A DNA stretch of 64,000 nt, from IMG/VR virus record IMGVR_UViG_3300037071_003688; one strand, 5' to 3'. Every line of letters starts with the position of its first letter. Position 1 is the stretch's first letter. This document shows positions 1 through 64,000 of this stretch, in pieces. The position numbers and the translations under genes were made by a program. The notes beneath the pieces were generated by a model. The model worked only from the letters and a program-made list of their open reading frames with translations, ran no database searches and had not been told where the DNA came from. The DNA comes from a virus.

Positions 1-1
1 A

Positions 2-211
2 TGGGCGAGGAAGAACGCCACCGCCGCGATCCGCACCCCGGAGGTCAAAGAGGAGATCGCCAAGAACGAGGCGAAGAAAGTCCTCGACCCGATCATCCAG
101 GTGGTCGACGGGCGAGCCATTGTGACAGAGACCGGCGAGAAGGTCCCCGGCTTGAAGATCGAACCCGGCGGCGACTACGACTTGGGTCGCTTCTACGCAG
201 CGGAGGCATGA
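2..211 (+). CDS. 3' end of a probable Gam-like (host-nuclease inhibitor type) phage protein, truncated by the window edge
   Basis: Frame 2 reads WARKNATAAIRTPEVKEEIAKNEAKKVLDP...ETGEKVPGLKIEP...EA*. Its TGA (209-211) overlaps the next ATG (208). Resembles Gam/Gp157-type C-termini and precedes a Sak4-like ATPase. Confidence 0.45.
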   Translation, partial: WARKNATAAIRTPEVKEEIAKNEAKKVLDPIIQVVDGRAIVTETGEKVPGLKIEPGGDYDLGRFYAAEA

Positions 212-1434
212 CCATGACCGACACCCCCCACCCGGCCGAAACCGCGCAACCACCGCGCGGCTTCGCGCCCGCAGTGCGCGAACGCCACCATGCGCGCGTC
301 GCCGTCGAGGGACCGAAAGGCGCAGGCAAGTCGCGGCTCGCGTTGCAGTGGGCGCGGATCCTCGCCGGTGACAACCCGATCGCGGCAATCGACACCGAGC
401 ACCGTCGTCTCGCCGCCTACGCTCCCGGGCCGGGTGAGCAGGTCAGCGAGAACCCGAACATGCCGCCGTGGGACTTCTGGCATCACGGCTGGGCCGGTCC
501 ATTCGACCCGGTCGCGCTCGTGCGGAAAGCCGAGGCAGCCGCCGACGCGGTCGGCCCGAGCGGTGTCGTGCTGATCGACTCGCTGACGCCGTTCTGGTCC
601 GGGCGTGGCGGCATCCAGGACATTGTCGACTCGTCACCATCGGGCTGGAAGGTCGGCTCGCCGGTGCATCGCGACATGCTCGACTCGCTGTCGCGGCTGC
701 CGTGCCACTTGATCGTGACGATCCGCTCCAAGACCGAGTACGCGATCGAGGAGAAGGATGTCGGCGGGCGTGTCGTGCCCACCATGCGCCGGATCGGCGG
801 CGCCCCCGATCAACGGTTGGGGATCGACTTCGAGTTCGAGGTGATCGTGACCGTCGACCCCGACCACCGGTTCTCGGTGACCGCGTCGTCGTGCCCGGAC
901 AACCTCACTCTCGCCAGTGCCGAGCCGGGCTACAGCGGCGACGTCGCGCAGGTCTACGCGCAGTGGATCGAGGGCGGCATCGAACGGATCGCCCGCCGCG
1001 ACGTGAACGCGATCCTCGGCCAGTTCGATCTGGTTGATGACCCGCCCGAGCGGACGAAGATGAAGACCGACTTCGTCGCCGCGTTCGGCCCGCCGGACGA
1101 TCTGCTCGCCGACGACGCCGCCGCAGCGTTCGAGTGGGTCAAGGAACGTGTCGACGCCTGGCTGGCGCCACCGGAGATCCGGCCCACCATCACCGAGCCG
1201 ACCGGCCCGGCCGAGCAGCCGACGCTGCCCGACGCCGAAGCGCCAACGGATGAGGAGGTCCCGTTCGTCGGCGACGGACTCGAAGGACGCGACAAGGTGG
1301 ATCTGCTCCACATCGCACGCACGCTCGGCGTCGAGGTCGACGGCCGTTGGGGCGTCTCGCGGATCGCCGCCGCCATCCGCGAGAACCTCCCCGCCGAAGC
1401 CGCCGCAGAGGCCGAGGAACCCAGCGTCGCGTAG
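208..1434 (+). CDS. AAA ATPase, Sak4-like (AAA_24-type) recombination protein
   Basis: Walker A GPKGAGKS, IDTE motif, Walker B VLIDSLT, HLIVTIRSKTEY and EFE motifs. Real start is probably ATG 208 (GGAGG upstream), not position 1. Confidence 0.8.
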   Translation: MTMTDTPHPAETAQPPRGFAPAVRERHHARVAVEGPKGAGKSRLALQWARILAGDNPIAAIDTEHRRLAAYAPGPGEQVSENPNMPPWDFWHHGWAGPFDPVALVRKAEAAADAVGPSGVVLIDSLTPFWSGRGGIQDIVDSSPSGWKVGSPVHRDMLDSLSRLPCHLIVTIRSKTEYAIEEKDVGGRVVPTMRRIGGAPDQRLGIDFEFEVIVTVDPDHRFSVTASSCPDNLTLASAEPGYSGDVAQVYAQWIEGGIERIARRDVNAILGQFDLVDDPPERTKMKTDFVAAFGPPDDLLADDAAAAFEWVKERVDAWLAPPEIRPTITEPTGPAEQPTLPDAEAPTDEEVPFVGDGLEGRDKVDLLHIARTLGVEVDGRWGVSRIAAAIRENLPAEAAAEAEEPSVA

Positions 1435-1450
1435 TAGCGTTCGGCGTCAG

Positions 1451-1879
1451 ATGAAGCGCAGCGGCCTACCCAAGCGACGCACCCCGCTTCCCCGAGCAAC
1501 GGCCCCGTTGAAGTCCCACAAGCCGTGGCCCGACCCGACCAAACCGCGCCGCCCGATCAAACGTCAATCCGACAAGCGACGGGCGGAGCAGCCCGAGCGT
1601 GATCGGGTGCGCGAGGAGACGTTGCGTCGCGCCGGGTACCGCTGCGAACTGGCCGACATCGTCCCGGAGGTCAAGTGCTGGCATCCGGACGGACGCTTCG
1701 CGCTCGATGTCGATGAGAAGGCCGGACGTGGCGTGGCCCCCGGCTCGCATCTCGATGTCACCATCACGCAAGCGGTGTGCCGTGCGCATCACGATTGGAA
1801 GCAGATCAACCGCGACGAGGCCGAAGCTCGTGGCGTTCGGATGTCAGGAGCCGAGTATGAGCGACGACGCACAGCATGA
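1451..1879 (+). CDS. HNH-like nuclease with basic N-terminus
   Basis: MKRSGLPKRRTPL N-terminus; RAGYRCE...C...VCRAHHDW pattern. Confidence 0.6.
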   Translation: MKRSGLPKRRTPLPRATAPLKSHKPWPDPTKPRRPIKRQSDKRRAEQPERDRVREETLRRAGYRCELADIVPEVKCWHPDGRFALDVDEKAGRGVAPGSHLDVTITQAVCRAHHDWKQINRDEAEARGVRMSGAEYERRRTA

Positions 1880-2057
1880 CGAACTGGTGCAAGTCATACG
1901 ACAGGTGTACGTGTCGGACGACTACCCGGCGCTGGCTTCACTCGCGACCGGCGCAGGCCGGTTCCCGCACATGCAAGCCATCAACGAGGCAGCGCGGGCG
2001 TTGAACGAGATCGCCGGTCTCCGCGAGGATCTGGCAGCGGCGCGACGCCATGAGTGA
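1857..2057 (+). CDS. hypothetical protein
   Basis: AGGAG upstream of ATG; overlaps neighbours. Confidence 0.5.
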   Translation: MSDDAQHDELVQVIRQVYVSDDYPALASLATGAGRFPHMQAINEAARALNEIAGLREDLAAARRHE

Positions 2058-2478
2058 CGCGCCGCGTGATCCGATTGCTGAACAGGACGAAGCCGCCCGG
2101 GTGTTCCTCGAACGCACCGGCCGCAAGTCGACCGACCCGGCGCCGCCCGGCATCCTCCACATGCGGATCACCCCGACCGCCGTGTTCGGCCGCTTCCCCG
2201 GCGGCACCGACCCTCGCGCCGCTGTCCATGCCGTGTTCTCCGAGATGTTCGAGGGCACGTTCGAGGAGGTCCCCGCCAGCGGCTACGCCCGCAAGGGCCA
2301 GAGCAAGTACCCGGACGCCATCGAGGCTGACGTGATTGAAGACGACACTGACTCGGAAGAATCGGGTCGCTGGCGGACGGAGGACGCGCCTCCCGATGGG
2401 AAGTGGACCGTGTCCTACGAGATCTGCGCGGAGGATGACCCAGGACCGGATGACCGCGGTGTAACTTCACCCGGGTAA
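2050..2478 (+). CDS. hypothetical protein
   Basis: Coupled ORF with phage-like codon usage. Confidence 0.5.
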   Translation: MSDAPRDPIAEQDEAARVFLERTGRKSTDPAPPGILHMRITPTAVFGRFPGGTDPRAAVHAVFSEMFEGTFEEVPASGYARKGQSKYPDAIEADVIEDDTDSEESGRWRTEDAPPDGKWTVSYEICAEDDPGPDDRGVTSPG

Positions 2479-2528
2479 CTCGGATCCATCTCTACCCGGC
2501 TGACAACGGCGCCTGCGGAAACCTGCGG

Positions 2529-3578
2529 ATGCGCTGGCCCGGCGAACTCGCGCGAGCCGCCGGATACGACGTGACGGTGTTCGAGCCGGGGCCGATGAAC
2601 TCGATGCCGGTGATGGTCGGCCTCGACCATCGAGGAGTCCCGCAGGCGAAGCTGACCGGCGAGATCGACTTCGACGTGGTCGTGTTCCAACGTCCGCTGG
2701 CGTGGCGCAACGTGTTCGCCATCCAACTCCTGCAACGCAACGGGGTGCGCTGCGTGGTCGAACTCGATGACGACCTGGCCTCGGTCCACGCCCAACATGA
2801 CGCGTTCGCCTATCTCAACCCGGCCACCCACCCGGAAGCCAACTCGCAGCACCTCGCGCGTTGCTGTATGCACGCCGACGCCGTGGTGGTCACCACACCG
2901 GCCCTGGCGCGTGCCTACGGGCAGAAACGGGCCGTGGTGGTCGAGAACCACATCCCACGCCGCTACCTCGCCGTAGAGGCCGACAGGGATCCGGATCTGG
3001 TCAGGATCGGTTGGACCGGCAAGATCGGCTCGCACGCCGGTGACCTCAACGTCCTGCAAGGCGCTATGTCGACGGTGCTGCGTTCGGAACCATCAGCGCG
3101 TCTGTGCGTGCTGGGCGACAACACCGGCGTCGACCGGGTGCTCGGCCTGCCGGATCCGCCTGAGCTTGTCGTCGGTGTCGGCATGGACCGCTACCCGTAC
3201 GAGGTCGCCCGCTTCGACATCGGCATCGCACCATTGGCCGACACGATGTTCAACCGCTCGAAGTCGTGGCTCAAACCGCTCGACTACGCCGCCACCGGCG
3301 TCCCGTTCGTGTGCTCCGGAACCGACGAGTACAAACGCTTCACCGCGCAGGGTTGCGGCAACATCGCCGAACGCTCCCGACAATGGGTCAGCGCGCTGCG
3401 CCGCCTCATCCAGTCACCATCGCTGCGCGCCGAGCAAGCCGAAGCGGGACGCGAAGTCGCGGCCCGGTGGGTGATGGAAGACCACGTCGACCGCTACGTC
3501 GAGGCGTGGGCCGGAACTTGTGTCGCCGGGACGCGCGATACTGCTGCACCGATGGCAACGACAGAGAGGACACCATGA
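2529..3578 (+). CDS. glycosyltransferase (GT-B/GT4-like)
   Basis: DVVVFQR, VVELDDDL, ADAVVVTT, IGWTG...H, DIGIAPL..FNRSKSWLK..DYAATGVP motifs. The open frame extends upstream to 2475 (RIHLYPADNGACGNLR) without a canonical start. Confidence 0.85.
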   Translation: MRWPGELARAAGYDVTVFEPGPMNSMPVMVGLDHRGVPQAKLTGEIDFDVVVFQRPLAWRNVFAIQLLQRNGVRCVVELDDDLASVHAQHDAFAYLNPATHPEANSQHLARCCMHADAVVVTTPALARAYGQKRAVVVENHIPRRYLAVEADRDPDLVRIGWTGKIGSHAGDLNVLQGAMSTVLRSEPSARLCVLGDNTGVDRVLGLPDPPELVVGVGMDRYPYEVARFDIGIAPLADTMFNRSKSWLKPLDYAATGVPFVCSGTDEYKRFTAQGCGNIAERSRQWVSALRRLIQSPSLRAEQAEAGREVAARWVMEDHVDRYVEAWAGTCVAGTRDTAAPMATTERTP

Positions 3579-3979
3579 CAGACGAACTGCAACCACCCGA
3601 GGAGGAGTCCGCGTTCATCCGCTGGCTCCGCGAGCACCTCGACGGCGAGATGCTGGCCGAACTCGATGACGGCATCAAAGAGATCGCCGCCGCCACCGCG
3701 ATCAGCGGACGCAAGACGTCGATGACGCTCGACATTGGCATCGACCAGAAGGGTCGGACGTTGGTCGTCAAGGCTGATGTCAAGGTGAAGATCCCGCCGC
3801 CCCCACGCGACCCTGACATCTTCTACGCCGACCGCGACGGCGGTCTGTTCCGTGAGGATCCGACGCGACCGAAGCTCGACTTCTCGAACGTCGTCCAACT
3901 TGCCGAGGAGCCACGCCGGATCGACACCGAGACCGGCGAGATCAAGACCATCAACGACCAGACCGGAGATCCGCAATGA
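3575..3979 (+). CDS. conserved phage protein (YfdP-like partner of DUF2303)
   Basis: GAGAGG RBS; MTLDIGID...KVKIP...IFYADRDGGLFREDP pattern; sits directly before DUF2303. Confidence 0.65.
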   Translation: MTDELQPPEEESAFIRWLREHLDGEMLAELDDGIKEIAAATAISGRKTSMTLDIGIDQKGRTLVVKADVKVKIPPPPRDPDIFYADRDGGLFREDPTRPKLDFSNVVQLAEEPRRIDTETGEIKTINDQTGDPQ

Positions 3980-4812
3980 GCGGCGAAGTACAGGCACTCA
4001 TCAACGCACTCGCCCAGGACGCGGCGGTCGACACACGGCTGCGCGAGCCGGGCGAACTGTCGGAGCGGGCGATCCCGCCCGGCTGGCAGGTGCTCTACAC
4101 CGACAACGAGCGGCTGCTCGACAACCCGCGCCGCGCCCTCGGTGAGGTCAAGGTCCGCTCCGCCAAGGGCTTCATCGACGCCGTCAAGCAACGCTGGCCT
4201 GCGGGCACCCCGGATGATCCGGCGAAGACGGTCACGATCTACGCCGACGACGCCCACCAGACATTGATCGCGATCCTCAACGACGATCTCGGTTCGACGG
4301 CCGGATGGCGTGACCATCGCGTCGCGCTCGACGTGTCCAAGACCGAGGAGTGGAAGCACTGGATGTCACACCAGGGGATGAAGTCGCAGGAAGCATTCGC
4401 GGAGGCGATCGAGTTGGGCCAGTTGGAGATCACCGACCCATCCCCGGCGCTGATGCTGCGCATCGCCGAGACGTTCGAGGCGACGGTCGGCGTGACGTTC
4501 AAGAAAGGCGCCCAGGTCCGCGACGGCGCCCAGCAGTACGTGTACGAGGAGACCATCGACGCCAAGGCTGCCGGTGGCACCGTTGAAGTCCCGGAGGGCT
4601 TCACGATCACCGTGGCGCCGTACATCGGTAGCCCCCGCTACGTCGTCAAGGCCCGACTCAAGACCCGGCTCGTGTCCGGCAAGTTCACCATCGGCTACGT
4701 GTTGGAGCGCCCCGAGGAAGTCGAACGGGCAGCGTTCCGTGACATCGCCACTCAGGTCGCGACCGATCTCAACCTGACAGCGATCGAAGGGGTCGCTCCA
4801 CCCCCGCGGTGA
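3976..4812 (+). CDS. DUF2303 (YfdQ-like) protein
   Basis: GWRDHRVAL...EEWKHW...SQEAFAEAIE...VPEGFTITVAPY..ARL motifs. Confidence 0.8.
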   Translation: MSGEVQALINALAQDAAVDTRLREPGELSERAIPPGWQVLYTDNERLLDNPRRALGEVKVRSAKGFIDAVKQRWPAGTPDDPAKTVTIYADDAHQTLIAILNDDLGSTAGWRDHRVALDVSKTEEWKHWMSHQGMKSQEAFAEAIELGQLEITDPSPALMLRIAETFEATVGVTFKKGAQVRDGAQQYVYEETIDAKAAGGTVEVPEGFTITVAPYIGSPRYVVKARLKTRLVSGKFTIGYVLERPEEVERAAFRDIATQVATDLNLTAIEGVAPPPR

Positions 4813-4815
4813 ATC

Positions 4816-5133
4816 ATGTCGCTGCCTCACCTGCGGGTCTACGACCTCATCACCGAGGCCGACTTCCAACGAGCCACAGTCGAGCGCGCCACGCTCTACG
4901 GATGGTGGGTGTGGCACGACAACGACTCGCGACGTAACGACTCGGGTCTGCCGGATCTCATCATGGTCCGACCGCCCCGGGTTGTGTTCGCCGAACTCAA
5001 GACCGAGAAGGGTCGCGTGTCGGTCGTGCAACGCGCCGTGATCGCGATGCTCAAGGGCTGCCCCGGTGTCGAGGCGTACCTTTGGCGACCATCCGACGAA
5101 CGGGCACTCGACGCCGCGCTCCGACCGGAGTAG
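4816..5133 (+). CDS. VRR-NUC domain nuclease
   Basis: TEADFQ..., GLPDLIMV...FAELKTEKGRVS..Q, LWRPSD. Confidence 0.85.
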   Translation: MSLPHLRVYDLITEADFQRATVERATLYGWWVWHDNDSRRNDSGLPDLIMVRPPRVVFAELKTEKGRVSVVQRAVIAMLKGCPGVEAYLWRPSDERALDAALRPE

Positions 5134-5275
5134 CGTCCAGAGTTCCGTACATGTAAGACCCCCGGCGATCCGCATCAACGCTGCCCTGCAATCTGCGGAC
5201 CCCCGGGGGTCGGTTATCCCTGTTGAAGGATGAGATGAACGATAACAGCAAACGACACGCGTGTCACTTGGCGCC

Positions 5276-6022
5276 ATGAAGATCCGCCGCACCGAGTTCG
5301 CGATGGTCCCGACGTGGGTGATTCTGCACGAGGAGATGCGCGGGCACGGCACGAGGATCGCGACGTACGTCGCGCTCAGGGTGATCGCGTTCGAGTTCCC
5401 CGACTACGAGTGGACGTCGGAGCGAGAGATCGCAGAGTCAGCGGCCCGCGTCGCCGGATGCGGCTCCGAAGCGTGTCGCAAACACATGCGTGCGATGCGT
5501 GCCGCCGGGATCGTGACCGGCGACCACGGCGAGATCGTCCTCCCGCACGACCCGCCTGACCAGGTTGGGGACGCCGGTGGGGACACAGGTCCCCACGTGG
5601 GGACACAGGTACCCAATCGTGGGGACACACGTCCCCAGACACCTCTTATAGAAGACGCGTTAGAAAACCCTCCTCCTACAGAGGAGTCGTTGGGTACGGC
5701 GGGGGCCGATCCGAAGGCCGACGCGAGAGCCGCGGCAACAGGGTTCTTCGACCGCGTCAAGCACGACACCGGCAAGTCGCCGGTCGGGATCAAGTTCATG
5801 GCGCTCGCCAAACTCATCGAACCGTTCCTGCGCGCCGGGTACACCATGCCCGAGGTCAAACGCGCGGTGTGGACCGTGTACACCGAACGGCGACCGTGGT
5901 CGCTCGCGGTGATCGAGCAACACCTCGACGGCCGCATCGCGCCCGGCGCCCGGATCGGCAAGCAACTCGACGCGCTACAGGCCGCGATCAACGCCGAGAA
6001 CTGTCGCCTCGATAGTGCATGA
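5276..6022 (+). CDS. phage replication initiator-like protein (N-terminal wHTH)
   Basis: FAMVPTWVI...TYVAL...EIAE...MRAAGIV N-terminus; internal iterons; helicase-loader-like gene nearby. Confidence 0.65.
   Translation: MKIRRTEFAMVPTWVILHEEMRGHGTRIATYVALRVIAFEFPDYEWTSEREIAESAARVAGCGSEACRKHMRAMRAAGIVTGDHGEIVLPHDPPDQVGDAGGDTGPHVGTQVPNRGDTRPQTPLIEDALENPPPTEESLGTAGADPKADARAAATGFFDRVKHDTGKSPVGIKFMALAKLIEPFLRAGYTMPEVKRAVWTVYTERRPWSLAVIEQHLDGRIAPGARIGKQLDALQAAINAENCRLDSA
5565..5640. repeat. iteron-like repeats, candidate replication origin
   Basis: GTGGGGACAC at 5577, 5597 and 5619, TTGGGGACGC at 5565, inverted GTCCCCA copies, then a locally AT-richer tract (5645-5667). Confidence 0.7.
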
Positions 6023-6030
6023 TGGGCGAC

Positions 6031-6381
6031 ATGCGGACTGTGGTCACCATCGAGATCCCGATCGAGCACCGCTTCGCCGTGGGCGATCTGATCTACCGGA
6101 TGGAGAAGCCGGTCGGCGACGAGATCCCGCCCGCGGAGCAGTTCTCACTGTGGCGCGTGATCGAAGTCGGTTGCTCGCAGCCTCACCATCAGCAAGGCGT
6201 GTACGCGTTGTGGGACGGACCGTGGTACCGGATGGAGCCGGTCAACGAGTTCGCCAAGCTGATCGCGATGGAAGCGCACGGCCGGGTGGCAAAGGCATCG
6301 ACCCCGCTCATCGAGTTGATGGGACCGGTGACCGAACGTGTCCGCACGGTCGACAGGCAGTGTGAACGTCATGTCCGGTGA
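6031..6381 (+). CDS. hypothetical protein (probably leaderless)
   Basis: ATG 7 nt after the class II -10 element CATGAT. Confidence 0.55.
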   Translation: MRTVVTIEIPIEHRFAVGDLIYRMEKPVGDEIPPAEQFSLWRVIEVGCSQPHHQQGVYALWDGPWYRMEPVNEFAKLIAMEAHGRVAKASTPLIELMGPVTERVRTVDRQCERHVR

Positions 6382-6799
6382 TACCCCCCCCGACATGCGG
6401 CCACTCGAACGTCTCCTCGCGTCCCGCGATTACGCGCTCTACCATGCCCGCCGCAGCTACCGGCCGAACCTGATGTTCAGCGGCTCGACGCTGTCGTTCC
6501 GCCCGGACATGATGCGCCGTGTCGCCGCCGAAGCACCGATCCTGACCGAGATCGACCGGTTGAAGCGATGGCAGATCCGGGTCCCCGAGCACTCGTACCA
6601 GACCGACTGCGAGGTGACGTTCGCTCTCGACTTCACGTGGATCTCCGAGACGTGGAACGACGGGCTGGCATGGTCGTTCTTCAACGAGTTCCCGATGTAC
6701 GTGCAATGCACCCTCGACCATCTGCTCGATGACAACCCGTTCTTCGTGCGGCCGTCGATCATCATGTTCCCGCGGCTGATCGACATGACCGTCTCGTGA
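6371..6799 (+). CDS. hypothetical protein
   Basis: Overlapping ORF in the operon. Confidence 0.45.
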   Translation: MSGDTPPDMRPLERLLASRDYALYHARRSYRPNLMFSGSTLSFRPDMMRRVAAEAPILTEIDRLKRWQIRVPEHSYQTDCEVTFALDFTWISETWNDGLAWSFFNEFPMYVQCTLDHLLDDNPFFVRPSIIMFPRLIDMTVS

Positions 6800-7329
6800 A
6801 CAAGGTCGACGCGCTCAAGCTGATCGGCGCCGCGCAGATGCTCTGGCCGTCGTGGCGCGACGCACCATCGACGCAACGCGACGTGGCGTTGATGGCCGAC
6901 GTGTGGCTGACCGTCCTCGAAGACGTCCCCGCCGACCTCGCGTACGCGGCGTTGACGGTGCTCGCCGCCGAGGGCCGCGAGTTCATACCCCCACCCGGTG
7001 TGATCCGCCGCCACGCGATCCTGCTCCGCGCCCGAGCGTCCGGCGATCTCCCGCCCGGCGTCGATGAGGCGTGGCGCGAGGTCCAGACCCGGGTCCGCAA
7101 AGAGGGCCGTCACGGCTGGAACGACGACTGGTCGCATCCGTGTATTGACGAGACCGTGCAAACGATGGGGTGGTGGCAACTCTGCGACGGCGCCAACCAG
7201 GACTCGCTGCGCGCCCACTTCCGCCAGTTCTACACCGAGGCCACGACCCGCCACGAACGCGACCTGGTGCTCTCGGACTCGATGCTCGACGTGATCACGA
7301 CCGCCTCACTGCGTGCCCTCGCGGAATGA
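6796..7329 (+). CDS. replicative helicase loader/inhibitor (G39P-like)
   Basis: VWLTVLEDVP...AAL...FIPPPGVIR...EAWREV...TVQTMGWWQLC...RAHFRQFY pattern; located near the initiator gene. Confidence 0.7.
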   Translation: MNKVDALKLIGAAQMLWPSWRDAPSTQRDVALMADVWLTVLEDVPADLAYAALTVLAAEGREFIPPPGVIRRHAILLRARASGDLPPGVDEAWREVQTRVRKEGRHGWNDDWSHPCIDETVQTMGWWQLCDGANQDSLRAHFRQFYTEATTRHERDLVLSDSMLDVITTASLRALAE

Positions 7330-7354
7330 CGCCACCATCGCGTACTGTTCTCAC

Positions 7355-7738
7355 ATGATCCAACGTTTCCACGCAGAGAACTGGCTCCACGACGAGATCC
7401 CGTGGGGTGGCGTCGTCAAGCTGATCACCGCCCACCCGACCGACAAAGCCCAGTCCGGCACCCTCGGCGAGTACGCGCTGAACAACCCGGCGCTGTACAT
7501 CCGTTGGCAGGAAGGCCCGCTCGTCGCCCCTGACGGATCCCGCTACGAGGCGAACGGCTGCTTCGTGGAGACCGTGATCGAGGCCGCGCTGCAACGCATG
7601 GAGTTCTACCAGGAGACCCGGTTCGCGTGCGAGGAGAACCAGGAGATCATCGACCATCTGCGCAAGGCGATCGCCTGGTGTCAGGAACGAACCGCGCGCC
7701 GCGAGGCCCGCCAAGTGGAAGGAACCAGCCAGGTATGA
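7355..7738 (+). CDS. Tad1/Acb2-like anti-defence (cyclic-nucleotide sponge) protein
   Basis: IRWQEGP...NG...QRMEFYQETRFACEEN...HLRKAIAW..ERTARREARQVEGT follows the Tad1-family pattern as recalled. Confidence 0.65.
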   Translation: MIQRFHAENWLHDEIPWGGVVKLITAHPTDKAQSGTLGEYALNNPALYIRWQEGPLVAPDGSRYEANGCFVETVIEAALQRMEFYQETRFACEENQEIIDHLRKAIAWCQERTARREARQVEGTSQV

Positions 7739-8145
7739 AAGTTCATATCTTTCGACACGTCGCCCCCGACAAGATCGACATCGGCGACGTCGTGTTGTGG
7801 GACAACGACGACCCGATCGAAGTCGAGTCGATCACCCGCACCAAGGACGGCTACGACCTGACGGGCCACTCGCGCCACAAGCCGGGCCTCCGGGCGGTCA
7901 CCATGAAGCCGCGGGACTCACTCATCCGTGTGATCCCGAACCGGAGCGAGGCCGAGAAGATCTTGGCGGAACTCAAGAAAGCTGTCACGGACAGCGACCC
8001 GGCGACGTGGAACGTCGAACTGATCAACGATCTCAAGCCGCTCGTCATCCGCGGCAAGGCGAGCGAGTTGGCCAAGGTCACGACGGCCACCACGGGCGAG
8101 AAGGTCACGGTCGGCGATCCCGTCAACGATGCCCCTGTTTCGTAG
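7735..8145 (+). CDS. hypothetical protein
   Basis: ATGA-coupled ORF. Confidence 0.55.
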   Translation: MKVHIFRHVAPDKIDIGDVVLWDNDDPIEVESITRTKDGYDLTGHSRHKPGLRAVTMKPRDSLIRVIPNRSEAEKILAELKKAVTDSDPATWNVELINDLKPLVIRGKASELAKVTTATTGEKVTVGDPVNDAPVS

Positions 8146-8446
8146 GCGCCCGACCACCATCGAGGCCCGCCAGTTCACCGGCGGTGCCGAGTCGGCGACA
8201 CCGATCATCGACTGGGTGCTCGCCGGTGGCGGCACGGCGACATGGATGGAGGCACACCAGGTCGGGATCGCCCCGTACCGACCCGACGACATCAACGAGA
8301 TCGTCGTGATGGAACGGATCTCGCTGCGCACCCTCGAAGGCACGATCTACGTGTCGGTCGGCGACTGGGTGATCAAGGGGACCGCAGGCGAGTTCTATCC
8401 GTGCAAACCCGAGATCTTCGCTGACGTCTACGAGCCACTCGAATGA
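8129..8446 (+). CDS. widespread small phage protein (TLEG...GDWVIKG..GEFYPCKP family)
   Basis: Characteristic RRPTTIEARQF...RTLEG...GDWVIKGTAGEFYPCKPEIF motif. Confidence 0.75.
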   Translation: MPLFRRRPTTIEARQFTGGAESATPIIDWVLAGGGTATWMEAHQVGIAPYRPDDINEIVVMERISLRTLEGTIYVSVGDWVIKGTAGEFYPCKPEIFADVYEPLE

Positions 8447-9072
8447 GCCACATCCGCGCCATCGGCAACCCGCCACGCCGAGGCAACGCCGAGTTGATCG
8501 CGGATCTCGCCCAACTCGGCTACCTGCCGGAGCCGGTGATCGACGTGACGTACGGCAAGGGCCGCTTCTGGAAGCTGTACCGGCCCGAGAAGCTCGTCAC
8601 GAACGACTTGGATCCGATCTCGGACTCCATGCTCCACCATGACTTCACGAACTTCCCGGCGCCTGACAGACTGTTCGCGACGGTCGTGTTTGACCCGCCG
8701 TACAAGCTGAACGGCACCGCCTCCCAGGGAGGCCCGGCCACCTCGGACGACGACTACGGCGTGGGCGGCGACTACCGCACCCCGGCCGAACGTCACGATC
8801 TGATGCGGCGCGGCATGACCGAAGCCGCCCGGATGGCGCGCGAGTTCGTGATCGTGAAGTGCATGGACCAGGTCGTGTCCGGCCGCATCCACTGGCAGAC
8901 CGACATGATGACCGAGCACGGCCGCACCATCGGCCTCAACAAGATCGACACCCTCCACGTCTACGGTTACCGGACGCAACCAGCAGGCCGACGCCAAGTC
9001 CACGCCCACCGCGACTACTCGACGGCACTCGTGTTCGCCGTCCTCCCCGAACCCCCGCCGCAACTCATTTGA
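8443..9072 (+). CDS. DNA N6-adenine/N4-cytosine methyltransferase-like protein
   Basis: SAM-binding IDVTYGKGRFW followed by catalytic FDPPY, and IVKCMDQV. Confidence 0.8.
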   Translation: MSHIRAIGNPPRRGNAELIADLAQLGYLPEPVIDVTYGKGRFWKLYRPEKLVTNDLDPISDSMLHHDFTNFPAPDRLFATVVFDPPYKLNGTASQGGPATSDDDYGVGGDYRTPAERHDLMRRGMTEAARMAREFVIVKCMDQVVSGRIHWQTDMMTEHGRTIGLNKIDTLHVYGYRTQPAGRRQVHAHRDYSTALVFAVLPEPPPQLI

Positions 9073-9098
9073 CAAACCGTAGTCGGAGCGAGTAGTGT
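9069..9098 (+). promoter_or_regulatory. class I (sigma70-type) promoter
   Basis: TTGACA-18-TAGTGT, ATG 7 nt downstream. Confidence 0.7.
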
Positions 9099-9105
9099 TG
9101 AGGTC

Positions 9106-9491
9106 ATGGAAGCCACCACGCCGTATCCAGAGTCCGAGAAGATGCACGCCGTCCACGAGACATCGCAAGTGATCGGCGAGTTCATCGAGTGGCTGCCAAC
9201 ACGCGGCAAGTTCATCGGCACGTGGCGCACCCTCGTGGACTGCCCGGGCGGCGGAGCGTTCTCGAACTGGACGTGCGAGAGTGGCGTCAAGGTCCATGAT
9301 CGCACCGGCGAGGACGGCGGCACTGCCCGGTCTGCGACGGCAAGGGCGTGGTCGAGGCCACGAATCCCATCCCCGAAGTGGACTACGTCGACATCAACAA
9401 GCTGCTCGCCGAGTTCTTCAACATCGACCTGGCGAAGATCGACACCGAACGCCGAGCCATGCTCGACGCGATGCGGGCGGCGAACCCGTGA
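9106..9491 (+). pseudogene. frameshifted Zn-ribbon-containing phage protein (possible sequencing error)
   Basis: MEATTPYPESEK..SQVIGEFIEWL... continues sensibly in the -1 frame from 9324 as CPVCDGKG...INKLLAEFFNIDLAKIDTERRAML...*. Confidence 0.55.
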
Positions 9492-11882
9492 CCAGCAAGC
9501 GCGACAGCGTCGGCCGGGTCGCCGTGTGGGTCACAGACATGCTCGTGCTCAACGCCATCGAGGAGATCGAGCAGGTCGACAACGGATCGGTGGCGTTCGT
9601 GTTCGACGGGCGCCCGATGCGGATCGACATCCGCTGCACCCGGGAGACATCGTGAGCACCATGACGAAACTTCGGGTCGTGGCTGACGTGTGGTACGACG
9701 GCGCGCACTTCGTTCGCCGCGACTGCGACACCGGTGAGGAGATCGAGGAGGGCCGCTGGTGCGCGTCGATCGAAACACCTGACGGCGAGATCACCTGGAC
9801 CGCCAAGTCGCCGGGCGCGGTCGTCAACACCGCTGACCGTTGGGGCGCCGGGCGCGGCCTCCACGTCGAGATCCACTTCCTCACCCCGGTCGGTGGCTGA
9901 TGGACCAGCCGACACATGACAGCATCCGCGCCAAGCTGAGTCGCGCCGTGCATCCGGGCTTCTCGTACTGCCTGCGTTGCGGGTTTCCGTGGGCGGTGGT
10001 CGAGGGCCATCACACCTCGTACGGCGCGAAGCTGATCGAGTCGTACCGGGCGCTCGACGCCGACGTGCGGGCGATGGTCAACTCAGGTCAGGTGTCGCTG
10101 CTCGGCGACGGCGCGTGTTTCCCGCTGTGCGAGAAGTGCTGGGCGAAGCTGACCGTCGAGGAACGCGAGCCGTACTACTGGAAGTTGCTGCGTCTGTGGG
10201 ACACGCCCGACTATCCGCTGTCGGAGGAAGTCGCGCACCAGGTGATTGCCGCCTGCCGGGAGGGACTGTGACGATCGTCGCCAAGATCCACGCCCGGCCC
10301 GGCCGGATCGACTGGGAGACGCTCCAACGCGAGGAGACCGACCAGATCGACTCGATCCCCTGCGACCCGGAGTTGGGTGTGATGTTCGAGCTTCGCCTGA
10401 CCCGCCCACCATCGTTGGAGGGGCGCCGGGCGGTGCTCGTGATCCCACCCGAGCATCTCGGCGGCGTTCTGAAAGCTGTCAAGGCGGCGATGATCGCGCA
10501 ACGCTCGAAGGCGATGACACCATGAGCCACCAGCGCGCCGAGTTCCCGCGGATCGTGGATCGGTGGACGGAGATCTCCGAGGCCCGCATCGCCGACAAGT
10601 CGTTGCGGCCGGACTGCTGCGTGCTCGCCTCGAAGGTGCTGCTCGTGGCGTTCACCGAGGCCGGGTTCGAGGCCAGCGCCGAACCGACGTACACGGTCGC
10701 CACGAACCGGGCGTCATGGCAGTGGCAGGGACGCCCGATCAAAGAGTGGCCACCGGAGGCGTGGTCGGTCGGGGTCGAACCCGGGCAGCGGATCGACACC
10801 GGCTCGTACCCGGGGCATCTGGTCGTGGTCGTCAAAGTCGACGGCGAACTGTGGATGGTCGACGGTTCGTCCGGTCAGTTGTCGCGCCCGGCGAAACAGA
10901 TGACGATCCCCCGTGTGCTCGCGTTCCCGATCGCCAACTGGCCGGACCGGGTGTGGGTCCGCAACTTCGACTGGGCAATCCAGTACACGCCCGCACCATT
11001 GGGCAAGCTGCATCGGGTCGGGAACGACTGGACGAAGAACTGGCGGAAGTACGCCGAACAGATGAGGGAGTGCAACGCATGACACCGTGGCCCGAGCAGT
11101 GGCTCCTCGTGTACCCGGAGGGACGCGGCGTCGTCTACAACCGGCCGGTCGGGATTGATGAGCAACCGTGGGCGGTCGGCGTCGTCCACATCCACCCAGA
11201 CGGCACCGCCACCACCATCCAGTTCGCCCGCCCAGGAAAGCAGGAGTCATGAACGAGGCCCACGACGAGACCGGCCGGTTCGTTCCGGATCCCCGCCTCG
11301 AACGTGTCGGGGATATCTTCGAGAGCTTCGACCGGATGATCGACCACATGGCCGCCCTACTGGTGAAGGGCCGCGCGTTGATCGCGTTCCATCAGCGGAT
11401 GGAGGACCACCTCATGGATTCGCTGATCGAGATCGCCTCGCTCGGCGGACCGGCCGGGGAGGTCGCCGCGGAGGCGCTGATTGTCGCCTGGCCCGAGGCC
11501 GGTTGGGACGACAACATCAACGTGATGTTGACCGACTACGCCCGCAAGATCACACCGGCCGAGTGGCGGCGCCGCAAGCTGGCCGGGGATCTCAACTGGC
11601 CGCATCAGCACCAGGGACTCGACGGCTGGATGGCGTCCTGCGACCAGGACCACGTCGAGTTCGAGGTCCGCCATGACGACTGACATGTGGGTGGTCTGCA
11701 AGTTCAAGTCGGGTGGCGGCACCCAACTTGACCGGTACCCCAACCAGTTCCACGACGTCTCGTTCCACGACAACGAACTCGACGCGCTCCGTGCCGCCAA
11801 CACGACAGGCGGCAAGGCCATCAAGATCGTCCCCGGCGAGAAGCTGGACGACCTGTACTTCGCGTCGTACGGGAATAGCTGA
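9488..11882 (+). other. cluster of about eight small coupled hypothetical genes (e.g. 9900-10271, 10522-11082, 11249-11683, 11673-11882)
   Basis: Contiguous ATGA/GTGA-overlapping ORFs with no recognisable family. Confidence 0.55.
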
Positions 11883-11942
11883 CCGCCGTCCACGGTTCTC
11901 ATCGAGTTCTACCCAAACCCCATAGACAGGAAACCACCCACC

Positions 11943-13301
11943 ATGCCTAGATTCCGCATCTTCACCGTTGTCGCCGGTATCGGCGCAGCGTTCATCCTCC
12001 TCCTGCTGATAATCGGGGTGGCCACCATGTCCCGACAGCGCACCGCCGCCAACGAATGGGGCTGCTCGTTCGGCAGCGGACCGGTCGAGCGGACCCGGCA
12101 ACTCAAGAACCGGCTCGCCCCCGGCGAATCGGGCGGCTACTCGAATGACACGTTGAAGACCGGCCCGGCCGACATCCGCTTCTACTTCATCGACACCAAC
12201 CCGCAGACCGCCGACTTCGGCGCCACCCCGATCGTCGTGCCCGCCAAGGGTTCATCGACCTCTGGTGTCGGCGTCGTCCAAACCTCAACCGAGGTCCAGG
12301 TGCGGTTCGTGATCAACGAGAACTTCTGCGACTTCTACGTCAACCACCTCAAGCGCGTCGAGTCCACAGTGGATCTCAACTACAACGCCAAGCAAGGCGA
12401 GGAGTCGGGGTGGGCGTCGGTGCTCAACCAGACCATGAACCAGAAGTTGATCGAGGCGACCCGCCCGGTGCTGCGCGACGTCGACTACATCACGTTGTAC
12501 ACCAACGGCGCGATCGAGGGCGGCTCCGCCTATGACGTGCTCGCCCGGGAACTGTCAACCAACCTGACCCGCGAGTTGAACGCCGACCTCGGCAAGGAAT
12601 ACTTCTGCGGCCCGAGCTACAAGTTCGACGGCACCATCGACGGCGAGTTCGACAACGGCTGCCCGCCGCTCGAAGTCACCGTCAAGTCGATCACCCCCGT
12701 CAACCCGGATCTGATCACGAACCTGCAAGCCATCGTGAACAACGAGGAGCAGCAACGCAAGATCGAATCCGACACCCGCCTCGCCCAGGAGCAGACCCGA
12801 GCCGAGCAGGAACGGGCGATCGCCGTCGCGCAGGCCAACCAGGAGAAGGCCGTCGCGCAGGCCGCAGCCGACCAGGCGACACAGGTCGCGCAGGCGGCAG
12901 CCAATCAGGAAATCCAGGTCGCCCAGGCGACAGCCGACCAGAACATCAAGGTCGCCCAGGCCAGGGCCGACCAGCAGATCAAGGTCCAGCAGGCTGAATC
13001 CGAGCGTGCGGTCCAGACAGCGCAGAACGAGACTCGACGGGCGAACGAACAGTTCAACGCCGAGACCGATCTGCTCGTCGCTCAGGCTCGTGGCCCGGTG
13101 GCGACCCAGTTGGCGGCGAACAAGACGGCCGACCTCGTGGCGCAGGCCCAATACTGCGTGACTCTGGCAGCGTCCGGGATCCGCTGCGATCTGCTGGCAG
13201 CCGCCGAAGCTGGCACCGTGATCGTGCCCACCGTCAACCTGTCGGGCACCGCTGACGGCGGCTCGGCGGGAACGACGGTCGTACTGGACGCCCGACCATG
13301 A
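11943..13301 (+). CDS. SPFH/band 7 (flotillin-like) membrane protein
   Basis: N-terminal TM helix, SPFH-like core, Ala/Gln-rich 11-aa coiled-coil repeats (QAxADQxIxVA). Confidence 0.75.
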   Translation: MPRFRIFTVVAGIGAAFILLLLIIGVATMSRQRTAANEWGCSFGSGPVERTRQLKNRLAPGESGGYSNDTLKTGPADIRFYFIDTNPQTADFGATPIVVPAKGSSTSGVGVVQTSTEVQVRFVINENFCDFYVNHLKRVESTVDLNYNAKQGEESGWASVLNQTMNQKLIEATRPVLRDVDYITLYTNGAIEGGSAYDVLARELSTNLTRELNADLGKEYFCGPSYKFDGTIDGEFDNGCPPLEVTVKSITPVNPDLITNLQAIVNNEEQQRKIESDTRLAQEQTRAEQERAIAVAQANQEKAVAQAAADQATQVAQAAANQEIQVAQATADQNIKVAQARADQQIKVQQAESERAVQTAQNETRRANEQFNAETDLLVAQARGPVATQLAANKTADLVAQAQYCVTLAASGIRCDLLAAAEAGTVIVPTVNLSGTADGGSAGTTVVLDARP

Positions 13302-13537
13302 GGAAGTTCGTGGGGGTGGCCGCGGCGGCGGTCACCCTCATCCTCGTCTCGTGCGGCGACGACGACGACTTCGATCAACCAACCTCGGTCAACGTCGGCG
13401 AGCAGCAACGCCAGACGTGCGTCGATTCAGGCAAGATCGCGGTCGTGGAGGATGACATGGTGATCGGCTGCGTGACCGTCGAACAGTACGGCGACATCCT
13501 CGAACTCACACCGACCCCGGCGGGAACGTCACCATGA
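13298..13537 (+). CDS. small lipoprotein
   Basis: MRK + hydrophobic stretch + LVSC lipobox followed by GDDDD. Confidence 0.6.
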   Translation: MRKFVGVAAAAVTLILVSCGDDDDFDQPTSVNVGEQQRQTCVDSGKIAVVEDDMVIGCVTVEQYGDILELTPTPAGTSP

Positions 13538-14214
13538 GACTGATCCTGCCCGTCGTGTTCGCGGTCGGGATCTTCTACGGCGGGTTCGCGCTCGGCTACT
13601 ACCGCAGGCCCACGGACCCGCGGATAGTGGCCCTACGCGAGCACGCCCGCCTGTTGGAGCGCGCCGGGAAAGCATCCCGACGCGGCCAGCACGGGCTGGC
13701 CGAGATCTACGAACGCGGCGCGCAGGAGGCGCTCGAACTGGCTGACGCCGAACCACGGAAGGAACTCGGACCGTAATGCCGAACGTCATGTTCTACGTGA
13801 TCCGCTGCCTCGTCTGCGATGAGGCCGCTGGACAGCCGCTCGACATGCCGTTCGGCTCGGCCCGGGAGCGGGGTCAGTGGGCGACGGCGCACACGAAGGC
13901 GACCGGCCATGAACGTTGGTTGGTGGTCGATGTGCCCGGCTACAGGTCCCCGGAACCATGAACTCGATCGAGGCCCGCACCCTGAACTCGTTGCGGCTGA
14001 TTGCTACGGGCCGCGTGTCATGGAACGCACGCAGTCTTCGGATCCGCTTCGAGTACGGAGCGATGCTCGAACCTGACCATCAGTACCTCGACGGCCTCGT
14101 GTTGAGCGAGGACTACTACGTCCGGGAACACATGGCGACGTCGGATCGTGGGTCGGTGACGTTGACGTCGAGGGGACGGCAACTGCTCGCCGAACTCGAA
14201 GCGGAAGCCGCGCG

Positions 14215-15090
14215 GTGAGCGAGTCCGCCGAGGCGATCGCGAAGGTCGTCGGTGATCTGCGTGCGGGCCTGATCTGGGACATCTACGACGCCGGGCTGTA
14301 TTCGACGGAGATCAACGAGTTCGAGGACGCTGTCGTGGTCGACGCCACCCCGGTCTACCGCGACCTGTTGAAACGCACCGGTGTCCGCTTGTACGAGGAT
14401 CATCGCATCGCGCCGGTGTGGCCGAACGCGCTGATCTGCTACCGCAACGAGCACGGCAACGGCATCGTCACCCACGTCACCGCAGCCCCGCTCGAAGTGT
14501 GGGACGCGACCGGCGACCGGTGGGAAACGAACCTCGAACACACCATCGACTGGGACCGGGTGCGCTGGGTGTGCCTGTTCACGATCTTCTCCGGGAACCG
14601 CGCCAAGAACAACACCGTCCCGGTGCCAACCGCCGGACCGCTCCACATGTGGCGCGCCGCCGTCTACGAGGACGGCGAGATCGCCGATCTCCGCTGGGTC
14701 GCGGTGTCGGGCGAACCGGGCCTGAACGAACGCTGGGACATGGCCCAGTTGGTGACGCTCGGAGCGATCAACCTCGGGAACTGCGTCAACGTCGAACTGC
14801 GTGAACCGAAACGGCAACGCCACGCACAACGCCGCCTCGACCGCACCGGCGTCCGCGTCTCAGAGCTACACGTCCGACCGACCTCGAAGTCGTACACCGC
14901 CGAACGGCTCGCGACCCTCACGTCGGCGTCGATCCCGATCCATTCGGTCCGAGGCCACTTCGCCGAGTACGGCGTGAACGGCCGCGGCCTCTTGTTCGGC
15001 AAGCTGTCGGGCCGCTATTGGATCCCGGCCCACGCCCGAGGCAACCCGGAACACGGCCACGTCGAGCAGAGCTACACAGTGGAACCATGA
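14215..15090 (+). CDS. conserved phage protein with C-terminal HSVRGH...WIPAHARG motif
   Basis: 291-aa ORF; motif related to that of 34537-35517. Confidence 0.7.
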   Translation: MSESAEAIAKVVGDLRAGLIWDIYDAGLYSTEINEFEDAVVVDATPVYRDLLKRTGVRLYEDHRIAPVWPNALICYRNEHGNGIVTHVTAAPLEVWDATGDRWETNLEHTIDWDRVRWVCLFTIFSGNRAKNNTVPVPTAGPLHMWRAAVYEDGEIADLRWVAVSGEPGLNERWDMAQLVTLGAINLGNCVNVELREPKRQRHAQRRLDRTGVRVSELHVRPTSKSYTAERLATLTSASIPIHSVRGHFAEYGVNGRGLLFGKLSGRYWIPAHARGNPEHGHVEQSYTVEP

Positions 15091-15271
15091 GCCTCCTCCC
15101 GAACTTCAAGTCGCATCCGACGACCGAAGATCTCGCCTACTACGTCGACCGTGGCCTGCGCGGTGGCGAGACGACCCCCAAGGTGACCCGGGTGGCCAAC
15201 CATGTGAAACGCTGCGTGATCTGCGCACGGCTGACGAACGAGATCACCGCCGAGTGGGACGAGGGCGACGA

Positions 15272-15571
15272 ATGAGCGAGCACCTCGACGGCAAGCCGAT
15301 CTCGACGTACTCGTATCGGATCCTCGGCTGCCGCTGCCCGGACTGCACCGCTCTCGCCACCGCCGAGCACCGCCGCACCTACCAGGCCCGAGGCCGCGCT
15401 CTCGGCAAGGTCCAGAACCGCACCCAGAACAAAGCGGTCGCCTGGGTCCGCGCGAACTGCCCAGTCCTGTGGGAACAGTTCCTCGCCGAGTCGTACGAGG
15501 AACTCGGCATCGAACGCCGCAAGCCCGGCCAGCGTGACCGATCCGCGCCCGACCAGAGTTCCGAGGCGTAG
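15272..15571 (+). CDS. actinophage-type protein with Y..GCRCxxC zinc motif
   Basis: YSYRILGCRCPDCT; GAGGG RBS. Confidence 0.55.
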   Translation: MSEHLDGKPISTYSYRILGCRCPDCTALATAEHRRTYQARGRALGKVQNRTQNKAVAWVRANCPVLWEQFLAESYEELGIERRKPGQRDRSAPDQSSEA

Positions 15572-16246
15572 GCTTCGACCATGACCGCCGACGACGCAGC
15601 CGAACCACCTGAGCCGTCCGACGACGAAGCGACCGCCCGCGCCTGGGTGATGCTGCTCATCTCCGACATGTCATGGCTCGTCGGCAACGTCGAAGGCGGA
15701 GGCTCCACCGTCCCCGACCGCATCACCGACGACCTCCGAGACGCACTCTCCTGGCTGGCAGGCACACCATGATCACGCTCCCCCGTCTGCCGTGGCATTG
15801 GCGCCTGCGCCGCTGGCTCGGCTTCGACTCGCTTCGCCGCGGGATCCTGTTCATCCCCAACGAACTCCACTTCCGCGAGCCTGACGCGAGTGACACCGAC
15901 CGGTTCCTGAACGAACTGATCCGGGTCATGACCGAACCGATCCGGGTCATGACCGAACCGATCGGGGGCCGACCATCGCGCTGGTGGCGGTTCCGCCGCT
16001 GGGCCGGTTTCGACTCCGTACGCCACACCAAGTCGACCCGCGACGCCCGCACCCTGGTCCCGATCATCCTCCGCGGCCCAGCTTCGGCGGCACCATGAGC
16101 GACGCCAAGATGCACCGCGTGGCCCGACTCGGACGCTTCAAGCTGTACTACGCCAACCGCCACGTCTTCATCCACCCCGGCTTCCACCTGTGGACCGGGC
16201 ACCGCCACATCCGACTGCTGCCGATCCCCAAGATGGGAGCACACCC

Positions 16247-16813
16247 ATGAACGCCAACCCTGACCCGCACGACCCGTGGGACCGCCGCCCCGGCGAATCC
16301 CCGAAGGCATACGCGGCGTTCCTCAAGTACCGAGACATGGGTCCCTACAAACGCTCTCTGCGCGCACTCGGCGCGCGCGAAAGTAGTACAGAAGTAGTAC
16401 ATATCGCCCTCGCAGCCCGCTGGTCCCGCGAGAACGACTGGGTCGACCGAGCCGGATCCTGGGACGACTACCTCGCCTACCAGGCCCAAGTCGCCCAGGT
16501 CGAAGAAGTCCACGCGATGCGCCGCCGCCACGCCGCACTCGGCTTCACCCTGATCGACACCGTGATCGAACGAGCCAAGCTGATCAACATCGAGAAGCTC
16601 ACCGTGCGTGACATGCTCGCAATGGCGCAACTCGCCGTCCAGATCGAACGCCAAGCCCGCGGCGAAGTCACCGCCATCATCGAAACCCGCACCGAGGAAG
16701 AAGCCCAAGGCCCGACCGGCGCCGACATCCTGACGGCGTTGCGCACCCACAAGGAACTCCTCGTCCTCGCCGAAGAACTCGACCGAGTCATGCTCGAAGG
16801 GAACGACCAATGA
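16247..16813 (+). CDS. terS: terminase small subunit-like protein
   Basis: PWDRRPGESPKAYAAFLKYRDMGP.RSL...RWSRENDWVDRA..WD motif; lies upstream of terL. Confidence 0.65.
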   Translation: MNANPDPHDPWDRRPGESPKAYAAFLKYRDMGPYKRSLRALGARESSTEVVHIALAARWSRENDWVDRAGSWDDYLAYQAQVAQVEEVHAMRRRHAALGFTLIDTVIERAKLINIEKLTVRDMLAMAQLAVQIERQARGEVTAIIETRTEEEAQGPTGADILTALRTHKELLVLAEELDRVMLEGNDQ

Positions 16814-16968
16814 CCCTGTTCGACCGATCCGTCAGCGTGTTCGACGCCCTCGAACAGAACGACATCCACCCGATCAACCACCGCTCCCGCATCACACTGT
16901 TCGCGGTCGGCCTCGGTATCGGCGCCGCATTGTGGGCGGCTCTCGCCATCGCTGACGCGCTCGTGTGA
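16810..16968 (+). CDS. small membrane protein
   Basis: ATGA overlap; C-terminal hydrophobic helix ITLFAVGLGIGAALWAALAIADALV. Confidence 0.5.
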   Translation: MTLFDRSVSVFDALEQNDIHPINHRSRITLFAVGLGIGAALWAALAIADALV

Positions 16969-16989
16969 TCGCGCCCAGATAAGGTTCCC

Positions 16990-17095
16990 GCCAACCCCCG
17001 GCGTCTTCCTCTCGATCGTTGCCAAACAGCCACCGGGGCGCACGTGACGGCCCCTCCGTTTGCCGCCCGCTTCCGGAGGGGCCGTCACCGCGTCC
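16990..17095 (+). ncRNA. candidate two-hairpin small RNA or structured cis element
   Basis: -10-like TAAGGT at 16980; CCCCGG...CCGGGG hairpin; perfect 15-bp stem 17044-17058/17074-17088. Confidence 0.4.
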
Positions 17096-17142
17096 CCACC
17101 ATCGACAACTCTGGATGGTGACGGCCGAGTTACATTGATGTG

Positions 17143-18702
17143 ATGCCGACCGCCGGTGTCGTCCTCGCCGAGGACCTTGCAGAGCACGGCTGGCGGCTGG
17201 CCCCGGACCGCCTCGCCGCCCACATCACCCGCTTCGAGCCGGTGACCGAAGGCTTCGGCGGCGAGTTCCAGATGTCCGGCCCCTACCAGCGGCCACGCCA
17301 CGTCCGCAAGATCGGCGCCGTGCTCGCTGACACCATCAGCGAAGGCAACGGCCGACTGATCGTCAACCAGCCCCCGCAAACCGGCAAGTCGATGCTGATC
17401 TCGCGGTGGACACCGACGTGGGCGCACCATCTCACCGAAGGCAAGGTCCGCGTCCTGCTCGGCTCCTACCAGGCCCGCTACGCCGCGTCGTGGGGCAAGG
17501 CGACGAAAGACACCGTCGAGAAGTTCGGCGACGAACTCCTCCTCGAACTCTCACCATTCGCGCACGCCCGCGACGTGTGGGAAACGACCGCCGGGGGCGG
17601 GATGCGCACGAGCGGCATCGAAGGCTCGATGACCGGCCTCCCCGGGGACATCATCATCGTGGACGACCCGTTCCGCTCGTTCAAGGAAGCCCACTCACCG
17701 ACAGTCCGCCAGGATGTGTGGGACTGGTTCTGGGCTGTCCCGATGACCCGCCTCCAACCCGGCTCGACCGTGATCGTGGTTCAAACCCGTTGGCATGAGG
17801 ACGACCTCACCGGGCGCCTCATGTCGTCGGAGGGCGCGCACCGCTGGACGCAGCTACGCATCCCCGCCCTGTGCGACGACCCCGCCACCGACTTCCTCGG
17901 CCGCAAGCTCGGCGAGTCGATCTGGCCCGAACGGTTCTCCGAGGAGCACTACAGCGATCTCAAGATCGACTCCGGTGCCTACAAGTGGGCCGGGATGTAC
18001 CAGCAACTCCCGGCACCATTGGAAGGGGAGATCTTCAAGCGGGCGAAGTGGGTCAAGGTCGACGCCGCCCCGATCGGCCGCATGACGCACCTCGTGCGCC
18101 GCTGGGACCTCGCGAGCACCCAGGACGACGGCGACTACACCGCCGGTGTGTTGATGGGCCGCACCGACCGCTCCGAGTTCTTCATCCTCGACATCCAACA
18201 CGAACGTCTTTCTTCGCTCGGCGTCGAGGAGTTGATCAAGGACACCGCCCGCCGCGACCACAAGGACTACGGCGGCAAGGTGCTGATCCGCCTCGAACAG
18301 GAACCCGGCGCGACCGGCAAACGAACCGCCGAGGACTACGTCAAGCGTCTCCTGTCCGGATACCCGGCCAAGGCGTTGCGCACCGACAACAAGAAAGAAC
18401 TCAAGGCGCAGCCGTTCGCAGCGCAACAGGAAGCCGAGAACGTGATGCTCGTGCGCCACCTCGACAAGATCACCGGCCAGTTCGTCACACCGACGTGGTG
18501 GGAGGAGTTCATCGAGGAAGCCGCCGTGTTCCCGTCCGGCACCCACGATGACATGGTCGACGCCGCCTCCGAAGCGTTCAACGATCTCCGCGAGTTGGAG
18601 ATGAAGCGAGTCAAGGCCAAGACCCGCACCATGGCCGGGGAACGAATCGGCGTCCCCCCGCAGACCGGACAGCCCCGAGGCCAGACCCGCCCACCCGGCT
18701 GA
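17143..18702 (+). CDS. terL: terminase large subunit
   Basis: Walker A PPQTGKS, Walker B IIIVDDP, QTRWHEDDL, YQQLP, RRWDLAS..DYT, FPSGTHDDMVDA nuclease motif. Confidence 0.95.
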   Translation: MPTAGVVLAEDLAEHGWRLAPDRLAAHITRFEPVTEGFGGEFQMSGPYQRPRHVRKIGAVLADTISEGNGRLIVNQPPQTGKSMLISRWTPTWAHHLTEGKVRVLLGSYQARYAASWGKATKDTVEKFGDELLLELSPFAHARDVWETTAGGGMRTSGIEGSMTGLPGDIIIVDDPFRSFKEAHSPTVRQDVWDWFWAVPMTRLQPGSTVIVVQTRWHEDDLTGRLMSSEGAHRWTQLRIPALCDDPATDFLGRKLGESIWPERFSEEHYSDLKIDSGAYKWAGMYQQLPAPLEGEIFKRAKWVKVDAAPIGRMTHLVRRWDLASTQDDGDYTAGVLMGRTDRSEFFILDIQHERLSSLGVEELIKDTARRDHKDYGGKVLIRLEQEPGATGKRTAEDYVKRLLSGYPAKALRTDNKKELKAQPFAAQQEAENVMLVRHLDKITGQFVTPTWWEEFIEEAAVFPSGTHDDMVDAASEAFNDLRELEMKRVKAKTRTMAGERIGVPPQTGQPRGQTRPPG

Positions 18703-18733
18703 AATGTCGCCACCCAGGACTACGGTTGCGGCG

Positions 18734-21700
18734 ATGGCCACCGTTGTCGAAGCGATCGCATCCACCATCGGCTACTCGCCCGGGATCGACGGGCTGCTCG
18801 GTTCTGGCCTGTCGAAGATGCTCGCCTTCCAACAGGCCACTGACATCTGCAAGGCGCTCGGGCTGCCAAGCGACGTCGATGTCGACGTGGTCCGCCGGTG
18901 GGGCAGCGGCGAAGTCATCCACCTCGGCCCGGAGCACCTCGCATGAGCGAGACCCTGTACGAGTTGGTCGTGAGCGGTGAACGCAAACTGTTCCCGCTCT
19001 GGCGTGCCGCTGCCGTCTACGACAACGGCTGGATCGACGTACGGTTCGGCACCATCGTCCACGAGAACGACCAGACCCGCCCGATGACCGACGCCGACCG
19101 CCGACTGGTCGCCGACGCCGCCGACGAGTACAGCGCGAGCAAGTGATGACCCGCCAAGAGTTGTTCTGGATCCTGATCATCAAGATCTCCGTCACCGGAT
19201 TCTTCGCTACCGCGCTCTGGCTGAACTGGGGCCGCAAGTGACCGACTGGCTCCCCGGCGACCTGCGCGTCCAGATCCACCCGTCCGGGCTATCGGTGACA
19301 TGCCGGTACTGCGGCCGGTGCGGTGCCATCATCCCGCTCACGTTGAAGGAACTCCACGACGACTTCCACGGCCGCGCCCCGTTCGACCCGGCAGGCGAAC
19401 CGATGCACGGCCACCCACCCGCCGACATGCCCCCGGAGGTGTCCTGCTCATGAGCGACATGCCGAACGAGGACGAGTTGGACCAGGCGCTCCTCGACGCC
19501 GCCCGGCGCGGGTTCGTGGAGTTCTCCACCATCGAGGAGTTGCCGCACGTCCTCGAACACCTCGGCCCCGTGTCCGGCGGCGACATCCTCATCTTCCGTG
19601 ACCTCGATGACCAGACCCGGGAGGACGCAACCCAAGCGGTGATGGACTACTACGTCGAGGTCGCCCGCGCCCAGAACCGGGTCGAGGTCCGCAGCGTCAG
19701 CGCCGACGTCAAGTACACGGCCGACCGGCTCCCGGTAGCGGCAGCAGCGGTCGTGCCGCTGCTCGTGTTCCTCCCGAGCGGGATCGGGATCGAGCACCTG
19801 ACCGAGTCCGACATGGTCCGCGCCGGATGGCAACGGATCACCAACCCAGAGGAGACCCCGTGAGCGCAGACGGACCGATCTATCACAAGTACGACGTAAC
19901 TCGTACTGACGGGGCGGAGGCCGACCCGGAGTCCAAGCACTTCGGCGGTTGCTTCCTGTTCGTGCTCGACATCGACCACGACCCGTTCGCAGCGAAGGCA
20001 CTGTCGGCCTACGCCGAAGCGTGCCACCGCACGCACCCGGAGTTGGCGTCCGCTCTCCGCGGTGCGCTTATCGAGCGCGACCTCCCCCGACCCCATGAGT
20101 AAGTCGACGTGGCACGTCACTGTCGAGATGGACGACGGCGAGGTGTGGGCAACCGAACTACTCCACGTCACCGGCGGCATGAAGGAAGCGTCGTTCCGGG
20201 CCGCGAAGATCATCGAGGGCCGCTACGGCACCGGCGAGACCGGGATCAAGACGTTGTTCGTCGGGATCACCCTGCCCGAAGGCGCGCTCGACCTGGGCGT
20301 CAAGCCATGAGTGAGCGTCCACTGCCACGCGACTCCGACCCGGTCGCCGGTCTCTGGTTGCGCTGGGAGATCGTCGGCGGCGAACCGGTGTTGAAGATCG
20401 ACCAGGACGTGACGGGCGGGATGACGCTGTACACAGCGGAGGCGCTCGCTCACGCCATCCTGTACCAGACTGCTCTGCTCAAGGCGAACGTCGACGCCCC
20501 GTTCGACTGGGGACGCTTCGAGCCGCCGTGGGAATGTCCCGTTCCAGGCTGCTCCGAACCGACCGGCCAACGGCACAAGCACATGGGGGTGGTGCGATGA
20601 CACCAGGCCAGATCCAAGGTTCGATTGACGAGATCTGCGAAGGACTCGACGCTCAACGCGCGGCGTACATCTCGGCCCGCGGTTCGGACCACACGCAGCA
20701 ACCGTTCACCATCACGTTCGACCCGGACGTCACGAACTACGAGGAGATGACCCGCATCCTCGAAACGGTCCGCGCCCGCTACCCGCAGTGGCGCATCAAG
20801 GGAGAGTGGAAGACATGAGCCTCGACTACACCCACTTCAACACCAAGCTCTGCGAGGTGCTCGGCCTCGACGTGACCAAGGTCGCGAGCCTCATGATCGT
20901 CGCCACCGGCGAGGAGACCACCATCAACGTCGAATGGGTCGCGCTCGATGATCACGGCGAACTCGATAACTGGCACCAGAAGTACCGGATCGTCCCCCTC
21001 GACCCGCACGATGCCCGCGGGGTCTACGACCGTGGCGTGATCGCCGATGAGTAACTGGTGGGTCGGATACGTGGTCGGCGTGTCGGTCGGTGTGGCAGGG
21101 ATGCTGTTCGGCGCGTACGTCTGGGGCTACATAGAGGGACTCCGCGACGGACGACGGGAGCGTCATGAGTGACGATCTGAACCCGACCGAGTCCGAGGCG
21201 TCCGAGGACGTCCACTGGTGGTTCGGTCTGAGCTACTCGTCTTACCTGTGCTGCAACCGGTCCCTGTTGCAGTCGATGCCCGACGAATGGCAGGCCCGGT
21301 TCGTGCAGTGCATGATCGAACTCCGCGACCACTTCCCGAACATCAACGAACCGCAGTACACCGTCTACGCCCGCTCCGCTGACGGCCGGTTCATCAAGGA
21401 TCCGATCCCCAACTACAACCGGGGCCGCACCTTCATCGCCTCGACCGATCATCACGGTTGACGGTCACCCGAAAGGGGTACGGTCGACCATGCTCGCAGA
21501 CATCATGTCGAAGCCCGATCTCGCGGAGGCGTGCTTCCTCGTCGCCGTGATCGTGTTCGCGGCGGGGTTGCTCATCAGCCTCTCCAAGACCTCGCCGCTC
21601 AAGGCGTACGACCGGGTGATCGAGTACACCGGCCTCGCGATCCTGGCGTTCGGCTTCCTCGCCCTGTAACGTCCGCTCCCATGAGCGACGCACCTGACGC

Positions 21701-21773
21701 ACCCGACACCGAGGAAGCCCCGGACGGCGACGAGACGCCGGACACCGAGGAGACCGCGCCCGACGACGAGTGA
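18734..21773 (+). other. cluster of small hypothetical genes (e.g. 19450-19863, 19860-20102, 21165-21461, membrane protein 21490-21669)
   Basis: Contiguous short + strand ORFs; no portal or capsid homolog recognisable. Confidence 0.55.
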
Positions 21774-21792
21774 TCGCCGGGGAGATCCCCCG

Positions 21793-22017
21793 ATGCCAGC
21801 CAAGCTCGTCAAGTTCTCCGTGCCCGACGCGGTGTACGACCACCTCGCGGCGCGTGCCGCCGCGCACGAGCAGACCGTCAACGAGTACGTCCGCGCCCGA
21901 CTGATGGCGTCACTCACCGCCAAGCAACCGGCCGACTCCGGGACCCTGCGACCATCGCGTCCGCGGACCGTCGAGCCACGCTGGAAGCAGAAGGACATGC
22001 CCAAAGCCAAGGCGTGA
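21793..22017 (+). CDS. ribbon-helix-helix DNA-binding protein
   Basis: VKFSVPDAVYDHLAARAAAHEQTVNEYVRARL. Confidence 0.65.
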   Translation: MPAKLVKFSVPDAVYDHLAARAAAHEQTVNEYVRARLMASLTAKQPADSGTLRPSRPRTVEPRWKQKDMPKAKA

Positions 22018-22053
22018 ACTCTGTTGACAAACCGGGGACAACCTGTGCATAAT
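22014..22053 (+). promoter_or_regulatory. class I promoter with operator-like half site
   Basis: GTGAA-N5-TTGACA-18-CATAAT. Confidence 0.8.
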
Positions 22054-22061
22054 AATGGTGC

Positions 22062-25000
22062 ATGGGAACCACCACGACGAACGTGTACGCCAAGGACTTC
22101 AAGCGCGGTGACCGGCTCGCGTCCGGCTCCACCATCCTCGGCTACCTGAGACTCGCCAAGGGCGGCATCGCCTACATGGTCGAGACCCCCGGCGGCGCCC
22201 GCCGCGAACTCGTCTTCGACGGCCGTCGCAAGTACGCCATCGTCATCGAGACCGACTGAAAGGAAACCACCACATGGTCAAACCCAAGACATTCATCGTG
22301 ACTCTGCGAGGCACCGAGATCACCGACTTCGGGTTCCGCCTCCGGATCGACCTGACCGGCAAGCTCCCCGGCCCCACCAAGTTCGAGACCACGATCACGA
22401 CCCCCGACGAACTCGACGCAGCGATCGACGCCATCGTCGCCGCCGCCGACCGCCCGGAAGGCACCGAAACCTTCCCGGTCAACGGGTTCTACATCTCGGT
22501 CGACCCGAAGGCCGGTCGCTGGCCCGCCGGGTTCAAGGCCCGCTTCGACAAGTCCCTGACCCGGCGCTTCGAGACCATCGCCGCCTAGTCAAGACTGTTG
22601 ACAAACCGCAGACAACCTGCGCATAATACTGGTGTGAGGAAGGGTCCTCACAGGAAAGGAAACCACCACCATGTTGTTCACCGTTGGCTCCCGCTGGCGG
22701 GAGCGGTCGGGCAACGAGTTCGTCGTTGTCGGCAGGCTCGACAACGGCGCCCTCAAGGTCCGGTTCGACGGCGGCTGGACCCTGTTGCTGGCACCGTCCG
22801 AGCGGTTGAAGTGGACGGCGGTCGTCACCAACGACGAGTTCGCGGTGGCGGCATGAGCGTGGACGAACTCTGGATGCTCGTGCTCGCACGACGCGCCGAA
22901 ACCCCGACACCCACCGAGGAGGATGAATGACCGTGTACGGCCTCTACCGAGGCAACCCGAACGAGATCGGCATGATCGCCCCGAGCAAGGCTGCCGCCGC
23001 CACCATGCGAGCGATGTTCGGCCCCGCCTGGAAGGCCCGCAAGCTGACCGCCGCCGAGGCCAACGACCCGTGGGTCCTGGCCGAGATCGCAACGCTGACC
23101 GCCGAGGGAGTGTGGAACGCATGAACCGGGCCACCTACAACCGGGTGAGCGTCGGCGGCGACAACTCCAATGCCGATCTCATGAACGCCGCCCGCTACGC
23201 CATCCTCGCCAACCTCAAGACCGCCAAGGCCCGCTGGGTGATCGGCACGGCGCTCGACCTGTTCAGCCCCGAGAACGTCTACATGGACGGCGAACTGTTC
23301 TCCTACGGGAGCGAACGATGAGAGCACCGATCCCCCGCTACCACGACGGCTGGGACAACGGTGTCGCCTGGGTGCGCTCCGAACTCGGCAAGCGTGACCG
23401 GCCCGGCCGCTGGGCGCGAGCCGCACTCGCCAAGCTGCGGGCGGCGACGCCGTCCGGTTTGCGCGACGACTTCGGTTGGGGCTTCAAGGACGGCGCCGCG
23501 ACCACGCTCGCCAACCACCTCTACACCATCGACAACCTGGAAGGAACCGAATGACCACCCGAGAAAGCAAGACCCCACCGAGGGTCGCCACCGTCACCGC
23601 CCGCGCCAAAGACGTCGAAGTCAGCGGCACCGACCGGGCGCCGATCGTGATACCCGCCACCGCCGACAAGAAACACCCCGAACGTCTCGCCGCCGCGCTG
23701 CGAGGCTTCCTCGCTGACGCTTTCGTCGCCGGGTACGACAGGGCGAACGCCGACATGGCGATGATGGACGGGAACGACGAATGAACGTCAAGATCGAGTT
23801 CAACGTCGAGCCGACCGATCGGACACGGCTCGCCATCGCCCGGCTCACCGGCCGACGCGCCGAAGGGCTGGCGTCACGTGACACCGTCAAGCTGTTCTTC
23901 AAGACGTACGGGCTGAACGGCTACGAGTTGATCGCCGAGGAGATCGGCCGCATCAACGAGGAAGCTGCCCGGATCGCCAAGTCTCTCGCCACGGAAGGGG
24001 CATCATGACAACCACCACCCGCACCCGAGTCACCAAGCGCGAGGCCGAGCGCACGCTCAACGCCGTGAAGCGCATGTTCCGGGCGTACATCTCCGAGGGC
24101 TACGGTCCCGAACTTCGCAAGGACTGGGACTGGGGCTGGACCACCGAGGCCCATTACGACTGGGCGATCGTCTGGGAAGACGGCTCGCCCTACGACTGGA
24201 CGTACCTGTTCCCCGGCGGCGGCATAGACGAGGAGTTCGGCTTCCGCCACACCGAGGTCGAACTGCCCGAGGGTGTCTGGACCGAGGCGATCACCGGTTG
24301 GGCGCTCGCCATCTACCCGAAGGACTGGTGACCGATGAACGCTGAACTCCGCTCCCTCATCCGGCTCCGCGACGCTGCGTTGCGGGATCTCGACCGGGCC
24401 GACCGGATCGACAAGGGGAGCCGCTGGCTCACGCACCCGGACGAGATGCGCAGCCTGTCAGCCCGCTTCCACGAACTCGACGCCCGGGTCGAGGCGATGG
24501 GCGAGTCACCATGATCCTGTTCGGCTGGATCGTGGAAGCACTCACGATCGACTTCCTCATCTTCGATCTCATCCACCACCTACGAAAGGCACACCACTGA
24601 TGGACCCAGAGGCAACACTTGCGATCGTCAACGACGAAGCCGCCACATCGGATGAGCGTGACTTCGCTGCGCTCGACCTGCTGGTCTGGCTCGCCAAGGG
24701 TGGCGTCCTGCCCCCGATGGAGGGGCTGCGCCCCAAGGCTGATCTGATCGAACGCTGCGAGAGTCGAGTGATCGGCGCCATCGAGGGCTACGAGGAACGC
24801 TGATGCCCGAGCATGACCTGCCACCCGCCTGGGACATGGAACACGAGTTGTACCTCCGAGCCTGCGAAGGCGTCGACTGGAACTACTCGGAGACCTTCAC
24901 CGACCCGTGGGTCGACTACTGCGACTACTGCGAACGCGAGGGCCACACCTTCCGCTCCTGCCCCGCCCGCGACGACGACCCCGACTACTCCGAGGAGGAT

Positions 25001-27718
25001 CCCGATGCCTGACCGAACCGCCAACGATCGCCGGATGACCATGAACGACCTGTGCGACGAGATCTTCAACTCGCGCCTGCCCGGCTACCAGACCTGCCCG
25101 CCGTTCCCCGGCATGTTCCGCGAGCCGCCATGCGAATGCCACGAGTGCGGCGCCCCGCTCGAATCCGGTGACGAGACCCACTGCGAGGACTGCTCGTGAC
25201 GACTGAGCCGAAGGTCAACCGAGTCATGCGCAACACCGGCAAGGTGAAGGGGGCCATCGAGTGGCCGATCGCCTGGGCCGAATGGGACGCTCTCCCAGCG
25301 ACCGTGCGCGAGCGAGTCCGCGACCTGCTGGACGAGGCCGTCGATCTCGTCACCGCGTACGCTGCCGACCCCGCCGGGTGGCGGCGATGAGCGACTACGT
25401 CGAACTCACCGGCGACGACCTGCCGTACCATTTGCGCCCCGACGCGCCCCCACTCGCGACCTGCGACCGTTGTGGCCGGGCCACGTGGTCCGACGAGGTC
25501 CTCGACGGCGACTTCGATCTGATGACCCAACCTGACGGGATGGCGTGCGGGGGCCGGTTTCGCCGTGGGTAAGCGCGTCACGCAACGCAAGCTCTTGCGC
25601 GCCTCGATGGCCATGAACGCGCTGGCGGAGTGCGAGGACGCCGACGAGGTGTTCTGGCGGTACCACGACGCGGTCGTGCCGAAGTGGGACAAGGACGGCT
25701 ACCAGCAGTCCACGATCATGCTGCTCGAACGTGACCTGCCATCGACGCGGCTGCTCGTGCTCATGGGCAACCACCTGGCAGTGATGGCCGTCCCTGACGG
25801 CGATGTCCCTGGTTACGAGCCGCCGCCGACCTGAACTGTCGCCGCGCTCAACTACAGTCGACCTGTCCAGTTGAGGAGGGCACTTGAGCATCAACCGAAA
25901 CCTGCGAGCCGTCAGCGACGAAGTCCGAGAACTCTGCCACTACCGGCACATGTGGGACCGCGTCGACTCGAACCATTGGACAGCCACCCGCGGCGACCCG
26001 CTGACGCTGCGCTGCATGAGATGCGGCACCGAGTTCCGCGCCCAGATCACACCGGGAGGCCAGTACGCCGGTCACCCCCGCTACGTGTACCCGCGCGGCT
26101 ACCTGTACGACCGCACCGAGCACCGCCTCACACACGCCGAACGACGAGCGTTGATCGTGCGCCAAGCGATCTTCACGGCCCGCAAGAACCGAACCACCAC
26201 GAGGAGAGCATCGTGACCATGACTGATTTCCCACCCTCTGCCGACTGGGACGCGGGGCTGCCGCCGCCCCTCGACATCACCGCCCCGCTCACACCGGACG
26301 GCAAGGTCCCATGCCCGGTCCCGGGCTGTAGCGACCGGGTGACGAAGAACGCGCTCGGCCCGCACTTGAAGATGCACCGCAACCGTCAGGACCCGGGCAC
26401 CCCGCCACCGAAGTACAAGTCGAAGGCCAAAGCCGCCGCCGCCGCCGCCGCGAAGGTCAACGACGCGCCAGTGAAGCGTGCGTACACGCCGCGCGCGAAG
26501 CCGAAGCTGACCCCGGCCGACGTGGTCGACGGCGTGCTCACCATCCTGTTCCCGGTGAGCATCCCCACCGGCATGGCGCGCGAGGTGGCAGCCTGGATCG
26601 CAGACACCGAACGGCTCGCCGCCGCCGCGTTGGCCGACCAGGCTGAACCCGAGTCACCATGAGCTACGACACCCTGTTCGGACTCCGCGAGCGAGTCGCC
26701 GCGAACCTCGACCGGGCCGTCGCCACCGTCACCATCGGCGAGGAACGCTTCCTGTGGGAGATCTCGTTCCCGCTGCAACCCCAGATCCAACAAGCCCCGA
26801 ACGGGCAACTGGCGATGGCCGTCACACTCGGCGGCTGGGTGATTCTCAACTGCCCGTCACCGATCCTCGGTGACGCGTCGATCACGTCCGGCGCCCTGTT
26901 CGATCTCCGCCGCCTCGCCGACGACGAACAGACCGCCACTGAGGTGGTCCGCCAACTCGCCACCAATCTCCGCGAGGCCGTCGCCCAGAAGATCGCGCTC
27001 GACAACCCACCCGACCTACGGATGCCACCACCCGACCTACGGATGCCACCCCTCCCACCGGGTTGGTCGAGGCACGGATGAGCACCGACGATTGGAGAAA
27101 CGACATGCTCGAAACGATCCCGTCCCCCGACATGGACAAGCCTGACCTGCCGCGCTCGATCATCGCGCTGCGCGACGGCACCGCCCCGCCACCACCGAAC
27201 GCCGGGGTCGCGCGCGCCGCCCGGATGGACAAGATGGCAGCCGATGACGTCAAGCTGACCGACTTCCTCGCCGACCTCGCCCGCTACATCGACCATGCCG
27301 ACAAGGCCGAACTCGTCGGCGAGGACTGCGGCCCGCACATGGCGAAGCTCATCCGCGCCGAACGCGACCGGCTCGCCGCCAAGCAGGTCAAGCTGCGCGA
27401 GGAACTCGCCTACCTGCGGAGCATCTCGTGAGCCTCGGCGGCGCCGACCCGACCAAGAGCTACCACATCCAGTTCGACTACCGCGGTGTGCTCGTCGCCA
27501 TCGAGAACGAAGGGGACCCCGGCCGGACGTTCGGCCCTGACGCCTGGATCCTCGTCAACGCCCACGAATGGGCACGTGCGCAACGATCGGTCGCGTTCCT
27601 GCAAGCCATCCACGAACGAGCCAACGAGATCCCGAACGCGCCCGCCGCCACCAAACCGTCTCGCACGTATCGGGCGCCCGTCAAGCGTCCGGCCAAGCCG
27701 AAGGCGGCGAAGTCATGA
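22062..27718 (+). other. early-type accessory region with about 20 small hypothetical genes (e.g. 22274-22588, 24005-24331, 25884-26216, 26659-27081)
   Basis: Short coupled ORFs downstream of class I and class II promoters. Confidence 0.55.
22588..22627 (+). promoter_or_regulatory. class I promoter with perfect GTCAA-N5-TTGAC palindrome
   Basis: GTCAAGACTGTTGACA-18-CATAAT. Confidence 0.85.
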
Positions 27719-28356
27719 GACGCCTCGTCGTACTGTTCGCGCTGCTGCTCACCCTCCTCCCCGGTCACGCGTTCGCGGACGTGGAACGCGGTGACCGGGG
27801 ATCTGAGGTGACCGAAGTTCAGACCATCCTCAAGGGCTACGGGTATACCGTCGTGGTCGACGGCACGTTCGGCCCCCAAACCGAGAAGGCGGTGCGCTCA
27901 TGGCAGAAGTCGAATGGTCTAGTGGTGGATGGAATCGTCGGACCCGCGACCCTGGCCTCTCTCCGCGGTGCCGTGCGCGTCGGCAACGCCCAGGTCGTTA
28001 CTGGCCTCAATGGGCTGCCGTTCGCACCCGCTGGGTTGAGTCCCTGTGACGAGATGTCGTTCTACCGGCAGCAAGCCGGGCTGCCCGACGTGTTCGACGC
28101 GCTCGGCTGGCGCGAGTCGAACTGCAACAACCGCGAGGGCGCCAAGTACAACACCTGGTGCTGCTACGGCTACTGGCAGAACTTCATCTCGTCGCATCTG
28201 TCACGCCATAGCGCCTACCGCGTCCCGATCATCGAGAAGTGTCAGGTCACCGGCGTCGAAGACATCAACTCGGACGTGCCGCTCGACAAGCAGAAGCAGG
28301 CGTGCGTCACCTTCATCCTGTACTCGATCTCCGGACTGACCCCCTGGCACACATGA
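27715..28356 (+). CDS. secreted peptidoglycan-binding protein with lytic-transglycosylase-like C-terminus
   Basis: Signal peptide ending AFA; PG_binding_1 motif GDRGSEV..VQ..L...DGTFGPQTEKAVRSWQKSNGLVVDGIVGPAT; WRESNC catalytic-Glu motif; YGYWQ; C-terminal GLTPW. Confidence 0.8.
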   Translation: MRRLVVLFALLLTLLPGHAFADVERGDRGSEVTEVQTILKGYGYTVVVDGTFGPQTEKAVRSWQKSNGLVVDGIVGPATLASLRGAVRVGNAQVVTGLNGLPFAPAGLSPCDEMSFYRQQAGLPDVFDALGWRESNCNNREGAKYNTWCCYGYWQNFISSHLSRHSAYRVPIIEKCQVTGVEDINSDVPLDKQKQACVTFILYSISGLTPWHT

Positions 28357-29595
28357 CCCGAGATGACCGGACCGAAGCGATCGCCCGCTGGGCGTTCACC
28401 GCGTTCGTCACCATCGTCGTGATCGGCTGGATCCTCTGGGGGTGGCTGACGTGACGACTCGTTTCCGCGACGAATACGAACAGACCTGGACGCCGCCGCC
28501 GACCCCGGCGCCCGGCCAGATCTGGGAGCGTGCCGGGCACCCAAGGTTCCAGGCGTTGCGGGTCGAGGCATTCGTCCCTGAGACCAGTCTCGGCCAACTC
28601 GTCGTGTTCACGTGGTGCGCCGTCACCGGGGGCCACGCCAACGTCGAACACGTCGAGGTCTTCCTGCGCCGCTCGACGTACCTCCACGGCGGACCATCGT
28701 GATCGCCGAAGCCCTGCCGACCGCCACCAAGATCCTGTTCGGCCTCGTCGCGATCGGACTCGTCGCCCCGGCGCTCTACAACGTGTTCAAGGCGACACCG
28801 GTCCGCGACCGGCACTACGACCGCAACCGGTACCGGCACAACAAGCCCGTCGACGTGAAGCGGTACCGCAACCTGTGGGTGGTCGACAGAGAGGACACCG
28901 ATGACGATCAATGAGATGCCCACCTGCTACATCGTGACGTTGCTGCCGCTCGACAACCCGAACTGCTCGATCTGGTCGTTCAACGTCGAGTGGTGCGGCA
29001 AAGCATGGAACGGCGACCCGAGGTACGCCGACCGGCAGTGGGCGGTGCGCCGCATGGGCGCCTGCCTGTCACGCGGCGGCAAGATGACCTACGAGCCGCA
29101 GCCGTCATCGCGGACCGCCGGGTTCTACAAGAACCATCGCTTCACGCTCGATGAGGCGCTCGCCGCCGCCCGAAAGCACGTCGGCAAGATCGTCGTCAAC
29201 GGCATGACCGCCGCCGACGTCGCATGAGGAAGCACACCATCGAGGAGAAACGCGAGGCGATGCGCCAATCGGCGAACTCGTCGCGGGCGACCGCCGACGA
29301 GATGGCCGCGATGTATGGCGGCTGCGACGACCCGCTGCACCCGTTCATGCGCTTCGACCCGCAACCATTCCGGGACTGGATCGACTTCCACGACCGTGTC
29401 ATTGTCCCGCTCGCCACGAGCGACATCGACACGGTCGTCCAGGAAGCGATGCGGCTGTACCGGCAAGCCAACCCGCACTTCATCGCCGCCTGCTTCTACC
29501 TCGCCGCCCGCTCCAACCCGAGCCTGGTCGACTGAACTGTCGCCGCTCTCAACTACAGTCACCACAACCCACGACACCCGGAGAGGTTCAACAAC

Positions 29596-30291
29596 ATGAA
29601 GCGTCTGCTGGCGGCGATCGGAATCACGATCGGTGCAACACTCATCTCAGCGGGGACGGCCTCGGCTCACACCCCGAACGTCCACGACGAATGCGACGGC
29701 CTGTATGTCGTGCTCACCAACTACGAGTCGACCGCCGGTGACGCGTTCAACAACAAGGTCACCATCACAATCGACGGCGTCGCCACCGACTACGAGTTCG
29801 ACGCCTCGTTCTCCCGGACCGACTCGTGGACCCAGTTCGCTCCGCACACCTGGTCAGTCGTGATCGACGCCAACCGCAACAACGGCAACACCACGCAGTA
29901 CGACGTCAGCTACCAGGGGACCCAGACCCCGTGCCAGCCGACCACCACGGCGAGCACGACCACGACCACGACCACCACGACGACGCTGGCGCCGACGACG
30001 ACGACCACCGAGCCGACGACCACGACGACATGCCCCGACTGCGTGATCAACACCGTCGTGATCACCGAACCGACCACCACGACGACCGAGACACCGACCA
30101 CGACGATCATCGTGAGCACCGACGAGCCTCCGCTCCCAACGACCACGACGACCACCACCACGCTGGCGCCGGTCACGACCCCCGGCGCGCTGCCGCCGAC
30201 CGGTGGAGGTAACTCGAACGTCGCGATCGTCGCCGCCATCGCGGTCATCCTCGGCGTCGGATCGCTCGTCCTCGCACGGCACCGCTCATGA
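29596..30291 (+). CDS. secreted Thr-rich LPXTG cell-wall-anchored protein
   Basis: Signal peptide ending ASA-H, poly-Thr stalks, LPPTG + hydrophobic helix + RHRS tail. Confidence 0.8.
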   Translation: MKRLLAAIGITIGATLISAGTASAHTPNVHDECDGLYVVLTNYESTAGDAFNNKVTITIDGVATDYEFDASFSRTDSWTQFAPHTWSVVIDANRNNGNTTQYDVSYQGTQTPCQPTTTASTTTTTTTTTTLAPTTTTTEPTTTTTCPDCVINTVVITEPTTTTTETPTTTIIVSTDEPPLPTTTTTTTTLAPVTTPGALPPTGGGNSNVAIVAAIAVILGVGSLVLARHRS

Positions 30292-30861
30292 GCAGCTACA
30301 AGACCGACATCGTGCTCGGCGACCGCTACGTCGATGAGCAGACCGGCTATGACGGTGTCGCGTCCGCGGTCACCTTCTACCAACACGCCTGCGAACGCGT
30401 CGTGTTGGAGTCGTACGACGCGTCACGTCGCGAGGTCAAAGAGGTCGTGTTCGACGCCCCTCGGCTGACGTCAATCGAGACCCGAGAGACGGCGACGAGC
30501 GCCCGCCCCGGCGGTGATCGGCCCGACACCTCACGACCTGCTGACGGGCGCCGATGAGCGACACGTTCTCCGTGTACCCTCCCGGGACCACCCGGGAGGA
30601 GATGGACAAGGCCAGCGGCTACGTCGCCAACGAGTTCGAGTGGGCAGCGACCCAACTCAATAAGGGCGACCAGTGCTGGTTCCGCAAACGCAACGGCCGC
30701 TTCGGCACGGGCGAGGAACTCGGCCCGTGGAAGTGGGGCACGTACCTGTCGAGCTACTTCTACGACGGCATGATCGCCCGCGTTGCCGAGGCCGACCCGG
30801 ACGATCTGATCGAGCACTCGCTGTTCCTCGACCTCGGCGACCAGATCTCGGCGACGCGACC

Positions 30862-31260
30862 TTGAGCGATTGCGTGTTCTGCGACATCGTGAAGGGTGAC
30901 GCCCCCGCCGAGATCCTTTACAGGTTCAAGCGTCCATCCCGGGGGGCTGGACGGCCCGAGGAGCCGATCTGCATCGCCGTCACACCGCTCAACCCGGTCG
31001 TGCCGGGGCACGTGCTGATCATCCCCGTCGAACATGTCGCCGACTTCACCGAAAGTATCCGCGTGACAGCCGATGCGATGGTGTGCGCAGCGAAGTACGC
31101 CCGCCATCACCGCATCGAGAACTGCAACTTGATCACCTCGCGCGGCGCGGCAGCGACGCAGACCGTGTTCCACCTCCACGTCCACCTCGTGCCCCGCACC
31201 TACGGCGACAACCTGCATCTGCCGTGGACCGTGCTCCGTGAAAGCGTGACCATCGAATGA
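30862..31260 (+). CDS. HIT-family nucleotide hydrolase
   Basis: CVFCDIV, PGHVLIIP..H, QTVFHLHVHLVPR histidine triad; TTG start overlapping the upstream stop. Confidence 0.9.
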   Translation: MSDCVFCDIVKGDAPAEILYRFKRPSRGAGRPEEPICIAVTPLNPVVPGHVLIIPVEHVADFTESIRVTADAMVCAAKYARHHRIENCNLITSRGAAATQTVFHLHVHLVPRTYGDNLHLPWTVLRESVTIE

Positions 31261-31908
31261 ATCCGACCTGCGGCAACTGCGCGTTCTCGGCCCGCCCACC
31301 AGACCAACGGCCCCCGTACCGGATCGTGTACCAAGGCGCGCTCGAATGTCACCGCTACCCGCCGATCGTCGCCGGGCACACACTGATGGAGCATCCGATG
31401 TCGAACGTGCTGCCCGGCATCATGTTCCCCCAAGTCGACCCGACCGACTGGTGCGCCGAGCACCAACTGGCCCGAGGCCGCAACAGGAAGATCCCCCTCG
31501 ATTGAGACGCCTCGACATCCCCCGGGCGCGCCGCTACCCGCGGCGACCAATCCGCCGACCGATCGCCGAGTTCTGGACGATGACATTCCCGACCCCCGGC
31601 ACGTGGAGCACGACAGCCTGGATCGAGGCCAAGATCCCGCCACCATCGAACGAACAGTTCATGCTGGTCAACGGGTGAACGACATCGAGGTGATGATCGG
31701 CGACGTCCCGTCGTGCCCGACCTGCGGTCACTTCGCGTGCGTCTGCACGATCAACGCCCAACACGACGAGGACTGCAAGTTCCGGCGCGCCGCCGCCGGG
31801 AACGTCGCCATCGAATGCGACCACGGCCACGATGTCTGCCCGATCTGCGATCCCTGCACCTGCGAAAGTCGTTGAACTTTGGACCGATCCGGATGCGACG
31901 ATTGAGCG

Positions 31909-32397
31909 GTGAGCAAGGTCGTCAGCCAGTGTGTGTACTGCGGTGCTCCTCTCACCGCGGAGACGCTCACGGTCGACCACGTGATCCCGCGCTGCCGTGG
32001 CGGCAGCAACGAAGCCGCCAACAAGGCACCGGCCTGCGCCGACTGCAACCAGGAGAAGGGACCGTTGACGGCCCGCGAGTACCTGTCAGCGCGTGGCAAC
32101 AAAGGCGAACTCAAGGCGATGATCCGGCAGGCCAGCCGCGAGTTGATCTCCACGATGGACTTCGCCCTGGCGACCGTCGCCGCCAAGAAACGCCCCAAGA
32201 TGCTGTCGAGCGCGGACGCTCTGCGGTTGCGCGCCGAAGCCGCCCGCCGCTTCGAGGAACACCGCGAGCACGAGAAGGTCAGATGGGCCGTCGAGCAGCG
32301 AGCACGGGAACGTAGCCGCGTGTTCCAAGAACTGGCGGAGGCCGCTGAACAGGCACGCGCGCGAGCCAGGGCCGAAGGCCGGGCGGCAGGCACGTGA
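31909..32397 (+). CDS. HNH endonuclease
   Basis: CVYCG...TVDHVIPRCRGGSN...N..PACADCNQEKG. Confidence 0.9.
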   Translation: MSKVVSQCVYCGAPLTAETLTVDHVIPRCRGGSNEAANKAPACADCNQEKGPLTAREYLSARGNKGELKAMIRQASRELISTMDFALATVAAKKRPKMLSSADALRLRAEAARRFEEHREHEKVRWAVEQRARERSRVFQELAEAAEQARARARAEGRAAGT

Positions 32398-33120
32398 TGA
32401 AGATCACCGATAGCCCGCATCGGCCCGGCACCCCCGAGCACGACCAGTGGGTGCGTCGCGTGTTCATCCCGACCGTCGCGCCCGAGCGGATGATCACGGA
32501 CGGAGCGAAGTACGGGGCCGAGTCGCTCGGCGTTAAGCGAATCAACGGCTACAACGCCGACCTGTACGACCGGCTGGTCGCCCAGGCGAAAGCGATCGGC
32601 TCCGCGTTCCGCGCTCTCGGCGACGCCGCCCACGACGCGGCCCAATCGTTCCACGCGACCGTGACGGTCCACTTCCCGGACTGGCTGCGCGACTACCTCG
32701 GCGACGACGAACTGCAACGGATCTGCCGCGAGGACCATCTCGAAGACGCCCACGCCTGGTCCTACTATCAACTGACGAAGACACCGAGCCGGGCCGTGCG
32801 ACGCGACCGCCAGCTTGATCACAAGCCACTCTTGACGCCGCAACCCGAGTGCCCGCGCCACGGAGGCCCGGCCTACAAGTGCCGCCCGTGTCTGAGGAGC
32901 AGCCATGCCCGGCGATGACGGCCCTCCGAACTGGGACGACCCGAACTTCTGCGCCTACCACATGGCGGTCGAGGAGCCTGGCACCATCCGTTGCGGCGAA
33001 TGCTGGCACCAGTGGCCCGACGAAGCCGCCGTCGAACGCGACGTGCTCGAACTCTGGGGCGACACCATGACGTGGGATCAGATCTTCTCGTGCCCGTGGT
33101 GTTCTCACGACTTCTAGTCT

Positions 33121-33160
33121 GCGAACTATGTTGACAACCCTGGACGGACGGTCGTAGAAT
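33121..33160 (+). promoter_or_regulatory. class I promoter
   Basis: TTGACA-18-TAGAAT. Confidence 0.8.
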
Positions 33161-33193
33161 CCTCTTGTAACCACCACACAAGAGGAGACCACC

Positions 33194-33496
33194 ATCGACG
33201 GGCTATTCGATGCCCTGCTCCCGGTACCGCCGCTCCCGAGGCGACACATGCCGTTGGGGCCGCTACTGCGCAGGTTCGGCGACAACACCGACGCGCTCGC
33301 CAAGGCCGCAGGCGTCTCGCAACGCACCGTGCAACGCTGGTGCCGCGAGGGTCTGCCGTACATCAAAGCCGACCGTGTCTGTTGCAAGGTGAACGAGATC
33401 CCACCCCACGTCTGGCTCGACTGGGACCTCAATGACGCTGAGATCGCCGCCGCCGCGGCGTTCGTCATCCGCCTCCTCGTCGTGCAACTCTCTTGA
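33194..33496 (+). CDS. HTH DNA-binding protein (Cro/XRE-like)
   Basis: LAKAAGVSQRTVQRWCREG HTH. The RBS GAGGAG points to an in-frame ATC at 33194; first ATG is at 33248. Confidence 0.7.
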   Translation: MDGLFDALLPVPPLPRRHMPLGPLLRRFGDNTDALAKAAGVSQRTVQRWCREGLPYIKADRVCCKVNEIPPHVWLDWDLNDAEIAAAAAFVIRLLVVQLS

Positions 33497-33522
33497 CAAA
33501 CCGTGGACCATGTGCGCATAAT
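33483..33522 (+). promoter_or_regulatory. class I promoter
   Basis: TTGACA-18-CATAAT. Confidence 0.85.
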
Positions 33523-34536
33523 GATGGTGGACATGGAGACCACCGGACTGTGAAGCTCAAGCGGATGTCGACCTCGACGTACGAGACCGCCGAGTACGAG
33601 GGCTTCTACGAGGGGCGTCGAGTGCGGATCACCCGGCTCACCGACCCCAACGATGACGGCGGCTCCCCCGAGACCCGCTGGGACGGCTTCGTGTGGGACG
33701 AGGCAGGCAGAGGCCACTGGTCGCTCGTCGCCGAGTGCTATCGCACGATGACCGAAGCGGTGTACGAGACGCAACGCTGGATCAAGAAAGCGGTCGGGCT
33801 GACATGATGCTCGGCGAACGCGAGCGGCTCGTCCGCAAGGCCCGCACCGCCCACGTCTGCGACTTGGGCCACGAGTGCGTGATCGCCCCCGGCGACTCGT
33901 ACTTCATCGGCGTCACCCTGCCCGGCTCGGCGAGCTACGCCGAGGGCGACGGGAACTACGAGATCATCGACTGGCCGTTCACCGTGATGAAAGCCTGCGT
34001 CGAGCACTACAACATGGCAATGGCAGGACAACTGTGACCCACGATCTCGGATCTATGACACCCTCCGAGGCGAAGGCCACCGGCCTGCTGGTCGACTGGA
34101 AGGCGCTCAACGCCAAGCCACCCCCGCCCGGCCCGATGCACGACGAGGAAGGAAACCCATTGGAAACCACCACCCCCTGGCGCGAGATCGACGGCAAGCT
34201 GCTTGCCGCCGGACTCCACGAAGCGTTCGGCACGACCGGCGAGGTCGAGACCACCGACATCAACCCGGAGTTCGTAGAGACCCTCGCCGAGTACCTCGAT
34301 GAGGCCGATCTCATGTGCGACCATTCGGTCGGGATCTGTTGCTGCTCGGCGCGCTACACCCTCGAAGCACTCAACCTGTGGCTCGCCGGTCGTGTGTTCT
34401 GCTCGGCCTGCGGCGGCGAGGGGATCGGCGACATGCGCGAGGAACACATCGTGGATGAGGCGCTCGGGATCGACTTCACCGATCACATCGTGCTGCCGTG
34501 CTCCACGTGCGAGGGCAAGGGCACGGTGCCGTCACC

Positions 34537-35517
34537 ATGAGCCGCTTGCCGATCACGGCGCTCGACACTCAACTCGATCTGTTGCGCCACTACACGAAGA
34601 ACGAGTACGGCCGTCTCTACGCCGACTCGGTGGTCGACGCCGCCCTGTACGGCGGCGGCTCCCCCGGCCAGTTCACCGAACGGGCGGGGGTCATCCATCG
34701 CGAGGAGATCGGCTACTACGTTCACCGGGCGATCCTGACCGGCGACACGTACGCGATCACGAGCGACATTGTCGACGTGCTCGAACAGATGTCACCATCG
34801 CTGCCGCGGTTCATCCTCCACGAGGACGACCTGCCGACCCCCCACGGGTTCGTGTGGCTCGAACAGTCAATCGTCGTCCCTGACGTCAAGGGCAGGAACC
34901 TCGTCGTGCGAGCGTTCGGGTGGAACACCGCTGACGTCACCTTCACCGACCCGACGTCACCCGACGAAGGCGAACGTGACCGCGCGGCGCTGATGCTCGC
35001 CTGGACCGATCCCCGCGATCCCCGCGACCACGCCTACACCGACTGGAAGGGCACCGCCGACGACCCGGACCGGTCGATCCTCGAAGCACCATCGGGTCTG
35101 CTGTCGATGTTGTGCGGGGTGTGGCCGCTGAACAAGGAATGGGATCGTGACGCAAACGCCGCCGGGATCGGCCCGTTCTGGCTGACGTTCCTGCGGTTCC
35201 TCGCGACGCCGTGGATCGCGACGGATCCGTACACACCGGAACGCCACCAGGGCAAGCGGGCGCTGCGCCAACTCGAACACGTCCCGAAGATCAACGTCGT
35301 CCAACTCCGCCGCCGCCGCGAGACCCCGGCGTCGTCGGAGCCGGGCACGATCGGCAACGTCGACTGGTCACACCGCTGGATCGTCAGCCCGCACTGGCGT
35401 GACCAGTGGTACCCGTCGCTGAACTGCCACAAGCCGATCCTCATCGCCGAGTACATCAAGGGTCCCGAGCATCTGCCGCTGGTCGTCAACGACCGGGTGT
35501 TCTCGGTCGAACGATGA
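34537..35517 (+). CDS. conserved phage protein with RWIVSPHWRDQWYP...YIKGP motif
   Basis: 326-aa ORF; C-terminal motif related to 14215-15090. Confidence 0.7.
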   Translation: MSRLPITALDTQLDLLRHYTKNEYGRLYADSVVDAALYGGGSPGQFTERAGVIHREEIGYYVHRAILTGDTYAITSDIVDVLEQMSPSLPRFILHEDDLPTPHGFVWLEQSIVVPDVKGRNLVVRAFGWNTADVTFTDPTSPDEGERDRAALMLAWTDPRDPRDHAYTDWKGTADDPDRSILEAPSGLLSMLCGVWPLNKEWDRDANAAGIGPFWLTFLRFLATPWIATDPYTPERHQGKRALRQLEHVPKINVVQLRRRRETPASSEPGTIGNVDWSHRWIVSPHWRDQWYPSLNCHKPILIAEYIKGPEHLPLVVNDRVFSVER

Positions 35518-35768
35518 CGCAGATCGAGCGACCGGGACAAGACAAACCCAAACGGAAACGGCTGGTCGAGGAACCCGTCGACGTGCCATTCGGTCTCCTC
35601 GCGTTCATGGTCGGCGGCTCGGTCGGCGGCTTCCTGCAATGGGCCGGGTTCGGTCTCATCGGGTCGCTGGTGCGCATCGCCGGGTTCGCATCGCTCGCCT
35701 GGTACGTCTACATCAAAGTTCAGAAAGATTAGGGTTGCGTTTCGCCGCGAGGAGGAGTAGCTTCACAA

Positions 35769-35875
35769 CTCCCAAGCGGACACCAGGTCCCGAGTCAGAC
35801 CCCTTCGGGGGCGAGACAGAGGAACGAGGACTGTGCGGGAGATCGGACCCGGCTTCGGCCGGGTCCTTTCGCGTT
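35769..35875 (+). ncRNA. candidate stand-alone small RNA
   Basis: Promoter TTGCGT-17-TAGCTT (35735-35763); nested stems CTCCC/GGGAG, GTCC/GGAC, CCCC-TTCG-GGGG; ends at an intrinsic terminator. Confidence 0.55.
35845..35875 (+). terminator. intrinsic terminator
   Basis: GGACCCGGC-TTCG-GCCGGGTCC followed by TTTCGCGTT. Confidence 0.75.
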
Positions 35876-37359
35876 CCGGCTTGAATGTCGCCGCCTCGGA
35901 CTACGGTTACGCCATGACTGTGAGCGTCACTGTCCGCATGTCCACACCGCCGACCCCGAGCCGTCTCTGCCAAGCACAGACGTTCATGACGGGCGTGAAC
36001 GCGTGGGGTGATCGCCCCGCCATCGAGGCGCACCACGCGCCGTGTCGGGCCGGGGCGAGCGCCTGGGTCACCGAGGTCGACTACTGCTGGGGTCACATGC
36101 CTGCCGAATGGCGGATCGTCGCCGAGCGACGCCACGAACTGTGGGCCGAGCACGCCCCCCAACTGTGGGCCGAGATCTGCATCGAGATCCCCGGGCCATG
36201 AACGAACTCGTCAACGACCGCCTGGAAACGGTCCGCCGCTACGAGGTGCGCACGACCTGCGACCGCTGCAAGGCGGTGATCCAGCCCCCGAGATCGGGCG
36301 ACTTCGACACGACCACCATCGTCAACGAGTCCGGCTCCTCGTACGAGGACTTCTACGACTCCCAGTTGGAGGGCGTCGACTGCTGCGTCGACTGCTGGGA
36401 GTTGGTCCGCGCCGCGCTCGTGGAACTCGGCTTCACCATCCGCGCTTGGGAGCACGATCGCGAGACCCGCGCCACGTACAGCGTCGACGGTCGACCGCAC
36501 ACGTTCGAGGCTGTCGAGTGATCGACATCGAGGCGCTCGCCGCCGAGCCGCCGTTGCTCGATGAGATCGAGTTCACGAAGCTCTGCGAGGAAGCCCTCAC
36601 CGCATTCCGCTCCGACCGCTCCTGGCCGACCGACGTCCCGTACCCGGGCTGCCACACCATAATCCTCGGCCCCGCCGGTGTGTACGGCTTCCCAGTGTGG
36701 TCTGAGGGCCGCTACAGCGACCTGTCGTTACGCGAGGCCCGGATGATGGCCCGCATCCTCCACGAGCGCCTGGGACTCATCTACGACCCACAGAGCCGTG
36801 ATCCCGGGTGGGCAGAGGTCGCCACCGGCCGCTTCCTGGTCAACTCGGTCAACGCCGAGGTCGTCCCCTGCCCGTACCCACGATGACTGAGTCGAAGTGG
36901 ATCACCATCGAGCACCGAGGAACCTCGGCGTCCGGCAAGACCGACGTGTGGACCGTGCGCCCCAACGAGGCCGACGAAGTGATCGGCGTGATCTCGTGGT
37001 TCGGCCGCTGGCGCCGCTACGCGTTCTTCCCGGCCAACAACACCGTGTTCGAGCAGGACTGCCTGCGCGACATCGCCAACTTCTGCGAGCACGCAACCAA
37101 GGCCAGAATGTCACCCCCTCCTGTCAAGATGACCACATGATCGAGTTCGACGCCGACCCCGTGATGCTGTCCACCATCGTCATCGGCGAGATCGGGCAAC
37201 GCCTCGACCACGCCGACACCCCGTCGCTCTGGGTGCTCGTGCCATCAGGATCCGCCGTGGCGCACGTGCTCCTGATCCGCGAGTTGCTCCCCAAGCTGGG
37301 CTTCAAGGTGAACGTCGGCTACCACGACGACGGAGTGCCGAAGGTCTACGTGGTAGCCG

Positions 37360-38115
37360 ATGGGTGACAAGACGAAGATCGAATGGAGCGACGCGACTTG
37401 GAACCCGACGAGTGGCTGCGACCGGGTGTCGGAGGGCTGCGACCATTGCTACGCGATGACCCAAGCCGTCCGCTTGAAAGCGATGGGATCCGCCAACTAC
37501 CAGAACGACGGCGACCCACGCACCTCGGGTCCCGGCTTCCGCCTCACCGAACACCCGCACATGCTCGGCCTGCCGCTGCACTGGAAACGGCCACGCCGGA
37601 TCTTCGTCAACTCGATGTCGGACCTGTTCCACCCGGACGTCTCCAACCAGTTCATCGGCGAGGTGTGGCGCACCATGTCGACCGCGCAGCAACACATCTT
37701 CCAGATCCTCACGAAACGCCCGCGGCGGATGGCGCGCTGGGTCAACGCTTGGTACGACGGCCACCCGCCATTGCCGAACGTGTGGTTGGGCACGTCGATC
37801 GAACTCGACAAGTACAGCTTCCGCACGACGTGGCTGCGCGCCGCCCCGGCGGCAGTCCGCTTCATCTCCGCCGAGCCGCTGCTCGGCCCACTCCCATCGC
37901 TCGACCTGACCGGCATCGACTGGCTGATCGTCGGCGCCGAGAGCGGCCACGGTGCCCGACGCATGTCCGACGAATGGGCGCGCGACCTGCGCGGCATGTG
38001 CGAGCGGGCGGGGACGGCGTTCTTCGTGAAGCAACTGTCCGGGGTCGCCCCACACGCCGTCAAGGACATCGACCTGTTCCCCGGCGACCTGCGCGTCCGC
38101 GAGTACCCGTCGTGA
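37360..38115 (+). CDS. DUF5131 (phage Gp37/Gp68) protein
   Basis: TKIEWSDATWNPTSGCDRVSEGCDHCYA, IFVNSMSDLFH, FQILTKRP, NVWLGTSIE, RFISAEPLLG, WLIVGAESG. Confidence 0.92.
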   Translation: MGDKTKIEWSDATWNPTSGCDRVSEGCDHCYAMTQAVRLKAMGSANYQNDGDPRTSGPGFRLTEHPHMLGLPLHWKRPRRIFVNSMSDLFHPDVSNQFIGEVWRTMSTAQQHIFQILTKRPRRMARWVNAWYDGHPPLPNVWLGTSIELDKYSFRTTWLRAAPAAVRFISAEPLLGPLPSLDLTGIDWLIVGAESGHGARRMSDEWARDLRGMCERAGTAFFVKQLSGVAPHAVKDIDLFPGDLRVREYPS

Positions 38116-38861
38116 CGTTCCGGGCCGGGATGCTCGTGCTCGTCTGCGCCATCGTGCTCGTGCTCGTCGCCGTGCGCTCGGCGTGGGAGGGCTACCTCGT
38201 GACTGCTGTCGTGCTGGTCGGCATCGCGCTCGCCGCCGCGGTATCCGTCGCCGTGACCGTGCTGAAAGGGAGAGATTGGTGAACGCACCCGTACACATCC
38301 GATGGACCGGCCGCATCGCGGGATACCTCTGCGACTTCAACCATCCGATCGAACACGGCGACCGCGTGATCACGTGGCCGCACACACACGACGACTACGC
38401 GACGTTCCGCCACGAAGCTCGTGGCCGAATCTCGATCGGCGCCCACCCGTCGCTCAGGCTCCCCTGGAACGAAGCGGTCGTCCACTACGACCGCCTGCCG
38501 ACCCTGGCCCGCCACATCCAGATCGGCGAGGACCAGTTCGGCATCTGGATCGCCGGGCGCGTCAACCTGTGGAACTGGATGTGGCACTACCACTTCAAGC
38601 AACCCGACCTGTCCCCCGACTGGCGACAACTCGGAGGCCACCTCGATCTCGTCGCGATCCTCGCCATCGCCAAACCCAAGCCCGTGTTCGCAGGGAGCCA
38701 CCGATGAACCTTGTCGATGTCCGGTGGCGTCTGTGGCGCCCGTTCTGCTGGCATCCGCTGCGGCGGCAGATCTCGATCAACTTCGAGGGCGCGCGCTCGA
38801 CCGGCTGCCAACGATGCGGCCTGTGGCTACGCCGCGACGGCACATGGGCAGAGACTGACCG

Positions 38862-39398
38862 ATGAACATGCTCGTGATCCGCGACGCCGATGGGATCGAC
38901 CATCGACGCGACCCGCACAGTGTCAGCGGCTACAACTCGTGGCGGTTCCCCGAGATCATCAACGAGTTGGACAAGCTCTACGGCCGCAAGATCATGTCGG
39001 CGCGCATGGACGGCCAGGACCCGTTCTGGACCCGGCCCGAGAACATGGACGCCAAGATCGAGGCGATGCTGCGCTACCAGTTCGAGAAGGAACGCCTCGA
39101 CCGGGTGGTCGCCGCCCTGCCCGAGCTACAGGCCCGCTGCGCCCTGTGGCGCACCGACAAGGACAAGGCGTCATGGGTGCCGCCCACCTCGATCAACGTC
39201 GCCTACAAAGCCTGGGAGGAGAGCGGCGAGTTCGGGCGCGCCGTGCTCGCCATCGAAGAACACCGCGAGGGCCGCGGCGACCCGTTCCAAGAGGCCGCGC
39301 AAACCGTGCTTGTGCTGCTCACCTGGTTCGGGATCCACCATCCCGACCGCGACCTGTTGACCGAAGTCCTCAACGAGATGGAAAGGTGCGGAGCATGA
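38862..39398 (+). CDS. hypothetical protein
   Basis: 178-aa coupled ORF; C-terminal EESGE...EAAQ resembles MazG-like helices (weak). Confidence 0.5.
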   Translation: MNMLVIRDADGIDHRRDPHSVSGYNSWRFPEIINELDKLYGRKIMSARMDGQDPFWTRPENMDAKIEAMLRYQFEKERLDRVVAALPELQARCALWRTDKDKASWVPPTSINVAYKAWEESGEFGRAVLAIEEHREGRGDPFQEAAQTVLVLLTWFGIHHPDRDLLTEVLNEMERCGA

Positions 39399-40206
39399 GC
39401 AGCCGGTCCGACCGACAATCGTTACTGCGCGACGGCGAGCGGCTGATGCGCTGGAAGATGGAAGCGATGGAGGTACTCGGCCGCTGGGAGCTAGTCGCCG
39501 CCAAAGTCCCCAAGGACTACATCCGGCTCGGCGAGAACAAGTCCGAAGGAACCGGCCGATACATCGAGCACCTCGAAGCCCGCATCGCCGAGTTGGAAGC
39601 GATCCCGCCGCACCCCGCGTTCCTGGCGTACGTGATCACCGACCCGTCCAAGGGTGGAGGAGTCATCGTCAAGACCGAGACCGGCTGGGTTCACGTCGGC
39701 CCCGAACCGCCCGTCCCGATCGACGCCAAGTGGGGCGACAAAGCATGGGAGCACTTCCGTGACATCGGCCCCCTCGGTCAGAGCGAGACACCATGAGTGC
39801 ACGCGACGACTACCCGCTGCTCGCCGCCCGCGAGACCGTCATCCGGTTCGGCATGGAGCAGACCGCCGAACAGTTGACCAGGGCGCTCGATGAGATCGAC
39901 CGGCTCCGCGCCGAGTGCGCTGCGTGGATGAACGGTGTCGCCGACGCCGTCGAACCGATCGGCTACAACCGCGAAGCCGCGTGCGGTCCCTCCGACCTAC
40001 TCCCCGGGCTGCAAGATCTGACTAGGTCCCCGTACCACGAACGCAAGACGTTCGACCGGTTCAAGTACGCCGAGGAACTCGTCCACTACACCCTCGACCA
40101 ACAGGATGTCACCGAGTGGCGGATCTCCCGCGACCCGGACGAGACCTACGAGGAGGACGGCGAAACCTACACCCGTCCGGTGTACGTCGTGGAGTGGACT
40201 CGGTAG

Positions 40207-40833
40207 ATGATCTGGTTCACCTCCGACTGGCATCTCGGCCACGGTCGTATCTGCGAACTCGCCAACCGGCCGTTCGATGACACGCGCACCATGAACCACT
40301 GGCTGATCGAATCAGCGAACCGCGACACACACCCGCTGGACACGCTCATCTTCCTCGGTGACGCGGCGATGGGCACGATGGCCGAGACCCTCCCGTTGTT
40401 CAAGCAGGTCCACTGCCGCCTGGTGTTGAAGCCCGGCAACCATGACCGCTGCTCACCGCTGTACGAGGGCTACACCGGCAAACCCCCGGAGAAGGTCGCC
40501 GCGCTCGTCGCCGAGTGGACCGCCCGCTACGAGGAAGTCGGCTTCGAGGTCACCGACCACAACTCGTTCTCGAACAACGACTACGACGTGTGGATGTCAC
40601 ACTTCCCGTACGAAGGCGACAGGACTGCGGAGGATCGGTTCGTCGCGGCGCGCCCGAAGGACAAGGGCGAGTGGTTGCTGCACGGCCACACTCACGGCCT
40701 GTGGCGCCAACGCGGCAAGCAGATCGACGTCGGTGTCGACGCCTGGGCCGGACGGCTCGTCTCACAGAACATGATCGCCGGAATGATCCACGCCGGTCCC
40801 GGCCTCCTCGACGCGCTCCCGTGGGCAGCATGA
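40207..40833 (+). CDS. calcineurin-like metallophosphoesterase
   Basis: WFTSDWHLGH, FLGD, GNHD, SHFP, LHGHTH, DVGVDAW. Confidence 0.92.
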   Translation: MIWFTSDWHLGHGRICELANRPFDDTRTMNHWLIESANRDTHPLDTLIFLGDAAMGTMAETLPLFKQVHCRLVLKPGNHDRCSPLYEGYTGKPPEKVAALVAEWTARYEEVGFEVTDHNSFSNNDYDVWMSHFPYEGDRTAEDRFVAARPKDKGEWLLHGHTHGLWRQRGKQIDVGVDAWAGRLVSQNMIAGMIHAGPGLLDALPWAA

Positions 40834-41674
40834 ACCGCGGCCAAGTCGTGCTGCGCGTCGACGTGGGCGGTCCCCCGATCGAATACTTCGCCGACCAGGT
40901 CACTCGGGTCGTCGCCTACAACCCGTCGAGTCTCGACGCGTTCGAGTTCGTCAAGGACCCGGACGAGTACGTCTGGACGTTCGAGTCGGATGGTCGCGAC
41001 ATCTTCGTGGAGGAAGTCCTCGTCTACATCGACGGCACCGACCTGTTCACCCGCCACCCGGTGAACACCGAGTTCAACGCCCGGCTCACCATCGACCTGC
41101 GCACCCAAGGCGTCCACAAGGGCACGTCGCCCCGAGTCGATCGGATCAAGGGATGATCGAACGCATCAAGGTCGACGCCCTGCGCACAGTCCACCCGGGC
41201 GGACGCATCGAGATCACCCCGATCATCTTCGACGCGGACGGCGCAGCCGAGTGCTACGAACCGGCCACCGGCGGACCGCCATACGACCTCGGATACCTGG
41301 ACTACCTCATCAAGCTCAACCGCGACTGGGCCGACGCCCCGCCGTACACCGCCGACACCATCGCCTGGATGGAAGCATTGAGAGCGATGGTCGTGGATCA
41401 CCAAGCTGGTCGACTGTGAAGATCCGACTGACGTGGCCCGCCGAGCCACACACCCGCTACGCCCAGTCCGCATTCGACGCGCAGGTCGGCAAACTCATCA
41501 AGCTCAACGTCGAAGGCATCGACACACCGTTCCCCGCCATACTGCGAGCGGCGACTGTCGGCGAGAACGGCCACGCCGCCGAGTTCGAGTTCGAGATCGA
41601 AGACCCGGCCGCGTGCGTCGTGCTGTCCGCCTACGTCGCCACCGGCGCAGTCAACAACCTCTCCATCGTGAACG

Positions 41675-41713
41675 ATCAAGATAGTTGACAAACCGTAGAC
41701 CAGATGAGACAAT
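41675..41713 (+). promoter_or_regulatory. class I promoter
   Basis: TTGACA-17-GACAAT; ATGGAAACCACCAC start 6 nt downstream. Confidence 0.75.
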
Positions 41714-41719
41714 CAAGGC

Positions 41720-44700
41720 ATGGAAACCACCACGTACGAAACCTGGACGAAGGAAGGTCGTAGCTTCGTCCTCGTCCCTGTCGACATGGCTGCGCGAGAG
41801 GCCGCGTTTCTCGCTGAACTGAGCGACGAAGACGCCGCCATGTGGGAGCCGTGGTACCCGGACTTCCCGGGTGAGCGTGCCCCTGTCGCCTACGAACTCC
41901 ACGACGAGGCCGGTGAGGTCGCCTGGGAGCGCACCATCCGCCCGCTCGATCCGTGGTCGGCGTACGACGCAGTGTCGGACGTCCTGCTCCGCGAGGGCTT
42001 CACCCCGCCGCCCGGCCCCGACCGCGGCTTCTGCGAACACGGCATGTCAGCCGATCTGTGCGAAGGCCCGAACCACTACGGCTACGACGACGAGGATCGG
42101 TTCTAGATGACCGGCGATCTCATCACACTCCCCGTCGCCCCGGCGTACGAGGCGATCATGAACGCCCTCACCGAGGAGGAACTGTTCGCGCTGGTCGAAG
42201 CACTCTCGCTCGTCTCAACCGCGTCGGCTGAGAACGATCGGATGCGCACCGCCATCATCCGCGAACTCTCGATCCGAGAGGCATACATCCGCGGCGCCAA
42301 GCGCCGCCATCCGAGCGGAGGCTCCACCTGATGCAAGAGAAGATCGCCAAGATCACCGGCACGTTCCTCGGGTGGGAGGACCACGGGATCCTGACCGCCA
42401 TGCTCGACCTCGACTACGGCGGCGGAGGCTGCCAGTCGACGCCCGGTCATTTCCTCGACCGCTCAACGGGCCACGACGGCGACTACCTGTTCAGCCGTGA
42501 GGGCACCGCCTACGGGATGACGTTCGTCGCCCGACTGATCAAGGCGTGCGGCGTGCGACGGTGGGAGGACATCAAGGGCCGCACCATCATCGCTCTCATC
42601 GAGGATGACCGTGTCGTCGGGATCAAGCCGCTCCCAACCGAACGCGGCGAGCCGTTCATGTTCGCCGACCTGCGCGCCAGGTTCGAGGCGGAGGCCCGAT
42701 GACCCACGGCATCTGGGGCATGGCGTGCTTCAACGGCCTGTCGGCCGATCAGCAACGATTCGTGGTCGAGGAGGGCTACCTGCCGTTCGGCTACAAGCCC
42801 GAAGGCACCTGCAAGCGCGGCGCCGAGATCGGCATCGAAACCTGGGACGACACCAAGCCCGGCCCCCGCTTCTACTGCCGACCATGCGCGATCGCGTTCC
42901 TCGAAGCCGGACGCTGCGACTGCCACGTCGGCTCAGGCGAAGGCGCCTGGCGCGAGACCCACGACTACGACTGCGCGACGCTGCGCACACTGAGGAGCTT
43001 CGCATGATCACACTCACCACCTCGAAGCCGACATACCGATCGAAGGTCGTCGCCGAAGTCGACTTCCCCGTGCTCGCCTACCTTGAGCACGAGACCGCCG
43101 ACCGACGCCGCTTGCGCCGCCACAAGGGCGACATAGCGGTGCGGCTCCCGGCCCCGATCATGACCGACTACGGCCGAGGCCCGAAGCGTCCCGGTGTCTC
43201 CGAGATCGGCAAGTACCGGATGATCGGCGCGCTGCTCACCGTCACCATCGGCGAGGACTCGATGACCGGCACCGGCGTCCTCTACAAGACGCTCCCCGAG
43301 GTCGTCCACTTCTGGCCCGCCATCGACCTCGACCGGACCACGGTCAAGGGCTACAAGAACGGCCGCTCCGACATCCTCGACTGGACGCTCGTCGCGGTCA
43401 CGCTGCACGACTACCCCCCGGCCTGGCCCGACATCCCACGCGCCCGCATCACCCGGCAAATGAGTTGACAGACCGGCGACGGGCGGTGTAAAGTTAAGAC
43501 GTGAGGGGGAGGACCCCTCGGAAAGGAAACCACCATGACAGATGCCGAAATGGCCGAGATGGATGCCTTCGTGGCCGATCTCGGATACCGCAACGAGGTG
43601 CGAGCAGCGATGCTCGCCCACATCGGCCGGATCAACATCCTGTCGATCTCCGGTGGCCGCATCGAGTGGCTCGATGACTTCACCGTCAAGCTGCCGATCA
43701 GTAACGGCTACGCAGTCGAGGTCGAGTACGACCGAGGCTGGGACCTGTACACCGTGCGCCGGACCTTCACCCGCCGCCCGAAGTGGACGGTCGACAACCC
43801 GAACCCGGAGCCGGTCCGCAAGGTCAAGGGCGAAGTCACGATGGTGTACGCCGAGGATCTCGGCGAGACCGCCTGGCGGGCACACGCCTTCCGCAGCTAC
43901 GAGTTCGGCGAGTGATCGTGGGCCAGTTCTTCGTTGCCGTCATCGAGGATTACACCGAGGAACTGGTCGACCGCCACGGGCCGTTCAAGACCCGGTACGA
44001 GGCCGAACGCCGCGCTGACGCACTCCTCGAACACTACGTCGAGAAGCTGACACGCTCCGTCGCTGTCGAGGTCCAGGATGAGACCGGGAACCCGGTCGAG
44101 AGCGAATGGCCACCGCAGTAGTGGCGCGCGTCCGCAACTTCGGCTGGTGGTGCCACCAGGAAGTCTCCGCCGTCATCGACGCTTGGACCGTCAAAGGCCC
44201 GAAGCCGAAGATCCACGACGACGCTGTCGCCCGGCTCCGCAAGGACTGGCCGCGGCTCGCCGACACACTCGACGCGCTCGACGCCGCCGAGGCGAGGGGC
44301 TGCCCGCAATGCCCGGCCGAGTTCCCGCAATGCCCGGCCGAGTTCCTCGAATGCCACCTGCCGTTCGGACACGACGGGCCGCACCGTCACGAATACGACG
44401 ACCGCGGCACGCTCGAATGGGAGCGCCAGCGGTGAACGACTGGCCCGACGAACTCGAAGCCGCGGCCACCGCGCATTGCGCAGTGATCCGTGAACGGCTG
44501 ATCGCCGTGCATCGCTCGATGGACGATTGGGCGGTCGACTTCCTCGCCGCTCTCGACGCCCACACCCTTGGAAAGAGTGTTGACAAACCGTAGACAATCT
44601 GCGCATACTGTAGATGGACATGGAAACCACCACCGCGACCCTCGGATTCGTACTGGATGCCTTCGCCAGCCGTCACCTGCGTGACTGGTTCTGGCTCGGG

Positions 44701-47655
44701 ATGTGCCCCAACGACTGGGATTACGAGGATCTCGAAGCCTTCGAGGCGTGGGTCGCCGAGAACGCCGACGATCTCTACGACGACATGGGCTGGACCGCTC
44801 TGGTCCGGCTCTACGAGGCGACACGATGAGCTACTACCGGGAGACCCGCAACCGGATGACCGGCACGACCATCGTCACCGGCCGCGGCGACGACTACCGG
44901 ATCGACCTGTCGGTCGACGGCGACGGCCCCTGGTTCAACATCTGCGCCGACCACGGCGCCATCATCTCGCACACGACGCTCGCCCTCGCCCGCTACTTCG
45001 CTCCCGCACCCGACAACTGGTGCGACGACTGCCGCGACCTACTGGAAGGAAAGCCATGACCGCCCCTCTCGACACCTGGTGCTTCACCGCACTCACGCCG
45101 CTCTGCGACAACTGCGGCGAACGCCACCTCGACGCCCGCGTCGATCTCAACGACCCGGACGATTGCGACCCGGGCTGCGATTGGGACATGCTCGCCGGGA
45201 CCGCCCCGATGCGCTGCCCCTCCTGCTCGAACCTCAACCCGCACTGCGGCGACGAGTTCCACGAGCCACGCCATCCGGCCGACAACCCCCGCTTTCTCAC
45301 GTCCGACCGGATCGGATTCTCCGTTCCCGCCTGAAAGGAAACCACCATGCCCGCCTACCGGATCTCCACCAACACGGTCCGCCCGCTCGAAGACGCCCCC
45401 CGGGGCAGCTACGAATGGCTCCCGTTCGAGGACGACAAGAACGTCCTGACCGTCACCATCACCTCGGCCGCTGACCTGCGCGCGAAGATCGCCGCCGCCG
45501 TCCTCGTCCACTTCGACCTGTTCCCCGACGCCACCGCCTGCAAGCCGTTCGCCGACAAGCTGCGCGGCGAGCGTCACGTGTCGGGCGGCAAGGCTGCCTG
45601 CAACGCCTCGATGGTCCTGCGGGAGACTGTCTCTGCATGATCCCCGATGACGTGCTGGCGTGCGAGTCGATCGTCCAGAGCCTCCGGAACGGCGACCTGC
45701 GCGCGGCACGTCGCGGGATGTTGGTGACCTCCCGCTTCGGGACACGCTCCCGGGTCGAGGTCGCCCACCTCGCGCTCGAAGTCGCCGCCGCCATGATCCG
45801 ATCCGGCAGCGACCCGTACATCAGCCTGAGAACGGTCCAGGCCGCGCTCAAGCCCGAGGAACCGGACCCGGCATGATCGACCATCCCGACTCGACCGGCG
45901 TCGCCGTCCGGGACCAACTCCTGTTCGACGTGTTCTGCGCCGCTGTGCCGGAAGGGATCAGCCTGTGGGCGCACGGCTACCGCCGCGCCGTCGACAAGTA
46001 CCACTTCGGCGCCCACATCGTGGACCTCGACCTGCGTCACCATCGCATCACCCGCACCACGATGGTCCACGGCATGAACGCCGCCGCCTACACGTGGCGC
46101 ACCAAGATCCCGTGGTCGACCGAGTACCCGCCGACCCTGTTCCAGAGCGAAGCAGGCTGGGAGTTCGACGCCGCCGACGCCGACCTCGTCGTCCAACTCG
46201 GCCTGTTCCACGACCTGCCCTACTCGACCGATAACCTGCTCCGCCGCGGCGTCATCCGACGTGGCAAGATACTTGACAGACTCCCGACAGGATGAGATAA
46301 TCAAGGTATGGAGACCACCACTCTCACGTGTAAGTGCTTCGTAGAACGCAACGGCTACTGGACCGGTCGTCGCTGCAAGTTCAAGGCGAAGTTCATCGTC
46401 ACCACCAGCGACGGCCCCAAGCCGATGTGCGGCATCCACAAGAACCGGATGGTCCGCCGCGGCTGGCACAACAGCGTCGTCGTCGTCCCGCTCGATGAGG
46501 CCAAGCCATGACCGTCGAGTGGATGGCAACCAATCCCCGCGAGGCGTTCGACACGCGTCTCGCCATGCGACGCAACGTCGACCACCTCGTCCGTCAACGG
46601 GTGCGCGGCTACAAGGGCCGCATCGCCTGCAAGATCGACGGCCGCTGGGGCGCGATCGAAGACGCCTGCATCGGCCACGTCCACAACAAGCGCAGCGCCG
46701 CCCACGCCTGCGCCGCCCGCGAAGCCCGGGCACGCAACCGGATGGTCGGCTGATGGCCGGGAACGGGACGGGCTACCCCAACCACTTCGAGTGCTCGAAG
46801 GCCCGGCTGATCTACTACGGCGACCGGTCGAGCACCGGCGAACCAGTCGCTCGCACTAGCCGTGAACGCGCCGCCCACGTGATCACGTTGACCGGCCGCA
46901 CCAAGCCGACACCACGCAACGGCAAGGGCCATCCGCGCAAGTCGTGGACGACGCGCGAGTACCGGTGCTCGTGCGGTCACGTCGGCTGGTCGACGCACAT
47001 CGACCTCGAACGGCTCGAAGCGGCCCGTGAACGCTGACCGCCTGATCGTGCTGGCCGAGACGCTCGAACGCGACGCCGAACTGCTCGACCATGACCCCGC
47101 CGCGCTTTACATCGTGCCGACCGAGCATTTGCCCGTGGAGATCATCCGTCTGACTCGCAGCCGCTTCAAGGCGCGACTCGGGATCCACGCCTCGATCCGT
47201 ATGCGCGAGGTCGCCGCCGAGCTACGCGCGATGGCAGCCGTGACGGATCGGTAGGTGAGTGGGTGAGTTCAGATGTGAAACTCGAACGCCTCATCCCACT
47301 CGTCGTCCCGTTGAAAGGCGACGGCGAACAGACCTGCATCATCTGCGGCCATCTGCTGCGCCAGTCGCGCCTGATCCACATCATCGACGGCGGCGCCGCG
47401 GTCGCCCATCCCGACTACCGAGGCATACCATCGCCTGCGATGACCTGCTGCGTGTGCGGAGGCCCACACCATCCCGACGACTGCGCGCGCGCCCAGGAGT
47501 ACGTCCGCCAGTGCCTCGAAGCCCGGACCAGCCCCCCGCCGCCGAGGCCGGTGCCGTGGTGGAATCCCGACACCGGGATCTTCGAGGTCGAGATCACCAC
47601 GGCGACCCGGTGGGACAGTTGGCGGTTCGGTCGACGCGTGCAACAGCACGGCTAG
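41720..47655 (+). other. early-type accessory region with about 20 small hypothetical genes and class I promoters at 43465, 44580 and 46273
   Basis: TTGACA-18-TAAAGT, TTGACA-18-CATACT, TTGACA-17-GATAAT; genes start METTT or follow GAAAGGAAACCACC. Confidence 0.6.
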
Positions 47656-47660
47656 CGGAA

Positions 47661-47682
47661 TGTCGCCGCTGTCGCGTATGCT
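47661..47682 (+). promoter_or_regulatory. class II promoter (TGTCGCC-N9-TANNNT)
   Basis: Same spacing at 6002, 7327, 18705, 21463, 25837, 29538, 35886 and 37109. Confidence 0.65.
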
Positions 47683-47689
47683 GACGGTT

Positions 47690-47793
47690 GGATCCCGGTC
47701 GGCCCCCAACGCTGGTTGTGATCCTTCGGGTGAGGGTTGTCAGGCGTGTTTCCGTGGTGGTTTCCCGCCGACGACCCTCACCCGCTTCGCGTT
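47690..47793 (+). ncRNA. candidate trans-acting antisense sRNA
   Basis: Follows a class II promoter. Hairpin GGATC...GATCC, then a 19-bp stem (47727-47746/47766-47784, one bulge) whose loop contains GTGGTGGTTTCC, then a CTTCGCGTT tail. Confidence 0.65.
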
Positions 47794-47909
47794 CAGCCCG
47801 CCGCCTTGCGTGGCGCACTTCACATGGTGCTAACATCCCGCCACTCACGCGGCAACGGCCCGGACCTCGCCCCGCCGCACAAACCGCCCGGACGGAAGGG
47901 TCAAAACGG

Positions 47910-48602
47910 ATGCAAGCAGCGGTCCTCGAACGTGTCCTCGACTGGCGACCATTCCACGACGAACGGTCACTCGATCATCCAGTCCGGGACCGGCTCCCGG
48001 ACCACTGTCGCCGCCGCCTGCGAATGTGGCAGGCCGGACGCCAACTCGACCAAGGGTTCCACAGTGGCAGCGTCGGCTACGGCTGGACGACAGAGTTGCA
48101 AGCGGAACCATCGACGTTCAACAGCACCCTCCCCGCCGAGCACTTCGCGACGCACCTGTACCGCCAGGCGCAACAGGTCGATGACTTCCCCGGCGAGTCG
48201 TACCTCGGCACGAGCGTGCTCGCCGCCGCCAAGGCGCTGCACTCGGGCGGGTACATCGCGTCGTACTCGTGGGCGTTCACCATTGACGACGTGATCGACG
48301 CCGTGGTCGAGATCGGCCCGGTCGTGATCGGCATCCCGTGGTTCGAGTCGATGTCGACCACCTCCACATCGGGCATGGTCGAGGTCAACGGCCGCATCGT
48401 CGGCGGGCACTGCGTCACCATCACCGGCTACGACCCGCAGCTACAACTCCCCGACCGGATAATGCCCGACGAGGCGCTCCGCTGGCGGAACTCGTGGGGC
48501 GACAGCTACGGCGACCAAGGCGACGGCTACATCCGCGCCGAAGACCTCGAACACCTCCTGTGGGGCCGCTACGGCAGCGAGGCGTGCGTACCGATCGGTT
48601 GA
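47910..48602 (+). CDS. papain-like (peptidase C1) protein with Ser at the catalytic Cys position
   Basis: LDQG...SVGYGW, GTSV, GPVVIGIPW, GGHCVTITGYD, RNSWGDSYGDQGDGYI. Confidence 0.8.
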   Translation: MQAAVLERVLDWRPFHDERSLDHPVRDRLPDHCRRRLRMWQAGRQLDQGFHSGSVGYGWTTELQAEPSTFNSTLPAEHFATHLYRQAQQVDDFPGESYLGTSVLAAAKALHSGGYIASYSWAFTIDDVIDAVVEIGPVVIGIPWFESMSTTSTSGMVEVNGRIVGGHCVTITGYDPQLQLPDRIMPDEALRWRNSWGDSYGDQGDGYIRAEDLEHLLWGRYGSEACVPIG

Positions 48603-48830
48603 CTTGCTAACACTGGTCTAGGCGACTAGGGTTACTGGTATGGAAACCACCACGATCACCAGAACGCATCACCTGGCGTTCCGCCTGTCCCTCGCTCTCC
48701 CCGTCTGCGGGTCGAATGACGGGGGCGGACTCCTCCTCGACCCCGACCGGGTGACCTGTGAAGACTGCCGCCGGATCTGCGGCCTCGGCCCGAAGCCGCT
48801 GAGTTGGGACGAGGCGTACGACCTGGTTCG

Positions 48831-49406
48831 ATGAGACTCGTGAAGTCCACTGAGGACGACGGCCAACGCGCCGAACTCGGCGTCGTGTACCGACTCGAAC
48901 ACCCCGCCATGCCGTTCGCGGTGTGGAACGGCGAGAAGTTCGTCGGCCCCCGCGAACGCTTCCACCTCCGCCTGCTCGAACTCGCCGACCGCGCAGCGGG
49001 CGGATGGATCGAACGCGTCGCCGGTCCAATCACCGGCGTGCTGCTCGTACCCGAGATCGAAAGCGCCTACTGCACGACCTGCGACTGGGACGTGACACCG
49101 GGCTGCAAGCCCCGCTCGCACCGGATCACCGACGAGATGGCTCCCAACCGCGAACTGCTCGCAGCGATCGACTCAGTGACCGCTCCGTGGCTCGAAGCCG
49201 AAGCCGAAGCGCGCGCCGCGGCCGAGGTCGCCGAGATCCTCGTGCGCGCGTTCAGGTGGGAGGCCAACGAGGGCTACCCGTACGTGCCGTCCGCGATCGA
49301 GACGGTGGCACTCTGCCGCCGACTCAACCAACTCGACGCCGACGACTCGGAACGGGCGACCATCGAGGCACGGTTCCCGGATCTGGTCTGCAAACTACAG
49401 GCGTGA
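48831..49406 (+). CDS. hypothetical protein
   Basis: ATGA-coupled to the METTT gene 48640-48834. Confidence 0.5.
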   Translation: MRLVKSTEDDGQRAELGVVYRLEHPAMPFAVWNGEKFVGPRERFHLRLLELADRAAGGWIERVAGPITGVLLVPEIESAYCTTCDWDVTPGCKPRSHRITDEMAPNRELLAAIDSVTAPWLEAEAEARAAAEVAEILVRAFRWEANEGYPYVPSAIETVALCRRLNQLDADDSERATIEARFPDLVCKLQA

Positions 49407-49487
49407 AACTAAGTTGACGAACTCTGGACAGGGGCGGTATACTCCCGATGTGATTACGATGATTGCATTCGGGTATCGGAGATCGGC

Positions 49488-49862
49488 ATGACCGACGTGA
49501 CGACGTGGCAGGAGGTCGAGCCGCGACTCAAGAGGCTGACGTACCGTCAGATCGACTACTGGATCCGCACGAACGCCATCGACCTCGAAGGCCCGGCGCA
49601 AGGCTCCGGGTCGAAGCGCACGTTCTCCGACGAGGACGTGTGGCGCTTGGAGATCATCGAGCGGCTGGTCGACCTGCCATCGCTGCCATCGGGCATCCCG
49701 GGCGAACTGATCCGACTGATCTGGAACTACCTCGAAGGACGCCACCGTTCGCGTGCCACCGACACGCACATCTTCATCACCGGCAACCCGCGCGAGGGCT
49801 GGAAGGTGAGCACCAAGTTCGACCCGGCGCTCGACTCGGCCGTCGTGCTGCGCATCCGGTGA
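49488..49862 (+). CDS. MerR-family HTH regulator
   Basis: LTYRQIDYWIRT...AQGSGSKRTFSDEDVWRLEII; class I promoter TTGACG-18-TATACT at 49414. Confidence 0.8.
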   Translation: MTDVTTWQEVEPRLKRLTYRQIDYWIRTNAIDLEGPAQGSGSKRTFSDEDVWRLEIIERLVDLPSLPSGIPGELIRLIWNYLEGRHRSRATDTHIFITGNPREGWKVSTKFDPALDSAVVLRIR

Positions 49863-50034
49863 CCTCGCATCTCGTCATCCGCGCGGTCGAGATGCGAAGC
49901 GGCGACGCCCAGCTATGGCTCGACACCGACCATCAGCGCATCGTGGACGTGTTCTTCGACCGCAGCCAACACCACAAACCGGACCCTGGCTTCGGGCATC
50001 TGTTCGTGGTGATCGAGATCCTCGCGAAACCTAC

Positions 50035-50064
50035 TTGACTCCCGATCGGTCCAAGGTTTACGGT
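50035..50064 (+). promoter_or_regulatory. promoter for the RNA array/Ro60 operon
   Basis: TTGACT-18-TACGGT, followed by a 5' hairpin at 50073-50119. Confidence 0.55.
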
Positions 50065-50140
50065 GTCCCCTCGTCCGGTCAGGCAGGTGACCTCCGCGGG
50101 GATCTGAGTCTGGCCGGACAACTTGACAACTTAAGATCTC

Positions 50141-50221
50141 GTGTGCCCGGTGCGTAGGTGACGGTTACTTCTCCCTTTACATGGAAACCAAGCTCCGTTG
50201 CCGTCTGGTTCTCGGGCACAC
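50141..50221 (+). ncRNA. Y-RNA-like unit 1
   Basis: Closing stem GTGTGCCCG/CGGGCACAC; GGTGCGTAGGTGACGGTTACTTC...CCGTTGCCGTCTGGTTCTC scaffold. Confidence 0.7.
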
Positions 50222-50232
50222 TGCACCATCGT

Positions 50233-50387
50233 TTCCGGCTGGTGCGCAGATGAGGGTTCCTTCGCATATGGAGCGGGTAGTCACAGGTTCGAGTCCTGTT
50301 CACGCCACCAGGCCCGCAAGGGTCGGTGTGATAGCTCAGTTGGCAGAGCGCCAAACAGTCCCCTTGTTGATCGGTTCTCAGCCGGAA
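50233..50387 (+). ncRNA. Y-RNA-like unit 2 (YrlA-like, circularly permuted tRNA domain)
   Basis: Stem TTCCGGCTG/CAGCCGGAA. T-arm ACAGG-TTCGAGT-CCTGT, TCACGCC-ACCA, GCAA linker hairpin, GGTGTGA, D-arm TAGCTCAGTTGGCAGAGC. Confidence 0.85.
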
Positions 50388-50394
50388 CACACCC

Positions 50395-50512
50395 TTTCCG
50401 GGTGGTGCGCTGATGATGGCTACTTCGCAAGTTCGATTCTTGTCATCCCCACCACATGGGGATGTGGGCATGGCGCCCGCACTGCCTTCGCCGCCTGGTT
50501 CTCACCCGGAAA
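50395..50512 (+). ncRNA. Y-RNA-like unit 3 (permuted tRNA domain)
   Basis: Stem TTTCCGGGTG/CACCCGGAAA. T-arm GCAAG-TTCGATT-CTTGT, CATCCCC-ACCA-CAT-GGGGATG acceptor hairpin, short D-like arm. Confidence 0.8.
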
Positions 50513-50519
50513 CGATCTC

Positions 50520-50619
50520 TCTGGTCGGTGCGCAGATGGGAGTTACTTCAACGGATGAAACGGCTTCGGCCGTCGTGGCTCGAAACCACAAGCCTCCCGC
50601 CGCCAGGTTCTCGACCAGA
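50520..50619 (+). ncRNA. Y-RNA-like unit 4
   Basis: Stem TCTGGTCG/CGACCAGA; scaffold motifs; cargo ACGGC-TTCG-GCCGT and GTGG-CTCGAAA-CCAC. Confidence 0.75.
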
Positions 50620-50628
50620 AAACTCGAC

Positions 50629-50749
50629 CCTGCCCGGTGCGCAGATGACGGATACTTCCTTCACACATGCAGAAGGTCCCCGGAGCGGCGGTAACCAATC
50701 CGTGCCAGCTTGGGAACCAGTCCCCGTTGTCGCTCGGTTCTCGGGCAGG
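50629..50749 (+). ncRNA. Y-RNA-like unit 5
   Basis: Stem CCTGCCCG/CGGGCAGG; GGTGCGCAGATGACGGATACTTC...CCGTTGTCGCTCGGTTCTC. Confidence 0.75.
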
Positions 50750-50760
50750 ACTTCCGCATC

Positions 50761-50853
50761 TGCGGTGCGATGACAGAGGTTCCTTCTCACCAGGGCGCAA
50801 GCCCACGAATGCCGGAACGAGAGACCGGCGCCCTCCGTCGCCTGGTTCTCGCA
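50761..50853 (+). ncRNA. Y-RNA-like unit 6
   Basis: Short stem TGCG/CGCA; GGTGCGATGACAGAGGTTCCTTC...CCTCCGTCGCCTGGTTCTC. Confidence 0.65.
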
Positions 50854-50907
50854 ACCAACCAATGACCCCAACGACCCAATGACCCAACCCTGAAAGGGGC
50901 AACGACC

Positions 50908-52521
50908 ATGAGCAAGTTCGCTCAAACCGCCACGACCGCCCGCCCGCAGGGGCCGCTGCACACCCTCCCCGGTGTTCAGACGCGCACCCACGAGGGCGGT
51001 CTCGGCTTCGTCAAGGACGCCCGCACCGAACTGTTCTCGCTCGGCGTCGCGAACTTCGTCGCCGAAGACACGTACTACGAGAAGGCCGGTGTCCGCGACA
51101 AGCGGTTCACGGATCTCGTGCGCGAGGTCACGGCACTCGACCCGGACTGGGTCGCGCACTTCATTCCGTGGCTCCGCCAGGAAGCGAACATGCGCACCGC
51201 TTCGGTGGTCGCCGCCATCGAGTACGCCCGCGCCGCTCCCGGCACGAACGGCCGCGCAGTGATCGCGCAGACGCTCACGCGCGCCGACGAACCAGCCGAG
51301 GCGCTCGCCTACTGGATGTCGCTCTACGGCCGCAAGATCCCCAAGGCCGTCAAGCGCGGCATCGCCGACGCCGTCGTCAAGCTGTACACGCAGAACGCCG
51401 CCATGAAGTACGACTCGCGCGACGCCAAGATGCGGATGGGTGACGTGATCGACCTCGTCCACCCCAACCCGCACGACGCGCTCCGCTACTGGGAGCAGGA
51501 CGACATGGGCATGTCGGACAGCGACGTGGAACTCCTCAAGGACCGCGTCGTGGAGCGCAAGCGCGCCCTGTTCCAGTACCTCCTCGACAAGCGCCACGGC
51601 CGCGACAACCCGCGCGGCCTCGACCGGCTCGGCAAGATCTCGGCCCGCAAGGACGCGATCAAGGCCGCGGCCGAGGGCGGCGAGTTGGACGTGACGACGG
51701 GCATGACGTGGGAGACCGCGTTGTCGCTCGGCGGCTCGAACGCGGAGACGTGGCAGAAGGTCATCCCGCAGATGGGCTACATGGCTCTGCTGCGCAACCT
51801 GCGCAACTTCGAGGACGCCAAGCTGCCCGCCAACGTCCTCATGCAGGTCGCGTCGACGCTGGCCGACCCCGAGCAGGTCGCCAAGTCGCGCCAGTTCCCG
51901 TTCCGGTTCCTGTCGGCGTGGTCGGCGTCCGGCTCGATGATGTGGGGTCAGGCGCTCGAACTCGCGCTCGAAGCGTCGTGCGCCAACATCCCCGAGTTCC
52001 CGGGCAAGACGCTGATCATGGTCGACGTGTCGGGTTCGATGGACGGCAAGATGTCGGCCAAGTCGACGGTGTCGCGCAAGGTCGCCGGTGCCGTATTCGG
52101 CGCGGCCGTGATGAAGCGGTCGGCTCCCGGCTCGAAGCTCGGCGTGTACGCCACGCTGTGCGCCGTGCAGGACAAGCCACGCTCGGTCCTGCGCACCGCC
52201 GAGGAGATCGGCAAGCTGTCGGGCGTCGGCGGTCACGGCACGAACACGTGGCCATCGACGTGGATGCTGTGGCAGGAGTACGGCCCATTCGACCGGATCC
52301 TCATCTTCACCGACGAGCAGCACCACCCATCGCACATCACGGCCGGTTCGTTCCCCAAGGACGTCCCGATCTACGTGTGGTGCCTGGGCGGCTACCGTCC
52401 GGCGTCGCTCGACCTCGGCACGGGCCGCTACCTGCTCGCCGGTCTCAACGACCAGTGCTTCAAGCTGATCAAGATCCTCGAAGCCGGGTCCGAGGGACGC
52501 TGGCCGTGGGAGGTCGACTGA
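50908..52521 (+). CDS. rsr: Ro60/Rsr-like TROVE + vWA RNA-binding protein
   Basis: THEGG.GF..D...ELF, EDTYYE, WLRQEANMR, RADEPAE, KIPKAVKRGIADA, KYD, MGYMALLRNLRNF, KSRQFPFRFLSA; vWA MIDAS DVSGSM, GT and FTDEQ. Confidence 0.95.
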   Translation: MSKFAQTATTARPQGPLHTLPGVQTRTHEGGLGFVKDARTELFSLGVANFVAEDTYYEKAGVRDKRFTDLVREVTALDPDWVAHFIPWLRQEANMRTASVVAAIEYARAAPGTNGRAVIAQTLTRADEPAEALAYWMSLYGRKIPKAVKRGIADAVVKLYTQNAAMKYDSRDAKMRMGDVIDLVHPNPHDALRYWEQDDMGMSDSDVELLKDRVVERKRALFQYLLDKRHGRDNPRGLDRLGKISARKDAIKAAAEGGELDVTTGMTWETALSLGGSNAETWQKVIPQMGYMALLRNLRNFEDAKLPANVLMQVASTLADPEQVAKSRQFPFRFLSAWSASGSMMWGQALELALEASCANIPEFPGKTLIMVDVSGSMDGKMSAKSTVSRKVAGAVFGAAVMKRSAPGSKLGVYATLCAVQDKPRSVLRTAEEIGKLSGVGGHGTNTWPSTWMLWQEYGPFDRILIFTDEQHHPSHITAGSFPKDVPIYVWCLGGYRPASLDLGTGRYLLAGLNDQCFKLIKILEAGSEGRWPWEVD

Positions 52522-52524
52522 GCC

Positions 52525-52851
52525 GTGGCTCAGTTCGCGATTCCGAGTCGGGACCGCGAGACCATCTACATCGAAGGTGAACTCCTCGGCGAAGCCTCAT
52601 CGAGGGAACCAGGCAAACCTCGATGGGGCGAGTACCGGCTATTCCGGCTGACTCTCGGCGGGGGCTACGTCCTCGCCGGGGTCGGCCGCTCCTCGATCGC
52701 GGGCGAGGTCGACCGACCGTGGTTCAAGCCCTGCGAGACAGAGGATGCTGTCGTGCGCGCGTTGCTGTACGAGAGACGCCCGGGTGTGTGGGTGCTGCCA
52801 CCATCCGGGCGTCTGCTATTGGAACGGGCCGGGCTGTCAGCGCCCGACTAG
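52525..52851 (+). CDS. hypothetical protein co-oriented with the Ro60 gene
   Basis: GTG 3 nt after the Ro60 stop; GELLGEASS...RW.EYRLFR...GGYVL..VGRS. Confidence 0.6.
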   Translation: MAQFAIPSRDRETIYIEGELLGEASSREPGKPRWGEYRLFRLTLGGGYVLAGVGRSSIAGEVDRPWFKPCETEDAVVRALLYERRPGVWVLPPSGRLLLERAGLSAPD

Positions 52852-52852
52852 G

Positions 52853-53071
52853 TCACGGCACGGTCACCGTGAAGCGTGTGCCATCGGCCGACTCGGTGAT
52901 CTCGCCGGGCGAGCACCAGCCGAAGTCGTAGCCGAACCCGGCCATCTCGACGGCGCGAGCCGCCGCAACCTTCGACGCCTTCTCGGCGTCGGCGAGGTTG
53001 TCGTAGGTGTACCAGCCGACCTTGCAGCCGGACCGACGCTCGATCGGCGTCGGGTACTTGGGCATCTCCAT
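52853..53071 (-). CDS. small hypothetical protein (one of two minus-strand genes)
   Basis: Minus-strand leader GTGGGAGG..CCTCCCAC-GGGAAGGAAACCGCCACG-ATG, the same architecture as + strand early leaders. Confidence 0.65.
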   Translation of the reverse strand: MEMPKYPTPIERRSGCKVGWYTYDNLADAEKASKVAAARAVEMAGFGYDFGWCSPGEITESADGTRFTVTVP

Positions 53072-53130
53072 CGTGGCGGTTTCCTTCCCGTGGGAGGCGT
53101 CTCCTCCCACATCAACATCGTAACACGGGT

Positions 53131-53170
53131 GTCAAGTCTGTTGACAAACCGTGGACGATCTGCGCATAAT
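53131..53170 (+). promoter_or_regulatory. class I promoter with perfect palindrome
   Basis: GTCAAGTCTGTTGACA-18-CATAAT. Confidence 0.85.
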
Positions 53171-53634
53171 GATGGTGGACATGGAAACCACCACCAACTA
53201 CATCACCGTCTTCCCGGCGACGAACAATCGGCGGGGCTGGATGGTCGCCACCCGCGACGGCGCGAACATCCGCCACGTCCGTTTGGAGACGGCTTCGATC
53301 CACGACCCCGAGGCCGCACGAGCCGAGGCAGCCAAGCTGTTCCCCGGCAAGGCGATCTACATGGCCGGTGACACGGTCAAGCCGTGGGAGGCGGCTGCTT
53401 GATGCCACGAACCCTCACCGCCCGCTACACCGGGACCTGCCGCCGCTGCGACGGCCCGATCACCCCGGGCGACACCATCCTGTTCCTCGGCAAGCGCAAC
53501 ACCGTCCACGAGAACTGCGCCGAGCGGGCCGAGTCGGGCGTGATCGAGATCTACTTCCCCTCGACCGGCAACCGGATCACCCGCAACCGGCGGGGCACCT
53601 GCGAAGACGCCCCGGCGTGTGGATGCTGCACCTT

Positions 53635-54033
53635 CTAACGAGCGAGGTACGCCGCAGCCCGAGCAACGATCTCCGGATCATCGTGCCAGATCCCGATCGC
53701 TCGATTGCACAGTCGACAGAGCAGCCCGCGCACCCTCCCCGTCGCGTGGTTGTGGTCAACGCCGAGGCGGAACCGGCTCGACGGATCGAGGTCGCCCGGT
53801 GCCAGGCAGATCGCGCAGCACCCGCCCTGAGCGGCAACCATCGCGTCGTAGTCGGCCTGTGTCAGCCCGTAGCGCCGCAGCTTGATGTCGCGCCGGACGC
53901 GCTGTGCCTGCTCGGGATGCGCACGGCTGTGTTCCCGGCGTTTCTCGTGCTCGCACGCCTTGCACTGCTTCGAGCGCCTGCTGGCGTAGAACTCCGTCGA
54001 TGGCTTGTCGGCGCCGCATTCCGAGCAGATCAT
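53635..54033 (-). CDS. endonuclease VII domain protein (free-standing, homing-endonuclease-like)
   Basis: CSECG..K...FY...CKAC; RYGLT..YDAM...QGGCCAIC...VDHNHATGRVRGLLCRLCNRAIG. Confidence 0.9.
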   Translation of the reverse strand: MICSECGADKPSTEFYASRRSKQCKACEHEKRREHSRAHPEQAQRVRRDIKLRRYGLTQADYDAMVAAQGGCCAICLAPGDLDPSSRFRLGVDHNHATGRVRGLLCRLCNRAIGIWHDDPEIVARAAAYLAR

Positions 54034-54060
54034 GCGACCATGCTACAGCCGTAGGTGCTG

Positions 54061-54100
54061 GTCAACTCTGTTGACAAACCGTGGACATTCTGCGCATAAT
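54061..54100 (+). promoter_or_regulatory. class I promoter with perfect palindrome
   Basis: GTCAACTCTGTTGACA-18-CATAAT. Confidence 0.85.
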
Positions 54101-54673
54101 AATGGTGTGAGGGAAGGTCCCTCCGCTGAAAGGATCCGGATGTTGAGCAACTGGGGCGCCTACCCCGTCGAGCGGTTGAGACCGGACAGCGAGACCTGGG
54201 AGAGGGGCACGTGCTACCTCGGCTCGTGGGCCGACACCCTCCTACGAGCCGCCTACGAGCGTGGCGAGGACGAAGCGGTCACCGCCGATGGCTGGCGGTA
54301 CAGGTACGCCTACGACAGATGAAAGGAACCACATGACAGACTTCGACCGAATCGCCGAGGCTTTCGCTGATGAGTTCGGCCGCACTCCACCGATGCATTG
54401 GGAGGTCTGCGGCGCCTGTAGCGGCCGGGGCATCATGACGTTGAAGCGGCTGGCGATCTCGTCCGAGGACTTCGACGCCGACCCGGACTTCCGGGAGGAT
54501 TACTTCAACGGGGTGTACGACGAGCCGTGCGACGAGTGCCGGGGCCGCACCACCGTCTCGGTGATAGACGAGAGCCGCCTGACGACCGCGGAGGTCGCCT
54601 GGGTCGAGGAGTGGTGGGCCGACGAGCGGGACTACGCAGCGTTGGTCGCGATGGAACGCCGGATGGGTTGCTG

Positions 54674-54991
54674 ATGACCACCATCGGCTACACGAACTAC
54701 ACGAACCTCGATGCCTACTTCGGGCGGGGCTACCGACGCGGCGACCGGCTCGTCAAGGGCTACAGCGGCGAGATCGAGATCAGCGACTTGGAGTACGACC
54801 TGGAAGCGATCTTCGCTCGCCACAACCGTGACGACCGCCCAGACGGCAGGCTTTGCCCGTCGATGTCGGTCGGCGATGTAATCATCCTCGGCGAGGGTGC
54901 CTTCACCGTCGAGAGCGAGGGGTTCAGCCCGATCAACCTCGACCTGCGAGATCTGATCACCGACCGCACATGGAGCGAGGTCGACCGATGA
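54674..54991 (+). CDS. YodL-like domain protein
   Basis: LEAIFARHNRDDRP...PSMSVGDVIIL....FTVE..GF. Confidence 0.6.
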   Translation: MTTIGYTNYTNLDAYFGRGYRRGDRLVKGYSGEIEISDLEYDLEAIFARHNRDDRPDGRLCPSMSVGDVIILGEGAFTVESEGFSPINLDLRDLITDRTWSEVDR

Positions 54992-55396
54992 GCGCCGCCT
55001 GGATCGTTATCGGCTGGCCCGACGCCCACGACCGGCGCACCATCAGGAACCGGCGCACCGGCGAACTGATCGGCTACATCCGCTCGACACCGGACCCGGT
55101 CCGTTACTTCGCCGAAGATCGCAACGGCTTCCCGATCGAGGGGACGTTCTACACCCGCCACAACGCGCTCGACGCGCTGATCGAATCGACACGGCGATGA
55201 TCTTCGAGGTCGACCATGAGCGCGACGGCTACTCCGTCGAGATCTACACCGAGCCGGACGCCAACGGCATGATGGACTTCCTCGGTCGGATCGACCTGTT
55301 CTCGGGCTGGCTGTACTTGGAGGATGGCCGCGAGTTCGAGATCCCGCACGCCCTCGTCGGGCGAGACGCCATCCGGGCGTGGGCCACCGCCAAACT

Positions 55397-55436
55397 GTGA
55401 AATGTGTTGACAAACCCGGGACGACCTGGGCATAAT
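55397..55436 (+). promoter_or_regulatory. class I promoter
   Basis: TTGACA-18-CATAAT. Confidence 0.85.
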
Positions 55437-55446
55437 GTAGTTGGAC

Positions 55447-56718
55447 ATGGAAACCACCACGATGACCACCAACCTGAGCTTCACTCCCATCGAGTCGACG
55501 CTCACCGGCGTGAGCATCCACCTCGCCGACTACCTGAACGTCAAGCTCGCCAAGATCAACAAGCGGCTCGCCAAGATCGGCGCTCCCGCCGCCACGTTGA
55601 CGTTCGGCCCGGAAGTCGAGCGCACCGAGACCGACGAGTTCACCGGTTTCAAGCGCACCTTCCGCGAGTTCGAGTTCGTCACGGTCACCGGCTTCGAGGC
55701 CAAGTTCGCCGGTTGGACCGGCGTCGCCGTCCTCGACTGGCGGCTCGACCCGCACGAGGCATTGGTCGCCAAGTTCCCCGGCGAGGAAGACACCGCCGTT
55801 AGCGAGGTGTTCGTCCGGGAGGGCGCCTGGTGCGACCACTGCAACAAGATCCGCTCCCGCAACACCACGGTCCTGTTCCGCCACGAGGACGGCACCGAGA
55901 TGCGGGTCGGCACTTCCTGCATCCTCGACTTCATCGGAGTCGACCCCTCCAACGTCACGTGGCTCGCCACCCCGATGTTCGGCGGCGCCGACGACGAGGA
56001 GGAGTTCCGGACCGGCGGTGGCCGCTTCGAGGTCTCGCCCGCCGAGTTCCTCGCCGCAGCCGCCGAGGCGACTCGCCTGTTCGGGTTCGTCAAGTCCCGC
56101 CCCGACACCGCATACGACACGCCGACCCGGTCGCACGCCGCGACGCTCTGCTACCGCCGCCTCAACGACTACGAGAAGAAACTGTACGCCGAGGTTGACC
56201 ACGGCCGGGGCGCCGCCGAGGCCGACAAGATCCTCGCCTGGGTCGATGAGGTCAACGACTTCTCCGACTTCATGCGCTCCGCCAAGCTCGCCTGCCGGGC
56301 CGATCGGGTCATCGACCGCACCGAGGGTCTGCTGGCGGCGCTGCCCTTCTCCTACATGAAGGCGATGGGCAAGCTCGCCGAGCGCAAGGCAGCCGCCGCC
56401 GCCAAGCCCACCGACTTCCTCGGAACGGTCGGCGAGAAGCTGACGGTCGAGGGCACCGTGACCTTCAAGATGGCGATGGAGCCTTACGCCTACAACGGGC
56501 CGACGCCCTATCGACTGACCATCGTCACCGACGACGGCTACACGCTCACGACGAAGGGTTCCGGCAACACCCTCTGGGAGGCCGAGGTTGGCGACCGGAT
56601 CACCTGGACCGGCAAGGTCATCGAGCTTGAGGATCACGAGAAGTGGGGCAAGCGGACCGAGTGCCGGATGGTCAAGATCAAGATCCTCGTCCCCGCCGCC
56701 GAGGCCACCGACGAATGA
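55447..56718 (+). CDS. large early phage protein with CxHC...VGxxC zinc motif and OB-fold-like C-terminus
   Basis: CDHCNKIRSRN...VGTSC; C-terminal FLGTVGEKL...TGKV...H. Confidence 0.7.
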   Translation: METTTMTTNLSFTPIESTLTGVSIHLADYLNVKLAKINKRLAKIGAPAATLTFGPEVERTETDEFTGFKRTFREFEFVTVTGFEAKFAGWTGVAVLDWRLDPHEALVAKFPGEEDTAVSEVFVREGAWCDHCNKIRSRNTTVLFRHEDGTEMRVGTSCILDFIGVDPSNVTWLATPMFGGADDEEEFRTGGGRFEVSPAEFLAAAAEATRLFGFVKSRPDTAYDTPTRSHAATLCYRRLNDYEKKLYAEVDHGRGAAEADKILAWVDEVNDFSDFMRSAKLACRADRVIDRTEGLLAALPFSYMKAMGKLAERKAAAAAKPTDFLGTVGEKLTVEGTVTFKMAMEPYAYNGPTPYRLTIVTDDGYTLTTKGSGNTLWEAEVGDRITWTGKVIELEDHEKWGKRTECRMVKIKILVPAAEATDE

Positions 56719-56732
56719 GAAAGGAAACCACC

Positions 56733-59700
56733 ATGACGACCGACGCCTGGACCGAAGCCCACCGCTTCCCGTTCAACACCGACGAGAACTGGTCCGAAAC
56801 CGAGGAAGGTCTGCTCACCATCCACGACATGAACCCGGGTCTGATCGCCCCCGGGATCGCCGCCCGAGTGATCTACGAACTGCGCCTCGACGTCGCCCGC
56901 CTCAACAGCGAGGCCATCGAGGTCACCGCCAAGTACCGGAGGGAACTCGCCCTCCGCCTGGCAGCCGAAACCGAACTGGCGCTGATCAAGACCGCCCTGC
57001 GAGACCTCACCGCATGAGAAAGGAAACCACCACGATGACCTGGAACTACCGCAAGTACGGCGGGCTGGTCACCTACACCACCGACATCAACACCTTCGCT
57101 TGTGTTGTCGAAGGCTGGGATGACGGACCGTGGAAGTGGTACGTCTACGAAGATCCGATGACCCACCACTACGGCGGGACGCCCGAGTCGGCCGGTGAGG
57201 AAGCCACCATCAAGGAAGCGATGGCCGCGGCCGAGAGCTACGCCACGGCGGTGACACGATGAGCGGCGAGATCACGATCACGATCGTGCCCGACTCCCCG
57301 TGCCCCGACTGCGGCGCCGCCTGGGGTCACCCGGACAAGGCGCTTGACTTCCCGAACCGCCCGAAGGTCGGCGACGCCGATGGGACCTGGTGGTGGAAGT
57401 GCTACAACCCCGCCTGCGCCCGGGACTACTACCTGCCGCTGCTCTAACCGAAAGGAAACCACCATGACCACCCACCGACTCGTGATCCTGAGCTACGAGG
57501 ATCCCACCTACCGCCACGTGATCGCCGAACGCGAGACCGAGGCGAGCCTGGCCCGCATCTCGGCCGGGGTCAACATCAACCTCAACCACGACGAGTTCTT
57601 CACCGAGATCGAGGAGGTCGACGGCGATGAGTGACACCCGCTGCCTGGAAGCCGGGCCGGACTGCCGGGGCCGGGTCGAGATGTGGACGACGGACGGCCT
57701 GCGCTACTGGCCGCGCTGCGACTTCCACGGCGAACGCCGCTTGGAGCGGTACGAGAACTCGCTCGAACGCTACGCCGATAGCCCGCTGGCGCCCGACTGG
57801 TTCGATCCGACCATCGCCGGTGAACGCTGGGACGACGACTACTGATGCTCAAGACTCCGTCAACAGAGTTGCCAACCTCGGACCATCGAGGTAAGGTTAA
57901 GTGCAAGAGAGGAGAGGAATGACCACGACATACACCCGCCGCTACTTCCTCGAAATACGCGGCTCCCCCGAGGTGGAAGTCACCGAGGCCGAGTTCGTCG
58001 CGGCTGAACGAGCGAACGGCATCAACCCCAGCTACGGCGAGGATCCGGACCGGCCCGTCACCGGCGGCTTCGGCAATGCTCGCATCCGTGCCCGCACGGA
58101 GACCATCTACAACTAGGAAAGGAAACCACCACATGGACACACTCGGATTCGGACTGCGCAACGCAGTCCCCAACACCGCCGAAGCGGCATGGGGCGCACG
58201 CTTCATCATCTACGCCGATGGCGGAGTCGACTTCGTTCCCAACCGGACCGACGTCGTCGGCACCACTGAGAGCAAGGCGGCACTGCTCGCACTGCTCAAC
58301 GAGAAGCTGCCGAAGCGGGCACTGATCGACATCATCAGCGCCAAGATCAAGGCGTACGAGATCTCGACACGAGAACCCAACGAGGTCGTCCTGTTCGACG
58401 CTGACGGACTCAAGGTCGTCGGCAACTCGAACGGCTCGCACGGCTACTTCTACGTCGCCGCCTTCCCCACCGCGAGCGTCGCATGAGCGCACTCCCTGTC
58501 GCACTTGACGACGGCCGATCGACCGTGGCACTGCGGATCCTGTCACACCGTGCCCGCAGGAACCTGACCCGGCTCGTGCCCGACCTGGACAACTGGTGCT
58601 CGATGCGCGACGGCCACGTGTTCCTCATGGCCAGCGACGATCTCGACGCCGCGCTGGACGCCATGCCGCGCTACTGCCGGGGTTCGATCCGGCCGCTCAA
58701 GCGCCTCCCATCCGGTGACGGTTGGGGCCGGGCATGGCGATCGGTGACGACATGAGGCTCAAGCCGTTCGCGGTGACGCTGACCTACTTCGTCGGCAACA
58801 TGGGCACGTCGTCCACCATCGACGTGTGGACGGCGACGGCGAAGGCGGCGCGCGAGTGCGGCGAGTCGTACGCCCGCGAGGAAGGCATCCCCGACGCCAC
58901 GATCACGGTCACCCCGCACCGTGAATACTCTTGACAACCCTAGTCCGGATGGGAGATAATACAGACGTGACAGAAACCACCACCATCTACCGGATCGCGG
59001 AGGGCACCGAGACCGCGGACGGCGTCAAGCCCGTCTGCGTGATGTTCGCACTCTGCGACAACGACGCCACCTTGCTGATCCCCCACCCGGTCCTCGACTG
59101 GGTGTTCTCGTGCGAACGCTGCGCCCGCAAGCTGGGCTACGACGTCAACGACAACCTGCTCACCGCCGACGTCAGCTTCGACTGAAAGGAAGCCACCATG
59201 ACCACCTCCACCCCCGCCGACATCAACCGGCTCGCCACCCTGCTCGAACGAATCGAGATCCTCGCCAACAAGATCGACATGCCATTCGAGACCGACGTCG
59301 GAGCGAAGTACATCCGAGTGGTCGACACGAGCTACAGCCGCTCGGTCCACGCCTTCGTTGATCGCGAGACCGGCGACCTGTTGAAGGCTGGCGGCTGGAA
59401 AGCCCCCGCCAAGCGTAAGGGCGGCCCGGCGACTGTCGGCAGCCTGCTCAACGACGACGACTTCGCCACCATCCTCGCCCGCGCCGACCGCTACGGCGGC
59501 TACCTCTACAAGCGTCCCTGACCGAAAGGAAACCACCACATGACCACCGACGATGACATGGTGTTCGACAGCCGATACGCGCTCTACGGGTACGCCAGGG
59601 CCGAGGCCGCTGACGCCCTCATTGACGAGTTCATCGCCACCCTCACCACCGAGGATCTCGACGGGATCCACAACGCTGTGAGCGATGAAGCCTGGGCGCT

Positions 59701-60801
59701 GGTCGACCGCTGCTCGACGTGGTGCGTCGCCCGCGGGATCGACATCAACGCCCTCGGGTTCTCCGACACGGCGTCGCGCGAGTGCTTCCTCGACGCCGCC
59801 TTCGAGCGCAACGCCGAGGCGCCGCTCACCGCGATCGAGGTGGCCGAGACGCTGATCAACGGCAACATCTCGACGGCGCGCGAAGCGATCGTGCTGAACC
59901 ACACCCCGCACGAGGTCGCCGTGTTCACCATCGACGTCGTGCTCGCCCTCGCCGAACTGAGCGGCGAGGCGGACGACGGAGGCGCCTTCGCCGAGGCGCT
60001 CGGGCGGGTCCGCAGGTGCGTGAACCGTGGCTGAGATCTGCGAGGCCACCGGCGGCGAGGCTTCCATCAGACGATGGCGATGCTGTTCGCGATGGGCGCG
60101 AGGCGCTCGGTCTCGTCAAGTGCCTGCTGCCCCGCGACATGTGGGACGCGCTCCCGGGCGGGGTCCCGTACTACGTCATCCTCGACAAGTCAACTCTCTT
60201 GACGAACCCGGGACGAGGCGAGTAGTGTTTCAAGAAATGAAAGGGAAACCACCATGAAACTGATCCTCAAGATCCCTGACGGCGTCGACCCGGTGCTGGC
60301 GATGGAAATGACCATCGACCGGATGGAGGCGCTCTCCGATGTCGGTCACTCGCCTGCGCCCGGCCCATCCCGATTCGATCTCGACTTCGGCATCGACCAC
60401 GGCCTCGGCTGGTGGAAGATCGAACCATGAGCGGCGTCGAACGCTTCGAGTACCCGCAGTCGCCCGGCGACTGCTACATCGAACTCGGCGAAGTGATCGG
60501 CGCCGGACTCGCCGACGACGACCGGCTGATCCTCGACGCTGACGGCGCCTCGAACTACATCGCCAACCTCATCAGCGGCTTCACCGGCGACGAGGTCGAC
60601 GGCGACGGCGACCCCTGGTCGATCGTCTGCGAACACCTCCACGGCCTGCTCCACAACCTGAGCGAGGCTCTGCACTACACGAACCCGGACGCGCCCTACA
60701 GCGATCTGGGCGACGCTGGTGTTCTCGTCCGCGAGTACCTCCGCGACGAGTACGGCCTCGAAGTCAACCCACCCGCCAAGCCCACCCCGCAACAGGAGTA
60801 A
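56733..60801 (+). other. early-type cluster of small genes (56733-57017, 57464-57634, 58133-58486, 59198-59521, 59540-60034, 60254-60430 etc.) with class I promoters at 57869, 58931 and 60199
   Basis: Repeated GAAAGGAAACCACC leaders and TTGACA/TTGCCA/TTGACG promoters. Confidence 0.6.
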
Positions 60802-60805
60802 CCCA

Positions 60806-61012
60806 ATGCCAACCACGCACCCACCGGTCACCATCAAGGATCCGGTCAATAGCTCGATGATCTGTGAACGACTCAAGATCGACGCGTCCGCGCTTTCGCA
60901 GTGGCAGACCCGCTACGAGACCTTCCCGGTACCGAAGCTCCACCTCGGCACGAACACGAAGATCTGGGAGTGGTCCGAGGTCAAGGACTGGCACAAGCAG
61001 AACCGCGGCTGA
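60806..61012 (+). CDS. AlpA/excisionase-like HTH protein
   Basis: AGGAG RBS; ICERLKIDASALSQWQTR..TFPVP......IWEWSEVKDW. Confidence 0.7.
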   Translation: MPTTHPPVTIKDPVNSSMICERLKIDASALSQWQTRYETFPVPKLHLGTNTKIWEWSEVKDWHKQNRG

Positions 61013-61374
61013 ACATCTGTTGTAGCGTCGCGGGCAGGCAACGACAACAGGAGGATGATCGTGGATGATGCGTGGGTAGTGCTGACGTGTCGTGACGGCG
61101 TGGCGGAGTATTGGGCGTGGTGTCGACCAAGACGCGACAGCCCCGGCTTCGATGAGATCTTCTACACACAGCGCGACGGGATCACCGCGTTCAGCCCGGA
61201 CGGCGACCAACTCCCGCAGTTGATGGGGCATGTGTTCACGCTCATGTTCCCGAGCGAGGGGGTTGCCTCGACGGGCGCCCGATTTCCCGAGCGGGTCGAC
61301 CTCCGGAGCAACGCCGAGTGGCGACCGGCCCCCCCGACGCTGGCGGTTGAGACGGATGCTGGGAGTCCCGGCTG

Positions 61375-62010
61375 ATGGGCGCGACGACGACGATGCGGGA
61401 ACTGGCAGCACTGTGGCCGGAACTGACGAGTGAGGAACGACTCAACTATCGGGTGAGGTTCGGCGACGACGTGTTGGAGATCATCTCGATAGAAGCTGGG
61501 GGTGAAGACGCGACAGTCCGCGGATACCAGTTGAACGGGCCGATGGCCGAGGAGCAGCGCGACGACAGATCCCGCGCGGCCCGGGTGAGAGTGTTCCCGA
61601 TCCGGATGGGGATCGAGATCCTCGACCGCGACGAACCCGTCGACAACGACGACCCCGGCCCGCCGCCGACGCTGCGCCTGGCCGACTCCGGTGACATCGA
61701 ACCGATCGAGCCACCCCCAGCGGCCTCCGTCGACGGCAGCACCATCGTGCCCTCGAACACCACGGCGGCGCCGCCTGAGAACTGGGCCGGTGACCCGGCC
61801 TACGCCCCCACGCCCGAGCCGCCTCGTTCGAGCGCGCTCGACATGCCCGTCGACACGTGGGCGAGCACCGCAGTTCGCCTCCCACACGAGATCCTGGATA
61901 GAGCCTCAAAGGAAGCCCGGCGGCGTGGCATTAGCCGCAATATCTTGATGGCTCATTTGCTTGACCAGGGGCTTTCCGGCCTCGAAGGCCGACCCCTCAT
62001 CGGTAACTGA
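61375..62010 (+). CDS. protein with C-terminal ribbon-helix-helix domain
   Basis: TAVRLPHEILDRASKEARRRGISRNILMAHLLDQGL. Confidence 0.6.
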   Translation: MGATTTMRELAALWPELTSEERLNYRVRFGDDVLEIISIEAGGEDATVRGYQLNGPMAEEQRDDRSRAARVRVFPIRMGIEILDRDEPVDNDDPGPPPTLRLADSGDIEPIEPPPAASVDGSTIVPSNTTAAPPENWAGDPAYAPTPEPPRSSALDMPVDTWASTAVRLPHEILDRASKEARRRGISRNILMAHLLDQGLSGLEGRPLIGN

Positions 62011-62011
62011 T

Positions 62012-62040
62012 TTGACAACCGTTCCCATTTCGTGTAAAGT
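62012..62040 (+). promoter_or_regulatory. class I promoter
   Basis: TTGACA-17-TAAAGT, ATG 7 nt downstream. Confidence 0.75.
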
Positions 62041-62740
62041 TAAATATATGGGAACCACCACTGCTAGGTCAGCCCGATCAACCAACAACCATCCGAAGCC
62101 GATCACGGGCCGGGTCACCGAGTTCCGGATCGGCCCCTACCGAGTGCTCGAAGCGGGCGATGAGGCCGACGTCCACTTCCCCGAGAAGCGCAAGTCCTAC
62201 CGTCGAGCGAAGTTCGTCTACGCCGTGGGCAACACGCTGGTGTTCGTCAAGCCTGACACCGGCGGACTGGTCGGCGTGCTGCCCGACAAGGTCGGCACCA
62301 TCCACCGTCTGAATCGTTTGAGAGGCTCCGAATGACCACCATCCGATTGAAGATCACCTACGAGTGGTCCGGTCTCGAAGAACTCTGCCTCCCCCAAGCC
62401 GACAAGGTGATGGCCGCTCTGATGGCGACCGATGACCGCGAGCCACGAGCGTTGAACCGACCGAAGGTGTCGATGGACGTGAAGCTGATGTCGCACCGCT
62501 ACGAAGGCCCGGACCGCCCGTACGAACAACCGGTCGAGCACGAATGAACCTCACCCTGACCGCCGAGCAGAACGCCGACCGGGAACGGCCGACTTGTGCG
62601 ATCAAACTTCCGTCGCACGTCGGCACGCCCGCCACATGGGCAGACGCCAATCACCCGCAGTGGTACGTATGCGACCGCCACCGCCGCCAGTACGAGGAAC
62701 GAGCGGACGAGTTCGGCCCGTTCGCCTGGGAACCAATCTG

Positions 62741-63352
62741 ATGCAACTCCAACTCAGCGACTCGCAGAACGCCGACCGGGAACGGCTAGGAGCATGCGTC
62801 GTGGTCGGCCAACTGTGCGGCTATCACGCTGACGGCCGTCCGAAGCCGCCCATTGATGCCGCCTGTGCGTGCTACCAGTTCCCGCCCCGCCAGTTCGCCG
62901 ACGCCGCAGCACCATGCCCGTGTGGGAAGTTGACCGGCAAACCCGGCTGGACCCTGGCTCCCGGCTTCAAGCAGATGAAGCCCTGCCCGGATTGTCGTGA
63001 CGGCAAGCCGATCATCGAGATACGGGTGCCGTGTCCGAACAACTGCACGCGCTTCGATGGCAAGGTACCCGGTCACATTTACGGGTCGAACTGGCCGTGG
63101 GTGCCGTGCCAGACGTGCATGGGCACGATGTTCGTCGTGGTGGCTCGGGCCACCGTCACGCTGCTGCCGGTCCTCGACGCCACAGACACCAACGACCACG
63201 TCAACGTGCGACACGTCTGCATCGCTCAAGGCAGCGACCCGGCCCCGCAGGCGTTCTTGGACGGCGGCTCGGCCGGTATGCGGCGGCTCGCATTCGATCC
63301 GTTGCCTGTGGCTGGCAGGGATTGGATCGCCGTGTTCGAGGATGTCGCGTGA
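62741..63352 (+). CDS. Cys-rich (DnaJ-type zinc-finger-like) hypothetical protein
   Basis: Multiple CxxCxG-like motifs (CPDCRDG, CQTCMG). Confidence 0.55.
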   Translation: MQLQLSDSQNADRERLGACVVVGQLCGYHADGRPKPPIDAACACYQFPPRQFADAAAPCPCGKLTGKPGWTLAPGFKQMKPCPDCRDGKPIIEIRVPCPNNCTRFDGKVPGHIYGSNWPWVPCQTCMGTMFVVVARATVTLLPVLDATDTNDHVNVRHVCIAQGSDPAPQAFLDGGSAGMRRLAFDPLPVAGRDWIAVFEDVA

Positions 63353-64000
63353 TCGTGGTCGGTCAGCACTGGCAGTCAGGCCCGTGGCGCGAGACGCCCC
63401 GCGAGATCGTGATCGAGGCCGTGCTTCCCATCGGGGCCGAGATCCCCGAGGATGTCGCGTTCCGGTTCCTCGACGGAGAGCAGACCTCGACGTGCTCGCT
63501 CAACGCCTTCCGCCGGACCTACGTCGAGGTGCCATCGTGAGAGTTCGTCGCTTCCCGCGCAAACCGATCGACCGGTCCCGGCCACCGCTCGGCCCGGGCG
63601 GGGCGAGGGTCATCCTGCTGTATCCGAACGGTGCCAGCACCGGGATCACGTACACGTCGGTCCAAGCACTGGCGAAGGACCAGACCTCATGATGCCGCCG
63701 GACTGCGTCCTGTGCGAGGAGCCGATCGGGTCGCTCGACGTGGTGCGGATCCACCCGGGCTACGCCCACCGCGAGTGCGCGATGCGGTCGGCGCTGGGCG
63801 GGATCGGCCACTTCGAGGATCACGACTTCTGGTGCGAGAACATGGGCGACCCGGACGGCGGACGGACGTACCATCAGTCGGCGCTCGAAGTCGCCGCGTT
63901 GTGGGACGCCGGGAAGATCTCGTCTTCCGAGTCGGGTGTGGGAGACTGACGACCATGCGACTGTTGTTCCGCCCGCTCGGTGTGTGGCCCCGACAACTGA

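Follow-up and report, generated by a model that had tools for sequence, protein, structure and literature searches.

A short start tag marks independent translation starts in an actinobacterial phage and is probably the handle of one phage-encoded small RNA

Why should unrelated proteins of one phage begin with almost the same residues? A preliminary description of the 64,000-nt stretch of phage DNA analyzed here (the window) had noted that the genes at 9106, 22062, 41720, 44620, 46308, 48640, 53181, 55447 and 62048 encode proteins starting METTT, MGTTT or MEATT, and had proposed that this reflects a nucleotide motif that in other genes lies 5′ of the start codon. Both parts of the observation hold: each of the nine coordinates is an ATG followed directly by the motif or a one-mismatch variant of it, the proteins begin as claimed, and the leadered form is present upstream of the ATGs given below. 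The motif (the tag) is GGAAACCACC; it is 10 to 12 bases long and marks ~26 independent starts in this large uncultured actinobacterial phage. With at most one mismatch, it has 31 matches in the window, against 4.16 ± 2.04 in shuffled sequences, and 29 of the 31 are on the plus strand. Translation starts carry 26 copies, each in the sense of the gene, with orientation and distance to the start codon fixed.

In the near-leaderless form (12 copies), the tag lies within the open reading frame at +3 to +14, as codons 2 to 5, with 6 to 10 nt between the −10 element of a TTGACA-type promoter and the start. All nine ATGs named above have this arrangement, 6 to 10 nt 3′ of the −10 hexamer of a TTGACA-N17/18-nAnnnT promoter. 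On the plus strand, the tag occupies 9108 to 9119 (MEATT; promoter 9069 to 9098), where the orthologue in relative G001 is tagged too; 22064 to 22075 (MGTTT; promoter 22024 to 22053); 41722 to 41733 (promoter 41685 to 41713, with only 6 nt separating −10 and ATG); 44622 to 44633 (promoter 44580 to 44609); 48642 to 48653; 53183 to 53194 (promoter 53141 to 53170); and 55449 to 55460 (promoter 55407 to 55436). Variants occupy 46310 to 46321, with GAG at codon 2 (promoter 46273 to 46301), and 62050 to 62061 (MGTTT; promoter 62012 to 62040). The gene at 55447 has another in-frame ATG 15 nt downstream of the first. Plus-strand cases beyond those originally listed are a six-codon leaderless mini-ORF at 33533 to 33553, whose stop overlaps the GTG of the gene at 33550; a tag at 34162 to 34173 (ETTT) after a TTG at 34160, a start assigned from the reading frame and an upstream Shine-Dalgarno-like run; and a variant at 58972 to 58983 after a leaderless GTG at 58967 (promoter 58931 to 58960).

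In the leadered form (13 or 14 copies), a stop codon is followed by a GAAAGGA Shine-Dalgarno sequence, the tag as spacer, 0 to 4 nt and the ATG. Only the GAAAGGA ahead of the tag can match the 3′ end of 16S rRNA. Plus-strand tags of this form lie at 11929 to 11938 (ATG 11943), 22262 to 22273 (ATG 22274, at an operon junction), 22658 to 22669 (ATG 22671, with a promoter at 22598 to 22627 and a 5′ hairpin upstream), 43525 to 43534 (ATG 43535, with a promoter at 43465 to 43494 and a 5′ hairpin upstream), 45337 to 45346 (ATG 45347), 56723 to 56732 (ATG 56733), 57022 to 57033 (ATG 57035), 57454 to 57463 (ATG 57464), 58121 to 58132 (ATG 58133), 59188 to 59197 (a variant; ATG 59198), 59528 to 59539 (ATG 59540) and 60244 to 60253 (ATG 60254, promoter 60199 to 60228). 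Also additional to the earlier list are a variant serving a minus-strand gene, at 53084 to 53075 (ATG 53072 to 53070), which has its own promoter and 5′ hairpin, and, less certainly, a plus-strand variant at 33184 to 33193 (promoter 33131 to 33160), whose gene may start at ATC 33194 or at ATG 33248. The loop of a 5′ hairpin preceding this last variant also displays the 3′ part of the tag.

The frequency of the tag at starts is far above what a Shine-Dalgarno sequence plus a bias toward ACC codons would produce. Gene-body codon usage predicts 0.0003 genes with the opening GAA-ACC-ACC-ACN, which is read exactly at six of the nine listed starts. The preliminary description had also argued that selection acts on the nucleic acid rather than on the peptide, and comparison with relatives bears this out. 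The orthologue of gene 22062 in a relative is ATGA coupled and has no tag, and the L018 orthologue of gene 44620 is GTGA coupled and likewise has none; because these two orthologues drop the ETT or GTT N terminus when translationally coupled, selection is on the RNA. At the site of ATG 22671, a relative has a leaderless ATG plus tag instead. The tag also imposes a minority GAA or a rare GGA at codon 2, whereas the genome favors GAG (66%) and GGC (65%), and its conservation and its complementarity to the RNA loop described below both end with the second base of codon 5. Elsewhere the tag persists: those of 41720, 55447 and 58133 are kept in the L014 orthologues, that of 48640 in the L014, L018 and L263 orthologues and that of 53181 in its orthologues; the spacer tag of ATG 45347 is kept in four relatives despite diverged flanks; and the L015 orthologue of ATG 59198 has the exact tag in place of the variant. 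Relative G001 has no copy of the tag in the ~40 kb outside its small-gene region.

The tag is confined to a particular kind of start. The 109 starts linked to an upstream gene by ATGA or GTGA coupling never carry it, whereas 24 of the 55 uncoupled starts do (p = 6e-14); the tag marks only independent ribosome entry sites. It is further associated with one promoter class, being present at 15 of 18 starts proximal to class I promoters and at none of 5 proximal to class II promoters (p = 0.0017). The class II pattern, a GAAyTGTCGCC box, a 9-nt spacer and TAnnnT, has 12 matches against 2.3 expected, with perfect copies at 18705, 25837, 29538 and 35886. The untagged class II starts at 7355, 18734 and 35914 are also leaderless, and because of these the tag is not a general requirement of leaderless translation.

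This distribution bears on the idea that the tag is solely a cis-acting enhancer of initiation, a structure-free A/C stretch that aids loading of 30S or 70S ribosomes on either side of the AUG, with any RNA loop unrelated or secondary. Downstream of its GG, the tag has no bases other than A and C and is unable to pair with itself, it sits exactly where de novo initiation is needed, and threonine-rich ACC N termini are common in untagged genes, ACC being the second most frequent codon 2. Many A/C sequences should serve such a purpose, yet a single exact 10- to 12-mer is kept at ~26 sites and across relatives whose proteins are 54 to 83% identical. Class II starts, leaderless or Shine-Dalgarno led, manage without it, the 16S 3′ end can pair with the GAAAGGA only, and an enhancer leaves unexplained a 12-nt exact complement in an invariant RNA loop. 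We therefore consider enhancement alone unlikely.

Could the tag instead act on DNA, as an operator or as a microhomology for the recombination of gene cassettes, or simply record the shared ancestry of duplicated promoter-start cassettes? The class I promoters resemble one another over ~60 bp, with up to 92% likeness between nonorthologous sites, and gene order near tagged starts differs between relatives. Against such readings, 13 of the tags are inside operons, at junctions that have no promoter, the same tag follows five different −10/discriminator types, the orientation and distance noted above do not vary, and the single reversed copy of the tag lies in a covarying RNA stem-loop. The suggestion in the preliminary description that the motif is a microhomology for cassette shuffling found no support in the one rearrangement examined (22062 versus a relative), where homology resumes ~30 nt beyond the tag rather than at it. 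An action on DNA or a shared ancestry thus seems very improbable.

The reversed copy is part of a predicted RNA encoded on the plus strand near 47.7 kb. A predicted class II promoter at 47658 to 47682 (GAAyTGTCGCC box, 9-nt spacer, TAnnnT) is kept upstream of this RNA in all relatives, and hairpin 1 (47690 to 47724) begins ~7 nt 3′ of the −10, at the predicted transcription start. Hairpin 1 has a C-rich loop with a conserved CCCCAAC, and it folds in every homologue, with compensatory pairs. Hairpin 2 (47727 to 47784), present in eight of eight homologues, has a stem of ~19 bp and a 19-nt apical loop (47747 to 47765). Within the 3′ half of this loop, positions 47754 to 47765 match the 12-nt tag exactly as its reverse complement. 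In the alignment of the eight homologues, 96.6% of the cells of hairpin 2 are paired, against 30 to 59% in slid controls, and six pairs show double changes, with a covariation reached in 0 of 500 shuffles. Around the anti-tag, 18 of 18 loop nucleotides are identical in eight relatives, and the flanking protease is 54 to 83% identical. Because L016 and L017 differ by a 13-nt indel here, a coding reading of the locus is ruled out. The RNA is predicted to be about 105 nt long, running from 47690 to ~47795 and comprising the two hairpins (47690 to 47784); its predicted 3′ end has no U-tract terminator. A search of bacterial genomes found none in which it occurs, and the RNA therefore does not mimic one of the host's; a search of 47600 to 51000 against Rfam gave no match at the gathering score or at E ≤ 5. 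Every relative that holds the RNA also holds both forms of the tag.

Predicted duplexes between the loop and the tag have energies of −22 to −26 kcal/mol at 23 tagged starts. A score of −20 or lower is reached at 15.9% of starts, compared with 1.9% of internal control windows; a scan of the whole window at −23 kcal/mol returned 25 sites against 5 to 22 for shuffled loops, a modest excess in G+C-rich DNA. Among the relatives found, the tag and the loop are both invariant and show no covariation with each other. The proposal in the preliminary description that the motif is the target of the 47.7-kb RNA is thus upheld as far as sequence goes, by the exact 12-nt complement, the invariant loop on covarying stems, the separate promoter class and the predicted duplex energies.

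The same early description had offered an RNA-binding protein as the alternative reader of the tag, and a phage or host protein, perhaps a repressor of translation similar to RegA or an endoribonuclease similar to RegB that targets early messages, would indeed need the strictness of sequence, strand and position that the tag displays. T4 RegA and RegB bring about posttranscriptional shutoff of many early messages through their initiation regions. Those effectors are proteins that recognize a loose consensus, whereas the effector proposed for this phage is an RNA that matches its target exactly over 12 nt. With no candidate protein identified, and with the conserved complementary loop unaccounted for by a protein site, we regard recognition by a protein as quite improbable.

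We favor, with somewhat better than even confidence, a trans-acting small RNA (sRNA) that silences the translation of early genes by base pairing with the tag within the ribosome footprint; an sRNA with the exact complement of the tag in a hairpin loop probably controls all of the tagged genes together. The tag would be a regulatory handle placed in the footprint wherever de novo loading is needed on class I (host sigma-70-like) transcripts. On leadered messages, it would fill −14 to −1 as a spacer that separates GAAAGGA from the start codon; on leaderless messages, which have no 5′ untranslated region (UTR), only +3 to +14 would be left for it, and unrelated proteins would begin METTT for this reason. 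The class II promoter would produce the sRNA, with the complement displayed in the 19-nt loop of the long hairpin, and a loop-tag pairing of 12 to 13 bp would mask the Shine-Dalgarno sequence together with the start codon or, where a message is leaderless, its 5′ end. This would stop translation of the first cistrons, which bear the tag, and ATGA/GTGA coupling would spread the shutoff to whole early operons. From these sequence features we infer an sRNA that is transcribed and that binds the tag with a repressive effect, as well as the time at which it acts. We judge it evenly balanced whether the entire early regulon that depends on the host polymerase has its translation timed or shut off, via the 12-nt tag, by a single phage sRNA with a promoter of the second class. 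Against the sRNA reading, one sRNA would have to titrate ~26 abundant messages, and the tag might on its own benefit the ribosome.

The closest known counterparts are the start-associated sequences (SAS) of Cluster K mycobacteriophages, GGGATAGGAGCCC (Pope et al. 2011, PMC3203893), and the SAS-type motif of Cluster EF Microbacterium phages, GGGAAAGGACCCC (PMC7302621), whose function was called unknown as late as 2024 (PMC11373665). SAS are short asymmetric motifs with 10 to 19 copies in one orientation (PMC3203893, PMC7302621); they overlap the RBS of nonstructural genes that follow intergenic gaps and are linked to SigA-like promoters (ESAS). The tag is likewise short and asymmetric, has at least 10 copies, nearly all in one orientation, and is found at uncoupled starts (24/55) and not at coupled ones (0/109). 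In both cases, conservation goes further than pairing with the 16S 3′ end would account for, the tag being A/C rich and yet invariant across relatives. The SAS position a few bases before the start is shared by the 13 or 14 leadered copies, but the 12 at +3 to +14, close to half, lie inside leaderless ORFs, a placement undescribed for SAS. Moreover, the tag is a spacer 3′ of the Shine-Dalgarno sequence and not that sequence itself, the tag and SAS sequences are unrelated, and the complement is borne in this phage by a dedicated and conserved RNA of two hairpins, which has a promoter class of its own. K1 phages have a single reversed SAS copy, as this phage has of its tag; in Adephagia, that copy (12 of 13 bases) lies in the apical loop of a hairpin in the gp92-gp93 gap, where late transcription starts. 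The distant Cluster K members Unicorn and Ekdilam keep the SAS with a differing loop, pairing in two blocks of 3 to 5 bp only, and because of them a matching loop is not universal in such systems.

Among known regulatory RNAs, the c4 antisense RNA of P1/P7 (reviewed in PMC12197685) is also phage encoded, structured and trans acting, and its loops pair around a ribosome-binding site and block translation, as the exact 12-nt complement in a 19-nt apical loop on covarying stems may do here. However, c4 acts on one operon (icd/ant) for immunity, whereas here the candidate targets are ~26 start regions over more than 50 kb, coding sequence included. The 6C/B11 sRNA of high-G+C Gram-positive bacteria (PMC6486639), which functions without a chaperone in Actinobacteria, binds several mRNAs via hairpin loops, and hairpin 1 has a C-rich loop as well; in contrast, the proposed functional loop here is G/U rich with an A/C-rich target, and the RNA is phage encoded and has no Rfam match. 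The covariance model of the 6C family (RF01066) itself was unmatched in 47600 to 51000.

SAS have been catalogued in actinobacteriophages since 2011, and here a motif of this type comes with an identifiable partner RNA, an internal control in the class II starts that lack the tag (leaderless ones included), and natural experiments, namely genes that acquire or lose the tag as their position changes. If the sRNA reading is true, it would provide the first mechanism for SAS-type start motifs and the first case in which unrelated proteins are made to share an N-terminal peptide by the targeting of an sRNA. Leaderless mRNAs, common in Actinobacteria and devoid of a 5′ UTR, could then come under base-pairing regulation at the cost of a fixed N-terminal peptide, and the tag and its RNA would constitute a compact, portable switch for the coregulation of many genes in high-G+C hosts.

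The tag, a 10- to 12-nt start-codon motif (GGAAACCACC), is present in the window in 31 copies at no more than one mismatch, against 4.16 expected, and 29 of the 31 lie on the plus strand. The preliminary description had placed it directly after the ATG of nine genes (9106, 22062, 41720, 44620, 46308, 48640, 53181, 55447 and 62048), and we confirmed this arrangement in all nine; each of these ATGs sits 6 to 10 nt 3' of the −10 hexamer of a strong class I promoter (TTGACA-N17/18-nAnnnT). At twelve other starts we found the leadered form, in which a stop codon, GAAAGGA, the tag and 0 to 3 nt precede the ATG. A class I promoter lies upstream of three of these twelve, and in two of the three the 5' end is a hairpin located at the predicted +1; start 54140 has a promoter and hairpin followed by GAAAGGA without the tag. 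Four further tagged features had been overlooked. Two are starts, a leaderless GTG (58967) and a TTG (34160); the third is a leaderless mini-ORF of six codons (METTGL, 33533-33553), whose stop codon shares bases with the GTG of gene 33550, and the fourth is a minus-strand gene with the tag in its own leader. Only 4 of the 31 copies (17580, 20913, 25766 and 57199) lie away from any start, in addition to a reversed copy at 47.7 kb.

The mini-ORF at 33533-33553 resembles a portable leaderless start coupled to gene 33550 by termination-reinitiation, and a short out-of-frame ORF at 60228-60256 similarly terminates in an ATGA at the start codon of gene 60254. At 33194, behind a promoter at 33131, a variant of the tag is followed by an ATC in frame with the ORF modelled from ATG 33248; this ATC could be a noncanonical start. 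Behind some class I promoters, a G+C-rich hairpin begins exactly at the predicted +1 and precedes a Shine-Dalgarno (SD) sequence (22634-22651, 43501-43517, 54107-54123 and, on the minus strand, ~53112-53096); such hairpins are probably 5' stabilizer stem-loops of the mRNA. The same leaderless layout (TTGACT, 17 nt, −10, 6 nt, ATG, tag and further ACC codons) was also seen at 3200-3260 of L012, an unrelated 129-kb phage of 69% G+C (IMGVR_UViG_3300031539_000004); as a single copy in 15 kb it could be due to chance, because the search pattern selected for that layout.

At 65% G+C, the 64-kb window carries no tRNA genes and, in a gene model based on codon usage, ~170 short genes, almost all on the plus strand. 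Its products include a large terminase and a RecA-like ATPase, together with a protein of the TROVE/Ro60 type and a papain-like protease, and the closest database proteins, at 30 to 38% identity, belong to actinobacteriophages. Among 50,697 records of known phages, none matched the window or its promoter cassette at the nucleotide level. One of the window's proteins is also recorded on a 147-kb contig, so the window comes from a large uncultured actinophage-like genome. Exact-pattern scans of IMG/VR for the SD-tag-ATG arrangement and the leaderless cassette returned one relative (G001) and otherwise single unrelated copies, and protein-guided IMG/VR searches with the TROVE protein and a 423-aa protein gave no match. 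The TROVE/Ro60 gene (50908-52521; Pfam E value, 4e-19) is preceded by an 869-nt noncoding gap (50035-50908) that lies behind a class I-like promoter and contains a subthreshold Rfam match to YrlA, a Y RNA-like family (50276-50352; 32 bits; E value, 2e-4), with mimicry of a T arm and a D arm. This layout of gap plus TROVE gene recurs in two relatives (L014 and L016).

The starts of 109 genes overlap or abut the preceding stop codon (ATGA or GTGA), implying that they are translationally coupled. None of these 109 carries the tag, whereas 24 of the 55 starts with a gap of at least 10 nt do (P = 6e-14), and thus the tag marks the places where ribosomes load de novo; it may itself aid that loading. 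It is also associated with promoter class. The tag was found at 15 of the 18 starts proximal to class I promoters but at none of five genes driven by class II promoters (7355, 18734, 25884, 29596 and 35914; P = 0.0017 versus class I). The class II pattern (GAAyTGTCGCC, 9 nt, TAnnnT) has 12 matches in the window against 2.3 expected, with sites at 7327, 18705, 25837, 29538, 35886 and 47661, and its perfect copies are all on the plus strand. Judged from their sequence, class II promoters probably need a phage factor, because they have no canonical −35 element. At several of them a leaderless start lies 6 to 7 nt 3' of the −10, and three of the five untagged class II starts are themselves leaderless, so leaderless translation in this host does not generally require the tag. 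An 8-nt match of the tag to helix 20/21 of 16S rRNA is presumably uninformative.

That selection acts on the nucleic acid and not on the peptide, as proposed earlier, was well supported by codon usage and by orthologues that have lost the tag. The number of genes expected from codon usage to begin GAA-ACC-ACC-ACN is 0.0003, and codon 2 of the tagged genes is either GAA, used for a minority of Glu residues (34%), or GGA, a rare choice for Gly (8.5%). Methionine removal differs between Met-Glu and Met-Gly N termini, so the tagged proteins would have no common mature N terminus. Leaderless gene 22062 begins MGTTTTNVYAKDFK, and its G001 orthologue, with the N terminus MTALSLFPKDFK, uses an ATGA-overlap start and has no tag; similarly, gene 44620 begins METTTATL, and its orthologue in relative L018 starts at a GTGA overlap without ETT. 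Gene 22671 has a 5' hairpin and an SD-tag leader, and its orthologue has a near-leaderless ATG plus tag instead. Where sites are retained, the tag stands out as identical, flanked by promoter spacers and codons that have diverged. A protein may read the tag. The further suggestion that the tag serves as a microhomology for cassette shuffling gained no support: a single rearrangement was analyzed, and there homology picks up again ~30 nt 3' of the tag.

The sole reversed copy away from gene starts lies in a 254-nt gap (47656-47909), where plus-strand 47754-47765 reads GTGGTGGTTTCC, the exact complement of the 12-nt tag. This anti-tag is within the 19-nt apical loop of an ~19-bp hairpin (47727-47784), which is preceded by a hairpin with a C-rich loop (47690-47724). 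A perfect class II box occupies 47658-47682, and the first hairpin begins at its predicted +1, giving a predicted RNA (the sRNA) of ~105 nt. The complement of the first hairpin's loop is not start associated in the window. A conserved extended −10 (TGnTAnnAT type), at 47815-47830 and at homologous positions in relatives, separates the sRNA from the gene for the papain-like protease (47910-48602), so the protease seems to have its own promoter and an ~70-nt leader.

Using the downstream protease as a handle, we recovered seven homologous loci from public assemblies. The gap, promoter box and both hairpins were kept in all seven, and 18 loop bases were identical in all eight sequences, while protease identity fell to 54%. 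The stems changed with compensation: 96.6% of cells paired in an alignment that was model fitted and so biased towards structure, with six pairs showing double changes. The observed covariation was reached by none of 500 shuffles, and slid controls paired at 30 to 59%. A 13-nt indel separates two otherwise identical relatives at this locus, which excludes coding. Both forms of the tag were present in every relative with the sRNA. Rfam contained no match to it, and two pattern scans aimed at homologues whose loops differ, one using the stem arms alone and the other the promoter and stem, gave unspecific matches, with no true homologue among those listed. Distant carriers of C1-like proteases (46 to 54% identity) were not syntenic, and the covariance model found no RNA in them; the 66.9-kb G001, which matches only 1-23.7 kb of the window plus DNA upstream, lacks counterparts of the sRNA region and of the TROVE gene. 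The loop 18-mer had 88 matches in 185,579 bacterial and archaeal genomes, all unrelated and mostly ETT-coding repeats on the opposite strand, and thus the sRNA is neither a mimic of a host RNA nor part of a prophage there.

Loop and tag can form 12 bp, which rises to 13 bp when a G follows the tag or when the tag abuts AUG (G-U and then G-C), and duplexes of −22 to −26 kcal/mol were predicted at 23 tagged starts. Loop duplex scores of −20 or below occurred at 15.9% of all starts versus 1.9% of internal windows, and a scan of the whole window was only modestly above shuffled loops. Both tag and loop were invariant among the relatives found. Weighing this sequence evidence, we lean towards the tag as a target of the sRNA as its best explanation. 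The duplex would cover the SD end, the spacer and sometimes the AUG of a leadered message and positions +3 to +14 of a leaderless one; both lie in the ribosome footprint, so that occluded initiation would be the simplest outcome. The same letters would be coding in leaderless messages and noncoding in leadered ones because a leaderless message offers no other target site.

The nearest counterparts in the literature are the start-associated sequences (SAS) found in Cluster K mycobacteriophages and in Microbacterium phages of Cluster EF. Each K1 genome has one reversed SAS (Pope et al. 2011, PMC3203893). In Adephagia (JF704105) we located it at 58682-58694 (12 of 13 bases matching), where it occupies the apical loop of a strong hairpin within the gp92-93 gap (58640-58720 of the record), a region reported as the start of late transcription. 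Conservation of the hairpin region extends over 155 Cluster K records; a fully anti-SAS loop is confined to K1-like members, and elsewhere the loop is pyrimidine rich and anti-SD-like. The parallel is suggestive for K1 but lacks support from covariation, since Unicorn and Ekdilam keep the SAS unchanged and have a different pyrimidine-rich loop that pairs only in two short blocks. The nearest known mechanism is that of the P1/P7 c4 RNA, whose loop sequences pair at a ribosome-binding site, although c4 has a single target operon. What sets the window apart is that its tag serves in both coding and noncoding form, together with the logic of its promoter classes.

Because the sRNA has a promoter of a different class from those of its putative targets, a temporal switch is plausible, in which the onset of class II transcription would shut off synthesis of early proteins. 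Through translational coupling, silencing of first cistrons could then spread along operons.

What the first reader, a model, noticed from the sequence alone, without database searches (positions are those of the whole stretch)
47661..47793. Candidate master antisense sRNA whose loop is complementary to the start region of about 24 phage genes
Seen: behind a class II promoter lies a non-coding two-hairpin element. The second stem (CGGGTGAGGGTTGTC-a-GGCG / CGCC-GACGACCCTCACCCG) displays the loop TGTTTCCGTGGTGGTTTCC. GTGGTGGTTTCC (47754-47765) is the exact reverse complement of GGAAACCACCAC, whose core GGAAACCACC sits at gene starts at 11929, 22262, 22658, 41722, 43525, 44622, 45337, 48642, 53183, 55449, 56723, 57022, 57454, 58121, 59528 and 60244. 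The eight single-base variants I found (GGAAGCC 9108, 59188; GGGAACC 22064, 62050; GGAGACC 33184, 33535, 46310; GGAAACCGCC on the minus strand at 53084-53073) are all A-to-G changes opposite U, which G-U wobble tolerates. Two weaker sites (58972, about 54325) do not follow this rule. Inference: a later-expressed sRNA base-pairs over the RBS/start of the early regulon and switches off its translation in one step. I do not know of a described phage system of this breadth.
Basis: partly seen in the sequence, partly recalled or inferred. Interest (0 to 1): 0.92.

Follow-up and report, generated by a model that had tools for sequence, protein, structure and literature searches.

The report
Phage RNA hairpin mirroring gene-start tag
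An uncultured soil actinobacterial phage carries a conserved two-hairpin RNA of about 100 bases whose exposed loop is the exact complement of a private 10-12-base tag on the start of about 26 of its genes, so one small RNA probably damps translation of that gene set, but expression has not been shown.

Summary
GGAAACCACC occurs 18 times in the window against 0.19 expected. Seventeen copies are on the + strand, all at gene starts. The only minus-strand copy is the 19-nt loop of a strong hairpin at 47727-47784, in the 254-bp gap before a papain-like peptidase gene.

The element is a real structured RNA. It folds with z = -4.5. All seven related lineages I could fetch (peptidase 59-83% identical) keep the two hairpins. 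Their stems vary and co-vary, G-U pairs form only on the + strand, and 18 loop bases are invariant. All relatives also keep the start tag.

Two analogies support loop-to-start pairing:
- An unrelated Arthrobacter-type siphophage family has the same loop after its major-tail gene. Across 18 loop variants, the loop and the next gene's ribosome-binding region co-vary.
- In Cluster K mycobacteriophage Adephagia, the single reverse-oriented start-associated sequence (SAS) also lies in a hairpin loop. Some Cluster K phages keep SAS without it.

Not shown: transcription, timing, action in trans, or repression. No RNA data exist, and hybridisation energy does not single out the targets. This scan noted the same layout before on other phage DNA.

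The parts
47263..47655 (+). upstream gene, 130-aa Cys-rich protein, stop TAG 47653-47655
   Evidence: homologous C-termini precede the element in all relatives
47677..47682 (+). -10-like hexamer TATGCT (TATGAT or TAAGAT in relatives), 7 nt before hairpin 1; candidate promoter of the RNA
   Evidence: conserved in 8 of 8 sequences; no good -35; function inferred
47690..47724 (+). hairpin 1, variable stem with a conserved C-rich loop (GCCCCAAC type)
   Evidence: stem fully replaced yet still paired in L136, L327 and L333; loop lost by a 9-nt deletion in L329
47727..47784 (+). hairpin 2: 15 bp, bulged A, 4 bp
   Evidence: lower 9 bp invariant, upper stem differs and stays paired in relatives; invariant U-G pair on the + strand
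47747..47765 (+). 19-nt loop; 47754-47765 is the exact complement of the start tag plus AC
   Evidence: 18 loop bases invariant in 8 sequences
47785..47794 (+). conserved tail (UUCGCGU type), no U-tract; presumed 3' end region
   Evidence: terminator scan finds no canonical terminator here
47828..47836 (+). extended -10 (TGC TAACAT) of the downstream peptidase gene
   Evidence: conserved in window, L137, L329/L330 and L331
47910..48602 (+). papain-like (Peptidase_C1) gene; its SD region ACGGAAG is complementary to the 5' half of the loop
   Evidence: the SD complementarity is my reading and is not statistically distinguishable from chance
11929..11938 (+). start tag, exact; ATG 4 nt after
22262..22271 (+). 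start tag, exact; ATG 2 nt after
22658..22667 (+). start tag, exact; ATG 3 nt after
34162..34171 (+). start tag, exact; TTG overlaps its first G; coding frame follows
41722..41731 (+). start tag, exact; ATG overlaps; promoter-proximal
43525..43534 (+). start tag, exact; ATG directly after
44622..44631 (+). start tag, exact; ATG overlaps; promoter-proximal
45337..45346 (+). start tag, exact; ATG directly after
48642..48651 (+). start tag, exact; ATG overlaps
53183..53192 (+). start tag, exact; ATG overlaps; promoter-proximal
55449..55458 (+). start tag, exact; ATG overlaps and a second ATG 3 nt after
56723..56732 (+). start tag, exact; ATG directly after
57022..57031 (+). start tag, exact; ATG 3 nt after
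57454..57463 (+). start tag, exact; ATG directly after
58121..58130 (+). start tag, exact; ATG 2 nt after
59528..59537 (+). start tag, exact; ATG 2 nt after
60244..60253 (+). start tag, exact; ATG directly after
9108..9117 (+). start tag variant (A5 to G); ATG overlaps; promoter-proximal
22064..22073 (+). start tag variant (A3 to G); ATG overlaps; promoter-proximal
33184..33193 (+). start tag variant (A4 to G); followed by ATC at the head of the coding frame
33535..33544 (+). start tag variant (A4 to G); ATG overlaps; promoter-proximal
46310..46319 (+). start tag variant (A4 to G); ATG overlaps; promoter-proximal
57199..57208 (+). start tag variant (A5 to G) just after a TGA stop; start codon and frame unclear
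58972..58981 (+). start tag variant (G1 to A); GTG two codons upstream; promoter-proximal
59188..59197 (+). start tag variant (A5 to G); ATG directly after
62050..62059 (+). start tag variant (A3 to G); ATG overlaps
53075..53084 (-). start tag variant (A8 to G) of a minus-strand gene; ATG 3 nt after

Best explanation
The element is a + strand, non-coding RNA of about 100 nt with two hairpins, probably made from its own -10-like promoter. The 19-nt apical loop of hairpin 2 presents a G/U-rich 12-13-mer. This 12-13-mer base-pairs with the phage's private C/A-rich start tag (GGAAACCACC, usually followed by AC).

The tag lies either between the Shine-Dalgarno bases and the ATG, or directly behind the ATG of promoter-proximal, nearly leaderless genes. 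Pairing would therefore cover the ribosome's landing site on about 26 phage mRNAs and lower their translation together.

Shown: the motif and its placement, the RNA structure and its strand, the invariance of the loop, and covariation of hairpin loop with RBS in an analogous cis system.

Inferred: that the RNA is made, that it acts in trans, that the effect is repression, and any timing.
For: 1. Complementarity cannot be chance. There are 18 copies against 0.19 expected, and the only reverse copy sits in a hairpin loop.
2. The element is a selected RNA structure. z = -4.48. Eight sequences from seven lineages all fold into the same two hairpins, although 25% of alignment columns differ. Seven predicted pairs change on both sides.
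3. The strand is +. One U-G pair is invariant and others are variable on the + strand. The + strand fold is more stable than the minus in 7 of 8 sequences. All neighbouring genes are on the + strand.
4. Eighteen loop bases are invariant while the flanking peptidase is only 59-83% identical. Every relative with enough DNA keeps the tag at gene starts, for example 9 copies in 20.7 kb of L137.
5. An unrelated Arthrobacter-type siphophage family has the same 17-nt loop on a different stem, right after the major-tail gene. The complement lies 9-55 nt downstream, in the next gene's RBS.
6. Across 18 distinct loops of that family, each loop has a Watson-Crick partner of 6-12 nt downstream (mean 8.3). 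Swapped loci give a mean of 4.8, with 7 or more in 9%. Loop and RBS therefore co-vary.
7. In Adephagia, the single reverse SAS lies in the 10-nt loop of the second of two hairpins (z = -6.7). It sits in the gp92-gp93 gap where late transcription starts (PMC11373665).
8. The tag is not a host RBS habit. Twenty sampled copies in an Arthrobacter genome are not in the phage's start-tag context (no gaaa-tag-ATG form; one has an ATG 3 nt after, probably chance).
Against: - There is no expression evidence of any kind.
- The promoter is only a -10-like hexamer with no -35, and the hairpin lacks a U-tract. A discrete small RNA is therefore not established; it could be a 3' or 5' untranslated region.
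- No relative has a changed tag, so loop-to-tag covariation in this lineage cannot be tested.
- RNAduplex energies for targets (-19 to -30 kcal/mol) overlap the background of this GC-rich genome, whose 1st percentile is -24.8.
- In the analogues the partner is in cis (family 2), or the loop is dispensable: SirPhilip and DarthP keep 14-15 SAS without a matching loop.
- The invariant 5' half of the loop is not needed for pairing with the tag and is unexplained.
Confidence: 0.5

Rival explanations
1. The element acts in cis. The hairpins belong to the 3' end of the upstream operon or the 5' leader of the peptidase mRNA. They act locally for stability, attenuation, or pairing with the peptidase SD region, as the same loop does next to its partner in the siphophage family. 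The many tag copies elsewhere would not be regulated by it.
For: In family 2 the partner always lies within 55 nt downstream. Hairpin 2 has no U-tract, so read-through into the peptidase gene is plausible. The 5' half of the loop is complementary to 6-7 nt of the peptidase SD region in 5 of 7 lineages.
Against: No copy of the tag lies between the hairpin and the peptidase ATG. A conserved extended -10 sits between them, which implies a separate mRNA start. A 6-7-nt match is within the chance range of the cross-locus control. A purely local role does not explain why the 12-mer matching 26 distant starts is invariant.
Confidence: 0.2
2. The hairpin is a protein-binding or ribosome-binding RNA element. 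Its apical part may fold further: a G-C pair, three U-U pairs, two C-G pairs and a GUGGU pentaloop. A host or phage factor recognises it, and the match to the start tag reflects a shared factor rather than RNA-RNA pairing.
For: The loop is internally symmetric and ViennaRNA pairs its two halves. The 5' half is invariant although it is not needed for tag pairing. The same loop occurs on unrelated stems in two phage families.
Against: A factor that binds the tag would not bind its complement. In family 2, loops of quite different sequence and shape all keep a complementary downstream partner, so complementarity is the conserved property, not loop shape.
Confidence: 0.12
3. The minus strand is the active one. 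A leftward RNA would display the tag itself in a loop, as a decoy for whatever recognises the tag.
For: The hairpin also folds on the minus strand. One lineage (L330) folds slightly better on the minus strand.
Against: The U-G pairs become A-C mismatches on the minus strand. Seven of 8 sequences fold better on the + strand. No start codon follows the minus-strand tag. All flanking genes and the conserved -10 are on the + strand. Family 2 hairpins lie inside + strand structural operons.
Confidence: 0.06
4. The motif is a DNA site for a repressor, like the stoperators of Cluster A mycobacteriophages. The hairpin copy would then be one more site in reverse orientation.
For: The sites are asymmetric, oriented with transcription and placed in short gaps between genes, as stoperators are (my knowledge of Brown et al. 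1997, not re-read here).
Against: Spacing to the start codon is fixed at 0-5 nt, or the ATG overlaps the motif. This points to RNA and translation. Covariation of the surrounding stems shows that an RNA fold is selected around the reverse copy.
Confidence: 0.05

Closest known systems
Start-associated sequences (SAS) of Cluster K mycobacteriophages (Pope et al. 2011, PMC3203893), including their single reverse-oriented copy
   Same: Both are asymmetric 10-13-bp motifs present in 11-19 or more copies in one orientation, within a few nt of start codons, with conservation reaching beyond the Shine-Dalgarno bases. Both have one reverse copy that is not at a gene start. I found that in Adephagia this reverse copy also lies in the loop of the second of two hairpins in a non-coding gap. 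The hairpin is conserved in 131 Cluster K records.
   Different: The sequence is unrelated: GGGATAGGAGCCC there against GGAAACCACC here. Here the tag also occurs behind the ATG of promoter-proximal genes. SAS function is still stated as unknown (PMC11373665, PMC12699233), and none of the three Cluster K papers I read (PMC3203893, PMC11373665, PMC12699233) links the reverse copy to an RNA hairpin. Some Cluster K phages keep SAS without the matching loop.
GcvB small RNA of enterobacteria (e.g. PMC4474525, PMC9299463)
   Same: One RNA uses a G/U-rich unpaired region to pair with C/A-rich elements at or near the ribosome-binding sites of many mRNAs and represses them as a set.
   Different: GcvB is chromosomal, Hfq-dependent and has a linear seed. 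It has no sequence or structural relation to this element and gave no Rfam hit here. Here the seed is a hairpin loop, and the targets carry a near-identical tag rather than loose matches.
P1/P7 c4 antisense RNA (Rfam C4)
   Same: It is a phage-encoded structured RNA whose loops pair with sites covering a ribosome-binding site. The targets lie on the same transcript, as in the siphophage (family 2) arrangement.
   Different: c4 has two target sites in one operon, not about 26 genes. There is no Rfam match here.
T4 RegA translational repressor
   Same: A single phage factor shuts down translation of many early mRNAs by occupying their initiation regions.
   Different: RegA is a protein that recognises loosely similar sites. 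Here the candidate factor is an RNA and the sites are near-identical.

Membership tests
Trans-acting base-pairing small RNA with many targets | A discrete transcript with its own promoter and 3' end | tested here: inconclusive
   A -10-like hexamer is conserved in 8 of 8 sequences and a strong hairpin lies at the 3' side. There is no -35, no U-tract and no RNA data.
Trans-acting base-pairing small RNA with many targets | An unpaired seed complementary to the translation-initiation regions of its targets | tested here: met
   A 12-nt loop segment is the exact complement of 17 start sites, and about 9 more pair with one G-U or mismatch.
Trans-acting base-pairing small RNA with many targets | The seed is more conserved than the rest of the RNA | tested here: met
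   Eighteen loop bases are invariant while stems and hairpin 1 vary.
Trans-acting base-pairing small RNA with many targets | Seed and targets co-vary among relatives | tested here: inconclusive
   All seven lineages keep both unchanged. Covariation is seen only in the analogous cis system of another phage family.
Trans-acting base-pairing small RNA with many targets | Target expression changes when the RNA is present | not testable with these tools
   The phage is uncultured and no RNA holder is listed.
Cluster K start-associated sequences (SAS) | An asymmetric repeat in one orientation, within a few nt of start codons | tested here: met
Cluster K start-associated sequences (SAS) | Consensus GGGATAGGAGCCC in Cluster K genomes | tested here: not met
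   The motif differs, and there is no DNA similarity to any isolated phage. This is an analogue, not a member.
Intrinsic (rho-independent) terminator | A G+C-rich stem followed by a U-tract | tested here: not met
   The stem is present, but the tail holds only scattered U, and the scan reports no terminator here.
Any Rfam family (including C4 and Y RNA) | A covariance-model hit at the gathering score | tested here: not met
   There is no hit in the window at gathering score. Only chance-level hits with E above 1 occur on 47600-47920.
Stoperator (Cluster A mycobacteriophage repressor sites) | A double-stranded DNA site bound by the phage repressor | not testable with these tools
   No repressor is identified. 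The fixed spacing to start codons argues for an RNA-level role.

The most novel reading that the evidence does not exclude
Private start tags plus a single hairpin RNA displaying the anti-tag may be a general phage device for gating translation of a whole gene set. It would have arisen independently in this soil jumbo actinophage, in Cluster K mycobacteriophages (the reverse SAS in the Adephagia hairpin at the late-transcription start) and, as a cis version, behind the major-tail gene of Arthrobacter-type siphophages. If so, it would give the first mechanism for start-associated sequences, unexplained since 2011.
Probability: 0.35. Interest if true: 0.9.

Novelty: new variant of a known kind. 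Interest (0 to 1): 0.78.

Why it matters
Antisense RNAs that block ribosome-binding sites are well known. A phage that marks about 26 genes with one near-identical tag and carries one RNA displaying the anti-tag has not been described in the literature I could search.

It offers a concrete, testable partner for start-associated sequences, whose role is still called unknown in 2024-2025 papers. The Adephagia hairpin makes the idea testable in a cultured system with existing genetics and RNA-seq.

The co-varying hairpin-loop/RBS pair behind major-tail genes is a second, possibly new, cis-regulatory RNA.

Tried and rejected
- Isolated phages: no DNA match for the region or the element.
- Rfam: nothing.
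- Exact-motif scans of IMG/VR found no contig with many tag copies.
- The distant peptidase homologues that I inspected (69 IMG/VR loci; P0016, P0025, P0028) belong to unrelated phages without tag or hairpin.
- A loop-independent scan of JGI metagenomes for the hairpin scaffold gave only two unrelated bacterial hits. No relative with a different loop was found.
- RNAduplex energies were dropped as evidence because the GC-rich background reaches similar values.
- A small ORF on either strand was rejected. The ATG at 47660 is not conserved, indels break the frames, and no start codon follows the minus-strand tag.
- The idea that the tag is a general Arthrobacter RBS was rejected.
- The idea that the loop mimics a 16S rRNA segment rested only on sequences recalled from memory. 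No convincing match was seen and it was not pursued.
- ATC as a start codon after the tag holds for 33184 only. At 57199 the ATC is out of the coding frame, and 20913 looks internal to a gene.

Full report
**What the window is.** The window is 65.7% G+C and has no nucleotide match among isolated phages. It carries a terminase gene (17140-18702), a Ro60/TROVE gene (50908-52521) and many small + strand ORFs. The peptidase protein next to the finding occurs on a contig of 147,498 bp. The DNA is held only by soil metagenome runs. It therefore appears to be part of a large uncultured actinobacterial phage genome. No whole genome is held for it.

**The observation.** GGAAACCACC occurs 18 times against 0.19 expected. 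The 17 + strand copies fall into two layouts.
- Inside operons, the tag is preceded by gaaa, which gives a GAAAGGA match to the anti-Shine-Dalgarno sequence. An ATG follows 0-5 nt later.
- About 10 nt behind SigA-like promoters (TTGACA-18-CATAAT, 9 found against 2.1 expected), the ATG overlaps the first G. The gene then begins ATG GAA ACC ACC on a nearly leaderless mRNA.

The same ten bases are thus kept whether they lie before or behind the start codon. The RNA sequence itself must be what matters, not an amino-acid or Shine-Dalgarno requirement alone. With one mismatch there are 13 more hits against 4.2 hits (exact copies included) expected. Nine or ten of these sit at starts, including one minus-strand gene at 53075-53084. 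Copies of the tag in two Arthrobacter genomes are not at starts, so it is a private phage tag.

**The element.** The only reverse copy lies in the 254-bp gap between a 130-aa Cys-rich gene (stop at 47655) and a papain-like peptidase gene (ATG at 47910). From 47689 to 47794 the + strand folds into two hairpins with -53.7 kcal/mol and z = -4.48. Hairpin 2 spans 47727-47784 and has a 19-nt loop. The last 12 loop bases (47754-47765) are the exact complement of the tag plus AC. No Rfam family matches.

**Relatives.** Peptidase homologues of 59-83% identity led to seven further lineages on soil contigs: L136, L137, L327/328, L329/330, L331/332 and L333.
- Every one has the two-hairpin element directly upstream of the peptidase gene.
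- Hairpin 1 stems are replaced yet remain paired. The upper stem of hairpin 2 exists in four versions that all pair. Seven predicted pairs change on both sides.
- One U-G pair is invariant and others vary between C-G and U-G. These would be A-C mismatches on the minus strand. The + strand fold is the more stable in 7 of 8 sequences.
- Eighteen loop bases never change.
- A -10-like hexamer 7-12 nt before hairpin 1 is kept in all sequences. An extended -10 for the peptidase gene follows the element in most.
- All relatives with enough DNA keep the tag at gene starts.

What can be said is that loop and tag are co-conserved, while everything around the loop drifts.

**A second family with the same loop.** An exact scan for 17 loop bases found about 20 IMG/VR contigs of about 61% G+C and two Arthrobacter prophages. 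In these, a quite different G+C-rich stem carries the same loop. The hairpin follows the stop codon of a 181-aa gene that precedes a small gene and an 874-aa ORF. By size and gene order I read these as the major-tail gene, the tail chaperone gene and the tape-measure gene; none of the three was checked against a protein family library. Downstream lie two complements of the loop, one 9-11 nt after the hairpin and one in the RBS of the next gene.

I widened the family through the tail protein and obtained 18 distinct loops. Each loop has its own Watson-Crick partner of 6-12 nt downstream (mean 8.3), often in the RBS spacer. Loops paired with the downstream regions of other loci give a mean of 4.8, with 7 or more in 9%. 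Examples:
- A GGCGAUG loop with a CAUCGCC spacer.
- A GUGGCGGUU loop with AACCGCCAU.
- A UGGUGACUCC loop with GGAGUCAUCA.

This is clear covariation. It shows that pairing between a hairpin loop and an RBS is a selected RNA feature in phages of this host group. It acts in cis there, which is also the main caveat for a trans reading here.

**Cluster K mycobacteriophages.** Pope et al. (PMC3203893) described SAS. [quoted passage not shown] Papers from 2024 and 2025 still call the role unknown (PMC11373665, PMC12699233).

In Adephagia I found 16 forward copies and one reverse copy. The reverse copy forms the 10-nt loop of the second of two strong hairpins (z = -6.7) in the 430-bp gp92-gp93 gap. 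PMC11373665 reports that late transcription starts there. The hairpin is conserved in 131 Cluster K records. The loop is kept in Anaya, Validus, Peanam, Amelie and Yunkel11. It is degenerate in DarthP and replaced in SirPhilip, although both keep 14-15 SAS. The layout therefore recurs, but the anti-tag loop is not indispensable for a start tag.

**Mechanism.** The most economical reading is an RNA whose loop pairs with the tag and occludes ribosome binding on about 26 mRNAs. The G/U-rich seed and C/A-rich targets recall GcvB. C/A-rich sequences around start codons are known translation enhancers, including on leaderless mRNAs; I state this from my own knowledge of Martin-Farmer and Janssen 1999, which I did not re-read. 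Masking the tag would therefore be expected to lower initiation. Geometrically, the 12-bp helix would stack on the hairpin stem, with the 7-nt 5' half of the loop as the bridge, as in a pseudoknot.

**Weak points.**
- There is no transcript evidence, no -35 and no U-tract.
- Timing is unknown.
- Energies do not discriminate targets from background.
- The invariant 5' half of the loop is unexplained. It may pair with the peptidase SD region, offer a second GGAAAC register, or close a small apical stem with U-U pairs.
- The A-to-G bias of variants (10 of 11) fits wobble tolerance. It equally fits GC pressure and better SD matches, since no C-to-U change is seen.

**Verdict.** Functional loop-to-tag pairing is likely; global trans repression is plausible but unproven. 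Earlier notes of this scan describe the same layout in several other uncultured phages. They are unchecked AI notes, not independent evidence, but they suggest the pattern is recurrent.

Noticed in passing
L111:8690-8800 (also L378-L422, L222, L235): Behind the gene I read as the major-tail gene of Arthrobacter-type siphophages lies a strong hairpin. Its loop co-varies with a site 2-55 nt downstream, often the RBS spacer of the following small gene, which I read as the tail-chaperone gene. There are 18 loop variants; own matches average 8.3 nt against 4.8 in swapped controls. This could be a large pseudoknot or translational attenuator that sets the tail-to-chaperone ratio.
   Followed up: partly
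L334:38615-38715 (Adephagia JF704105, 58,614-58,714): The single reverse-oriented SAS of Adephagia forms the loop of the second of two strong hairpins, in the gap where late transcription starts. The hairpin is conserved in 131 Cluster K records. The loop is lost in SirPhilip and degenerate in DarthP.
   Followed up: partly
window 9068-9105, 22023-22061, 33495-33532, 41685-41719, 44580-44619, 53141-53180, 54071-54100, 55407-55446: A repeated promoter cassette (GTTGACAAACCGTGGAC ... TGCGCATAAT) places the ATG about 10 nt after the -10. This implies nearly leaderless mRNAs that begin Met-Glu-Thr-Thr.
   Followed up: partly
window 33184-33196: The tag variant is followed by ATC at the head of a high-GC3 frame. 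There is no canonical start codon between the upstream stop and the ATC, so this may be a non-AUG start.
   Followed up: partly
window 57196-57447: A tag variant follows a TGA stop, but the high-GC3 frame that begins there has no nearby canonical start, and the ATC/ATG after the tag are in another frame. The start, or a recoding event, is unresolved.
   Followed up: no
window 22630-22657, 43495-43524, 54101-54125: Short G+C-rich hairpins sit between the -10 and the Shine-Dalgarno bases of some promoter-proximal genes. They may be 5' stabilisers.
   Followed up: no
window 50035-52521: A Ro60/TROVE gene (Pfam E = 4e-19; 35-38% identical to Ro-like proteins of Streptomyces, Arthrobacter and Gordonia phages) follows about 870 bp of non-coding DNA. 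First-stage notes call this DNA a Y-RNA array. No Rfam family reaches the gathering score there.
   Followed up: partly
L329:3000-3030 versus L330:275-315: Two near-identical contigs differ by a 9-nt deletion that removes the conserved C-rich loop of hairpin 1 and leaves hairpin 2 intact.
   Followed up: no

What the first reader, a model, noticed from the sequence alone, without database searches (positions are those of the whole stretch)
50035..52521. Phage Ro60 (TROVE) gene preceded by a tandem array of six Y-RNA-like units with a shared scaffold and swapped cargo domains
Seen: six units (50141-50221, 50233-50387, 50395-50512, 50520-50619, 50629-50749, 50761-50853). Each has a unit-specific closing stem, a conserved 5' strand GGTGCG..G.....G.T(A/C)CTTC, a conserved 3' GGTTCTC and an inner helix with compensatory changes (GGTGACGG/CCGTTGCC, GATGAGGG/CCCTTGTT, GATGGGAG/CTCCCGCC, GATGACGG/CCGTTGTC, GACAGAGG/CCTCCGTC). 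Between the conserved strands each unit carries a different structured insert of about 20-100 nt. One promoter precedes the array and Ro60 follows it directly. Established: bacterial Ro60/Rsr genes are flanked by Y RNAs (YrlA/YrlB type), usually one or two, made of a Ro-binding stem plus an effector domain, and some phages encode them. Inference: this is a modular Ro60-RNP toolkit in which a constant Ro-docking handle presents six different effector RNAs, for example decoys for host tRNA-targeting nucleases or tethers to different enzymes. The conserved motif differs from the Y-RNA Ro-site consensus as I recall it, so it may be a new class.
Basis: partly seen in the sequence, partly recalled or inferred. 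Interest (0 to 1): 0.95.

Follow-up and report, generated by a model that had tools for sequence, protein, structure and literature searches.

The report
Six Y RNA genes before phage Ro60
A phage carries six small RNA genes in a row in front of its Ro60 gene; all six share the stem that Ro60 partner RNAs (Y RNAs) of actinobacteria have but carry different inner parts, so this is an enlarged version of a known RNA-protein system rather than a new one.

Summary
Six tandem units (50141-50853, + strand) share one stem scaffold and are followed 54 nt later by a TROVE/Ro60 gene. The scaffold shows strong compensatory change among the six units and among 44 units from 12 loci.

The "new class" idea does not hold. 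A covariance model built from the six units finds 169 units directly upstream of Ro60 (rsr) genes in 80 actinobacterial genomes, and hundreds more in phage contigs. This is the ordinary actinobacterial Y RNA stem.
- Unit 1 is the common short type.
- Unit 2 is a YrlA-type permuted tRNA mimic. It scores against Rfam YrlA exactly as mycobacteriophage Bxz1 does, a relative of the phage in which YrlA was published.
- Unit 3 is a T-arm/acceptor mimic.
- Units 4-6 carry other hairpins.

What I found in no paper is the scale and the turnover:
- Phages carry 5-8 units per locus, bacteria mostly 1-4.
- Inserts are replaced at positions 4-6 between phages whose Ro60 proteins are about 80% identical.
- Rfam annotates none of these units.

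Expression, processing, Ro60 binding and the decoy idea remain untested. This scan has flagged similar arrays on other DNA, beside DUF2828-type Ro60-like genes.

Verdict: a real Y RNA gene cluster, a new variant of a known kind.

The parts
50035..50064 (+). Promoter-like element TTGACT-N18-TACGGT
   Evidence: Read from the sequence. The -35 and the TAnnnT pattern are conserved in L001 (TACTGT) and L002 (TATCGT). It is unique in the window. The generic scan did not call it. Function inferred.
50073..50119 (+). Leader hairpin between the promoter-like element and unit 1
   Evidence: RNAfold gives -28.1 kcal/mol. Present in L001, absent in L002, so probably dispensable.
50122..50140 (+). Conserved box CTTGACAACT(T/A)AAGATCTC abutting unit 1
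   Evidence: Conserved but for one T/A position in the window, L001 and L002. Unique in the window. Role unknown: a second promoter or a processing signal.
50141..50221 (+). Unit 1: short Y RNA, handle plus a roughly 25-nt open loop (UACUUC, pyrimidine-rich stretch, GGAAACC)
   Evidence: CM 77.3 bits. Fold. 85-89% identical to position 1 of L001 and L002. It has the same loop style as the roughly 75-nt units next to rsr in Streptomyces and others. The same handle carries a tRNA-like insert in bacterial loci L176-L182.
50233..50387 (+). Unit 2: YrlA-type Y RNA, a circularly permuted tRNA mimic. T-arm 50283-50299, 3' acceptor strand plus ACCA 50300-50310, GCAA linker hairpin, 5' acceptor strand plus D-arm 50325-50349. 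The Ro stem stands in place of the anticodon arm.
   Evidence: Rfam YrlA 32.3 bits, E 6e-5, model positions 24-84 at 50276-50352. That equals the score of the Bxz1 control. CM 76.5 bits. Fold. Coordinates.
50395..50512 (+). Unit 3: T-arm (50427-50443) plus a 7-bp acceptor-like stem closed by the loop ACCACAU (50444-50464) plus a small hairpin
   Evidence: Weak tmRNA_permuted and tRNA matches in Rfam. CM 80.1 bits. Orthologues in L001 and L002 keep the T-arm and the stem but not the ACCA.
50520..50619 (+). Unit 4: three short hairpins (one with a UUCG loop, one T-arm-like with CUCGAAA)
   Evidence: CM 72 bits. Fold. 90% identical to L001 position 4. L002 position 4 keeps the closing stem but has another inner helix and insert with a true T-arm.
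50629..50749 (+). Unit 5: two-hairpin insert (contains GCGGTAA at 50688-50694 and GTGCCAGC at 50702-50709)
   Evidence: CM 85.8 bits. Fold. 84% identical to L002 position 5. L001 position 5 is a different 72-nt unit.
50761..50853 (+). Unit 6: GGGC-GCAA-GCCC hairpin (50793-50804) plus a hairpin with loop AACGAGAGA; short closing stem
   Evidence: CM 84.7 bits (R1) and 50.0 bits (R2) at 50757-50857. The same insert type, with a different stem sequence, occurs in L159 2679-2802. L001 and L002 position 6 carry another insert.
50852..50885 (+). C/A-rich 17-nt direct repeat (two copies) between unit 6 and the ribosome-binding site
   Evidence: the repeat finder family D8. Largely conserved in L001 and L002. 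Role unknown.
50908..52521 (+). Ro60 (TROVE + vWA) gene, RBS GAAAGGGG at 50892-50899
   Evidence: Pfam TROVE E 4e-19. PHROG 850 'RNA-binding protein' E 5e-40. Best solved relative is Thermus phage phiLo Ro60, 9KOP/9L5Y, E 3e-32, with the DVSGS vWA motif aligned. 35-38% identical to 'Ro-like RNA binding protein' of actinophages.
52525..52851 (+). 108-aa ORF directly after Ro60, possibly in the same operon
   Evidence: No Pfam or PHROG family. Conserved in the same position in L001 (88%), L002 (75%) and L006/L007 (40%), but not elsewhere in my loci.

Best explanation
This is a polycistronic cluster of six Y RNA genes followed by the phage's Ro60 gene.

Each RNA pairs its 5' and 3' ends into the Ro60-docking stem typical of actinobacterial Y RNAs. 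That stem is a closing helix, then G-C / U.U / G.U / C-G, then a 3-nt/5-nt internal loop holding the CG(N)A motif, then an 8-bp inner helix capped by N-UACUUC. On top of the stem each RNA presents a different module:
- an open loop (unit 1, the common short type);
- a permuted tRNA body (unit 2, YrlA type);
- a T-arm/acceptor minihelix (unit 3);
- other hairpin sets (units 4-6).

The likely course of events is as follows. The array and Ro60 are transcribed together from the promoter-like element at 50035. The transcript is cut in the 7-12-nt spacers to unit length. Each unit then binds one Ro60 ring through the handle, giving six kinds of Ro60 particle whose modules engage different host factors. 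Candidates are PNPase for loop-type units, as shown for Deinococcus, Salmonella and Thermus phage phiLo, and tRNA-handling enzymes for the tRNA mimics, as shown for Salmonella and M. smegmatis YrlA.

Shown here: the units, their structure and covariation, their linkage to Ro60 across many genomes, the tRNA-like modules and the insert turnover. Inferred: transcription, processing, Ro60 binding and the partners.
For: Structure:
- Six units: 93% of cells paired, 10 pairs with double changes, 0/500 shuffles.
- 44 units from 12 loci: 92.7% paired, 238 double-change cells, 0/500 shuffles. Slid controls give 39-50% paired.
- Invariant in all 44: G8, G11 (which pairs with the conserved U in 43 of 44), the last inner G-C pair, and U-CUUC after the helix.

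Linkage to Ro60:
- The model built from the window alone finds 169 units in 80 actinobacterial rsr loci, all on the rsr strand and nearly all in the few hundred bases before the gene.
- It finds 6 units in each of the two closest relatives.
- A model from 44 units finds 329 units in 93 phage and metagenomic sources.

Identity with described Y RNAs:
- Unit 2 matches the tRNA-like core of Rfam YrlA (32.3 bits, E 6e-5). Mycobacteriophage Bxz1, a Bixzunavirus like ET08 in which YrlA was published, scores the same (32.5 bits; PMC4201824).
- The 5' strand reads CGAAG in 17 of 44 units, the published Ro-site motif.
- Unit 1 has the loop style of the short units beside rsr in Streptomyces and others.

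Protein: TROVE plus vWA. The nearest solved structure is phiLo Ro60, which binds two upstream Y-like RNAs (PMC12135203).

No coding: gene callers left the 850-880-nt gap empty in three relatives, and unit lengths differ by amounts that are not multiples of three.
Against:
- No unit reaches Rfam's YrlA gathering score (32 vs 69 bits).
- My scaffold model does not detect the two phage systems nearest to experiment, phiLo Yrl1/Yrl2 and Bxz1. The link to proven Ro60 binding therefore rests on architecture, on the CGAA-like motif and on the actinobacterial loci being of the M. smegmatis type. I could not check M. smegmatis itself.
- Unit 6 has a weak closing stem and unit 3 two inner mismatches.
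- The A2 alignment was fitted to the model, which inflates pair counts somewhat.
Confidence: 0.85

Rival explanations
1. Decoy library. The main job of the modules would be to soak up or misdirect host RNA-targeting defence nucleases and toxins (tRNA- or rRNA-cleaving), with Ro60 stabilising or delivering the decoys. The units would still be Y RNAs; this rival concerns their function.
For: - Two modules mimic the tRNA body.
- In cultured actinophages the Ro60 gene and its units sit inside tRNA gene arrays, and one array has a tRNA gene within it (L005 2887-2962).
- Inserts at positions 4-6 turn over between phages whose Ro60 is about 80% identical, as expected under an arms race.
- Phage arrays are longer than bacterial ones.
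- Unit 6 has a hairpin loop AACGAGAGA followed by CCGG, and unit 5 has GCGGTAA and GTGCCAGC. These resemble, from my memory, the 23S sarcin-ricin loop and the 16S 530 loop.
Against: - The tRNA mimics lack an anticodon arm, the site cut by most known tRNA-directed defence nucleases.
- The short and YrlA unit types occur just as well in bacterial chromosomes, where an anti-defence role is not obvious.
- The rRNA-like strings are 7-12 nt long, are not significant in Rfam (no rRNA match at E up to 10) and are not kept in the orthologous units of L001 and L002.
- No defence system was tested.
Confidence: 0.15
2. Cis-acting leader. The array would be mainly a structured 5' untranslated region through which Ro60 controls its own mRNA (binding sites in the leader), not a source of free small RNAs.
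For: No terminator-like site lies between unit 6 and the start codon, and the gap is only 54 nt. The array and the gene therefore probably share a transcript.
Against: - In other phages the same units lie downstream of Ro60, or are separated from it by tRNA genes or ORFs (L140, L122, L165, L010; L004).
- Bacterial YrlA and YrlB are free RNAs bound by Rsr (PMC4201824).
- Six different inserts are not needed for autoregulation.
Confidence: 0.07
3. Decaying remnants of tRNA genes or repeats, without function.
For: ARAGORN finds no tRNA in the window, yet T- and D-arm pieces are present.
Against: - There is compensatory change in both helices.
- The six-unit array and its order are conserved in two relatives.
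- The scaffold recurs beside Ro60 in well over a hundred loci.
Confidence: 0.02

Closest known systems
Actinobacterial Rsr with YrlA/YrlB (Mycobacterium smegmatis; Chen et al. 2014, PMC4201824)
   Same: - The RNAs lie just 5' of rsr on the same strand.
- A long unit carries a permuted tRNA mimic with a 7-bp acceptor stem (cut by RNase P and CCA-tailed in M. smegmatis).
- A shorter second unit sits beside it.
- The 5' strand carries a CGAA-type motif.
The same handle as in the window is found at 80 actinobacterial rsr loci.
   Different: Two RNAs are described there; here there are six. Three have inserts that are neither tRNA-like nor of the short type. CCA is encoded in units 2 and 3 of the window. 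I could not examine the M. smegmatis locus itself.
Mycobacteriophage YrlA beside the Ro-like protein (ET08 in Chen et al. 2014; Bxz1 gp220 checked here)
   Same: A phage-encoded TROVE protein with a YrlA-type RNA upstream. The Rfam YrlA score is the same (32.5 vs 32.3 bits).
   Different: Bxz1's handle is another variant (GCCGA ... CGGUUAYC / CCAUGUCU, read by eye), and my model does not detect it. By eye Bxz1 has three units.
Thermus phage phiLo Ro60 with Yrl1 and Yrl2 (PMC12135203; PDB 9KOP, 9L5Y)
   Same: It is the nearest solved structure to the window's protein (E 3e-32). It is a phage Ro60 shown to bind upstream Y-like RNAs and, together with them, host PNPase.
   Different: It has two RNAs with an unrelated handle, which my model does not detect. 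The protein is only about 28% identical.
Deinococcus radiodurans Rsr with Yrn1, Yrn2 and further small RNAs upstream (PMC4201824)
   Same: Several small RNAs are encoded upstream of rsr. Unit 1 shares CGGUUACUUCUCC with the Rfam Deinococcus_Y_RNA consensus.
   Different: The match is only 15.8 bits against a threshold of 80. The order of the tRNA-like arms differs in Yrn1 (paper).
Arrays of handle RNAs beside DUF2828-type Ro60-like genes, found earlier in this scan (e1-5645188, e1-5679549, e1-5320501)
   Same: Tandem arrays of 5-7 small RNAs with one handle and varied, partly tRNA-like inserts lie next to a Ro60-shaped protein in phages.
   Different: Those have another protein family and another handle. 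Here both the protein (Pfam TROVE) and the handle are the canonical ones. I did not re-examine those loci.

Membership tests
Bacterial/phage Y RNA (Yrl type) | Encoded within a few kb of a Ro60 orthologue, on the same strand | tested here: met
   The units lie at 50141-50853 (+) and the TROVE ORF at 50908-52521 (+). The same holds for 169 model hits at 80 bacterial loci.
Bacterial/phage Y RNA (Yrl type) | The 5' and 3' ends pair into a long stem that holds a conserved bulged helix or internal loop with the CGAA-type Ro-site motif | tested here: met
   The motif position reads CG(C/U/A)(A/U)G in the window and CGAAG in 17 of 44 related units. This is a variant of the published motif, not an exact match to it.
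Bacterial/phage Y RNA (Yrl type) | At least one RNA of the locus carries a tRNA-like domain (T-arm, acceptor-like stem, D-arm) | tested here: met
   Unit 2: Rfam YrlA core at E 6e-5, with tRNA spacing from the T-arm to the ACCA. Unit 3: T-arm plus a 7-bp stem.
Bacterial/phage Y RNA (Yrl type) | Length about 80-150 nt | tested here: met
   The units are 81, 155, 118, 100, 121 and 93 nt long.
Bacterial/phage Y RNA (Yrl type) | Bound by Ro60 in vivo or in vitro | not testable with these tools
   No RNA-protein assay is on hand.
Bacterial/phage Y RNA (Yrl type) | Expressed as discrete small RNAs | not testable with these tools
Rfam RF02553 YrlA | Reaches the gathering score (69 bits) | tested here: not met
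   Unit 2 scores 32.3 bits and the window gives no hit at gathering. The control, mycobacteriophage Bxz1, also scores only 32.5 bits. None of 15 actinobacterial rsr loci and none of 12 phage loci reaches the threshold. The threshold therefore excludes this whole branch.
Rfam RF01053 Deinococcus Y RNA | Reaches the gathering score (80 bits) | tested here: not met
   Unit 1 scores 15.8 bits, E 9.2.
tRNA genes | Cloverleaf with an anticodon arm, detectable by ARAGORN or Rfam tRNA | tested here: not met
   ARAGORN finds 0 genes in the window. The only Rfam tRNA match is 20.2 bits and spans two units.
Ro60 / TROVE protein | TROVE (HEAT-repeat ring) domain followed by a vWA domain with a DxSxS metal site | tested here: met
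   Pfam TROVE E 4e-19. Both halves align to phiLo Ro60, and DVSGS is aligned.

The most novel reading that the evidence does not exclude
Phage Ro60 works with an exchangeable library of adaptor RNAs. The conserved handle sequences on both sides of each insert allow cassette swapping by recombination. Phages use this to renew a set of mimics quickly: tRNA bodies, and perhaps rRNA loops such as the sarcin-ricin-like loop of unit 6. These mimics trap or redirect host RNA-targeting immunity or RNA-decay enzymes. Ro60 with Y RNA would then be a programmable counter-defence platform.
Probability: 0.15. Interest if true: 0.85.

Novelty: new variant of a known kind. Interest (0 to 1): 0.55.

Why it matters
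Ro60 and its Y RNAs have been known for decades, yet what the variable part of a Y RNA does is still largely open. So far only one or two RNAs per bacterium or phage have been studied.

This locus and its relatives show three things:
- One docking stem can carry many different modules.
- Phages keep 5-8 of them side by side.
- The modules are exchanged between close relatives.

That gives a natural series of "same handle, different cargo" RNAs with which to ask what the cargo is for.

It also has practical value. Current annotation misses these RNAs altogether: Rfam finds none of them. In cultured phages some are labelled as a tRNA or as small hypothetical proteins. Cultured phages that carry such arrays (Atuin, GiJojo, BRock) make the question testable at the bench.

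Tried and rejected
- Rfam at gathering thresholds: nothing in the window. No YrlA in 12 phage loci or 15 bacterial rsr loci.
- Near-identical phage in INPHARED: none. A distant DNA search gave one 54-nt match, the D-arm region.
- Generic promoter and terminator scan: none.
- Searches for relatives with the single protein in viral and metagenome contigs found nothing. The alignment-based scans worked.
- A DNA pattern taken from unit 1 found seven metagenome loci. These turned out to be bacterial-type rsr loci where the same handle carries a tRNA-like insert, not more relatives of the phage. I therefore could not test covariation inside the inserts of units 4-6.
- My scaffold model on phiLo and Bxz1: no hits.
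- The weak model hit at 40862-40920 lies in a coding region and shares only the AUACUUC string. Rejected.
- Inserts of units 1, 4 and 5 have no convincing match outside L001 and L002. The 15-nt match of unit 5 in L122 lies outside any recognised unit.
- The ACGAGAUA string in L110 is part of a YrlA variable region, not a hairpin loop.
- Neighbouring genes: no RNA repair, PNPase or ligase genes within about 6 kb.
- Reviews PMC10870794 and PMC6047535 are not held. The supplement of PMC4201824 is not held either, so I cannot exclude that multi-unit loci were listed there.
Full report
**What is there.**
Between 50141 and 50853 on the + strand lie six units of 81-155 nt, separated by spacers of 7-12 nt.
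- The repeat finder recovers the shared 5' block in six copies and the 3' block in register.
- RNAfold gives every unit the same lower structure, with a variable insert on top. From outside in: a closing stem specific to the unit; the pairs G-C, U.U, G.U and C-G; an internal loop of 3 and 5 nt; an 8-bp inner helix; then N-U(A/C)CUUC.
- On the alignment of the six units, 93% of cells are paired and 10 of 19 pairs change on both sides. No shuffle of 500 reaches the covariation score, and sliding the partner strand destroys the signal.
- Unit 3 has two mismatches in the inner helix. Unit 6 has one, and a short closing stem.
- The ORF at 50908-52521 is a Ro60. Pfam TROVE scores E 4e-19. The best solved relative is the Ro60 of Thermus phage phiLo at E 3e-32, with the vWA metal-site motif aligned.
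- ARAGORN finds no tRNA in the window, and Rfam at its thresholds finds nothing.

**Is the handle new? No.**
A covariance model made only from the six units (R1) finds just these six in the window. Elsewhere it finds:
- six units in each of two metagenomic relatives whose Ro60 is 81-82% identical (L001, L002);
- four to eight units in more distant phage contigs, some of them low in G+C;
- one to three units at first pass in cultured actinophages, and more with the broader model;
- 169 units in 80 actinobacterial chromosomes, all on the strand of rsr and nearly all in the few hundred bases in front of it.

Across 44 units from 12 loci the structure is 92.7% paired, with 238 cells changed on both sides. 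Invariant positions are two G's of the 5' strand, the last inner G-C pair and U-CUUC; the G.U pair holds in 43 of 44. In 17 of the 44 units the loop reads CGAAG. That is the CGAA motif used in the literature to recognise Ro sites (PMC4201824, PMC12135203). The window's units have CG(C/U/A)(A/U)G.

So the handle is the usual actinobacterial Y RNA stem.

**What the six RNAs are.**
- *Unit 1* belongs to the commonest class, about 75-80 nt with an open loop. The loop starts pyrimidine-rich and contains GAAA. The same class sits beside rsr in Streptomyces and many others.
- *Unit 2* is a YrlA-type permuted tRNA mimic. Its parts follow with exact tRNA spacing: T-arm; seven-nucleotide 3' acceptor strand; ACCA; a GCAA-capped linker hairpin; the 5' acceptor strand; UA; and the D-arm. 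The Ro stem stands where the anticodon arm would be. It scores 32.3 bits against Rfam YrlA (E 6e-5). As a control I took mycobacteriophage Bxz1, a Bixzunavirus like ET08, the phage named in the YrlA paper. Its RNA scores 32.5 bits over the same model positions. Unit 2 is thus as good a YrlA as that one, and Rfam's threshold of 69 bits misses the whole branch.
- *Unit 3* has a T-arm followed directly by a 7-bp acceptor-like stem. The ACCA in its loop is not kept in L001 or L002.
- *Units 4-6* carry sets of small hairpins. A simple classification of units found by a pattern scan gives the same three classes everywhere: T+D arms at about 140 nt, T arm only, and neither. The pair "T+D unit followed by T unit" recurs in L001, L002, L004 and L005.

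**Turnover of the inserts.**
Among the window, L001 and L002, positions 1-3 are orthologous (76-90% identity). The other positions differ:
- Position 4 is 90% identical between the window and L001. In L002 the same closing stem holds another inner helix and another insert, with a true T-arm.
- Position 5 matches between the window and L002 (84%) but is a different 72-nt unit in L001.
- Position 6 is alike in L001 and L002 (75%) but carries another insert in the window.

The insert type of unit 6 (a GCAA hairpin, then a hairpin with loop ACGAGA) recurs with a different stem sequence in an unrelated locus, L159. The handle of unit 1 carries a full tRNA-like insert in seven bacterial-type loci. 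The conserved handle strands on both sides of each insert are plausible recombination points; this last step is inference.

**How unusual are six units?**
With one and the same pattern scan (a lower bound, since it finds only 4 of the window's 6), the 80 bacterial loci have 0-4 units, most often one. The 80 IMG/VR loci reach 7. With the model R2, several phage loci have 5-8 units: L004, L005/L094, L107, L140, L105, L139, L165. Arthrobacter phage Atuin has at least six units between its annotated tRNA genes around the Ro-like gene, and GiJojo has four.

In the papers I could search, one or two Y RNAs per bacterium or phage are described, plus four small RNAs upstream of rsr in Deinococcus (PMC4201824, PMC12135203; searches). 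[quoted passage not shown] I could not read two reviews or the supplement.

This scan has flagged comparable arrays on other DNA, next to DUF2828-type Ro60-like genes with another handle.

**Transcription.**
A TTGACT-N18-TACGGT element at 50035-50064 is conserved in L001 and L002, varying only at the free positions of the -10 hexamer. A second conserved box abuts unit 1. The hairpin between the two is missing in L002. No terminator-like site precedes Ro60. Co-transcription and cutting to unit length are inferred, and I have no expression data.

**Function.**
The identity as a Y RNA cluster is well supported (0.85). What the six particles do is not shown. By analogy, loop-type units may tether PNPase, and the tRNA mimics may engage tRNA enzymes.

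The decoy reading (0.15 as the main function) has three points in its favour: the link with phage tRNA arrays, the turnover, and the longer arrays in phages. Three points weigh against it:
- The mimics have no anticodon arm.
- The same classes occur in bacterial chromosomes.
- The rRNA-like strings in units 5 and 6 are short, not significant, and not conserved in the orthologues.

An autoregulatory leader (0.07) fits poorly, because in other phages the units lie downstream of Ro60 or are separated from it. Decay products (0.02) are excluded by the covariation.

**Verdict.**
This is a real feature that was correctly seen. It is a member of the Ro60/Y RNA system with the standard actinobacterial handle. 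What is new is the array size, the extra insert classes and the cassette-like turnover, none of which appears in Rfam or in the papers I could search.

Noticed in passing
L009 (Streptomyces phage GiJojo, PP725410.1) 2763-2911: The annotated tRNA-Arg(cct), gene 29 (locus 2769-2843), which ARAGORN also calls, is the 5' half of a YrlA-type unit: handle 5' strand, UUACUUC, T-arm. Rfam tRNA does not call it at threshold. It is probably a misannotation. GiJojo has four units (2412-2911) before its Ro-like gene.
   Followed up: partly
L011 (Gordonia phage Neville, NC_060131.1) 2506-2877: Three model hits (2506-2636, 2643-2719, 2728-2877) overlap the small 'hypothetical protein' genes 88, 89 and 90 just before the Ro-like gene. 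These ORFs may be Y RNA genes called as proteins.
   Followed up: no
L010 (Arthrobacter phage Atuin, OK040794.2) 2445-5331: At least six unannotated Y-like units lie between the annotated tRNA genes on both sides of Ro-like gene 111. This is a cultured system with a large array.
   Followed up: partly
L175 (Mycobacteriophage Bxz1, AY129337.1) about 4846-5195: By eye there are three tandem Y-like units before gp220, with another handle variant (GCCGA ... CGGUUAYC on the 5' side, CCAUGUCU on the 3' side). Only the middle one has the YrlA tRNA-like core. The handle seems to change together with the Ro60 lineage.
   Followed up: partly
window 52525-52851 (+): A 108-aa ORF of no known family follows Ro60 at once. 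It is kept in that position in L001, L002 and L006/L007 (40-88% identity) but not in other loci. It is a possible lineage-specific partner of Ro60.
   Followed up: partly
window 50852-50885 (+): A C/A-rich 17-nt direct repeat (two copies, CCAATGACCC core) lies between unit 6 and the ribosome-binding site. It is largely conserved in L001 and L002. Its role is unknown.
   Followed up: no
window 50688-50709 and 50811-50829: Unit 5 contains GCGGTAA and GTGCCAGC. Unit 6 has a hairpin with loop AACGAGAGA followed by CCGG. From memory these resemble the 16S 530 loop and the 23S sarcin-ricin loop. They are not significant in Rfam and not conserved in L001 or L002, but the unit 6 hairpin type recurs in L159.
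   Followed up: partly
L005 2887-2962: A tRNA gene recognised by Rfam (52 bits) sits inside an eight-unit Y RNA array of a low-G+C phage contig, between two units. Y RNAs and tRNAs are probably made from one transcript there.
   Followed up: no
L008 7940-8176: A gene with an Acb2/Tad1-type hairpin domain (an anti-defence sponge family, Pfam PF24729) lies about 2.4 kb downstream of the Ro60 gene in this relative.
   Followed up: no
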